The notes under the pieces: generated by a model
What the model saw: only the letters and a program-made list of their open reading frames with translations
Told to the model about the DNA's origin: nothing
Database searches by the model: none
In this document: in pieces, positions 1 to 64,000 of the stretch
Layout of the letters: the number at the start of each line of letters is the position of its first letter
Position numbering within the stretch: position 1 is the stretch's first letter
NCBI GenBank assembly: GCA_964016885.1
Contig: OZ024744.1
Span: forward strand, 133,300,001-133,364,000
Reading direction: 5' to 3'
DNA from: Eledone cirrhosa
Lineage: Eukaryota
Length of the DNA: 64,000 nucleotides
Program-made: the position numbers and the translations under genes

Positions 1-3000
1 CCCCCAACTTAACTTAACCACAACCTAACTTAACCCCAACTTAACTTAACCCCAACTTAACTTAACCCCAACTTAACTTAACCCCACTTAACTTAAACCC
101 AACTTAAGTACCCCCAACTTAACTTAACCCCAACTTAACTTAACCCCAACTCAACTTAACCCCGCCTTAACTTAACCCCAACTTAACTTAACCCCAACTT
201 AACTTAACCACAATCTAACTTAACCCCAACTTAACTTAACCCCAACTTAACTTAACCCCAACTTAACTTAACCCCAATTTAACTTAACCCCAACTTAACT
301 TAACCCCAACTTAACTTAACCGCAACTTAATTAGACCCAACTTAAATAAACCCCAACTTAACTTACCGCCAACTTAACTTAACCCCAGCTTAATTAGACC
401 CAACTTAAATAAACCCCAACTTAACTTACCGCCAACTTAACTTACCCCCAACTTAACTTAACCACAACCTAACTTAACCCCAACTTAACTTAACCCCAAC
501 TTAACTTAACCCCAACTTAACTTAACACCAACTTAACTTAACCCCAACTTAATTTAACCCCAACTTAACTCAACCCAACTTAACTTAACCCTAACTTAAC
601 CCCAAATTAACTTAACCCCAACTTAACTTAACCCCATCTTAACTTACCCCCAACTTAACTTACCACCAACTTAACTTACCCCCAACTTAAGTTAACCTCC
701 ACTTAACTTAACCCCAACTTAACTTAACCCCAACTTAATTTAACCCCAACTTAACTTAACCCCAACTTAATTTAACCCCAACTTAACTTAACCCCAACTT
801 AAATTAACCCCAACTTAATTTGACCCAACTTAAATTAACCCCAACTTAACTTACCCCCAACTTAACTTACCACCAACTTAACTTAACCCCAACTTAACTT
901 AACCCCAACTTAACTTAACCCCACTTAACTTAAACCCAACTTAAGTACCCCCAACTTAAGTTAACCCCAAATTAACTCAACCCCAACTTAACTTAACCCC
1001 AACTTAACTTAACCCCAACTTAACTTAACCCCAACTTAACTTAACCCCAACTTAACTTAACCACAAATTAACTTAACCCCAACTTAACTTAACCCCAACT
1101 TAACTTAACCCCAACTTAACTTAACCCCAACTTAACTTAACCCCAACTTAACTTAAACCTAACCTAACTTAACCCCAACTTAACCCCAACTTAACTTGAC
1201 CCCAACTTAACTTAACCCCAACTTAACTCAACCCCAACTTAACTTAACCCCAACTTAACTCAGCCCCAACTTAACTCAGCCCCAACTTAACTTAGCCACA
1301 ACTTAACTTAACACCAACTTAACTTAACCCCAACTTAACTTAACCCCAACTTAACTTAACCCCAACTTAACTTATCCCCAACTTAACTGAACCCCAACTT
1401 AACTTAACCCCAACTTAATATAACCCCAACTTAACTTAACCCCAACTTAACTCAACCCCAACTTAAATTAACCCCAACTTAACTTATCCCCAACTTAACT
1501 TAACCCCAACTTAATTAACCCCAACTTAAATTAACCCCAACTTAACTTAACACCAACTTAACGTAACCCCAACTTAACTTAACCCCAACTTAACTTAAAC
1601 CTAACTTAACCCCAACTTAACCCCAACTTAACTTGACCCCAACTTAACTTAACCCCAACTTAACTCAACCTCAACTTAACTTAACCCCAACTTAACTCAG
1701 CCCCAACTTAACTCAGCCCCAACTTAACTTAGCCCCAACTTAACTTAACACCAACTTAACTTAACCCCAACTTAACTTAACCCCAACTTAACTTAACCCC
1801 AACTTAACTTATCCCCAACTTAACTGAACCCCAACTTAACTGAACCCCAACTTAAATTAACCCCAACTTAACTTAACCCCAACTTAACTTAACCCCAACT
1901 TAACTCAACACCAACTTAACTCAACCCCAACTTAACTCAACCCCAATTTAACTCAACCCCAACTTAACTCAACCCCAACTTAACTTAACCCCAACTTAAC
2001 TGAACCCTAACTTAACTTAACCCCGACTTAACTTAACCCCGACTTAACTTAACCCCAACTTAACTTAACCCCAACTTAACTTAACCCCAACTTAACTTAA
2101 CCCCAACTTAATTTAACCCCATCTTAACCCCAACTTAACTTAACCCCAACTTAACTGAACCCCAACTTAACTTAACACCAACTTAACGTAACCCCAACCT
2201 AAATAAACCCCAACTTAAATTAACCCCAACTTAACTTAACCCCAACTTAACTTAACCCCAACTTAACTTAACCCCAACTTAACTTATCCCCAACTTAACT
2301 TAACCCCAACTTAACTTAAACCCAACTTAACTTAACCCTAACTTAACTTAACCCCAACTTAATTTAACGCCAACTTAACTTAACCTCAACTTAACTTAAC
2401 CCCAACTTAACTTAACCCCAACTTAACTTAACCCCAACTTAATTTAACCCCAACTTAACTTAACCTCAACTTAACTTAGCCCCAACTTAACTTAACCCCA
2501 ACTTAAATTAACCCCAACTTAACTTAACCCCAACTTAACTTAACCCCGACTTAACTTAACCCCAACTTAACTTAACCGCAACTTAACTTAACCCCAACTT
2601 AACTTAACCACAAATTAACTTAACCCCAACTTAACTTAACCCCAACTTAACTTAACCCCAACTTAACTTAACCCCAACTTAACTTAAACCTAACTTAACT
2701 TAACCCCAACTTAACCCCAACTTAACTTGACCCCAACTTAACTTAACCCCAACTTAACTCAACCCCAACTTAACTTAACCCCAACTTAACTCAGCCCCAA
2801 CTTAACTCAGCCCCAACTTAACTTAACCCCAACTTAACTTAACACCAACTTAACTTAACCCCAACTTAACTTAACCCCAACTTAACTTAACCCCAACTTA
2901 ACTTATCCCCAACTTAACTGAACCCCAACTTAACTCAACCCCAACTTAAATTAACCCCAACTTAACTTAACCCCAACTTAACTTAACCCCAACTTAATTA

Positions 3001-6000
3001 ACCCCAACTTAAATTAACCCCAACTTAACTTAACACCAACTTAACGTAACCCCAACTTAATTTAACCCCAACTTGAATTAACCCCAACTTAACTTGCCCC
3101 CAACTTAACTTACCCCCAACTTAACTTAACCCCAACTTAATTTAACCCGAACTTAATTTAACCCCAACTTAACTTAAACCCAACTTAACTTAACCCCAAC
3201 TTAACTTAACCCCAAATTAACTCAACCCCAACTTAACTCAACCCCAACTTAACTTAACCCCAACTTAACTTAACCACAAATTAACTTAGCCCCAACTTAA
3301 ATTAACCCCAACTTAACTCAACCACAACTTAACTTAACCCCGACTTAACTTAACCCCACCTTAACTTAACCTCAACTTAACTTAACTGCAACTTAACTTA
3401 ACCCCAACTTAACTTAACCCCAACTTAACTCAACACCAACTTAACTCAACCCCAACTTAACTCAACGCCAATTTAACTCAACCCCAACTTAACTCAACCC
3501 CAACTTAACTTAACCCCGACTTAAATTAACCCCGACTTAACTTAACCCCAACTTAACTCAACCCCAACTTAACTTAACCCCAACTTAACTTAACCCCAAC
3601 TTAACTTAACCCCAACTTAAATTAACCCCAACTTAACTTAAACTCAACTTAACTAACCAACTTAACTTAACCCCAACTTAACTTGACCCCAACTTAACTT
3701 AACCCCAACTTAACTTAAACCCAACTTAACTTAACCCCAACTTAACTTAACCCCAACTTAACCCCAAATTAAATTAACCTCAACTTAACTTAACCCCAAC
3801 TTAACTTAGCCCCAACTTAACTTAGCCCCAACTTAACTTAGCCCCAACTTAACTTAACCCCAACTTAACTTAACCGCACCTTAACTTAACCTCAACTTAA
3901 CTTAACTGCAACTTAACTTAACCCCAACTTAACTTAACCCCAACTTAACTCAAAACCAACTTAACTCAACCCCAACTTAACTCAACCCCAATTTAACTCA
4001 ACCCCAACTTAACTCAACCCCAACTTAACTTAACCCCAACTTAACTGAACCCTAACTTAACTTAACCCCGACTTAACTTAACCCCGACTTAACTTAACCC
4101 CAACTTAACTTAACCCCAACTTAACTTAACCCCAACTTAACTTAACCCCAACTTAATTTAACCCCATCTTAACCCCAACTTATCTTAACCCCAACTTAAC
4201 TGAACCCCAACTTAATTTAACCCCAACTTAAATAAACCCCAACTTAACTTAACCCCAACTTAACTTAACCCCAACTTAACTTAACCCCAACTTAACTCAG
4301 CCCCAACTTAACTTAGCCCCAACTTAACTTAACCCCAACTTAACTTAACCCCAACTTAACTTAACCCCAACTTAACTTAACACCAACTTAACGTAACCCC
4401 AACTTAATTTAACCCCAACTTAAATTAACCTCAACTTAACTTAACCCCAACTTAACTTAACCCCATCTTAACTTAACCCCAACTTAACTTAACCCCAACT
4501 TAACTTAACCCCAACTTAAATTAACCCCAACTTAACTTAACCCCAACTTAACTTAACCCCGACTTAACTTAACCCCAACTTAACTTAATCCCAACTTAAC
4601 TTAACCCCAACTTAACTTAACCACAAATTAACTTAACCCCAACTTAACTTAACCCCAACTTAACTTAACCCCAACTTAACTTAACCCCAACTTAACTTAA
4701 CCCCAACTTAACTTAAACCTAACTTAACTTAACCCCAACTTAACCCCAACTTAACTTGACCCCAACTTAACTTAACCCCAACTTAACTCAACCCCAACTT
4801 AACTTAACCCCAACTTAACTCAGCCCCAACTTAACTCAGCCCCAACTTAACTTAGCCACAACTTAACTTAACACCAACTTAACTTAACCCCAACTTAACT
4901 TAACCCCAACTTAACTTAACCCCAACTTAACTTATCCCCAACTTAACTGAACCCCAACTTAACTTAACCCCAACTCAATATAACCCCAACTTAACTTAAC
5001 CCCAACTTAACTCAACCCCAACTTAAATTAACCCCAACTTAACTTATCCCCAACTTAACTTAACCCCAACTTAATTAACCCCAACTTAAATTAACCCCAA
5101 CTTAACTTAACACCAACTTAACGTAACCCCAACTTAAATAAACCCCAACTTAAATGAACCCCAACTTAACTTAACCCCAACTTAACTTAACCCCAACTTA
5201 ACTCAGCCCCAACTTAACTTAGCCCCAACTTAACTTAACCCCAACTTAACTTAACCCCAACTTAACTTAACCCCAACTTAACTTAAACCTAACTTAACTT
5301 AACCCCAACTTAACCCCAACTTAACTTGACCCCAACTTAACTTAACCTCAACTTAACTTAACCCCAACTTAACTTAACCCCATCTTAACTTAACCCCAAC
5401 TTAACTTAACCCCAACTTAACTTAACCCCAACTTAAATTAACCCCAACTTAACTTAACCCCAACTTAACTTAACCCCGACTTAACTTAACCCCAACTTAA
5501 CTTAACCCCAACTTAACTTAACCCCAACTTAACTTAACCACAAATTAACTTAACCCCAACTTAACTTAACCCCAACTTAACTTAACCCCAACTTAACTTA
5601 ACCCCAACTTAACTTAACCCCAACTTAACTTAAACCTAACCTAACTTAACCCCAACTTAACCCCAACTTAACTTGACCCCAACTTAACTTAACCCCAACT
5701 TAACTCAACCCCAACTTAACTTAACCCCAACTTAACTCAGCCCCAACTTAACTCAGCCCCAACTTAACTTAGCCACAACTTAACTTAACACCAACTTAAC
5801 TTAACCCCAACTTAACTTAACCCCAACTTAACTTAACCCCAACTTAACTTATCCCCAACTTAACTGAACCCCAACTTAACTTAACCCCAACTTAATATAA
5901 CCCCAACTTAACTTAACCCCAACTTAACTCAACCCCAACTTAAATTAACCCCAACTTAACTTATCCCCAACTTAACTTAACCCCAACTTAATTAACCCCA

Positions 6001-8168
6001 ACTTAAATTAACCCCAACTTAACTTAACACCAACTTAACGTAACCCCAACTTAACTTAACCCCAACTTAACTTAAACCTAACTTAACTTAACCCCAACTT
6101 AACCCCAACTTAACTTGACCCCAACTTAACTTAACCCCAACTTAACTCAACCCCAACTTAACTTAACCCCAACTTAACTCAGCCCCAACTTAACTCAGCC
6201 CCAACTTAACTTAGCCCCAACTTAACTTAACAACAACTTAACTTAACCCCAACTTAACTTATCCCCAACTTAACTGAACCCCAACTTAACTGAACCCCAA
6301 CTTAAATTAACCCCAACTTAACTTAACCCCAACTTAACTTAACCCCAACTTAACTCAACACCAACTTAACTCAACCCCAACTTAACTCAACCCCAATTTA
6401 ACTCAACCCCAACTTAACTCAACCCCAACTTAACTTAACCCCAACTTAACTGAACCCTAACTTAACTTAACCCCGACTTAACTTAACCCCGACTTAACTT
6501 AACCCCAACTTAACTTAACCCCAACTTAACTTAACCCCAACTTAACTTAACCCCAACTTAATTTAACCCCATCTTAACCCCAACTTAACTTAACCCCAAC
6601 TTAACTGAACCCCAACTTAACTTAACCCCAACTTAAATAAACCCCAACTTAACTTAACCCCAACTTAACTTAACCCCAACTTAACTTAACCCCAACTTAA
6701 CTCAGCCCCAACTTAACTTAGCCCCAACTTAACTTAACCCCAACTTAACTTAACCCCAACTTAACTTAACCCCAACTTAACTTAACCCCAACTTAACTTA
6801 ACCCCAACTTAACTTAAACCCAACTTAACTTAACCCCAACTTAAATTATCCCCAACTTAACTTATCCCCAACTTAACTTAACCCCAACTTAACTTAACCC
6901 CAACTTAACTTAACCCCAACTTAATTTAACCCCAACTTAACTTAACCTCAACTTAACTTAACCCCAACTTAACTTAACCCCATCTTAACTTAACCCCAAC
7001 TTAACTTAACCCCAACTTAACTTAACCCCAACTTAAATTAACCCCAACTTAACTTAACCCCAACTTAACTTAACCCCGACTTAACTTAACCCCAACTTAA
7101 CTTAACCCCAACTTAACTTAACCCCAACTTAAGCCCAACTTAACTTGACCCCAACTTAACTTAACCCCAACTTAACTCAACCCCAACTTAACTTAACCCC
7201 AACTTAACTCAGCCCCAACTTAACTCAGCCCCAACTTAACTTAGCCCCAACTTAACTTAACACCAACTTAACTTAACCCCACCTTAACTTAACCCCAACT
7301 TAACTTAACCCCAACTTAACTTATCCCCAACTTAACTGAACCCCAACTTAACTTAACCCCAACTTAATATAACCCCAACTTAACTTAACCCCAACTTAAC
7401 TCAACCCCAACTTAAATTAACCCCAACTTAACTTAACCCCAACTTAACTTAACCCCAACTTAATTAACCCCAACTTAAATTAACCCCAACTTAACTTAAC
7501 ACCAACTTAACGTAACCCCAACTTAATTTAACCCCAACTTAAATTAACCCCAACTTAACTTGCCCCCAACTTAACTTACCCCCAACGTAACTTAACCCCA
7601 ACTTAATTTAACCCCAACTTAATTTAACCCCAACTTAACTTAACCCCAAATTAACTCAACCCCAACTTAACTCAACCCCAACTTAACTTAACCCCAACTT
7701 AACTTAACCCCAACTTAACTTAACCACAAATTAACTTAGCCCCAACTTAAATTAACCCCAACTTAACTCAACCACAACTTAACTTAACCCCGACCTAACT
7801 TAACCCCAACTTAACTTAACCCCAACTTAATTTAACCCCAACTTCACTCAACCCCAACTTAACTCAACCCCAACTTAACCCCAACTTAACTTAACCCCAA
7901 CTTAAATTAACCACAAAGTTAACTTAACCCCAATTTAAATTAACCCCAACTTAACTTAACCCCAACTTAACATAACCACCACTTAATTAACCCCAACTTA
8001 ACTCAACCCCAACTTAACTTAACCCTAACTTAACTTAACCCCAACTTAACCGCAACTTAACTTAACCCCAACTTAACTTACCCCCAACTTAACTTACCCC
8101 CAACTTAACTGAACCCCAACTTAAGTTAAGCCTAACTTAACTTAACGCCAACTTAACTTAACCCCGAC

Positions 8169-8344
8169 TTAGGGCTTAAGTTAAGTTGGGGCTAAGTTAA
8201 GTTGGGGTTAAGTCAAGTTGGAAGTTGTGGTTGAGTGAAGTTGGGGTTAAGTTAAGTTGGGGTTGAGTGAAGTTGGGGTTAAGTTAAGTTGGGGTTGAGT
8301 TACGTTGGGGTTGAGTTACGTTGGGGTTAAGTTAAGTTGGGGTT
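8169..8344 (-). repeat. Inverted island 1 (176 bp)
   Basis: Starts TTAGGGCTTAAG, contains AAGTCAAGTTGGAAGTTGTGG, has GAGTTACG twice, and returns at GGGGTT|AACTCC. Confidence 0.96.
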
Positions 8345-11300
8345 AACTCCAACTTAACTTAACCCCAACTTAACTTAACCCCAACTTAACTTAACCCCAA
8401 CATAACTTAACCCCAACTTAAATTAACCCCAACTTAACTTAAACTCAACTTAACTAACCAACTTAACTTAACCCCAATTTAACTTAACCCCAACTTAACT
8501 TAACCTCAACTTAACTTAACCCCAACTTAACTTAACCCCAACTTAAATTAACCCCAACTTAACTTAACCCCAACTTAACTTAACCCCGACTTAACTTAAC
8601 CCCAACTTAATTAACCCCAACTTAACTTAGCCCCAACTTAACTTAGCCCCAACTTAACTTAGCCCCAACTTAACTTAACCCCAACTTAACATAACCGCAC
8701 CTTAACTTAACCTCAACTTAACTTAACTGCAACTTAACTTAACCCCAACTTAACTTAACCCCAACTTAACTCAACACCAACTTAACTCAACCCCAACTTA
8801 ACTCAACCCCAATTTAACTCAACCCCAACTTAACTCAACCCCAACTTAACTTAACCCCAACTTAACTGAACCCTAACTTAACTTAACCCCGACTTAAATT
8901 AAGCCCAACTTAACTTAACCCCAACTTAACTCAGCCCCAACTTAACTTAGCCTTAACTTAACTTAACCCCAACTTAACTTAACCCCAACTTAATTAACCC
9001 CAACTTAAATTAACCCCAACTTAACTTAACACCAACTTAACGTAACCCCATCTTAAATAAACCCCAACTTAAATTAACCCCAACTTAACTTAACCCCAAC
9101 TTAACTTAACCCCAACTTAACTCAGCCCCAACTTAACTTAGCCCCAACTTAACTTAACCCCAACTTAACTTAACCCCAACTTAACTTAACCCCAACTTAA
9201 CTTATCCCCAACTTAACTTAACCCCAACTTAACTTAAACCCAACTTAACTTAACCCCAACTTAAACTATCCCCAACTTAACTTATCCCCAACTTAACTTA
9301 ACCCCAACTTAACTTAACCCCAACTTAACTTAACCCCAACTTAATTTAACCCCAACTTAACTTAACCTCAACTTAACTTAACCCCAACTTAACTTAACCC
9401 CAACTTAACTTAACCCCAACTTAAATTAGCCCCAACTTAACTTAACCCCAACTTAAATTAACCCCAACTTAACTTAACCCCAACTTAACTTAACCCCGAC
9501 TTAAATTAACCCCAACTTAACTTAACCCCAACTTAACTTAACCACAAATTAACTTAACCACAAATTAACTTAACCCCAACTTAACTTAACCCCAACTTAA
9601 CTTAACCCCAACTTAACTTAACCCCAACTTAACTTAACCCCAACTTAACTTAAACCTAACTTAACTTAACCCCAACTTAACCCCAACTTAACTTGACCCC
9701 AACTTAACTTAACCCCAACTTAACTCAACCCCAACTTAACTTAACCCCAACTTCACTCAGCCCCAACTTAACTCAGCCCCAACTTAACTTAGCCCCAACT
9801 TAACTTAACACCAACTTAACTTAACCCCAACTTAACTTAAACCTAACTTAACTTAACCCCAACTTAACCCCAACTTAACTTGACCCCAACTTAACTTAAC
9901 CCCAACTTAACTCAACCCCAACTTAACTTAACCCCAACTTCACTCAGCCCCAACTTAACTCAGCCCCAACTTAACTTAGCCCCAACTTAACTTAACACCA
10001 ACTTAACTTAACCCCAACTTAACTTAACCCCAACTTAACTTAACCCCAACTTAACTCAACCCCAACTTAACTTAACCCCAACTTAACTCAGCCCCAACTT
10101 AACTCAGCCCCAACTTAACTTAGCCCCAACTTAACTTAACACCAACTTAACTTAACCCCAACTTAACTTAACCCCAACTTAACTTAACCCCAACTTAACT
10201 TATCCCCAACTTAACTGAACCCCAACTTAACTTAACCCCAACTTAATATAACCCCAACTTAACTTAACCCCAACTTAACTCAACCCCAACTTAAATTAAC
10301 CCCAACTTAACTTAACCCCAACTTAACTTAACCCCAACTTAATTAACCCCAACTTAAATTAACCCCAACTTAACTTAACACCAACTTAACGTAACCCCAA
10401 CTTAACTTAACCCCAACTTAACTTAAACCTAACTTAACTTAATCCCAACTTAACCCCAACTTAACTTGACCCCAACTTAACTTAACCCCAACTTAACTCA
10501 ACCCCAACTTAACTTAACCCCAACTTAACTCAGCCCCAACTTAACTCAGCCCCAACTTAACTTAGCCCCAACTTAACTTAACACCAACTTAACTTAACCC
10601 CAACTTAACTTAACCCCAACTTAACTTAACCCCAACTTAACTTATCCCCAACTTAACTGAACCCCAACTTAACTGAACCCCAACTTAAATTAACCCCAAC
10701 TTAACTTAACCCCAACTTAACTTAACCCCAACTTAACTCAACACCAACTTAACTCAACCCCAACTTAACTCAACCCCAATTTAACTCAACCCCAACTTAA
10801 CTCAACCCCAACTTAACTTAACCCCAACTTAACTGAACCCTAACTTAACTTAACCCCGACTTAACTTAACCCCGACTTAACTTAACCCCAACTTAACTTA
10901 ACCCCAACTTAACTTAACCCCAACTTAACTTAACCCCAACTTAATTTAACCCCATCTTAACCCCAACTTAACTTAACCCCAACTTAACTGAACCCCAACT
11001 TAAATTAACCCCAACTTAAATAAACCCCAACTTAACTTAACCCCAACTTAACTTAACCCCAACTTAACTTAACCCCAACTTAACTCAGCCCCAACTTAAC
11101 TTAGCCCCAACTTAACTTAACCCCAACTTAACTTAACCCCAACTTAACTTAACCCCAACTTAACTTAAACCCAACTTAACTTAACCCCAACTTAAATTAT
11201 CCCCAACTTAACTTATCCCCAACTTAACTTAACCCCAACTTAACTTAACCCCAACTTAACTTAACCCCAACTTAATTTAACCCCAACTTAACTTAACCTC

Positions 11301-14300
11301 AACTTAACTTAACCCCAACTTAACTTAACCCCATCTTAACTTAACCCCAACTTAACTTAACCCCAACTTAACTTAACCCCAACTTAAATTAACCCCAACT
11401 TAACTTAACCCCAACTTAACTTAACCCCGACTTAACTTAACCCCAACTTCACTTAACCCCAACTTAACTCAGCCCCAACTTAACTTAGCCCCAACTTAAC
11501 TTAACCCCAACTTAACTTAACCCCAACTTAACTTAACCCCAACTTAACTTAACACCAACTTAACGTAACCCCAACTTAATTTAACCCCAACTTAAATTAA
11601 CCTCAACTTAACTTAACCCCAACTTAACTTAACCCCATCTTAACTTAACCCCAACTTAACTTAACCCCAACTTAACTTAAACCCAACTTAACTTAACCCC
11701 AACTTAACTTAACCCCAACTTAACTTAACCCCATCTTAACTTAACCCCAACTTAACTTAACCCCAACTTAACTTAACCCCAACTTAAATTAACCCCAACT
11801 TAACTTAACCCCAACTTAACTTAACCCCGACTTAACTTAACCCCAACTTAACTTAATCCCAACTTAACTTAACCCCAACTTAACTTAACCACAAATTAAC
11901 TTAACCCCAACTTAACTTAACCCCAACTTAACTTAACCCCAACTTAACTTAACCCCAACTTAACTTAACCCCAACTTAACTTAAACCTAACTTAACTTAA
12001 CCCCAACTTAACCCCAACTTAACTTGACCCCAACTTAACTTAACCCCAACTTAACTCAACCCCAACTTAACTTAACCCCAACTTAACTCAGCCCCAACTT
12101 AACTCAGCCCCAACTTAACTTAGCCACAACTTAACTTAACACCAACTTAACTTAACCCCAACTTAACTTAACCCCAACTTAACTTAACCCCAACTTAACT
12201 TATCCCCAACTTAACTGAACCCCAACTTAACTTAACCCCAACTCAATATAACCCCAACTTAACTTAACCCCAACTTAACTCAACCCCAACTTAAATTAAC
12301 CCCAACTTAACTTATCCCCAACTTAACTTAACCCCAACTTAATTAACCCCAACTTAAATTAACCCCAACTTAACTTAACACCAACTTAACGTAACCCCAA
12401 CTTAAATAAACCCCAACTTAAATGAACCCCAACTTAACTTAACCCCAACTTAACTTAACCCCAACTTAACTCAGCCCCAACTTAACTTAGCCCCAACTTA
12501 ACTTAACCCCAACTTAACTTAACCCCAACTTAACTTAACCCCAACTTAACTTAAACCTAACTTAACTTAACCCCAACTTAACTTGACCCCAACTTAACTT
12601 AACCTCAACTTAACTTAACCCCAACTTAACTTAACCCCATCTTAACTTAACCCCAACTTAACTTAACCCCAACTTAACTTAACCCCAACTTAAATTAACC
12701 CCAACTTAACTTAACCCCAACTTAACTTAACCCCGACTTAACTTAACCCCAACTTAACTTAACCCCAACTTAACTTAACCCCAACTTAACTTAACCACAA
12801 ATTAACTTAACCCCAACTTAACTTAACCCCAACTTAACTTAACCCCAACTTAACTTAACCCCAACTTAACTTAACCCCAACTTAACTTAAACCTAACCTA
12901 ACTTAACCCCAACTTAACCCCAACTTAACTTGACCCCAACTTAACTTAACCCCAACTTAACTCAACCCCAACTTAACTTAACCCCAACTTAACTCAGCCC
13001 CAACTTAACTCAGCCCCAACTTAACTTAGCCACAACTTAACTTAACACCAACTTAACTTAACCCCAACTTAACTTAACCCCAACTTAACTTAACCCCAAC
13101 TTAACTTATCCCCAACTTAACTGAACCCCAACTTAACTTAACCCCAACTTAATATAACCCCAACTTAACTTAACCCCAACTTAACTCAACCCCAACTTAA
13201 ATTAACCCCAACTTAACTTATCCCCAACTTAACTTAACCCCAACTTAATTAACCCCAACTTAAATTAACCCCAACTTAACTTAACACCAACTTAACGTAA
13301 CCCCAACTTAACTTAACCCCAACTTAACTTAAACCTAACTTAACTTAACCCCAACTTAACCCCAACTTAACTTGACCCCAACTTAACTTAACCCCAACTT
13401 AACTCAACCCCAACTTAACTTAACCCCAACTTAACTCAGCCCCAACTTAACTCAGCCCCAACTTAACTTAGCCCCAACTTAACTTAACAACAACTTAACT
13501 TAACCCCAACTTAACTTATCCCCAACTTAACTGAACCCCAACTTAACTGAACCCCAACTTAAATTAACCCCAACTTAACTTAACCCCAACTTAACTTAAC
13601 CCCAACTTAACTCAACACCAACTTAACTCAACCCCAACTTAACTCAACCCCAATTTAACTCAACCCCAACTTAACTCAACTCCAACTTAACTTAACCCCA
13701 ACTTAACTGAACCCTAACTTAACTTAACCCCGACTTAACTTAACCCCGACTTAACTTAACCCCAACTTAACTTAACCCCAACTTAACTTAACCCCAACTT
13801 AACTTAACCCCAACTTAATTTAACCCCATCTTAACCCCAACTTAACTTAACCCCAACTTAACTGAACCCCAACTTAACTTAACCCCAACTTAAATAAACC
13901 CCAACTTAACTTAACCCCAACTTAACTTAACCCCAACTTAACTTAACCCCAACTTAACTCAGCCCCAACTTAACTTAGCCCCAACTTAACTTAACCCCAA
14001 CTTAACTTAACCCCAACTTAACTTAACCCCAACTTAACTTAACCCCAACTTAACTTAACCCCAACTTAACTTAAACCCAACTTAACTTAACCCCAACTTA
14101 AATTATCCCCAACTTAACTTATCCCCAACTTAACTTAACCCCAACTTAACTTAATCCCAACTTAACTTAACCCCAACTTAATTTAACCCCAACTTAACTT
14201 AACCTCAACTTAACTTAACCCCAACTTAACTTAACCCCATCTTAACTTAACCCCAACTTAACTTAACCCCAACTTAACTTAACCCCAACTTAAATTAACC

Positions 14301-15409
14301 CCAACTTAACTTAACCCCAACTTAACTTAACCCCGACTTAACTTAACCCCAACTTAACTTAACCCCAACTTAACTTAACCCCAACTTAAGCCCAACTTAA
14401 CTTGACCCCAACTTAACTTAACCCCAACTTAACTCAACCCCAACTTAACTTAACCCCAACTTAACTCAGCCCCAACTTAACTCAGCCCCAACTTAACTTA
14501 GCCCCAACTTAACTTAACACCAACTTAACTTAACCCCACCTTAACTTAACCCCAACTTAACTTAACCCCAACTTAACTTATCCCCAACTTAACTGAACCC
14601 CAACTTAACTTAACCCCAACTTAATATAACCCCAACTTAACTTAACCCCAACTTAACTCAACCCCAACTTAAATTAACCCCAACTTAACTTAACCCCAAC
14701 TTAACTTAACCCCAACTTAATTAACCCCAACTTAAATTAACCCCAACTTAACTTAACACCAACTTAACGTAACCCCAACTTAATTTAACCCCAACTTAAA
14801 TTAACCCCAACTTAACTTGCCCCCAACTTAACTTACCCCCAACGTAACTTAACCCCAACTTAATTTAACCCCAACTTAATTTAACCCCAACTTAACTTAA
14901 CCCCAAATTAACTCAACCCCAACTTAACTCAACCCCAACTTAACTTAACCCCAACTTAACTTAACCCCAACTTAACTTAACCACAAATTAACTTAGCCCC
15001 AACTTAAATTAACCCCAACTTAACTCAACCACAACTTAACTTAACCCCGACCTAACTTAACCCCAACTTAACTTAACCCCAACTTAATTTAACCCCAACT
15101 TCACTCAACCCCAACTTAACTCAACCCCAACTTAACCCCAACTTAACTTAACCCCAACTTAAATTAACCACAAAGTTAACTTAACCCCAATTTAAATTAA
15201 CCCCAACTTAACATAACCACCACTTAATTAACCCCAACTTAACTCAACCCCAACTTAACTTAACCCTAACTTAACTTAACCCCAACTTAACCGCAACTTA
15301 ACTTAACCCCAACTTAACTTACCCCCAACTTAACTTACCCCCAACTTAACTGAACCCCAACTTAAGTTAAGCCTAACTTAACTTAACGCCAACTTAACTT
15401 AACCCCGAC

Positions 15410-15585
15410 TTAGGGCTTAAGTTAAGTTGGGGCTAAGTTAAGTTGGGGTTAAGTCAAGTTGGAAGTTGTGGTTGAGTGAAGTTGGGGTTAAGTTAAGTTG
15501 GGGTTGAGTGAAGTTGGGGTTAAGTTAAGTTGGGGTTGAGTTACGTTGGGGTTGAGTGAAGTTGGGGTTAAGTTAAGTTGGGGTT
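15410..15585 (-). repeat. Inverted island 2 (176 bp)
   Basis: Same entry junction and internal markers. Returns at GGGGTT|AACCCC. Confidence 0.96.
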
Positions 15586-18500
15586 AACCCCAACTTAACT
15601 TAACTCCAACTTAACTTAACCCCAACTTAACTTAACCCCAACTTAACTTAACCCCAACATAACTTAACCCCAACTTAAATTAACCCCAACTTAACTTAAA
15701 CTCAACTTAACTAACCAACTTAACTTAACCCCAACTTAACTTAACCCCAACTTAACTTAACCCCAACTTAACTTAACCCCAACTTAACTTAACTCCAACT
15801 TAAATTAACCCCAACTTAACTTAACCCCAACTTAACTTAACCCCGACTTAACTTAACCCCAACTTAATTAACCCCAACTTAACTTAGCCCCAACTTAACT
15901 TAGCCCCAACTTAACTTAGCCCCAACTTAACTTAACCCCAACTTAACATAACCGCACCTTAACTTAACCTCAACTTAACTTAACTGCAACTTAACTTAAC
16001 CCCAACTTAACTTAACCCCAACTTAACTCAACACCAACTTAACTCAACCCCAACTTAACTCAACCCCAATTTAACTCAACCCCAACTTAACTCAACCCCA
16101 ACTTAACTTAACCCCAACTTAACTGAACCCTAACTTAACTTAACCCCGACTTAAATTAAGCCCAACTTAACTTAACCCCAACTTAACTCAGCCCCAACTT
16201 AACTTAGCCCTAACTTAACTTAACCCCAACTTAACTTAACCCCAACTTAATTAACCCCAACTTAAATTAACCCCAACTTAACTTAACACCAACTTAACGT
16301 AACCCCATCTTAAATAAACCCCAACTTAAATTAACCCCAACTTAACTTAACCCCAACTTAACTTAACCCCAACTTAACTCAGCCCCAACTTAACTTAGCC
16401 CCAACTTAACTTAACCCCAACTTAACTTAACCCCAACTTAACTTAACCCCAACTTAACTTATCCCCAACTTAACTTAACCCCAACTTAACTTAAACCCAA
16501 CTTAACTTAACCCCAACTTAAACTATCCCCAACTTAACTTATCCCCAACTTAACTTAATCCCAACTTAACTTAACCCCAACTTAACTTAACCCCAACTTA
16601 ATTTAACCCCAACTTAACTTAACCTCAACTTAACTTAACCCCAACTTAACTTAACCCCAACTTAACTTAACCCCAACTTAAATTAGCCCCAACTTAACTT
16701 AACCCCAACTTAAATTAACCCCAACTTAACTTAACCCCAACTTAACTTAACCCCGACTTAAATTAACCCCAACTTAACTTAACCCCAACTTAACTTAACC
16801 ACAAATTGACTTAACCACAAATTAACTTAACCCCAACTTAACTTAACCCCAACTTAACTTAACCCCAACTTAACTTAACCCCAACTTAACTTAACCCCAA
16901 CTTAACTTAAACCTAACTTAACTTAACCCCAACTTAACCCCAACTTAACTTGACCCCAACTTAACTTAACCCCAACTTAACTCAACCCCAACTTAACTTA
17001 ACCCCAACTTCACTCAGCCCCAACTTAACTCAGCCCCAACTTAACTTAGCCCCAACTTAACTTAACACCAACTTAACTTAACCCCAACTTAACTTAAACC
17101 TAACTTAACTTAACCCCAACTTAACCCCAACTTAACTTGACCCCAACTTAACTTAACCCCAACTTAACTCAACCCCAACTTAACTTAACCCCAACTTCAC
17201 TCAGCCCCAACTTAACTCAGCCCCAACTTAACTTAGCCCCAACTTAACTTAACACCAACTTAACTTAACCCCAACTTAACTTAACCCCAACTTAACTTAA
17301 CCCCAACTTAACTCAACCCCAACTTAACTTAACCCCAACTTAACTCAGCCCCAACTTAACTCAGCCCCAACTTAACTTAGCCCCAACTTAACTTAACACC
17401 AACTTAACTTAACCCCAACTTAACTTAACCCCAACTTAACTTAACCCCAACTTAACTTATCCCCAACTTAACTGAACCCCAACTTAACTTAACCCCAACT
17501 TAATATAACCCCAACTTAACTTAACCCCAACTTAACTCAACCCCAACTTAAATTAACCCCAACTTAACTTAACCCCAACTTAACTTAACCCCAACTTAAT
17601 TAACCCCAACTTAAATTAACCCCAACTTAACTTAACACCAACTTAACGTAACCCCAACTTAACTTAACCCCAACTTAACTTAAACCTAACTTAACTTAAC
17701 CCCAACTTAACCCCAACTTAACTTGACCCCAACTTAACTTAACCCCAACTTAACTCAAGCCCAACTTAACTTAACCCCAACTTAACTCAGCCCCAACTTA
17801 ACTCAGCCCCAACTTAACTTAGCCCCAACTTAACTTAACACCAACTTAACTTAACCCCAACTTAACTTAACCCCAACTTAACTTAACCCCAACTTAACTT
17901 ATCCCCAACTTAACTGAACCCCAACTTAACTGAACCCCAACTTAAATTAACCCCAACTTAACTTAACCCCAACTTAACTTAACCCCAACTTAACTCAATA
18001 CCAACTTAACTCAACCTCAACTTAACTCAACCCCAATTTAACTCAACCCCAACTTAACTCAACCCCAACTTAACTTAACCCCAACTTAACTGAACCCTAA
18101 CTTAACTTAACCCCGACTTAACTTAACCCCGACTTAACTTAACCCCAACTTAACTTAACCCCAACTTAACTTAACCCCAACTTAACTTAACCCCAACTTA
18201 ATTTAACCCCATCTTAACCCCAACTTAACTTAACCCCAACTTAACTGAACCCCAACTTAAATAAACCCCAACTTAACTTAACCCCAACTTAACTTAACCC
18301 CAACTTAACTTAACCCCAACTTAACTCAGCCCCAACTTAACTTAGCCCCAACTTAACTTAACCCCAACTTAACTTAACCCCAACTTAACTTAACCCCAAC
18401 TTAACTTAACCCCAACTTAACTTAACCCCAACTTAACTTAAACCCAACTTAACTTAACCCCAACTTAAATTATCCCCAACTTAACTTATCCCCAACTTAA

Positions 18501-19489
18501 CTTAACCCCAACTTAACTTAACCCCAACTTAACTTAACCCCAACTTAATTTAACCCCAACTTAACTTAACCTCAACTTAACTTAACCCCAACTTAACTTA
18601 ACCCCATCTTAACTTAACCCCAACTTAACTTAACCCCAACTTAACTTAACCCCAACTTAAATTAACCCCAACTTAACTTAACCCCAACTTAACTTAACCC
18701 CGACTTAACTTAACCCCAACTTAACTTAACCCCAACTTAACTTAACCCCAACTTAACCCCAGCTTAACTTGACCCCAACTTAACTTAACCCCAACTTAAC
18801 TCAACCCCAACTTAACTTAACCCCAACTTAACTCAGCCCCAACTTAACTCAGCCCCAACTTAACTTAGCCCCAACTTAACTTAACACCAACTTAACTTAA
18901 CCCCACCTTAACTTAACCCCAACTTAACTTAACCCCAACTTAACTTATCCCCAACTTAACTGAACCCCAACTTAACTTAACCCCAACTTAATATAACCCC
19001 AACTTAACTTAACCCCAACTTAACTCAACCCCAACTTAAATTAACCCCAACTTAACTTAACCCCAACTTAACTTAACCCCAACTTAATTAACCCCAACTT
19101 AAATTAACCCCAACTTAACTTAACACCAACTTAACGTAACCCCAACTTAATTTAACCCCAACTTAAATTAACCCCAACTTAACTTGCCCCCAACTTAACT
19201 TACCCCCAACGTAACTTAACCCCAACTTAATTTAACCCCAACTTAATTTAACCCCAACTTAACTTAACCCCAAATTAACTCAACCCCAACTTAACTCAAC
19301 CCCAACTTAACTTAACCCCAACTTAACTTAACCCCAACTTAACTTAACCACAAATTAACTTAGCCCCAACTTAAATTAACCCCAACTTAACTCAACCACA
19401 ACTTAACTTAACCCCGACCTAACTTAACCCCAACTTAACTTAACCCCAACTTAACTTAACCCCAACTTAACTTAACCCCAACTTAAATT

Positions 19490-22400
19490 AACCCCAACTT
19501 AACTTACCCCCAACTTAACTTACCCCCAACTTAACTTAACCCACAACCTAACTTAACTGCAAATTAACTTAACCCCAACTTAGCTTAACCCCAACTTAAC
19601 TTAACCCCAACTTAATTTAACCCCAACTTAATTTAACCCCAACTTAACTTAACCCCAACTTAACTTAGACCCAACTTAACCTAGCCCCAACTTAACTTAA
19701 CCCCAACTTAACTTAGCCCTAACTTAACTTAGCCCCAACTTAACTCAAACCCAACTTAACTTAAGCCCAACTTTACTTAACACCAACTTAACTTAACCCC
19801 AACTTAACTTAACCCCAACTTAACTTAACCCACAACTTAACTTAACCCCAACTTTACTTAACACCAACTTAACTTAACCCCAACTTAACTTAACCCCAAC
19901 TTAACATAACCCCAACTTAAATTAACCCTAACTTAACTTAACCCCAACTTAACTTAACCCCAACTGAAATTAACCCTAACTTAACTTAACCCCAAATTAA
20001 CTTAACCTCAACTTAATTTAACCCCAACTTAACTTAACCCCAACTTAACTTACCCCCAACTTAACTTACCCCCAACTTAACTTAACCCCAACTTAACTTA
20101 ACCTCAACTTAACTTACCCTCAACTTAACTTAACCCCAACTTAAGTTACCCCCAACTTAACTTAACCCCAACTTAACTTAACCCCAACTTAAATTAACCC
20201 CAACTTAACTTGCCCCCAACTTAACTTACCCCCAACTTAACTTAACCCCAACTTAACTTAACCCCAACTTAAGTTAAGGCTAACTTAACTTAAACCCAAA
20301 TTAACTCAACCCCAACTTAAATTAACCCCAACTTAACTTAACCCCAACTTATCTTAACCCCAACTTAACTTAACCCCAACTTAACTTAACCCCAACTTAA
20401 CTTAACCCCAACTTAACTCAACCCGAACTTAACTTAACCCCAACTTAACTCAGCCCCAAATTAACTTAACCCCAACTTAACTGAACCCCAACTTAACTTA
20501 ACCCCAACTTAACTTAACCCCAACTTAACTTAACCCCAACTTAACTTACCCCCAGCTTAACTTAACCCCAACTTAACTTAACCCCAACTGAACTGAACCC
20601 CAACTTAACTTAACCCCAACTTAACTTACACCCAACTTAACTTACCCCCAACTTAACTTAACCCCAACTTAAATTAACCCCAACTTAACTTAACCCCAAC
20701 TCGACTTAACCCCAACTTGACTTAACCCCAACTTGACTTAACACCAACTTGACTTAACTCCAACTTAACTTAACCCCAACTTAACTTAACCCCAACTTAA
20801 ATTAACCCCAACTTAACTTAACCCCAACTTAACTTAACCCCAACTTAACTTAACCCCAACTTAACTTAACGCCAACTTAACTTAACCCCAACTTAACTTA
20901 ACGCCAACTTAACTTAACCCCAACTTAACTAACCCCAACTTAACTTAACCCCAACTTAATTTAACCCCAACTTAACTGAACCCCAACTTAATTTAACCCT
21001 AACTTAACTTAACCCCAACTTAACTTAACCCCAACTTAATTTAACCCCAACTTAACTTAACCCCAAATTAACTTAACCCTAACTTAACTTTACGCCAACT
21101 TAACTTAACCCCAACTTTAACTTAACCCCAACTTAACTTAACCCCAACTTAACATAACCCCAACTGAAATTAACCCTAACTTAACTTAACCCCAACTTAA
21201 CTTAACCCCAACTTAACTTAACCCCAACTTAACTTAACCCCAACTTAACTTAACCCCAACTTAACTTAACCCCAACTTAACTAACCCCAACTTAACTTAA
21301 CCCCAAATTAATTTAACCCCAACTTAACTGAACCCCAACTTAATTTAACCCCAGCTTAACTTAACCCCAACTTAACTTAACCCCAACTTAATTTAACCCC
21401 AACTTAACTTAACCCCAACTTAAATTAACCCTAACTTAACTTTACCCCAACTTAACTTAACCCCAACTTTAACTTAACCCCAACTTAACTTAACCCCAAC
21501 TTAACATAACCCCAACTGAAATTAACCCTAACTTAACTTAACCCCAACTTAAATTAACCCCAACTTAACTTAACCCCAACTTAACTTGCCCCCAACTTAA
21601 CTTACCCCCAACTTAACTTAACCCCAACTTAACTTAACCCCAACTTAACTTAACCCCAAGTTAACTTAACCCCAACTTAACTTAACCCCAACTTAACTCA
21701 ACCCCAACTTAACTCAACCCCAACTTAACTTAACCCCAACTTAACTTACCCCAACTTAACTTAACCCCAACTTAACTTAACCCCAGCTTAACTTAACCCC
21801 AACTTAACTTAACCCCAACTTAACTGAACCCCAACTTAACTTAACCCCAACTTAACTTACCCCCAACTTAACTCAGCCCCAACTTAACTTAGCTCCAACT
21901 TAACTTAGCCCCAACTTAACTTAAACCCAACTTAACTTAACCCCAACTAAACTTGCCCCCAACTTAACCTACCCCCAACTTAATTTAACCCCAAATTAAC
22001 CCCAACTTAAGTTAACCCCAACTTAACTTAACCCCAACTTAACTTAACCCCAACTTGACTTAACCCCAACTTGACTTAACCGCAACTTGACTTAACCCCA
22101 ACTTGACTTAACTCCAACTTAACTTAACCCCAACTTAACTTAACCCCAACTTAAATTAACCCCAACTTAACTTAACCCCAACTTAATTTAACCCCAACTT
22201 AACTTAACCCCAACTTAACTTAACGCCAACTTAACTTAACCCCAACTTAACTTAACCCCAACTTAACTTAACCCCAACTTAACTAACCCCAACTTAACTT
22301 AACCCCAACTTAATTTAACCCCAACTTAACTGAACCCCAACTTAATTTAACCCCAACTTACCTTAACCCCAACTTAACTTAACCCCAACTTAATTTAACC

Positions 22401-23130
22401 CCAACTTAACTTAACCCCAACTCAACTTAACCCTAACTTAACTTTACCCCAACTTAACTTAACCCCAACTTTAACTTAACCCCAACTTAACTTAACCCCA
22501 ACTTAACATAACCCCAACTGAAATTAACCCTAACTTAACTTAACCCCAACTTAACTTAACCCCAACTTAACTTAACCCCAACTTAACTTAACCCCAACTT
22601 AACTTGCCCCCAACTTAACTTACCCCCAACTTAACTTAACCCCAACTTAACTTAACCCCAACTGAACTTAACCACATTTTAACTTAACCCCAACTTAACT
22701 TATACCCAACTTAACTTACCCCCAACTTAACTTAACCCCAACTTAACTTAACCCCAACTTGACTTAACCCCAACTTGACTTAACCCCAACTTGACTTAAC
22801 CCCAACTTAACTTAACCCCAACTTAACTTAACCCCAACTTAACTTAACCCCAACTTAACTTTACCCCAAGTTAAATTAACGCCAACTTAACTTAACCCCA
22901 ACTTAACTTAACCCCAACTTAACTTTACCCCAAGTTAAATTAACGCCAACTTAACTTAACCCCAACTTAACTTAACCCCAACTTAACTTAACCCCAACTT
23001 AACTTAACCCCAACTTAAATTAACCCCAACTTAACTTACCCCCAACTTAACTTACCCCCAACTTAACTTAACCCACAACCTAACTTAACTGCAAATTAAC
23101 TTAACCCCAACTTAGCTTAACCCCAACTTA
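19490..23130 (+). repeat. Divergent sub-family block, copy 1
   Basis: Enriched in CTTGACTT, AACTGAAATTAACCCT, CTTTAC, TTACCCCC and AACGCC variants that are rare elsewhere. Confidence 0.8.
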
Positions 23131-26100
23131 ACTGAACCCCAACTTAACTTAACCCCAACTCAATATAACCCCAACTTAACTTAACCCCAACTTAACTCAA
23201 CCCCAACTTAAATTAACCCCAACTTAACTTATCCCCAACTTAACTTAACCCCAACTTAATTAACCCCAACTTAAATTAACCCCAACTTAACTTAACACCA
23301 ACTTAACGTAACCCCAACTTAAATAAACCCCAACTTAAATGAACCCCAACTTAACTTAACCACAACTTAACTTAACCCCAACTTAACTCAGCCCCAACTT
23401 AACTTAGCCCCAACTTAACTTAACCCCAACTTAACTTAACCCCAACTTAACTTAACGCCAACTTAACTTAAACCTAACTTAACTTAACCCCAACTTAACT
23501 TGACCCCAACTTAACTTAACCTCAACTTAACTTAACCCCAACTTAACTTAACCCCATCTTAACTTAACCCCAACTTAACTTAACCCCAACTTAACTTAAC
23601 CCCAACTTAAATTAACCCCAACTTAACTTAACCCCAACTTAACTTAACCCCGACTTAACTTAACCCCAACTTAACTTAACCCCAACTTAACTTAACCCCA
23701 ACTTAACTTAACCACAAATTAACTTAACCCCAACTTAACTTAACCCCAACTTAACTTAACCCCAACTTAACTTAACCCCAACTTAACTTAACCCCAACTT
23801 AACTTAAACCTAACCTAACTTAACCCCAACTTAACCCCAACTTAACTTGACCCCAACTTAACTTAACCCCAACTTAACTCAACCCCAACTTAACTTAACC
23901 CCAACTTAACTCAGCCCCAACTTAACTCAGCCCCAACTTAACTTAGCCACAACTTAACTTAACACCAACTTAACTTAACCCCAACTTAACTTAACCCCAA
24001 CTTAACTTAACCCCAACTTAACTTATCCCCAACTTAACTGAACCCCAACTTAACTTAACCCCAACTTAATATAACCCCAACTTAACTTAACCCCAACTTA
24101 ACTCAACCCCAACTTAAATTAACCCCAACTTAACTTATCCCCAACTTAACTTAACCCCAACTTAATTAACCCCAACTTAAATTAACCCCAACTTAACTTA
24201 ACACCAACTTAACGTAACCCCAACTTAACTTAACCCCAACTTAACTTAAACCTAACTTAACTTAACCCCAACTTAACCCCAACTTAACTTGACCCCAACT
24301 TAACTTAACCCCAACTTAACTCAACCCCAACTTAACTTAACCCCAACTTAACTCAGCCCCAACTTAACTCAGCCCCAACTTAACTTAGCCCCAACTTAAC
24401 TTAACAACAACTTAACTTAACCCCAACTTAACTTATCCCCAACTTAACTGAACCCCAACTTAACTTAACCCCAACTTAAATTAACCCCAACTTAACTTAA
24501 CCCCAACTTAACTTAACCCCAACTTAACTCAACACCAACTTAACTCAACCCCAACTTAACTCAACCCCAATTTAACTCAACCCCAACTTAACTCAACTCC
24601 AACTTAACTTAACCCCAACTTAACTGAACCCTAACTTAACTTAACCCCGACTTAACTTAACCCCGACTTAACTTAACCCCAACTTAACTTAACCCCAACT
24701 TAACTTAACCCCAACTTAACTTAACCCCAACTTAATTTAACCCCATCTTAACCCCAACTTAACTTAACCCCAACTTAACTGAACCCCAACTTAACTTAAC
24801 CCCAACTTAAATAAACCCCAACTTAACTTAACCCCAACTTAACTTAACCCCAACTTAACTTAACCCCAACTTAACTCAGCCCCAACTTAACTTAGCCCCA
24901 ACTTAACTTAACCCCAACTTAACTTAACCCCAACTTAACTTAACCCCAACTTAACTTAACCCCAACTTAACTTAACCCCAACTTAACTTAAACCCAACTT
25001 AACTTAACCCCAACTTAAATTATCCCCAACTTAACTTATCCCCAACTTAACTTAACCCCAACTTAACTTAACCCCAACTTAACTTAACCCCAACTTAATT
25101 TAACCCCAACTTAACTTAACCTCAACTTAACTTAACCCCAACTTAACTTAACCCCATCTTAACTTAACCCCAACTTAACTTAACCCCAACTTAACTTAAC
25201 CCCAACTTAAATTAACCCCAACTTAACTTAACCCCAACTTAACTTAACCCCGACTTAACTTAACCCCAACTTAACTTAACCCCAACTTAACTTAACCCCA
25301 ACTTAAGCCCAACTTAACTTGACCCCAACTTAACTTAACCCCAACTTAACTCAACCCCAACTTAACTTAACCCCAACTTAACTCAGCCCCAACTTAACTC
25401 AGCCCCAACTTAACTTAGCCCCAACTTAACTTAACACCAACTTAACTTAACCCCACCTTAACTTAACCCCAACTTAACTTAACCCCAACTTAACTTATCC
25501 CCAACTTAACTGAACCCCAACTTAACTTAACCCCAACTTAATATAACCCCAACTTAACTTAACCCCAACTTAACTCAACCCCAACTTAAATTAACCCCAA
25601 CTTAACTTAACCCCAACTTAACTTAACCCCAACTTAATTAACCCCAACTTAAATTAACCCCAACTTAACTTAACACCAACTTAACGTAACCCCAACTTAA
25701 TTTAACCCCAACTTAAATTAACCCCAACTTAACTTGCCCCCAACTTAACTTACCCCCAACGTAACTTAACCCCAACTTAATTTAACCCCAACTTAATTTA
25801 ACCCCAACTTAACTTAACCCCAAATTAACTCAACCCCAACTTAACTCAACCCCAACTTAACTTAACCCCAACTTAACTTAACCCCAACTTAACTTAACCA
25901 CAAATTAACTTAGCCCCAACTTAAATTAACCCCAACTTAACTCAACCACAACTTAACTTAACCCCGACCTAACTTAACCCCAACTTAACTTAACCCCAAC
26001 TTAATTTAACCCCAACTTCACTCAACCCCAACTTAACTCAACCCCAACTTAACCCCAACTTAACTTAACCCCAACTTAAATTAACCACAAAGTTAACTTA

Positions 26101-26326
26101 ACCCCAATTTAAATTAACCCCAACTTAACATAACCACCACTTAATTAACCCCAACTTAACTCAACCCCAACTTAACTTAACCCTAACTTAACTTAACCCC
26201 AACTTAACCGCAACTTAACTTAACCCCAACTTAACTTACCCCCAACTTAACTTACCCCCAACTTAACTGAACCCCAACTTAAGTTAAGCCTAACTTAACT
26301 TAACGCCAACTTAACTTAACCCCGAC

Positions 26327-26502
26327 TTAGGGCTTAAGTTAAGTTGGGGCTAAGTTAAGTTGGGGTTAAGTCAAGTTGGAAGTTGTGGTTGAGTGAAGTT
26401 GGGGTTAAGTTAAGTTGGGGTTGAGTGAAGTTGGGGTTAAGTTAAGTTGGGGTTGAGTTACGTTGGGGTTGAGTGAAGTTGGGGTTAAGTTAAGTTGGGG
26501 TT
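26327..26502 (-). repeat. Inverted island 3 (176 bp)
   Basis: Same junctions and markers as island 2. Confidence 0.96.
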
Positions 26503-29500
26503 AACCCCAACTTAACTTAACTCCAACTTAACTTAACCCCAACTTAACTTAACCCCAACTTAACTTAACCCCAACATAACTTAACCCCAACTTAAATTAA
26601 CCCCAACTTAACTTAAACTCAACTTAACTAACCAACTTAACTTAACCCCAACTTAACTTAACCCCAACTTAACTTAACCCCAACTTAACTTAACCCCAAC
26701 TTAACTTAACTCCAACTTAAATTAACCCCAACTTAACTTAACCCCAACTTAACTTAACCCCGACTTAACTTAACCCCAACTTAATTAACCCCAACTTAAC
26801 TTAGCCCCAACTTAACTTAGCCCCAACTTAACTTAGCCCCAACTTAACTTAACCCCAACTTAACATAACCGCACCTTAACTTAACCTCAACTTAACTTAA
26901 CTGCAACTTAACTTAACCCCAACTTAACTTAACCCCAACTTAACTCAACACCAACTTAACTCAACCCCAACTTAACTCAACCCCAATTTAACTCAACCCC
27001 AACTTAACTCAACCCCAACTTAACTGAACCCTAACTTAACTTAACCCCGACTTAAATTAAGCCCAACTTAACTTAACCCCAACTTAACTCAGCCCCAACT
27101 TAACTTAGCCCTAACTTAACTTAACCCCAACTTAACTTAACCCCAACTTAATTAACCCCAACTTAAATTAACCCCAACTTAACTTAACACCAACTTAACG
27201 TAACCCCATCTTAAATAAACCCCAACTTAAATTAACCCCAACTTAACTTAACCCCAACTTAACTTAACCCCAACTTAACTCAGCCCCAACTTAACTTAGC
27301 CCCAACTTAACTTAACCCCAACTTAACTTAACCCCAACTTAACTTAACCCCAACTTAACTTATCCCCAACTTAACTTAACCCCAACTTAACTTAAACCCA
27401 ACTTAACTTAACCCCAACTTAAACTATCCCCAACTTAACTTATCCCCAACTTAACTTAATCCCAACTTAACTTAACCCCAACTTAACTTAACCCCAACTT
27501 AATTTAACCCCAACTTAACTTAACCTCAACTTAACTTAACCCCAACTTAACTTAACCCCAACTTAACTTAACCCCAACTTAAATTAGCCCCAACTTAACT
27601 TAACCCCAACTTAAATTAACCCCAACTTAACTTAACCCCAACTTAACTTAACCCCGACTTAAATTAACCCCAACTTAACTTAACCCCAACTTAACTTAAC
27701 CACAAATTGACTTAACCACAAATTAACTTAACCCCAACTTAACTTAACCCCAACTTAACTTAACCCCAACTTAACTTAACCCCAACTTAACTTAACCCCA
27801 ACTTAACTTAAACCTAACTTAACTTAACCCCAACTTAACCCCAACTTAACTTGACCCCAACTTAACTTAACCCCAACTTAACTCAACCCCAACTTAACTT
27901 AACCCCAACTTCACTCAGCCCCAACTTAACTCAGCCCCAACTTAACTTAGCCCCAACTTAACTTAACACCAACTTAACTTAACCCCAACTTAACTTAAAC
28001 CTAACTTAACTTAACCCCAACTTAACCCCAACTTAACTTGACCCCAACTTAACTTAACCCCAACTTAACTCAACCCCAACTTAACTTAACCCCAACTTCA
28101 CTCAGCCCCAACTTAACTCAGCCCCAACTTAACTTAGCCCCAACTTAACTTAACACCAACTTAACTTAACCCCAACTTAACTTAACCCCAACTTAACTTA
28201 ACCCCAACTTAACTCAACCCCAACTTAACTTAACCCCAACTTAACTCAGCCCCAACTTAACTCAGCCCCAACTTAACTTAGCCCCAACTTAACTTAACAC
28301 CAACTTAACTTAACCCCAACTTAACTTAACCCCAACTTAACTTAACCCCAACTTAACTTATCCCCAACTTAACTGAACCCCAACTTAACTTAACCCCAAC
28401 TTAATATAACCCCAACTTAACTTAACCCCAACTTAACTCAACCCCAACTTAAATTAACCCCAACTTAACTTAACCCCAACTTAACTTAACCCCAACTTAA
28501 TTAACCCCAACTTAAATTAACCCCAACTTAACTTAACACCAACTTAACGTAACCCCAACTTAACTTAACCCCAACTTAACTTAAACCTAACTTAACTTAA
28601 CCCCAACTTAACCCCAACTTAACTTGACCCCAACTTAACTTAACCCCAACTTAACTCAAGCCCAACTTAACTTAACCCCAACTTAACTCAGCCCCAACTT
28701 AACTCAGCCCCAACTTAACTTAGCCCCAACTTAACTTAACACCAACTTAACTTAACCCCAACTTAACTTAACCCCAACTTAACTTAACCCCAACTTAACT
28801 TATCCCCAACTTAACTGAACCCCAACTTAACTGAACCCCAACTTAAATTAACCCCAACTTAACTTAACCCCAACTTAACTTAACCCCAACTTAACTCAAT
28901 ACCAACTTAACTCAACCTCAACTTAACTCAACCCCAATTTAACTCAACCCCAACTTAACTCAACCCCAACTTAACTTAACCCCAACTTAACTGAACCCTA
29001 ACTTAACTTAACCCCGACTTAACTTAACCCCGACTTAACTTAACCCCAACTTAACTTAACCCCAACTTAACTTAACCCCAACTTAACTTAACCCCAACTT
29101 AATTTAACCCCATCTTAACCCCAACTTAACTTAACCCCAACTTAACTGAACCCCAACTTAAATAAACCCCAACTTAACTTAACCCCAACTTAACTTAACC
29201 CCAACTTAACTTAACCCCAACTTAACTCAGCCCCAACTTAACTTAGCCCCAACTTAACTTAACCCCAACTTAACTTAACCCCAACTTAACTTAACCCCAA
29301 CTTAACTTAACCCCAACTTAACTTAACCCCAACTTAACTTAAACCCAACTTAACTTAACCCCAACTTAAATTATCCCCAACTTAACTTATCCCCAACTTA
29401 ACTTAACCCCAACTTAACTTAACCCCAACTTAACTTAACCCCAACTTAATTTAACCCCAACTTAACTTAACCTCAACTTAACTTAACCCCAACTTAACTT

Positions 29501-30389
29501 AACCCCATCTTAACTTAACCCCAACTTAACTTAACCCCAACTTAACTTAACCCCAACTTAAATTAACCCCAACTTAACTTAACCCCAACTTAACTTAACC
29601 CCGACTTAACTTAACCCCAACTTAACTTAACCCCAACTTAACTTAACCCCAACTTAACCCCAGCTTAACTTGACCCCAACTTAACTTAACCCCAACTTAA
29701 CTCAACCCCAACTTAACTTAACCCCAACTTAACTCAGCCCCAACTTAACTCAGCCCCAACTTAACTTAGCCCCAACTTAACTTAACACCAACTTAACTTA
29801 ACCCCACCTTAACTTAACCCCAACTTAACTTAACCCCAACTTAACTTATCCCCAACTTAACTGAACCCCAACTTAACTTAACCCCAACTTAATATAACCC
29901 CAACTTAACTTAACCCCAACTTAACTCAACCCCAACTTAAATTAACCCCAACTTAACTTAACCCCAACTTAACTTAACCCCAACTTAATTAACCCCAACT
30001 TAAATTAACCCCAACTTAACTTAACACCAACTTAACGTAACCCCAACTTAATTTAACCCCAACTTAAATTAACCCCAACTTAACTTGCCCCCAACTTAAC
30101 TTACCCCCAACGTAACTTAACCCCAACTTAATTTAACCCCAACTTAATTTAACCCCAACTTAACTTAACCCCAAATTAACTCAACCCCAACTTAACTCAA
30201 CCCCAACTTAACTTAACCCCAACTTAACTTAACCCCAACTTAACTTAACCACAAATTAACTTAGCCCCAACTTAAATTAACCCCAACTTAACTCAACCAC
30301 AACTTAACTTAACCCCGACCTAACTTAACCCCAACTTAACTTAACCCCAACTTAACTTAACCCCAACTTAACTTAACCCCAACTTAAAT

Positions 30390-33300
30390 TAACCCCAACT
30401 TAACTTACCCCCAACTTAACTTACCCCCAACTTAACTTAACCCACAACCTAACTTAACTGCAAATTAACTTAACCCCAACTTAGCTTAACCCCAACTTAA
30501 CTTAACCCCAACTTAATTTAACCCCAACTTAATTTAACCCCAACTTAACTTAACCCCAACTTAACTTAGACCCAACTTAACCTAGCCCCAACTTAACTTA
30601 ACCCCAACTTAACTTAGCCCTAACTTAACTTAGCCCCAACTTAACTCAAACCCAACTTAACTTAAGCCCAACTTTACTTAACACCAACTTAACTTAACCC
30701 CAACTTAACTTAACCCCAACTTAACTTAACCCACAACTTAACTTAACCCCAACTTTACTTAACACCAACTTAACTTAACCCCAACTTAACTTAACCCCAA
30801 CTTAACATAACCCCAACTTAAATTAACCCTAACTTAACTTAACCCCAACTTAACTTAACCCCAACTGAAATTAACCCTAACTTAACTTAACCCCAAATTA
30901 ACTTAACCTCAACTTAATTTAACCCCAACTTAACTTAACCCCAACTTAACTTACCCCCAACTTAACTTACCCCCAACTTAACTTAACCCCAACTTAACTT
31001 AACCTCAACTTAACTTACCCTCAACTTAACTTAACCCCAACTTAAGTTACCCCCAACTTAACTTAACCCCAACTTAACTTAACCCCAACTTAAATTAACC
31101 CCAACTTAACTTGCCCCCAACTTAACTTACCCCCAACTTAACTTAACCCCAACTTAACTTAACCCCAACTTAAGTTAAGGCTAACTTAACTTAAACCCAA
31201 ATTAACTCAACCCCAACTTAAATTAACCCCAACTTAACTTAACCCCAACTTATCTTAACCCCAACTTAACTTAACCCCAACTTAACTTAACCCCAACTTA
31301 ACTTAACCCCAACTTAACTCAACCCGAACTTAACTTAACCCCAACTTAACTCAGCCCCAAATTAACTTAACCCCAACTTAACTGAACCCCAACTTAACTT
31401 AACCCCAACTTAACTTAACCCCAACTTAACTTAACCCCAACTTAACTTACCCCCAGCTTAACTTAACCCCAACTTAACTTAACCCCAACTGAACTGAACC
31501 CCAACTTAACTTAACCCCAACTTAACTTACACCCAACTTAACTTACCCCCAACTTAACTTAACCCCAACTTAAATTAACCCCAACTTAACTTAACCCCAA
31601 CTTGACTTAACCCCAACTTGACTTAACCCCAACTTGACTTAACACCAACTTGACTTAACTCCAACTTAACTTAACCCCAACTTAACTTAACCCCAACTTA
31701 AATTAACCCCAACTTAACTTAACCCCAACTTAACTTAACCCCAACTTAACTTAACCCCAACTTAACTTAACGCCAACTTAACTTAACCCCAACTTAACTT
31801 AACGCCAACTTAACTTAACCCCAACTTAACTAACCCCAACTTAACTTAACCCCAACTTAATTTAACCCCAACTTAACTGAACCCCAACTTAATTTAACCC
31901 TAACTTAACTTAACCCCAACTTAACTTAACCCCAACTTAATTTAACCCCAACTTAACTTAACCCCAAATTAACTTAACCCTAACTTAACTTTACGCCAAC
32001 TTAACTTAACCCCAACTTTAACTTAACCCCAACTTAACTTAACCCCAACTTAACATAACCCCAACTGAAATTAACCCTAACTTAACTTAACCCCAACTTA
32101 ACTTAACCCCAACTTAACTTAACCCCAACTTAACTTAACCCCAACTTAACTTAACCCCAACTTAACTTAACCCCAACTTAACTAACCCCAACTTAACTTA
32201 ACCCCAAATTAATTTAACCCCAACTTAACTGAACCCCAACTTAATTTAACCCCAGCTTAACTTAACCCCAACTTAACTTAACCCCAACTTAATTTAACCC
32301 CAACTTAACTTAACCCCAACTTAAATTAACCCTAACTTAACTTTACCCCAACTTAACTTAACCCCAACTTTAACTTAACCCCAACTTAACTTAACCCCAA
32401 CTTAACATAACCCCAACTGAAATTAACCCTAACTTAACTTAACCCCAACTTAAATTAACCCCAACTTAACTTAACCCCAACTTAACTTGCCCCCAACTTA
32501 ACTTACCCCCAACTTAACTTAACCCCAACTTAACTTAACCCCAACTTAACTTAACCCCAAGTTAACTTAACCCCAACTTAACTTAACCCCAACTTAACTC
32601 AACCCCAACTTAACTCAACCCCAACTTAACTTAACCCCAACTTAACTTACCCCAACTTAACTTAACCCCAACTTAACTTAACCCCAGCTTAACTTAACCC
32701 CAACTTAACTTAACCCCAACTTAACTGAACCCCAACTTAACTTAACCCCAACTTAACTTACCCCCAACTTAACTCAGCCCCAACTTAACTTAGCTCCAAC
32801 TTAACTTAGCCCCAACTTAACTTAAACCCAACTTAACTTAACCCCAACTAAACTTGCCCCCAACTTAACCTACCCCCAACTTAATTTAACCCCAACTTAA
32901 CCCCAACTTAAGTTAACCCCAACTTAACTTAACCCCAAATTAACTCAACCCCAACTTAACTTAACCCCAACTTAACTTAACCCCAACTTAACTTAACCCC
33001 AACTTAAATTAACCCCAACTTAACTTAACCCCAACTTAAGTTAACCTCAACTTGAATTAACCCCAACTTGACTTAGCCCCAACTTAACTTAGCCCCAACT
33101 TATCTTACCCCCAACTTATCTTACCCCCAACTTAACTTAACCCCAACTTAACTTAACCTCAACTTAATTTAACCCCAACTTAACTTAACCCCAACTTAAC
33201 TTACCCTCAACTTAACTTACCCCCAACTTAACTTAACCCCAACTTAACTTACCCCCAACTTAACTTAACCCCAACTTAACTTAACCCCAACTTAACATAA

Positions 33301-34540
33301 CCCCAACTTAACTTAACCCCAACTTAAATTAACCCCAACTTAACTTGCCCCAACTTAACTAACCCCCAACTTAATTTAACCCCAACTTAACTTAACCCCA
33401 AATTAACCCCAACTTAAGTTAACCCCAACTTAACTTAACCCCAACTTAACTTAACCCCAACTTGACTTAACCCCAACTTGACTTAACCGCAACTTGACTT
33501 AACCCCAACTTGACTTAACTCCAACTTAACTTAACCCCAACTTAACTTAACCCCAACTTAAATTAACCCCAACTTAACTTAACCCCAACTTAATTTAACC
33601 CCAACTTAACTTAACCCCAACTTAACTTAACGCCAACTTAACTTAACCCCAACTTAACTTAACCCCAACTTAACTTAACCCCAACTTAACTAACCCCAAC
33701 TTAACTTAACCCCAACTTAATTTAACCCCAACTTAACTGAACCCCAACTTAATTTAACCCCAACTTACCTTAACCCCAACTTAACTTAACCCCAACTTAA
33801 TTTAACCCCAACTTAACTTAACCCCAACTCAACTTAACCCTAACTTAACTTTACCCCAACTTAACTTAACCCCAACTTTAACTTAACCCCAACTTAACTT
33901 AACCCCAACTTAACATAACCCCAACTGAAATTAACCCTAACTTAACTTAACCCCAACTTAACTTAACCCCAACTTAACTTAACCCCAACTTAACTTAACC
34001 CCAACTTAACTTGCCCCCAACTTAACTTACCCCCAACTTAACTTAACCCCAACTTAACTTAACCCCAACTGAACTTAACCACATTTTAACTTAACCCCAA
34101 CTTAACTTATACCCAACTTAACTTACCCCCAACTTAACTTAACCCCAACTTAACTTAACCCCAACTTGACTTAACCCCAACTTGACTTAACCCCAACTTG
34201 ACTTAACCCCAACTTAACTTAACCCCAACTTAACTTAACCCCAACTTAACTTAACCCCAACTTAACTTTACCCCAAGTTAAATTAACGCCAACTTAACTT
34301 AACCCCAACTTAACTTAACCCCAACTTAACTTTACCCCAAGTTAAATTAACGCCAACTTAACTTAACCCCAACTTAACTTAACCCCAACTTAACTTAACC
34401 CCAACTTAACTTAACCCCAACTTAAATTAACCCCAACTTAACTTACCCCCAACTTAACTTACCCCCAACTTAACTTAACCCACAACCTAACTTAACTGCA
34501 AATTAACTTAACCCCAACTTAGCTTAACCCCAACTTAACT
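30390..34540 (+). repeat. Divergent sub-family block, copy 2 (506 bp longer)
   Basis: Same variant order as 19.5-23.1 kb. The offset changes from 10,901 to 11,407 across about 32,894-33,399. Confidence 0.8.
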
Positions 34541-37500
34541 GAACCCCAACTTAACTTAACCCCAACTCAATATAACCCCAACTTAACTTAACCCCAACTT
34601 AACTCAACCCCAACTTAAATTAACCCCAACTTAACTTATCCCCAACTTAACTTAACCCCAACTTAATTAACCCCAACTTAAATTAACCCCAACTTAACTT
34701 AACACCAACTTAACGTAACCCCAACTTAAATAAACCCCAACTTAAATGAACCCCAACTTAACTTAACCACAACTTAACTTAACCCCAACTTAACTCAGCC
34801 CCAACTTAACTTAGCCCCAACTTAACTTAACCCCAACTTAACTTAACCCCAACTTAACTTAACGCCAACTTAACTTAAACCTAACTTAACTTAACCCCAA
34901 CTTAACTTGACCCCAACTTAACTTAACCTCAACTTAACTTAACCCCAACTTAACTTAACCCCATCTTAACTTAACCCCAACTTAACTTAACCCCAACTTA
35001 ACTTAACCCCAACTTAAATTAACCCCAACTTAACTTAACCCCAACTTAACTTAACCCCGACTTAACTTAACCCCAACTTAACTTAACCCCAACTTAACTT
35101 AACCCCAACTTAACTTAACCACAAATTAACTTAACCCCAACTTAACTTAACCCCAACTTAACTTAACCCCAACTTAACTTAACCCCAACTTAACTTAACC
35201 CCAACTTAACTTAAACCTAACCTAACTTAACCCCAACTTAACCCCAACTTAACTTGACCCCAACTTAACTTAACCCCAACTTAACTCAACCCCAACTTAA
35301 CTTAACCCCAACTTAACTCAGCCCCAACTTAACTCAGCCCCAACTTAACTTAGCCACAACTTAACTTAACACCAACTTAACTTAACCCCAACTTAACTTA
35401 ACCCCAACTTAACTTAACCCCAACTTAACTTATCCCCAACTTAACTGAACCCCAACTTAACTTAACCCCAACTTAATATAACCCCAACTTAACTTAACCC
35501 CAACTTAACTCAACCCCAACTTAAATTAACCCCAACTTAACTTATCCCCAACTTAACTTAACCCCAACTTAATTAACCCCAACTTAAATTAACCCCAACT
35601 TAACTTAACACCAACTTAACGTAACCCCAACTTAACTTAACCCCAACTTAACTTAAACCTAACTTAACTTAACCCCAACTTAACCCCAACTTAACTTGAC
35701 CCCAACTTAACTTAACCCCAACTTAACTCAACCCCAACTTAACTTAACCCCAACTTAACTCAGCCCCAACTTAACTCAGCCCCAACTTAACTTAGCCCCA
35801 ACTTAACTTAACAACAACTTAACTTAACCCCAACTTAACTTATCCCCAACTTAACTGAACCCCAACTTAACTTAACCCCAACTTAAATTAACCCCAACTT
35901 AACTTAACCCCAACTTAACTTAACCCCAACTTAACTCAACACCAACTTAACTCAACCCCAACTTAACTCAACCCCAATTTAACTCAACCCCAACTTAACT
36001 CAACTCCAACTTAACTTAACCCCAACTTAACTGAACCCTAACTTAACTTAACCCCGACTTAACTTAACCCCGACTTAACTTAACCCCAACTTAACTTAAC
36101 CCCAACTTAACTTAACCCCAACTTAACTTAACCCCAACTTAATTTAACCCCATCTTAACCCCAACTTAACTTAACCCCAACTTAACTGAACCCCAACTTA
36201 ACTTAACCCCAACTTAAATAAACCCCAACTTAACTTAACCCCAACTTAACTTAACCCCAACTTAACTTAACCCCAACTTAACTCAGCCCCAACTTAACTT
36301 AGCCCCAACTTAACTTAACCCCAACTTAACTTAACCCCAACTTAACTTAACCCCAACTTAACTTAACCCCAACTTAACTTAACCCCAACTTAACTTAAAC
36401 CCAACTTAACTTAACCCCAACTTAAATTATCCCCAACTTAACTTATCCCCAACTTAACTTAACCCCAACTTAACTTAACCCCAACTTAACTTAACCCCAA
36501 CTTAATTTAACCCCAACTTAACTTAACCTCAACTTAACTTAACCCCAACTTAACTTAACCCCATCTTAACTTAACCCCAACTTAACTTAACCCCAACTTA
36601 ACTTAACCCCAACTTAAATTAACCCCAACTTAACTTAACCCCAACTTAACTTAACCCCGACTTAACTTAACCCCAACTTAACTTAACCCCAACTTAACTT
36701 AACCCCAACTTAAGCCCAACTTAACTTGACCCCAACTTAACTTAACCCCAACTTAACTCAACCCCAACTTAACTTAACCCCAACTTAACTCAGCCCCAAC
36801 TTAACTCAGCCCCAACTTAACTTAGCCCCAACTTAACTTAACACCAACTTAACTTAACCCCACCTTAACTTAACCCCAACTTAACTTAACCCCAACTTAA
36901 CTTATCCCCAACTTAACTGAACCCCAACTTAACTTAACCCCAACTTAATATAACCCCAACTTAACTTAACCCCAACTTAACTCAACCCCAACTTAAATTA
37001 ACCCCAACTTAACTTAACCCCAACTTAACTTAACCCCAACTTAATTAACCCCAACTTAAATTAACCCCAACTTAACTTAACACCAACTTAACGTAACCCC
37101 AACTTAATTTAACCCCAACTTAAATTAACCCCAACTTAACTTGCCCCCAACTTAACTTACCCCCAACGTAACTTAACCCCAACTTAATTTAACCCCAACT
37201 TAATTTAACCCCAACTTAACTTAACCCCAAATTAACTCAACCCCAACTTAACTCAACCCCAACTTAACTTAACCCCAACTTAACTTAACCCCAACTTAAC
37301 TTAACCACAAATTAACTTAGCCCCAACTTAAATTAACCCCAACTTAACTCAACCACAACTTAACTTAACCCCGACCTAACTTAACCCCAACTTAACTTAA
37401 CCCCAACTTAATTTAACCCCAACTTCACTCAACCCCAACTTAACTCAACCCCAACTTAACCCCAACTTAACTTAACCCCAACTTAAATTAACCACAAAGT

Positions 37501-37733
37501 TAACTTAACCCCAATTTAAATTAACCCCAACTTAACATAACCACCACTTAATTAACCCCAACTTAACTCAACCCCAACTTAACTTAACCCTAACTTAACT
37601 TAACCCCAACTTAACCGCAACTTAACTTAACCCCAACTTAACTTACCCCCAACTTAACTTACCCCCAACTTAACTGAACCCCAACTTAAGTTAAGCCTAA
37701 CTTAACTTAACGCCAACTTAACTTAACCCCGAC

Positions 37734-37909
37734 TTAGGGCTTAAGTTAAGTTGGGGCTAAGTTAAGTTGGGGTTAAGTCAAGTTGGAAGTTGTGGTTGAG
37801 TGAAGTTGGGGTTAAGTTAAGTTGGGGTTGAGTGAAGTTGGGGTTAAGTTAAGTTGGGGTTGAGTTACGTTGGGGTTGAGTGAAGTTGGGGTTAAGTTAA
37901 GTTGGGGTT
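37734..37909 (-). repeat. Inverted island 4 (176 bp)
   Basis: Same junctions and markers as island 2. Confidence 0.96.
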
Positions 37910-40900
37910 AACCCCAACTTAACTTAACTCCAACTTAACTTAACCCCAACTTAACTTAACCCCAACTTAACTTAACCCCAACATAACTTAACCCCAACTT
38001 AAATTAACCCCAACTTAACTTAAACTCAACTTAACTAACCAACTTAACTTAACCCCAACTTAACTTAACCCCAACTTAACTTAACCCCAACTTAACTTAA
38101 CCCCAACTTAACTTAACTCCAACTTAAATTAACCCCAACTTAACTTAACCCCAACTTAACTTAACCCCGACTTAACTTAACCCCAACTTAATTAACCCCA
38201 ACTTAACTTAGCCCCAACTTAACTTAGCCCCAACTTAACTTAGCCCCAACTTAACTTAACCCCAACTTAACATAACCGCACCTTAACTTAACCTCAACTT
38301 AACTTAACTGCAACTTAACTTAACCCCAACTTAACTTAACCCCAACTTAACTCAACACCAACTTAACTCAACCCCAACTTAACTCAACCCCAATTTAACT
38401 CAACCCCAACTTAACTCAACCCCAACTTAACTTAACCCCAACTTAACTGAACCCTAACTTAACTTAACCCCGACTTAAATTAAGCCCAACTTAACTTAAC
38501 CCCAACTTAACTCAGCCCCAACTTAACTTAGCCCTAACTTAACTTAACCCCAACTTAACTTAACCCCAACTTAATTAACCCCAACTTAAATTAACCCCAA
38601 CTTAACTTAACACCAACTTAACGTAACCCCATCTTAAATAAACCCCAACTTAAATTAACCCCAACTTAACTTAACCCCAACTTAACTTAACCCCAACTTA
38701 ACTCAGCCCCAACTTAACTTAGCCCCAACTTAACTTAACCCCAACTTAACTTAACCCCAACTTAACTTAACCCCAACTTAACTTATCCCCAACTTAACTT
38801 AACCCCAACTTAACTTAAACCCAACTTAACTTAACCCCAACTTAAACTATCCCCAACTTAACTTATCCCCAACTTAACTTAATCCCAACTTAACTTAACC
38901 CCAACTTAACTTAACCCCAACTTAATTTAACCCCAACTTAACTTAACCTCAACTTAACTTAACCCCAACTTAACTTAACCCCAACTTAACTTAACCCCAA
39001 CTTAAATTAGCCCCAACTTAACTTAACCCCAACTTAAATTAACCCCAACTTAACTTAACCCCAACTTAACTTAACCCCGACTTAAATTAACCCCAACTTA
39101 ACTTAACCCCAACTTAACTTAACCACAAATTGACTTAACCACAAATTAACTTAACCCCAACTTAACTTAACCCCAACTTAACTTAACCCCAACTTAACTT
39201 AACCCCAACTTAACTTAACCCCAACTTAACTTAAACCTAACTTAACTTAACCCCAACTTAACCCCAACTTAACTTGACCCCAACTTAACTTAACCCCAAC
39301 TTAACTCAACCCCAACTTAACTTAACCCCAACTTCACTCAGCCCCAACTTAACTCAGCCCCAACTTAACTTAGCCCCAACTTAACTTAACACCAACTTAA
39401 CTTAACCCCAACTTAACTTAAACCTAACTTAACTTAACCCCAACTTAACCCCAACTTAACTTGACCCCAACTTAACTTAACCCCAACTTAACTCAACCCC
39501 AACTTAACTTAACCCCAACTTCACTCAGCCCCAACTTAACTCAGCCCCAACTTAACTTAGCCCCAACTTAACTTAACACCAACTTAACTTAACCCCAACT
39601 TAACTTAACCCCAACTTAACTTAACCCCAACTTAACTCAACCCCAACTTAACTTAACCCCAACTTAACTCAGCCCCAACTTAACTCAGCCCCAACTTAAC
39701 TTAGCCCCAACTTAACTTAACACCAACTTAACTTAACCCCAACTTAACTTAACCCCAACTTAACTTAACCCCAACTTAACTTATCCCCAACTTAACTGAA
39801 CCCCAACTTAACTTAACCCCAACTTAATATAACCCCAACTTAACTTAACCCCAACTTAACTCAACCCCAACTTAAATTAACCCCAACTTAACTTAACCCC
39901 AACTTAACTTAACCCCAACTTAATTAACCCCAACTTAAATTAACCCCAACTTAACTTAACACCAACTTAACGTAACCCCAACTTAACTTAACCCCAACTT
40001 AACTTAAACCTAACTTAACTTAACCCCAACTTAACCCCAACTTAACTTGACCCCAACTTAACTTAACCCCAACTTAACTCAACCCCAACTTAACTTAACC
40101 CCAACTTAACTCAGCCCCAACTTAACTCAGCCCCAACTTAACTTAGCCCCAACTTAACTTAACACCAACTTAACTTAACCCCAACTTAACTTAACCCCAA
40201 CTTAACTTAACCCCAACTTAACTTATCCCCAACTTAACTGAACCCCAACTTAACTGAACCCCAACTTAAATTAACCCCAACTTAACTTAACCCCAACTTA
40301 ACTTAACCCCAACTTAACTCAACACCAACTTAACTCAACCTCAACTTAACTCAACCCCAATTTAACTCAACCCCAACTTAACTCAACCCCAACTTAACTT
40401 AACCCCAACTTAACTGAACCCTAACTTAACTTAACCCCGACTTAACTTAACCCCGACTTAACTTAACCCCAACTTAACTTAACCCCAACTTAACTTAACC
40501 CCAACTTAACTTAACCCCAACTTAATTTAACCCCATCTTAACCCCAACTTAACTTAACCCCAACTTAACTGAACCCCAACTTAAATAAACCCCAACTTAA
40601 CTTAACCCCAACTTAACTTAACCCCAACTTAACTTAACCCCAACTTAACTCAGCCCCAACTTAACTTAGCCCCAACTTAACTTAACCCCAACTTAACTTA
40701 ACCCCAACTTAACTTAACCCCAACTTAACTTAACCCCAACTTAACTTAACCCCAACTTAACTTAAACCCAACTTAACTTAACCCCAACTTAAATTATCCC
40801 CAACTTAACTTATCCCCAACTTAACTTAACCCCAACTTAACTTAACCCCAACTTAACTTAACCCCAACTTAATTTAACCCCAACTTAACTTAACCTCAAC

Positions 40901-42116
40901 TTAACTTAACCCCAACTTAACTTAACCCCATCTTAACTTAACCCCAACTTAACTTAACCCCAACTTAACTTAACCCCAACTTAAATTAACCCCAACTTAA
41001 CTTAACCCCAACTTAACTTAACCCCGACTTAACTTAACCCCAACTTAACTTAACCCCAACTTAACTTAACCCCAACTTAACCCCAGCTTAACTTGACCCC
41101 AACTTAACTTAACCCCAACTTAACTCAACCCCAACTTAACTTAACCCCAACTTAACTCAGCCCCAACTTAACTCAGCCCCAACTTAACTTAGCCCCAACT
41201 TAACTTAACACCAACTTAACTTAACCCCACCTTAACTTAACCCCAACTTAACTTAACCCCAACTTAACTTATCCCCAACTTAACTGAACCCCAACTTAAC
41301 TTAACCCCAACTTAATATAACCCCAACTTAACTTAACCCCAACTTAACTCAACCCCAACTTAAATTAACCCCAACTTAACTTAACCCCAACTTAACTTAA
41401 CCCCAACTTAATTAACCCCAACTTAAATTAACCCCAACTTAACTTAACACCAACTTAACGTAACCCCAACTTAATTTAACCCCAACTTAAATTAACCCCA
41501 ACTTAACTTGCCCCCAACTTAACTTACCCCCAACGTAACTTAACCCCAACTTAATTTAACCCCAACTTAATTTAACCCCAACTTAACTTAACCCCAAATT
41601 AACTCAACCCCAACTTAACTCAACCCCAACTTAACTTAACCCCAACTTAACTTAACCCCAACTTAACTTAACCACAAATTAACTTAGCCCCAACTTAAAT
41701 TAACCCCAACTTAACTCAACCACAACTTAACTTAACCCCGACCTAACTTAACCCCAACTTAACTTAACCCCAACTTAACTTAACCCCAACTTCACTCAAC
41801 CCCAACTTAACTCAACCCCAACTTAACCCCAACTTAACTTAACCCCAACTTAAATTAACCACAAAGTTAACTTAACCCCAATTTAAATTAACCCCAACTT
41901 AACTTAACCCCAACTTAACATAACCACCACTTAATTAACCCCAACTTAACTCAACCCCAACTTAACTTAACCCTAACTTAACTTAACCCCAACTTAACCG
42001 CAACTTAACTTAACCCCAACTTAACTTACCCCCAACTTAACTTACCCCCAACTTAACTAAACCCCAACTTAAGTTAAGCCTAACTTAACTTAACGCCAAC
42101 TTAACTTAACCCCGAC

Positions 42117-42292
42117 TTAGGGCTTAAGTTAAGTTGGGGCTAAGTTAAGTTGGGGTTAAGTCAAGTTGGAAGTTGTGGTTGAGTGAAGTTGGGGTTAAGT
42201 TAAGTTGGGGTTGAGTGAAGTTGGGGTTAAGTTAAGTTGGGGTTGAGTTACGTTGGGGTTGAGTGAAGTTGGGGTTAAGTTAAGTTGGGGTT
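42117..42292 (-). repeat. Inverted island 5 (176 bp)
   Basis: Same junctions and markers as island 2. Confidence 0.96.
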
Positions 42293-45200
42293 AACCCCAA
42301 CTTAACTTAACCCCAACTTAACTTAACCCCAACTTAACTTAACCCCAACTTAACTTAACCCCAACATAACTTAACCCCAACTTAAATTAACCCCAACTTA
42401 ACTTAAACTCAACTTAACTAACCAACTTAACTTAACCCCAACTTAACTTAACCCCAACTTAACTTAACCCCAACTTAACTTAACCCCAACTTAACTTAAC
42501 CCCAACTTAAATTAACCCCAACTTAACTTAACCCCAACTTAACTTAACCCCGACTTAACTTAACCCCAACTTAACTTAACCCCAACTTAACTTAGCCCCA
42601 ACTTAACTTAGCCCCAACTTAACTTAGCCCCAACTTAACTTAACCCCAACTTAACATAACCGCACCTTAACTTAACCTCAACTTAACTTAACTGCAACTT
42701 AACTTAACCCCAACTTAACTTAACCCCAACTTAACTCAACACCAACTTAACTCAACCCCAACTTAACTCAACCCCAATTTAACTCAACCCCAACTTAACT
42801 CAACCCCAACTTAACTTAACCCCAACTTAACTGAACCCTAACTTAACTTAACCCCGACTTAAATTAAGCCCAACTTAACTTAACCCCAACTTAACTCAGC
42901 CCCAACTTAACTTAGCCCTAACTTAACTTAACCCCAACTTAACTTAACCCCAACTTAATTAACCCCAACTTAAATTAACCCCAACTTAACTTAACACCAA
43001 CTTAACGTAACCCCATCTTAAATAAACCCCAACTTAACTTAACCCCAACTTAACTTAACCACAAATTGACTTAACCACAAATTAACTTAACCCCAACTTA
43101 ACTTAACCCCAACTTAACTTAACCCCAACTTAACTTAACCCCAACTTAACTTAACCCCAACTTAACTTAAACCTAACTTAACTTAACCCCAACTTAACCC
43201 CAACTTAACTTGACCCCAACTTAACTTAACCCCAACTTAACTCAACCCCAACTTAACTTAACCCCAACTTCACTCAGCCCCAACTTAACTCAGCCCCAAC
43301 TTAACTTAGCCCCAACTTAACTTAACACCAACTTAACTTAACCCCAACTTAACTTAAACCTAACTTAACTTAACCCCAACTTAACCCCAACTTAACTTGA
43401 CCCCAACTTAACTTAACCCCAACTTAACTCAACCCCAACTTAACTTAACCCCAACTTCACTCAGCCCCAACTTAACTCAGCCCCAACTTAACTTAGCCCC
43501 AACTTAACTTAACACCAACTTAACTTAATCCCAACTTAACTTAACCCCAACTTAACTTAACCCCAACTTAACTCAACCCCAACTTAACTTAACCCCAACT
43601 TAACTCAGCCCCAACTTAACTCAGCCCCAACTTAACTTAGCCCCAACTTAACTTAACACCAACTTAACTTAACCCCAACTTAACTTAACCCCAACTTAAC
43701 TTAACCCCAACTTAACTTATCCCCAACTTAACTGAACCCCAACTTAACTTAACCCCAACTTAATATAACCCCAACTTAACTTAACCCCAACTTAACTCAA
43801 CCCCAACTTAAATTAACCCCAACTTAACTTAACCCCAACTTAACTTAACCCCAACTTAATTAACCCCAACTTAAATTAACCCCAACTTAACTTAACACCA
43901 ACTTAACGTAACCCCAACTTAACTTAACCCCAACTTAACTTAAACCTAACTTAACTTAACCCCAACTTAACCCCAACTTAACTTGACCCCAACTTAACTT
44001 AACCCCAACTTAACTCAACCCCAACTTAACTTAACCCCAACTTAACTCAGCCCCAACTTAACTCAGCCCCAACTTAACTTAGCCCCAACTTAACTTAACA
44101 CCAACTTAACTTAACCCCAACTTAACTTAACCCCAACTTAACTTAACCCCAACTTAACTTATCCCCAACTTAACTGAACCCCAACTTAACTGAACCCCAA
44201 CTTAAATTAACCCCAACTTAACTTAACCCCAACTTAACTTAACCCCAACTTAACTCAACACCAACTTAACTCAACCTCAACTTAACTCAACCCCAATTTA
44301 ACTCAACCCCAACTTAACTCAACCCCAACTTAACTTAACCCCAACTTAACTGAACCCTAACTTAACTTAACCCCGACTTAACTTAACCCCGACTTAACTT
44401 AACCCCAACTTAACTTAACCCCAACTTAACTTAACCCCAACTTAACTTAACCCCAACTTAATTTAACCCCATCTTAACCCCAACTTAACTTAACCCCAAC
44501 TTAACTGAACCCCAACTTAAATAAACCCCAACTTAACTTAACCCCAACTTAACTTAACCCCAACTTAACTTAACCCCAACTTAACTCAGCCCCAACTTAA
44601 CTTAGCCCCAACTTAACTTAACCCCAACTTAACTTAACCCCAACTTAACTTAACCCCAACTTAACTTAACCCCAACTTAACTTAACCCCAACTTAACTTA
44701 AACCCAACTTAACTTAACCCCAACTTAAATTATCCCCAACTTAACTTATCCCCAACTTAACTTAACCCCAACTTAACTTAACCCCAACTTAACTTAACCC
44801 CAACTTAATTTAACCCCAACTTAACTTAACCTCAACTTAACTTAACCCCAACTTAACTTAACCCCATCTTAACTTAACCCCAACTTAACTTAACCCCAAC
44901 TTAACTTAACCCCAACTTAAATTAACCCCAACTTAACTTAACCCCAACTTAACTTAACCCCGACTTAACTTAACCCCAACTTAACTTAACCCCAACTTAA
45001 CTTAACCCCAACTTAACCCCAGCTTAACTTGACCCCAACTTAACTTAACCCCAACTTAACTCAACCCCAACTTAACTTAACCCCAACTTAACTCAGCCCC
45101 AACTTAACTCAGCCCCAACTTAACTTAGCCCCAACTTAACTTAACACCAACTTAACTTAACCCCACCTTAACTTAACCCCAACTTAACTTAACCCCAACT

Positions 45201-46052
45201 TAACTTATCCCCAACTTAACTGAACCCCAACTTAACTTAACCCCAACTTAATATAACCCCAACTTAACTTAACCCCAACTTAACTCAACCCCAACTTAAA
45301 TTAACCCCAACTTAACTTAACCCCAACTTAACTTAACCCCAACTTAATTAACCCCAACTTAAATTAACCCCAACTTAACTTAACACCAACTTAACGTAAC
45401 CCCAACTTAATTTAACCCCAACTTAAATTAACCCCAACTTAACTTGCCCCCAACTTAACTTACCCCCAACGTAACTTAACCCCAACTTAATTTAACCCCA
45501 ACTTAATTTAACCCCAACTTAACTTAACCCCAAATTAACTCAACCCCAACTTAACTCAACCCCAACTTAACTTAACCCCAACTTAACTTAACCCCAACTT
45601 AACTTAACCACAAATTAACTTAGCCCCAACTTAAATTAACCCCAACTTAACTCAACCACAACTTAACTTAACCCCGACCTAACTTAACCCCAACTTAACT
45701 TAACCCCAACTTAACTTAACCCCAACTTCACTCAACCCCAACTTAACTCAACCCCAACTTAACCCCAACTTAACTTAACCCCAACTTAAATTAACCACAA
45801 AGTTAACTTAACCCCAATTTAAATTAACCCCAACTTAACTTAACCCCAACTTAACATAACCACCACTTAATTAACCCCAACTTAACTCAACCCCAACTTA
45901 ACTTAACCCTAACTTAACTTAACCCCAACTTAACCGCAACTTAACTTAACCCCAACTTAACTTACCCCCAACTTAACTTACCCCCAACTTAACTAAACCC
46001 CAACTTAAGTTAAGCCTAACTTAACTTAACGCCAACTTAACTTAACCCCGAC

Positions 46053-46228
46053 TTAGGGCTTAAGTTAAGTTGGGGCTAAGTTAAGTTGGGGTTAAGTCAA
46101 GTTGGAAGTTGTGGTTGAGTGAAGTTGGGGTTAAGTTAAGTTGGGGTTGAGTGAAGTTGGGGTTAAGTTAAGTTGGGGTTGAGTTACGTTGGGGTTGAGT
46201 GAAGTTGGGGTTAAGTTAAGTTGGGGTT
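46053..46228 (-). repeat. Inverted island 6 (176 bp)
   Basis: Same junctions and markers as island 2. Confidence 0.96.
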
Positions 46229-49200
46229 AACCCCAACTTAACTTAACCCCAACTTAACTTAACCCCAACTTAACTTAACCCCAACTTAACTTAACCCCAA
46301 CATAACTTAACCCCAACTTAAATTAACCCCAACTTAACTTAAACTCAACTTAACTAACCAACTTAACTTAACCCCAACTTAACTTAACCCCAACTTAACT
46401 TAACCCCAACTTAACTTAACCCCAACTTAACTTAACCCCAACTTAAATTAACCCCAACTTAACTTAACCCCAACTTAACTTAACCCCGACTTAACTTAAC
46501 CCCAACTTAACTTAACCCCAACTTAACTTAGCCCCAACTTAACTTAGCCCCAACTTAACTTAGCCCCAACTTAACTTAACCCCAACTTAACATAACCGCA
46601 CCTTAACTTAACCTCAACTTAACTTAACTGCAACTTAACTTAACCCCAACTTAACTTAACCCCAACTTAACTCAACACCAACTTAACTCAACCCCAACTT
46701 AACTCAACCCCAATTTAACTCAACCCCAACTTAACTCAACCCCAACTTAACTTAACCCCAACTTAACTGAACCCTAACTTAACTTAACCCCGACTTAAAT
46801 TAAGCCCAACTTAACTTAACCCCAACTTAACTCAGCCCCAACTTAACTTAGCCCTAACTTAACTTAACCCCAACTTAACTTAACCCCAACTTAATTAACC
46901 CCAACTTAAATTAACCCCAACTTAACTTAACACCAACTTAACGTAACCCCATCTTAAATAAACCCCAACTTAAATTAACCCCAACTTAACTTAACCCCAA
47001 CTTAACTTAACCCCAACTTAACTCAGCCCCAACTTAACTTAGCCCCAACTTAACTTAACCCCAACTTAACTTAACCCCAACTTAACTTAACCCCAACTTA
47101 ACTTATCCCCAACTTAACTTAACCCCAACTTAACTTAAACCCAACTTAACTTAACCCCAACTTAAACTATCCCCAACTTAACTTATCCCCAACTTAACTT
47201 AACCCCAACTTAACTTAACCCCAACTTAATTTAACCCCAACTTAATTTAACCCCAACTTAACTTAACCTCAACTTAACTTAACCCCAACTTAACTTAACC
47301 CCAACTTAACTTAACCCCAACTTAAATTAGCCCCAACTTAACTTAACCCCAACTTAAATTAACCCCAACTTAACTTAACCCCAACTTAACTTAACCCCGA
47401 CTTAAATTAACCCCAACTTAACTTAACCCCAACTTAACTTAACCCCAACTTAACTTAACCACAAATTAACTTAACCCCAACTTAACTTAACCCCAACTTA
47501 ACTTAACCCCAACTTAACTTAACCCCAACTTAACTTAAACCTAACTTAACTTAACCCCAACTTAACCCCAACTTAACTTGACCCCAACTTAACTTAACCC
47601 CAACTTAACTCAACCCCAACTTAACTTAACCCCAACTTCACTCAGCCCCAACTTAACTCAGCCCCAACTTAACTTAGCCCCAACTTAACTTAACACCAAC
47701 TTAACTTAACCCCAACTTAACTTAACCCCAACTTAACTTAACCCCAACTTAACTCAACCCCAACTTAACTTAACCCCAACTTAACTCAGCCCCAACTTAA
47801 CTCAGCCCCAACTTAACTTAGCCCCAACTTAACTTAACACCAACTTAACTTAACCCCAACTTAACTTAACCCCAACTTAACTTAACCCCAACTTAACTTA
47901 TCCCCAACTTAACTGAACCCCAACTTAACTTAACCCCAACTTAATATAACCCCAACTTAACTTAACCCCAACTTAACTCAACCCCAACTTAAATTAACCC
48001 CAACTTAACTTAACCCCAACTTAACTTAACCCCAACTTAATTAACCCCAACTTAAATTAACCCCAACTTAACTTAACACCAACTTAACGTAACCCCAACT
48101 TAACTTAACCCCAACTTAACTTAAACCTAACTTAACTTAACCCCAACTTAACCCCAACTTAACTTGACCCCAACTTAACTTAACCCCAACTTAACTCAAC
48201 CCCAACTTAACTTAACCCCAACTTAACTCAGCCCCAACTTAACTCAGCCCCAACTTAACTTAGCCCCAACTTAACTTAACACCAACTTAACTTAACCCCA
48301 ACTTAACTTAACCCCAACTTAACTTAACCCCAACTTAACTTATCCCCAACTTAACTGAACCCCAACTTAACTGAACCCCAACTTAAATTAACCCCAACTT
48401 AACTTAACCCCAACTTAACTTAACCCCAACTTAACTCAACACCAACTTAACTCAACCCCAACTTAACTCAACCCCAATTTAACTCAACCCCAACTTAACT
48501 CAACCCCAACTTAACTTAACCCCAACTTAACTGAACCCTAACTTAACTTAACCCCGACTTAACTTAACCCCGACTTAACTTAACCCCAACTTAACTTAAC
48601 CCCAACTTAACTTAACCCCAACTTAACTTAACCCCAACTTAATTTAACCCTATCTTAACCCCAACTTAACTTAACCCCAACTTAACTGAACCCCAACTTA
48701 AATTAACCCCAACTTAAATAAACCCCAACTTAACTTAACCCCAACTTAACTTAACCCCAACTTAACTTAACCCCAACTTAACTCAGCCCCAACTTAACTT
48801 AGCCCCAACTTAACTTAACCCCAACTTAACTTAACCCCAACTTAACTTAACCCCAACTTAACTTAACCCCAACTTAACTTAAACCCAACTTAACTTAACC
48901 CCAACTTAAATTATCCCCAACTTAACTTATCCCCAACTTAACTTAACCCCAACTTAATTTAACCCCAACTTAACTTAACCCCAACTTAATTTAACCCCAA
49001 CTTAACTTAACCTCAACTTAACTTAACCCCAACTTAACTTAACCCCATCTTAACTTAACCCCAACTTAACTTAACCCCAACTTAACTTAACCCCAACTTA
49101 ACCCCAACTTAAATTAACCCCAACTTAACTTAACCCCAACTTAACTTAACCCCAACTTAATTAACCCCAACTTAAATTAACCCCAACTTAACTTAACACC

Positions 49201-51369
49201 AACTTAACGTAACCCCAACTTAACTTAACCCCAACTTAACTTAAACCTAACTTAACTTAACCCCAACTTAACCCCAACTTAACTTGACCCCAACTTAACT
49301 TAACCCCAACTTAACTCAACCCCAACTTAACTTAACCCCAACTTAACTCAGCCCCAACTTAACTCAGCCCCAACTTAACTTAGCCCCAACTTAACTTAAC
49401 ACCAACTTAACTTAACCCCAACTTAACTTAACCCCAACTTAACTTAACCCCAACTTAACTTATCCCCAACTTAACTGAACCCCAACTTAACTGAACCCCA
49501 ACTTAAATTAACCCCAACTTAACTTAACCCCAACTTAACTTAACCCCAACTTAACTCAACACCAACTTAACTCAACCCCAACTTAACTCAACCCCAATTT
49601 AACTCAACCCCAACTTAACTCAACCCCAACTTAACTTAACCCCAACTTAACTGAACCCTAACTTAACTTAACCCCGACTTAACTTAACCCCGACTTAACT
49701 TAACCCCAACTTAACTTAACCCCAACTTAACTTAACCCCAACTTAACTTAACCCCAACTTAATTTAACCCCATCTTAACCCCAACTTAACTTAACCCCAA
49801 CTTAACTGAACCCCAACTTAAATTAACCCCAACTTAAATAAACCCCATCTTAACTTAACCCCAACTTAACTTAACCCCAACTTAACTTAACCCCAACTTA
49901 ACTCAGCCCCAACTTAACTTAGCCCCAACTTAACTTAACCCCAACTTAACTTAACCCCAACTTAACTTAACCCCAACTTAACTTAACCCCAACTTAACTT
50001 AACCCCAACTTAACTTAAACCCAACTCAACTTAACCCCAACTTAAATTATCCCCAACTTAACTTATCCCCAACTTAACTTAACCCCAACTTAACTTAACC
50101 CCAACTTAACTTAACCCCAACTTAATTTAACCCCAACTTAACTTAACCTCAACTTAACTTAACCCCAACTTAACTTAACCCCATCTTAACTTAACCCCAA
50201 CTTAACTTAACCCCAACTTAACTTAACCCCAACTTAAATTAACCCCAACTTAACTTAACCCCAACTTAACTTAACCCCGACTTAACTTAACCCCAACTTA
50301 ACTTAACCCCAACTTAACTTAACCCCAACTTAACCCCAGCTTAACTTGACCCCAACTTAACTTAACCCCAACTTAACTCAACCCCAACTTAACTTAACCC
50401 CAACTTAACTCAGCCCCAACTTAACTCAGCCCCAACTTAACTTAGCCCCAACTTAACTTAACACCAACTTAACTTAACCCCACCTTAACTTAACCCCAAC
50501 TTAACTTAACCCCAACTTAACTTATCCCCAACTTAACTGAACCCCAACTTAACTTAACCCCAACTTAATATAACCCCAACTTAACTTAACCCCAACTTAA
50601 CTCAACCCCAACTTAAATTAACCCCAACTTAACTTAACCCCAACTTAACTTAACCCCAACTTAATTAACCCCAACTTAAATTAACCCCAACTTAACTTAA
50701 CACCAACTTAACGTAACCCCAACTTAATTTAACCCCAACTTAAATTAACCCCAACTTAACTTGCCCCCAACTTAACTTACCCCCAACGTAACTTAACCCC
50801 AACTTAATTTAACCCCAACTTAATTTAACCCCAACTTAACTTAACCCCAAATTAACTCAACCCCAACTTAACTCAACCCCAACTTAACTTAACCCCAACT
50901 TAACTTAACCCCAACTTAACTTAACCACAAATTAAATTAGCCCCAACTTAAATTAACCCCAACTTAACTCAACCACAACTTAACTTAACCCCGACCTAAC
51001 TTAACCCCAACTTAACTTAACCCCAACTTAACTTAACCCCAACTTCACTCAACCCCAACTTAACTCAACCCCAACTTAACCCCAACTTAACTTAACCCCA
51101 ACTTAAATTAACCACAAAGTTAACTTAACCCCAATTTAAATTAACCCCAACTTAACTTAACCCCAACTTAACATAACCACCACTTAATTAAACCCAACTT
51201 AACTCAACCCCAACTTAACTTAACCCTAACTTAACTTAACCCCAACTTAACCGCAACTTAACTTAACCCCAACTTAACTTACCCCCAACTTAACTTACCC
51301 CCAACTTAACTGAACCCCAACTTAAGTTAAGCCTAACTTAACTTAACGCCAACTTAACTTAACCCCGAC

Positions 51370-51545
51370 TTAGGGCTTAAGTTAAGTTGGGGCTAAGTTA
51401 AGTTGGGGTTAAGTCAAGTTGGAAGTTGTGGTTGAGTGAAGTTGGGGTTAAGTTAAGTTGGGGTTGAGTGAAGTTGGGGTTAAGTTAAGTTGGGGTTGAG
51501 TTACGTTGGGGTTGAGTGAAGTTGGGGTTAAGTTAAGTTGGGGTT
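51370..51545 (-). repeat. Inverted island 7 (176 bp)
   Basis: Same junctions and markers as island 2. Confidence 0.96.
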
Positions 51546-54500
51546 AACCCCAACTTAACTTAACCCCAACTTAACTTAACCCCAACTTAACTTAACCCCA
51601 ACTTAACTTAACCCCAACATAACTTAACCCCAACTTAAATTAACCCCAACTTAACTTAAACTCAACTTAACTAACCAACTTAACTTAACCCCAACTTAAC
51701 TTAACCCCAACTTAACTTAACCCCAACTTAACTTAACCCCAACTTAAATTAACCCCAACTTAACTTAACCCCAACTTAACTTAACCCCGACTTAACTTAA
51801 CCCCAACTTAACTTAACCCCAACTTAACTTAGCCCCAACTTAACTTAGCCCCAACTTAACTTAGCCCCAACTTAACTTAACCCCAACTTAACATAACCGC
51901 ACCTTAACTTAACCTCAACTTAACTTAACTGCAACTTAACTTAACCCCAACTTAACTTAACCCCAACTTAACTCAACACCAACTTAACTCAACCCCAACT
52001 TAACTCAACCCCAATTTAACTCAACCCCAACTTAACTCAACCCCAACTTAACTTAACCCCAACTTAACTGAACCCTAACTTAACTTAACCCCGACTTAAA
52101 TTAAGCCCAACTTAACTTAACCCAACTTAACTCAGCCCCAACTTAACTTAGCCCTAACTTAACTTAACCCCAACTTAACTTAACCCCAACTTAATTAACC
52201 CCAACTTAAATTAACCCCAACTTAACTTAACACCAACTTAACGTAACCCCATCTTAAATAAACCCCAACTTAAATTAACCCCAACTTAACTTAACCCCAA
52301 CTTAACTTAACCCCAACTTAACTCAGCCCCAACTTAACTTAGCCCCAACATAACTTAACCCCAACTTAACTTAACCCCAACTTAACTTAACCCCAACTTA
52401 ACTTATCCCCAACTTAACTTAACCCCAACTTAACTTAAACCCAACTTAACTTAACCCCAACTTAAACTATCCCCAACTTAACTTATCCCCAACTTAACTT
52501 AACCCCAACTTAACTTAACCCCAACTTAACTTAACCCCAACTTAATTTAACCCCAACTTAACTTAACCTCAACTTAACTTAACCCCAACTTAACTTAACC
52601 CCAACTTAACTTAACCCCAACTTAAATTAGCCCCAACTTAACTTAACCCCAACTTAACTTAACCCCGACTTAAATTAACCCCAACTTAACTTAACCCCAA
52701 CTTAACTTAACCCCAACTTAACTTAACCACAAATTAACTTAACCCCAACTTAACTTAATCCCAACTTAACTTAACCCCAACTTAACTTAACCCCAACTTA
52801 ACTTAAACCTAACTTGACTTAACCCCAACTTAACCCCAACTTAACTTGACCCCAACTTAACTTAACCCCAACTTAACTCAACCCCAACTTAACTTAACCC
52901 CAACTTCACTCAGCCCCAACTTAACTCAGCCCCAACTTAACTTAGCCCCAACTTAACTTAACACCAACTTAACTTAACCCCAACTTAACTTAACCCCAAC
53001 TTAACTTAACCCCAACTTAACTCAACCCCAACTTAACTGAACCCCAACTTAACTTAACCCCAACTTAATATAACCCCAACTTAACTTAACCCCAACTTAA
53101 CTCAACCCCAACTTAAATTAACCCCAACTTAACTTAACCCCAACTTAACTTAACCCCAACTTAATTAACCCCAACTTAAATTAACCCCAACTTAACTTAA
53201 CACCAACTTAACGTAACCCCAACTTAACTTAACCCCAACTTAACTTAAACCTAACTTAACTTAACCCCAACTTAACCCCAACTTAACTTGACCCCAACTT
53301 AACTTAACCCCAACTTAACTCAACCCCAACTTAACTTAACCCCAACTTAACTCAGCCCCAACTTAACTCAGCCCCAACTTAACTTAGCCCCAACTTAACT
53401 TAACACCAACTTAACTTAACCCCAACTTAACTTAACCCCAACTTAACTTAACCCCAACTTAACTTATCCCCAACTTAACTGAACCCCAACTTAACTGAAC
53501 CCCAACTTAAATTAACCCCAACTTAACTTAACCCCAACTTAACTTAACCCCAACTTAACTCAACACCAACTTAACTCAACCCCAACTTAACTCAACCCCA
53601 ATTTAACTCAACCCCAACTTAACTCAACCCCAACTTAACTTAACCCCAACTTAACTGAACCCTAACTTAACTTAACCCCGACTTAACTTAACCCCGACTT
53701 AACTTAACCCCAACTTAACTTAACCCCAACTTAACTTAACCCCAACTTAACTTAACCCCAACTTAATTTAACCCTATCTTAACCCCAACTTAACTTAACC
53801 CCAACTTAACTGAACCCCAACTTAAATTAACCCCAACTTAAATAAACCCCAACTTAACTTAACCCCAACTTAACTTAACCCCAACTTAACTTAACCCCAA
53901 CTTAACTCAGCCCCAACTTAACTTAGCCCCAACTTAACTTAACCCCAACTTAACTTAACCCCAACTTAACTTAACCCCAACTTAACTTAACCCCAACTTA
54001 ACTTAACCCCAACTTAACTTAAACCCAACTTAACTTAACCCCAACTTAAATTATCCCCAACTTAACTTATCCCCAACTTAACTTAACCCCAACTTAACTT
54101 AACCCCAACTTAACTTAACCCCAACTTAATTTAACCCCAACTTAACTTAACCTCAACTTAACTTAACCCCAACTTAACTTAACCCCATCTTAACTTAACC
54201 CCAACTTAACTTAACCCCAACTTAACTTAACCCCAACTTAAATTAACCCCAACTTAACTTAACCCCAACTTAACTTAACCCCGACTTAACTTAACCCCAA
54301 CTTAACTTAACCCCAACTTAACTTAACCCCAACTTAATCCCAACTTAACTTGACCCCAACTTAACTTAACCCCAACTTAACTCAACCCCAACTTAACTTA
54401 ACCCCAACTTAACTCAGCCCCAACTTAACTCAGCCCCAACTTAACTTAGCCCCAACTTAACTTAACACCAACTTAACTTAACCCCACCTTAACTTAACCC

Positions 54501-55322
54501 CAACTTAACTTAACCCCAACTTAACTTATCCCCAACTTAACTGAACCCCAACTTAACTTAACCCCAACTTAATATAACCCCAACTTAACTTAACCCCAAC
54601 TTAACTCAACCCCAACTTAAATTAACCCCAACTTAACTTAACCCCAACTTAACTTAACCCCAACTTAATTAACCCCAACTTAAATTAACCCCAACTTAAC
54701 TTAACACCAACTTAACGTAACCCCAACTTAATTTAACCCCAACTTAAATTAACCCCAACTTAACTTGCCCCCAACTTAACTTACCCCCAACGTAACTTAA
54801 CCCCAACTTAATTTAACCCCAACTTAATTTAACCCCAACTTAACTTAACCCCAAATTAACTCAACCCCAACTTAACTCAACCCCAACTTAACTTAACCCC
54901 AACTTAACTTAACCCCAACTTAACTTAACCACAAATTAACTTAGCCCCAACTTAAATTAACCCCAAGTTAACTCAACCACAACTTAACTTAACCCCGACC
55001 TAACTTAACCCCAACTTAACTTAACCCCAACTTAACTTAACCCCAACTTCACTCAACCCCAACTTAACTCAACCCCAACTTAACCCCAACTTAACTTAAC
55101 CCCAACTTAAATTAACCACAAAGTTAACTTAACCCCAATTTAAATTAACCCCAACTTAACTTAACCCCAACTTAACATAACCACCACTTAATTAACCCCA
55201 ACTTAACTCAACCCCAACTTAACTTAACCCTAACTTAACTTAACCCCAACTTAACCGCAACTTAACTTAACCCCAACTTAACTTACCCCCAACTTAACTT
55301 ACCCCCAACTTAACTGAACCCC

Positions 55323-55414
55323 AACTTAAGTTAAGCCTAACTTAACTTAACGCCAACTTAACTTAACCCCGACTTAGGGCTTAAGTTAAGTTGGGGCTAA
55401 GTTAAGTTGGGGTT
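55323..55414. other. Main strand-switch (inversion) junction of the array
   Basis: AACTTAAGTTAAGCCTAA...AACGCC...CCCCGAC|TTAGGGCTTAAGTTAAGTTGGGGCTAAGTTAAGTTGGGGTT. It matches the island entries up to about 55,414, then diverges and never reverts. Confidence 0.95.
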
Positions 55415-58400
55415 GATTTAAGTTGGGGTTGAGTTAAATTAGGGTGGAGTTAAGATGGGGTTGAGTTAAGTTGGTGTTGAGTTAAGTTAGGGTTAAGTTA
55501 AGTTGGGGTTAAGTTAAGTTGCAGTTAAGTTAAGTTGAGGTTAAGTTAAGTTGAGGTTAAGTTAAGTTGGGGTTAAGTTAAGTTTGGGTTAAGTTGGGGT
55601 TAAATTAAGTTGGGGTTAAGTTAAGTTGGGGTTTAGTTAAGTTGGGGTTAAGTTAAGTTGGGGTTAATTTAAGTTGGGGTTAAGTTAAGTTGGGGTTAAG
55701 TTAAGTGGTGGTTATGTTAAGTTGGGGTTAAGTTAAGTTGGGGTTAATTTAAATTGGGGTTAAGTTAACTTTGTTGTTAAGTTAAGTTGGGGTTAAGTTA
55801 AGTTGGGGTTAAGTTAAGTTGGGGTTGAGTTAATTGGGGTTGAGTGAAATGGGGTTAAGTTAAGTTGGGGTTAATTTAAGTTGGGGTTAAGTTAAGTCGG
55901 GGTTAAGTAAAGTTGGGGTTGAGTTAAGTTGGGGTTAATTTAAGTTGGGGCTAATTTAATTTGTGGTTAAGTTGGGGTTAAGTTAAGTTGGGGTTAAGTT
56001 AAGTTGGGGTTGAGTTAAGTTGGGGTTGAGTTAATTTAGGGTTAAGTTAAGTTGGGGTTAAGTTAAGTTGGGTTTAAGTTAAGTTGGGGTTAAATTAAGT
56101 TGGGGTTAAGTTAAGTTGGGGGTAAGTTAAGTTGGGGGCAAGTTAAGTTGGGGTTAAGTTTAGTTGGGGTTAAATTAAGTTGGGGTTAAGTTAAGTTGGT
56201 GTTAAGTTAAGTTGGGGTTTATTTAAGTTGGGGTTAATTAAGTTGGGGTTAGGTTAAGTTGGTGTTAAGTTAAATGGGTTTATATTAAGTTGGGGTTAAG
56301 TTAAGTTGGGGTTAAGTTGAGTTGGCGTTCAGTTAAGTTGCGGTTAATTTAAGTTGGGGTTAAGTTAAGTTGGGGTTAAGTTAAGTTGGGGTTGAGTTAA
56401 TTGGTGTTGAGTGAAGTTGGGGTTAAGTTAAGTTGGGGTTAATTTAAGTTGGGGTTAAGTTAAGTCGGGGTTAAGTTAAGTTGGGGTTGAGTTAAGTTGG
56501 GGTTAATTTAAGTTGGGGCTAATTTAATTTGTGGTTAAGTTGGGGTTAAGTTAAGTTGGCGTTAAGTTAAGTTGGGGTTGAGTTAAGTTGGGGTTGAGTT
56601 AATTTAGGGTTAAGTTAAGTTGGGGTTAAGTTAAGTTGGGTTTAAGTTAAGTTGGGGTTAAATTAAGTTGGGGTTAAGTTAAGTTGGGGGTAAGTTAAGT
56701 TGGGGGCAAGTTAAGTTGGGGATAAGTTAAGTTGGGGTTAAATTAAGTTGGGGTTAAGTTAAGTTGGGGCTAAGTTAAGTTGGGGTTAAGTTAAGTTGGT
56801 GTTAAGTTAAGTTGGGGCTAAGTTAAGTTGGGGCTGAGTTAAGTTGGGGCTGAGTTAAGTTGGGGTTAAGTTAAGTTGGGGTTGAGTTAAGTTGGGGTTA
56901 AGTTAAGTTGGGGTTAAGTTAAGTTGGGGTTAAGTTAAGTTGGGGTTAAGTTAAGTTGGGGTTTAGTTAAGTTGGGGTTCAGTTAAGTTGGGGTTAAGTT
57001 AAGTTTGGGTTAAGTTGGGGTTAAATTAATTTGGGGTTAAGTTAAGTTGGGGTTTAGTTAAGTTGGGGTTAAGTTAAGTTGGGGTTAATTTAAGTTGGGG
57101 TTAAGTTAAGTTGCGGGTAATTTAAGTTGGGGTTAAGTTAAGTTGGGGTTAAGTTAAGTTGGGGTTAAGTTAAGTTGGGGGTAAGTTAAGTTGGGGGTAA
57201 GTTAAGTTGAGGGTAATTTAAGTTGGGGTTAAGTTAAGATATGGTTAAGTTAAATTGGGGTTGAGTTAAGTTGGGGTTAAGTTAAGTTGGGGTTATGTTA
57301 AGTTGGGGTTAAGTTAAGTTGCGGTTAAGTTAAATTGGGGTTAAGTTAAGTTGGGGTTAAGTTAAGTTGGGGTTAAGTTAAGTTGGGGTTAAGTTAGATT
57401 GTGGTTAAGTTAAGTTGGGGTTAAGTTAAGTTGGGGTTAAGTTAAGTTGGGGTTAAGTTAAGGCGGGGTTAAGTTGAGTTGGTGTTAAGTTAAGTTGGGG
57501 TTAAGTTAAGTTGGGGTTGAGTTAATTTGGGGTTAACTTAAGTTGGGGGTACTTAAGTTGGGTTTAAGTTAAGTGGGGTTAAGTTAAGTTGGGGTTAAGT
57601 TAAGTTGGGGTTAAGTTAAGTTGGGGTTAAGTTAGGTTGTGGTTAAGTTAAGTTGGGGGTAAGTTAAGTTGGGGGTAAGTTAAGTTGGGGTTAATTTAAG
57701 TTGGGTCTAATTAAGTTGGGGTTAAGTTAAGTTGGGGTTAAGTTAAGTTGGGGTTGAGTTAATTTGGGGTTAACTTAAGTTGGGGGTACTTAAGTTGGGT
57801 TTAAGTTAAGTGGGGTTAAGTTAAGTTGGGGGTAAGTTAAGTTGGGGGTAAGTTAAGTTGGGGTTAATTTAAGTTGGGTCAAATTAAGTTGGGGTTAAGT
57901 TAAGTTGGGGTTAAGTTAAGTTAGGGTTAAATTAAGTTGGGGTTAAGTTAAGTTGGGGTTAAATTAAGTTGGCGCTAAGTTAATTTGTGGTTAAGTTAAG
58001 TTGGGGTTAAGTTAAGTTGGGATTAAGTTAAGTTGGGGTTGAGTTAAGTTGGGGTTGAGTTAATTTAGGGTTAAGTTAAGTTGGGGTTAAGTTAAGTTGG
58101 GTTTAAGTTAAGTTGGGGGTAAGTTAAGTTGGGGGCAAGTTAAGTTGGGGTTAAGTTAAGTTGGGGTTAAATTAAGTTGGGGTTAAGTTAAGTTGGTGTT
58201 AAGTTAAGTTGGGGTTTATTTAAGTTGGGGTTAATTAAGTTGGGGTTAAGTTAAGTTGGGTTTAAGTTAAGTTGGGGTTAATTTAAGTTGGGGTTGAGTT
58301 AAGTTGGGGTTAAGTTAAGTTGGGTTTATATTAAGTTGGGGTTAAGTTAAGTTGGGGTTAAGTTAAGTTGGGGTTCAGTTATGTTGCGGTTAAGTTAAGT

Positions 58401-61400
58401 TGGGGTAAAGTTAAGTTGGTGTTAAGTTAAGTTGGGGTTAAGTTAAGTTGGTGTTAAGTTAAGTTGGGGCTAAGTTAAGTTGGGGCTGAGTTAAGTTGGG
58501 GCTGAGTTAAGTTGGGGTTAAGTTAAGTTGGGGTTGAGTTAAGTTGGGGTTAAGTTAAGTTGGGGTTAAGTTAAGTTGGGGTTAAGTTAAGTTGGGGTTA
58601 AGTTAAGTTGGGGTTTAGTTAAGTTGGGGTTCAGTTAAGTTGGGGTTAAGTTAAGTTTGGGTTAAGTTGGAGTTAAATTAATTTGGGGTTACGTTAAGTT
58701 GGGGTTTAGTTTAGTTGGGGTTAAATTAAGTTGGGGTTAATTTAAGTTGGGGTTAAGTTAAGTTGCGGGTAATTTAAGCTGGGGTTAAGTTAAGTTGGGG
58801 TTAAGTTAAGTTGGGGTTAAGTTAAGTTGGGGTTAAGTTAAGTTGGGGTTAAGTTAAGTTGGGGGTAAGTTAAGTTGGGGGTAAGTTAAGTTGGGGGTAA
58901 GTTAAGTTGGGGTTAAATTAAGTTAGGGTTAAGTTAAGTTGGGGTTGAGTTAAGTTGGGGTTAAGTTAAGTTGGGGTTATGTTAAGTTGGGGTTAAGTTA
59001 AGTTGGGGTTAAGTTAAGTTGGGGTTAAGTTAAGTTGGGGTTAAGTTAGATTGTGGTTAAGTTAAGTTGGGGTTAAGTTAAGTTGGGGTTAAGTTGGGGT
59101 TAAGTTAAGTTGGGGTTAAGTTAAGTTGGGGTTAATTTAAATTGGGGTTAAGTTAACTTTGTGGTTAAGTTAAGTTGGGGTTAAGTTAAGTTGGGGTTAA
59201 GTTAAGTTGGGGTTGAGTTAAGTTGGGGTTGAGTGAAGTTGGGGTTAAGTTAAGTTGGGGTTAAGTTAAGTTGGCGTTAAGTTAAGTTGGGGTTAAGTTA
59301 AGTTAGGGTTAAGTTAAGTTGGGGTTCAGTTAAGTTGCGGTTAAGTTAAGTTGGGGTAAAGTTAAGTTGGTGTTAATTAAGTTGGGGTTAAGTTAAGTTG
59401 GTGTTAAGTTAAGTTGGGGCTAAGTTAAGTTGGGGTTGAGTTAAGTTGGCGTTAAGTTAAGTTGGGGTTATGTTAAGTTGGGGTTAATTTAAATTGGAGT
59501 TAAGTTAAGTTGGGGTTGATTTAAGTTGGGGTTGAGTTAAATTAGGGTGGAGTTAAGTTGGGGTTGAGTTAAGTTGGTGTTGAGTTAAGTTAGGGTTAAG
59601 TTAAGTTGGGCTTAAGTTAAGTTGCAGTTAAGTTAAGTTGAGGTTAAGTTAAGTTGGGGTTAAGTTAAGTTGGGGTTAAGTTAAGTTTGGGTTAAGTTGG
59701 GATTAAATTAAGTTGGGGTTAAGTTAAGTTGGGGTTTAGTTAAGTTGGGGTTAAGTTAAGTTGGGGTTAATTTAAGTTGGGGTTAAGTTAAGTTGGGGTT
59801 AAGTTAAGTGGTGGTTATGTTAAGTTGGGGTTAAGTTAAGTTGGGGTTAATTTAAATTGGGGTTAAGTTAACTTTGTGGTTAAGTTAAGTTGGGGTTAAG
59901 TTAAGTTGGGGTTAAGTTAAGTTGGGGTTGAGTTAATTGGGGTTGAGTGAAGTTGGGGTTAAGTTAAGTTGGGGTTAATTTAAGTTGGGGTTAAGTTAAG
60001 TCGGGGTTAAGTTAAGTTGGGGTTGAGTTAAGTTGGGGTTAATTTAAGTTGGGGCTAATTTAATTTGTGGTTAAGTTGGGGTTAAGTTAAGTTGGGGTTA
60101 AGTTAAGTTGGGGTTGAGTTAAGTTGGGGTTGAGTTAATTTAGGGTTAAGTTAAGTTGGGGTTAAGTTAAGTTGGGTTTAAGTTAAGTTGGGGTTAAATT
60201 AAGTTGGGGTTAAGTTAAGTTGGGGGTAAGTTAAGTTGGGGGCAAGTTAAGTTGGGGTTAAGTTAAGTTGGGGTTAAATTAAGTTGGGGTTAAGTTAAGT
60301 TGGTGTTAAGTTAAGTTGGGGTTTATTTAAGTTGGGGTTAATTAAGTTGGGGTTAGGTTAAGTTGGGGTTAAGTTAAATGGGTTTATATTAAGTTGGGGT
60401 TAAGTTAAGTTGGGGTTAAGTTGAGTTGGCGTTCAGTTAAGTTGCGGTTAATTTAAGTTGGGGTTAAGTTAAGTTGGGGTTAAGTTAAGTTGGGGTTGAG
60501 TTAATTGGTGTTGAGTGAAGTTGGGGTTAAGTTAAGTTGGGGTTAATTTAAGTTGGGGTTAAGTTAAGTCGGGGTTAAGTTAAGTTGGGGTTGAGTTAAG
60601 TTGGGGTTAATTTAAGTTGGGGCTAATTTAATTTGTGGTTAAGTTGGGGTTAAGTTAAGTTGGCGTTAAGTTAAGTTGGGGTTGAGTTAAGTTGGGGTTG
60701 AGTTAATTTAGGGTTAAGTTAAGTTGGGGTTAAGTTAAGTTGGGTTTAAGTTAAGTTGGGGTTAAATTAAGTTGGGGTTAAGTTAAGTTGGGGGTAAGTT
60801 AAGTTGGGGGCAAGTTAAGTTGGGGATAAGTTAAGTTGGGGTTAAATTAAGTTGGGGTTAAGTTAAGTTGGTGTTAAGTTAAGTTGGGGTTTATTTAAGT
60901 TGGGGTTAATTAAGTTGGGGTTAGGTTAAGTTGGGGTTAAGTTAAATGGGTTTATATTAAGTTGGGGTTAAGTTAAGTTGGGGTTAAGTTGAGTTGGGGT
61001 TCAGTTAAGTTGCGGTTAATTTAAGTTGGGGTTAAGTTAAGTTGGGGTTAAGTTAAGTTGGGGTTAAGTTAAGTTGGGGCTAAGTTAAGTTGGGGTTAAG
61101 TTAAGTTGGTGTTAAGTTAAGTTGGGGCTAAGTTAAGTTGGGGCTGAGTTAAGTTGGGGCTGAGTTAAGTTGGGGTTAAGTTAAGTTGGGGTTGAGTTAA
61201 GTTGGGGTTAAGTTAAGTTGGGGTTAAGTTAAGTTGGGGTTAAGTTAAGTTGGGGTTAAGTTAAGTTGGGGTTTAGTTAAGTTGGGGTTCAGTTAAGTTG
61301 GGGTTAAGTTAAGTTTGGGTTAAGTTGGGGTTAAATTAATTTGGGGTTAAGTTAAGTTGGGGTTTAGTTAAGTTGGGGTTAAGTTAAGTTGGGGTTAATT

Positions 61401-64000
61401 TAAGTTGGGGTTAAGTTAAGTTGCGGGTAATTTAAGTTGGGGTTAAGTTAAGTTGGGGTTAAGTTAAGTTGGGGTTAAGTTAAGTTGGGGGTAAGTTAAG
61501 TTGGGGGTAAGTTAAGTTGAGGGTAAGTTAAGTTGGGGTTAAGTTAAGATATGGTTAAGTTAAATTGGGGTTGAGTTAAGTTGGGGTTAAGTTAAGTTGG
61601 GGTTATGTTAAGTTGGGGTTAAGTTAAGTTGCGGTTAAGTTAAATTGGGGTTAAGTTAAGTTGGGGTTAAGTTAAGTTGGGGTTAAGTTAAGTTGGGGTT
61701 AAGTTAGATTGTGGTTAAGTTAAGTTGGGGTTAAGTTAAGTTGGGGTTAAGTTAAGTTGGGGTTAAGTTAAGGCGGGGTTAAGTTGAGTTGGTGTTAAGT
61801 TAAGTTGGGGTTAAGTTAAGTTGGGGTTGAGTTAATTTGGGGTTAACTTAAGTTGGGGGTACTTAAGTTGGGTTTAAGTTAAGTGGGGTTAAGTTAAGTT
61901 GGGGTTATGTTAAGTTGGGGTTAAGTTAAGTTGGGGTTAAGTTAAGTTGGGGTTAAGTTAAGTTGGGGTTAAGTTAGATTGTGGTTAAGTTAAGTTGGGG
62001 TTAAGTTAAGTTGGGGTTAAGTTGGGGTTAAGTTAAGTTGGGGTTAAGTTAAGTTGGGGTTAATTTAAATTGGGGTTAAGTTAACTTTGTGGTTAAGTTA
62101 AGTTGGGGTTAAGTTAAGTTGGGGTTAAGTTAAGTTGGGGTTGAGTTAAGTTGGGGTTGAGTGAAGTTGGGGTTAAGTTAAGTTGGGGTTAAGTTAAGTT
62201 GGCGTTAAGTTAAGTTGGGGTTAAGTTAAGTTAGGGTTAAGTTAAGTTGGGGTTCAGTTAAGTTGCGGTTAAGTTAAGTTGGGGTAAAGTTAAGTTGGTG
62301 TTAATTAAGTTGGGGTTAAGTTAAGTTGGTGTTAAGTTAAGTTGGGGCTAAGTTAAGTTGGGGTTGAGTTAAGTTGGCGTTAAGTTAAGTTGGGGTTATG
62401 TTAAGTTGGGGTTAATTTAAGTTGGAGTTAAGTTAAGTTGGGGTTGATTTAAGTTGGGGTTGAGTTAAATTAGGGTGGAGTTAAGTTGGGGTTGAGTTAA
62501 GTTGGTGTTGAGTTAAGTTAGGGTTAAGTTAAGTTGGGGTTAAGTTAAGTTGCAGTTAAGTTAAGTTGAGGTTAATTTAAGTTGGGGTTAAGTTAAGTTG
62601 GGGTTAAGTTAAGTTTGGGTTAAGTTGGGATTAAATTAAGTTGGGGTTAAGTTAAGTTGGGGTTTAGTTAAGTTGGGGTTAAGTTAAGTTGGGGTTAATT
62701 TAAGTTGGGGTTAAGTTAAGTTGGGGTTAAGTTAAGTGGTGGTAATGTTAAGTTGGGGTTAAGTTAAGTTGGGGTTAAGTTAAGTTGGGGTTGAGTTAAT
62801 TGGGGTTGAGTGAAGTTGGGGTTAAGTTAAGTTGGGGTTAATTTAAGTTGGGGTTAAGTTAAGTCGGGGTTAAGTTAAGTTGGGGTTGAGTTAAGTTGGG
62901 GTTAATTTAAGTTGGGGCTAATTTAATTTGTGGTTAAGTTGGGGTTAAGTTAAGTTGGGGTTAAGTTAAGTTGGGGTTGAGTTAAGTTGGGGTTGAGTTA
63001 ATTTAGGGTTAAGTTAAGTTGAGGTTAAGTTAAGTTGGGTTTAAGTTAAGTTGGGGTTAAATTAAGTTGGGGTTAAGTTAAGTTGGGGGTAAGTTAAGTT
63101 GGGGGCAAGTTAAGTTGGGGTTAAGTTAAGTTGGGGTTAAATTAAGTTGGGGTTAAGTTAAGTTGGTGTTAAGTTAAGTTGGGGTTTATTTAAGTTGGGG
63201 TTAATTAAGTTGGGGTTAAGTTAAGTTGGGGTTAAGTTAAGTTGGGGTTAAGTTAGATTGTGGTTAAGTTAAGTTGGGGTTAAGTTAAGTTGGGATTAAG
63301 TTAAGTTGGGGTTAAGTTAAGGCGGGGTTAAGTTGAGTTGGTGTTAAGTTAAGTTGGAGTTAAGTTAAGTTGGGGTTGAGTTAATTTGGGGTTAACTTAA
63401 GTTGGGGTTAAGTTAAGTTGGGGTTAAGTTAAGTTGGGGTTAAGTTAGGTTGTGGTTAAGTTAAGTTGGGGGTAAGTTAAGTTGGGGGTAAGTTAAGTTG
63501 GGGTTAATTTAAGTTGGGTCTAATTAAGTTGGGGTTAAGTTAAGTTGGGGTTAAGTTAAGTTGGGGTTGAGTTAATTTGGGGTTAACTTAAGTTGGGGGT
63601 ACTTAAGTTGGGTTTAAGTTAAGTGGGGTTAAGTTAAGTTGGGGGTAAGTTAAGTTGGGGGTAAGTTAAGTTGGGGTTAATTTAAGTTGGGTCAAATTAA
63701 GTTGGGGTTAAGTTAAGTTGGGGTTAAGTTAAGTTAGGGTTAAATTAAGTTGGGGTTAAGTTAAGTTGGGGTTAAATAAAGTTGGCGCTAAGTTAATTTG
63801 TGGTTAAGTTAAGTTGGGGTTAAGTTAAGTTGGGATTAAGTTAAGTTGGGGTTGAGTTAAGTTGGGGTTGAGTTAATTTAGGGTTAAGTTAAGTTGGGGG
63901 TAAGTTAAGTTGGGGGCAAGTTAAGTTGGGGTTAAGTTAAGTTGGGGTTAAATTAAGTTGGGGTTAAGTTAAGTTGGTGTTAAGTTAAGTTGGGGTTTAT
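55374..64000 (-). repeat. Right arm: same satellite in opposite orientation, (TTAAGTTAAGTTGGGG)n on +
   Basis: After GAC|TTAGGGC at 55,374 the + strand stays G-rich to the window end. Confidence 0.98.
55415..63900 (-). repeat. Right-arm higher-order duplications (offset about 4.1-4.3 kb, plus shorter rearranged copies)
   Basis: AGGGTGGAG at 55,441, 59,544 and 62,472. AAGATATGG with ATGG at 57,241 and 61,551 (4,310). AGGCGGGG at 57,461, 61,771 and 63,320. Confidence 0.85.

Follow-up and report, generated by a model that had tools for sequence, protein, structure and literature searches.

Published accounts catalogue inverted blocks in one-way satellite arrays as by-products of expansion or suggest a structural role for them. 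In Tribolium madens, the conserved amplified satellite inversion sites INV_1a and INV_1b are present in 2,044 and 3,486 copies (PMC13081366). Human HSat3B5 and beta satellite carry hundreds of strand switches, whose number rises with array length and which are interpreted as expansion by-products, and the active alpha-satellite array of chromosome 1 contains a 1.7-Mb inversion (10.1101/2021.07.12.452052, 10.64898/2026.07.22.740206). Outside satellites, DUP-TRP/INV-DUP rearrangements start with a first switch by inverted-repeat homology that leaves a chimaeric repeat, proceed by reverse copying, and end with a second joint formed by microhomology or end joining; in humans they use inverted low-copy repeats that measure about 0.9 kb or more and are at least 98% identical (PMC11293582). 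The ODIRA inverted triplication likewise gains an inverted copy by template switching, with palindromic junctions (PMC10766186), and centromeric inverted repeats are established as drivers of isochromosome or fold-back events (PMC10813616). These descriptions follow excerpts of the cited sources. Amplified satellite inversion sites and inverted copies made by homology plus microhomology are each already known. The locus described here keeps its history at base level, with the host site, both joints, the donor, a terminal repeat and an ungrown sibling event. In our main reading, to which we give a probability of roughly 70%, a 176-bp island is an old micro-inversion that spread to hundreds of places in the array, and the final strand switch of the window (the whole stretch of 64,000 nucleotides analysed) forms the right boundary of an inverted block that is younger, spans at least 584 kb and occupies one host site; this block likely began as a 3-kb template-switched copy joined via an island.

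Inversion islands in the window and along the array

The background of the window is a 16-bp satellite, CCCCAACTTAACTTAA. Eight identical entry junctions, CCCCGAC/TTAGGGCTTAAG (the slash marks the switch), lie at 8,169, 15,410, 26,327, 37,734, 42,117, 46,053, 51,370 and 55,374, with 0 copies on the reverse strand within the window. In seven of the eight, plus orientation resumes 176 bp after entry at the palindrome GGGGTT/AACCCC, which reads AACTCC instead of AACCCC in island 1; the eighth copy is identical to the other islands for exactly 41 bp and has minus orientation thereafter. The eight junctions, seven 176-bp islands and divergence after 41 bp described in a previous sequence-only reading are exactly reproduced. 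The features are as follows, in window positions unless prefixed C28 (contig positions, also used for all other coordinates below).

1..55373, plus: right end of the inverted block; the 16-bp satellite runs plus here (array overall minus)
8169..8344, minus: island 1, 176 bp, unlike the others at +148 and at its exit
15410..15585, minus: island 2
26327..26502, minus: island 3
37734..37909, minus: island 4
42117..42292, minus: island 5, its exit a perfect palindrome with 27-bp arms
46053..46228, minus: island 6
51370..51545, minus: island 7
52384..55414, plus: terminal direct repeat, right copy (putative founder insert)
55374..55414, minus: truncated island of 41 bp, the right joint of the inverted block; 36 of 41 bases equal the host site
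55398..55414, minus: switch interval, 17 bp of exact homology common to island and host; the chimaeric join is single-copy in G000
55415..64000, minus: host minus-orientation family, without islands for about 205 kb, resuming the unit broken at C28:131,964,580
C28:131,964,581-131,967,643: terminal direct repeat, left copy

The island copies share substitutions, the pattern predicted by descent via duplication, and match exactly for 148-2,349 bp to the right (seven islands) and 57-4,342 bp to the left. The earlier proposal that a single junction was amplified by tandem duplication is supported. A search for an un-inverted island parent in the window found island-specific words confined to the islands and best alignments that were generic, so the original micro-inversion may have been either a flip in place or an inserted copy.

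The array extends over at least 10.7 Mb close to one end of a 136.5-Mb contig, a size and position that are no more than suggestive of a functional centromeric satellite. Its main orientation is minus, out to 135.35 Mb, and the minus arm continues gap-free from the window to at least C28:133.99 Mb. A genome search with a 26-mer of the entry junction finds 106 exact copies genome-wide in G000 on both strands (59 plus, 47 minus; control pattern, 0). A 1.6-Mb sample of the array, taken on either side of the eighth switch, contains 215 members of the junction family, and 231 of the 233 plus-to-minus switches detected with a loose pattern in 1.80 Mb belong to this family. The junction allele of the window is found across 131.97-134.60 Mb, and older alleles, nearer the canonical monomer, at 130.2-132.8 and 134.7-135.0 Mb; judged by this likeness to the monomer, the window and its eighth junction probably carry the derived allele. 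Complete islands flank the eighth switch on both sides in mirror orientation, with full reverse islands to its right. Since full islands lie on both sides and older alleles extend over megabases, the island is older than the eighth switch, and the eighth junction is not ancestral. A telomere origin of the TTAGGG at the junction was rejected; it is one allele among 16, the others being mostly TTTGGG, and there are no telomere-repeat runs. Inversions also originate without these islands, as seen in an 11-bp fold-back, present 12 times, and in a distinct island of 248 bp at 129.60 Mb.

The inverted block and a smaller nested insert

The inverted part is the plus arm of the window. The block comprises C28:131,964,581-131,987,342 and C28:132,793,743-133,355,414. 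Between these two pieces the assembly places two 200-N gaps and a 0.8-Mb contig whose sequence is older; k-mer likeness (Jaccard 0.67) and the flanks suggest that the pieces belong together. In intact repeat units the sequences flanking the block are 43 bp apart: in the 1.41 Mb searched, the left 60-bp flank has five intact copies, and 43 bp after each of them comes the right flank, with 0-2 mismatches per 60. Two intact host copies, located 3 and 6 kb to the left of the block, match for 207 bp leftwards and 235 bp rightwards. Because the flanks were formerly neighbours, the block is an insertion at a single site, where about 26 bp were deleted. Its right joint is a stretch of homology inside the island (17 bp exact) and its left joint a 4-bp TTAA overlap at 131,964,580; both are single-copy (in G000 for the right joint).

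The block ends in a 3.06-kb terminal direct repeat, whose left and right copies differ by 3 substitutions and one 32-bp indel (3 mismatches in 2,549 bp in an anchored count). When all island-bearing units of the plus block, and of the minus arm as far as 133.99 Mb, are compared, each of the two copies matches the other best. The donor lies about 345 kb away. From 133.20 to 132.93 Mb the block follows the minus arm from 133.72 to 133.86 Mb in order, as a mirror image, and it contains 80-94% of the 64-mers from 19 of 22 10-kb bins sampled at 133.57-133.86 Mb (64-72% for the other three, at 133.59-133.62). The interior is neither one clean pass nor one clean circular permutation of the donor. The block contains several layers of the donor, arranged in mirror order, and growth of a small founder purely by local duplication is therefore rejected.

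A second inverted insert of 2.17 kb is nested at 132,857,065-132,859,238 between the copies of a 96-bp direct duplication; a donor unit scoring 2,135.5 of 2,154 lies at a distance of 11.8 kb. One end of the insert lies in an island (chimaera at C28:132,857,06x) and the other at a 4-bp TTAA overlap at 132,859,239, which carries a 27-bp palindrome; the insert thus has both joint types of the large block. Its junctions stand in one gap-free stretch, whereas those of the block are separated by the two assembly gaps. Homology at the island joints is short: exact matches of 17 (block) and 9 (insert) bases are embedded in stretches of about 41 bp with 88% and 95% identity. All four independent minus-to-plus junctions examined are at TTAA, where chance gives 20 of 256 for blunt joins. 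One island-located end was found in each of the four larger rearrangements observed, namely the two inverted inserts, an AT-rich satellite insertion and the right edge of the array. The idea that the island is a place of strand switching has held up, block and nested insert each being joined in an island. At the right edge of the array, at 135,347,798, an older 32-bp satellite borders on an exit palindrome and on a stub of 275 bp that is homologous to the island and ends about 7 bp before the entry junction; the stub is told from background by a 50-mer marker only, since the whole-stretch alignment score does not discriminate (232.8 versus 209-224).

Proposed history and competing explanations

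The island would have travelled as a passenger in tandem duplication. As it is the only long complement to its own strand in a one-way array, it could serve as a pairing partner for nascent ends that have broken or stalled. Such an end may have paired with an island, copied past the old junction and proceeded in reverse for 2-3 kb before rejoining at the palindromic TTAA of the monomer; the opposite direction, a U-turn at TTAA rescued once copying meets an island, would also fit. A new strand-switch junction would be beyond homologous repair, and reuse of an existing island junction would be within its reach. The 3.06-kb founder would then have been split and inflated by homology-driven copying of at least 0.25 Mb of neighbouring array, perhaps through long-tract break-induced replication or circle reintegration followed by local duplications, and the nested 2.2-kb insert may be an ungrown seed of the same kind. 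Both later inverted insertions, one of 2 kb and the other of at least 580 kb, have an end within an island, so island patches are likely ready-made U-turns that let copying errors plant inverted blocks; any claim about the rate of such seeding rests on the insertion events found (n = 2).

A one-step insertion without a small founder, by a single long break-induced replication tract with several switches or by a large extrachromosomal circle copied for more than one turn, entering via the island and ending at TTAA, would explain the contiguous flanks and the two joint types equally well. The interior resembles a circular permutation of 133.62-133.87 Mb, and rolling beyond one full turn would also yield a terminal repeat. 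We nevertheless consider it unlikely, since the tract must have stopped 3 kb past its own starting unit, out of at least 0.25 Mb (about a 1% chance by our estimate), and the 2.2-kb insert shows that founder-sized events occur. Recombination between an island and a distant ordinary monomer, flipping the intervening DNA in place, would put the break inside an island and in homologous register. Such a reciprocal inversion is highly improbable, as the far end is a new TTAA junction rather than an exit palindrome with the island remainder, adjacent flanks are not produced by an in-place flip, and the block content is duplicated in the minus arm. No reciprocal joint was found at the far end of that arm, which is the main orientation of the array out to 135.35 Mb. 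The sequence-only reading had taken the eighth junction as the ancestral arm-to-arm switch and the islands as captured copies. The identity of the first 41 bp fits that order, and a modified capture is possible for the exit junction, as suggested by the edge stub at 135,347,798. For the eighth junction the order is refuted and its probability close to nil: the sequence past +41 is the island-free family and not island, the joint is a single-copy chimaera of island and host, the allele appears derived, and full islands also lie beyond the switch.

The same reading regarded the island as a possible landmark, a hairpin, cruciform or protein-binding site kept at intervals by selection. The predicted folding of an island with its flanks (-167 kcal/mol versus 0 for plain array), the perfect 27-bp arms of 109 of 198 exit palindromes, persistence over 5 Mb and the function proposed, in the available text, for the conserved Tribolium sites (PMC13081366) would all agree with this. 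The suggestion is very unlikely to be right, because the island, with 63 copies, is about as numerous as neighbouring neutral variants (47 other markers in the repeat unit that carries it have a median of 69, and 49% of them 63 or fewer), which provides no evidence for retention by selection. Islands are irregularly spaced (1.0-31.6 kb, CV 0.77), their length drifts from about 90 to 530 bp, the 205 kb adjoining the block hold 0 islands, and the island is absent from 12 of 13 10-kb samples at 127.0-130.16 Mb, the remaining one holding an unrelated island. By copy number and irregular spacing, the spread of the island is probably a by-product of array expansion. An assembly artefact, whether over-expansion or a mis-join behind the island copies or the switch, could be suspected from the two gaps, from 1.4 kb of degenerate, probably miscalled sequence at the inner edge of the block, and from public contigs in which the unique eighth joint and the window's allele were not found. 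Its probability is extremely low, as the island copies carry nested variants, both block joints lie inside gap-free sequence, and a mis-join would not bring back the 43-bp host register over 1.39 Mb. The entry junction itself is bridged by a 68-nt read-derived contig at depths of 1,464, 1,041 and 950 in runs X3, X4 and X5 (one sample); the sole contig over this site has the older allele, and no read-derived record bridges the unique joint by 31 bases per side. Runs X6 and X7 (RAD-seq) gave partial, off-target matches only. In runs X1 and X2, from other organisms, satellite pieces make up a small share, with no entry-junction depth, which weighs neither way.

Returning to the island-seeded history, a wider extension is possible rather than probable. 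Large inverted satellite domains might be planted seeds and not flips, an amplified micro-inversion forming a field of U-turns and fragile palindromes that catches breaks and plants 2-3-kb inverted copies inflatable to megabases, which would make strand-switch junctions heritable and autocatalytic; human HSat3, beta satellite and the chromosome 1 alpha-satellite inversion could share this history. In-register flanks, an older micro-inversion joint, a palindromic-microhomology joint and a terminal direct repeat are signatures that can be searched for in complete human, beetle and plant assemblies. The locus would also offer a neutral reason for 'conserved' inversion sites, and its islands provide inverted homology by which isochromosome or fold-back events could be driven in arrays of this sort.

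Comparison with known systems

In the literature listings and passages searched, neither island-seeded insertion nor reuse of an amplified island as the seed was found; breakpoint tables accompanying the Tribolium and human centromere papers could bear on novelty. A text search with the monomer sequence gave irrelevant matches only.

As an amplified satellite inversion site of the Tribolium INV or HSat3B5 type, the locus has one strand-switch junction in many near-identical satellite copies (106 exact copies genome-wide, 215 occurrences in the 1.6 Mb sampled). In Tribolium, as far as the available text describes them, the subarrays measure kilobases to tens of kilobases and are roughly symmetric, and a function is proposed (PMC13081366). 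Here, in contrast, a junction pair brackets an island of 0.1-0.5 kb, copy number looks neutral, and two later rearrangements are traced at base level; macro-dyad symmetry of the Tribolium type is lacking, the 176-bp islands standing amid kilobases of one orientation and making up 2% of the block. The human arrays, in the passages at hand, share a megabase-scale inverted block within a homogeneous array. The large block here is an inserted inverted copy with a terminal repeat and not an in-place flip; those passages give no breakpoint mechanisms.

The inverted copy number gain and palindromic junctions recall ODIRA as excerpted (PMC10766186), but the donors are not adjacent, lying 11.8 kb and about 345 kb off, and instead of a long palindrome the new joint of the 2.2-kb insert has one of just 27 bp. 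The first junction of DUP-TRP/INV-DUP corresponds to the island/host chimaeras at window 55,398-55,414 and C28:132,857,06x, and its second to the 4-bp TTAA at 131,964,580 and 132,859,239. The substrate differs: a 176-bp island faces thousands of interchangeable monomers, and the homology between them is imperfect and extends over about 41 bp. Flanking duplications of that kind are missing, with an approximately 26-bp deletion at the block, which grew later, and only the 96-bp duplication at the insert. The locus works like DUP-TRP/INV-DUP, and we do not class it there.

Entry junctions, exit palindromes and the age of the island

The window lies in a satellite with a 16-bp monomer, CCCCAACTTAACTTAA, on contig C28 (136.5 Mb; window at 133,300,001-133,364,000). 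The sequence basis is 1.96 Mb of the satellite region including the window, continuous over 132.64-133.99 Mb, with the remainder of the array represented by 10-kb samples. The satellite was found in every sample from 127.0 to 135.35 Mb and in none from 135.38 Mb on, and its orientation is minus in all samples, except for two plus pieces (131,964,581-131,987,342 and 132,793,743-133,355,414). The plus arm of the window is therefore the inverted part, here called the block, and the minus array around it the host.

A search of the window sequence recovered all eight plus-to-minus entry junctions of the sequence-only reading at their positions; seven islands return after 176 bp, at a TTAA-centred exit palindrome, while the eighth, as had been claimed, has 41 bp in common with the others and then stays inverted. 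Substitutions among the junction copies are nested. In three sequencing runs of one sample (X3, X4, and X5) the entry junction is bridged by a 68-nt read-derived contig at a depth of 950-1,464, which has the older junction allele; in the filtered set of read-derived records, neither the allele of the window nor the unique eighth joint was seen.

The island is old. In the genome assembly the 26-mer of its entry junction occurs 59 times in plus and 47 times in minus orientation, and the exit palindrome has 658 exact copies; the 100 matches listed for each all lie on C28. Full islands in reverse orientation are present right of the final switch. The 215 entry junctions in 1.60 Mb searched represent 16 alleles of one family, and the alleles considered here lie at:

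C28:131.0-132.8 Mb, junction allele nearest the canonical monomer (…GACTTTGGGGTT)
C28:130.2-131.3 and 134.7-135.0 Mb, one-step junction allele
C28:131.97-134.60 Mb, two-step junction allele of the window

Their polarity appears to run from canonical-like through one-step to two-step. A two-state caller, below whose threshold 11-bp switches fall, identified 471 strand switches in 1.80 Mb. By a loose pattern, 231 of the 233 plus-to-minus switches fit the island's entry junction and 219 of the 238 minus-to-plus switches its exit junction; of the remaining 19, 15 are edges of an AT-rich satellite, and the others are a gap, a variant of the exit, and two new joints (131,964,580 and 132,859,239). 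The exit palindrome is a generic sequence, which may have arisen more than once. The suggestion that the island is retained as a landmark found no sign in its favor: the block holds 63 junction copies versus a median of 69 for 47 other last-unit markers, and entry junctions are 1.0 to 31.6 kb apart, with zero in the neighbouring 205 kb.

Two further features of the array lie at:

C28:135,347,798, exit palindrome at the right edge of the array
C28:129,602,063-129,602,310, separate out-and-back island of ~230-250 bp, both of its own junctions at TTAA

At the edge (C28:135,347,798-135,350,000), the exit palindrome is followed by a 275-bp plus stub homologous to the island and then by a diverged older 32/26-bp satellite in plus orientation, which may be ancestral to the 16-mer. 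The stub ends ~7 bp short of the entry position. A 50-mer taken from it has 30 matches in 1.96 Mb, namely the stub, 28 sites that an entry junction follows, and position 132,059,323, which shares its island with one of those 28 and lies upstream of it. The stub may represent the source switch or, alternatively, a third instance of island reuse; if it is the source, part of the earlier idea of a junction captured from an ancestral switch is saved. The separate island holds an inverted copy of ~36 bp from its left flank.

Among the matches listed, the leftmost exit palindromes are at 124.6 Mb, where a separate group of 23 (C28:124,599,671-124,689,356) lies to the left of the main island domain at a distance of 5.6 Mb. 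By k-mer likeness the layers of C28:130.2-135.0 Mb are roughly mirror-symmetric (e.g., 130.70 with 134.85 and 130.85 with 135.00 Mb), resembling the layered expansion of centromeric arrays.

The block as an insertion and its probable growth

The block is an insertion into the host array. In intact units, 43 bp separate the host left of 131,964,580 from the host right of window position 55,414, and every intact copy of the left flank (5/5 in 1.41 Mb searched) is continued by the right flank, at 0-2 mismatches per 60 bp. The two flank copies nearest to the block on its left show exact matches of 207 and 235 bp; near the right flank, the best copies match it over 40 bp only. For a host period of about 3 kb, the chance of a flank register within 50 bp is estimated at ~3%, a figure that disregards the coverage of the host subfamily (an estimated ~0.1 Mb out of at least 10 Mb). 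Over the final 17 bp of the 43-bp spacer, the island stub at the right joint is identical to the host (36/41 overall, alignment read by eye), so that ~26 bp of host were deleted, while the left joint is a TTAA overlap; each joint is single-copy in the assembly. The inversion could also be proposed to stem from reciprocal exchange or from a flip in place, but neither would give the contiguous host flanks or the joints observed.

The two plus pieces are separated by 0.8 Mb of older sequence with a 200-N gap on either side; this contig (C28:131,987,543-132,793,542, oldest island family), which splits the block, is probably misplaced in the scaffold. The 1.4 kb of degenerate sequence following the gap (C28:132,793,743-132,795,110) opens with a 16-periodic monomer variant and is likely the miscalled end of a read that was kept in the assembly.

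Three substitutions and one 32-bp indel separate the first 3,063 bp of the block from its last 3,031 bp. When all units with an island in the plus block and in the minus arm as far as 133.99 Mb are compared, these two ends match each other best; the unit at 133,699,822 is the best donor outside the block. Low-copy 120-mers map 133.20-132.93 Mb of the block in mirror order to 133.72-133.86 Mb, and 132.90-132.82 Mb roughly to 133.62-133.71 Mb. On the simplest reading, a 3-kb inverted seed would have been planted, then interrupted by a long stretch of the adjoining array copied through homology, and enlarged by local duplication; entry as a long tract in one step is possible. A smaller event lies within the block:

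C28:132,857,065-132,859,238, inverted segment of 2.17 kb

This insert starts within an island (9 bp exact, 39/41 matching the host, read by eye), traverses the entry junction, ends in a TTAA overlap, and is bracketed by a 96-bp direct duplication. Its donor is a unit 11.8 kb to the right (alignment score 2,135.5 of 2,154), and it would be a sibling of the block's seed without later growth. Since islands make up 2% of the block, two insertion events that both have an end in an island are unlikely by chance (~0.2% by our estimate, n = 2).

U-turns at TTAA and comparison with known systems

The canonical monomer has no 6-mer common to its two strands, and blunt minus-to-plus joins give a 4-bp overlap, namely TTAA, in 20 of 256 cases; new U-turns therefore require rare microhomology. 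All four independent minus-to-plus junctions examined (exit of the island, both new joints, left end of the separate 129.60-Mb island) are at TTAA. Within the island, ~170 bp are complementary to every monomer of the same strand, and its predicted fold with flanks is -167 kcal/mol versus 0 for the plain array. Judging from the joints and by analogy with the known DUP-TRP/INV-DUP pathway (PMC11293582), we infer that replication or repair would use this own-strand complementarity for U-turns. Break-induced replication is one proposed route of satellite change (PMC10984392).

Further small rearrangements were observed. The island-free family beside the block contains 12 amplified copies (C28:133,394,165-133,555,340) of a perfect fold-back, 11 bp long with a loop of 4 bases, a form typical of template-switch mutation. 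New return junctions shorten islands at C28:130,418,255 and 130,474,690 to 52 and 121 bp. At C28:130,419,006 and 130,478,319, island-type variants are mirrored in the flank beside the exit palindrome, and the perfect palindrome at the former reaches 57-bp arms, as hairpin-templated conversion would give. The AT-rich satellite (0.7-8.4 kb, C28:132.05-132.79 Mb; 14 copies in 132.64-132.79 Mb) always has its right border within an island, where it replaces the exit palindrome, which suggests breakage at the palindrome.

A literature search, supplements excluded, uncovered no description of inverted satellite insertions seeded by an amplified micro-inversion, and none of a small founder behind a large inverted satellite block. 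The two-joint architecture of the inserts is already known in human genomic disorders, and amplified inversion sites are present as here in a satellite of Tribolium madens (PMC13081366) and in human HSat3B5 and beta satellite (10.1101/2021.07.12.452052; 10.64898/2026.07.22.740206).
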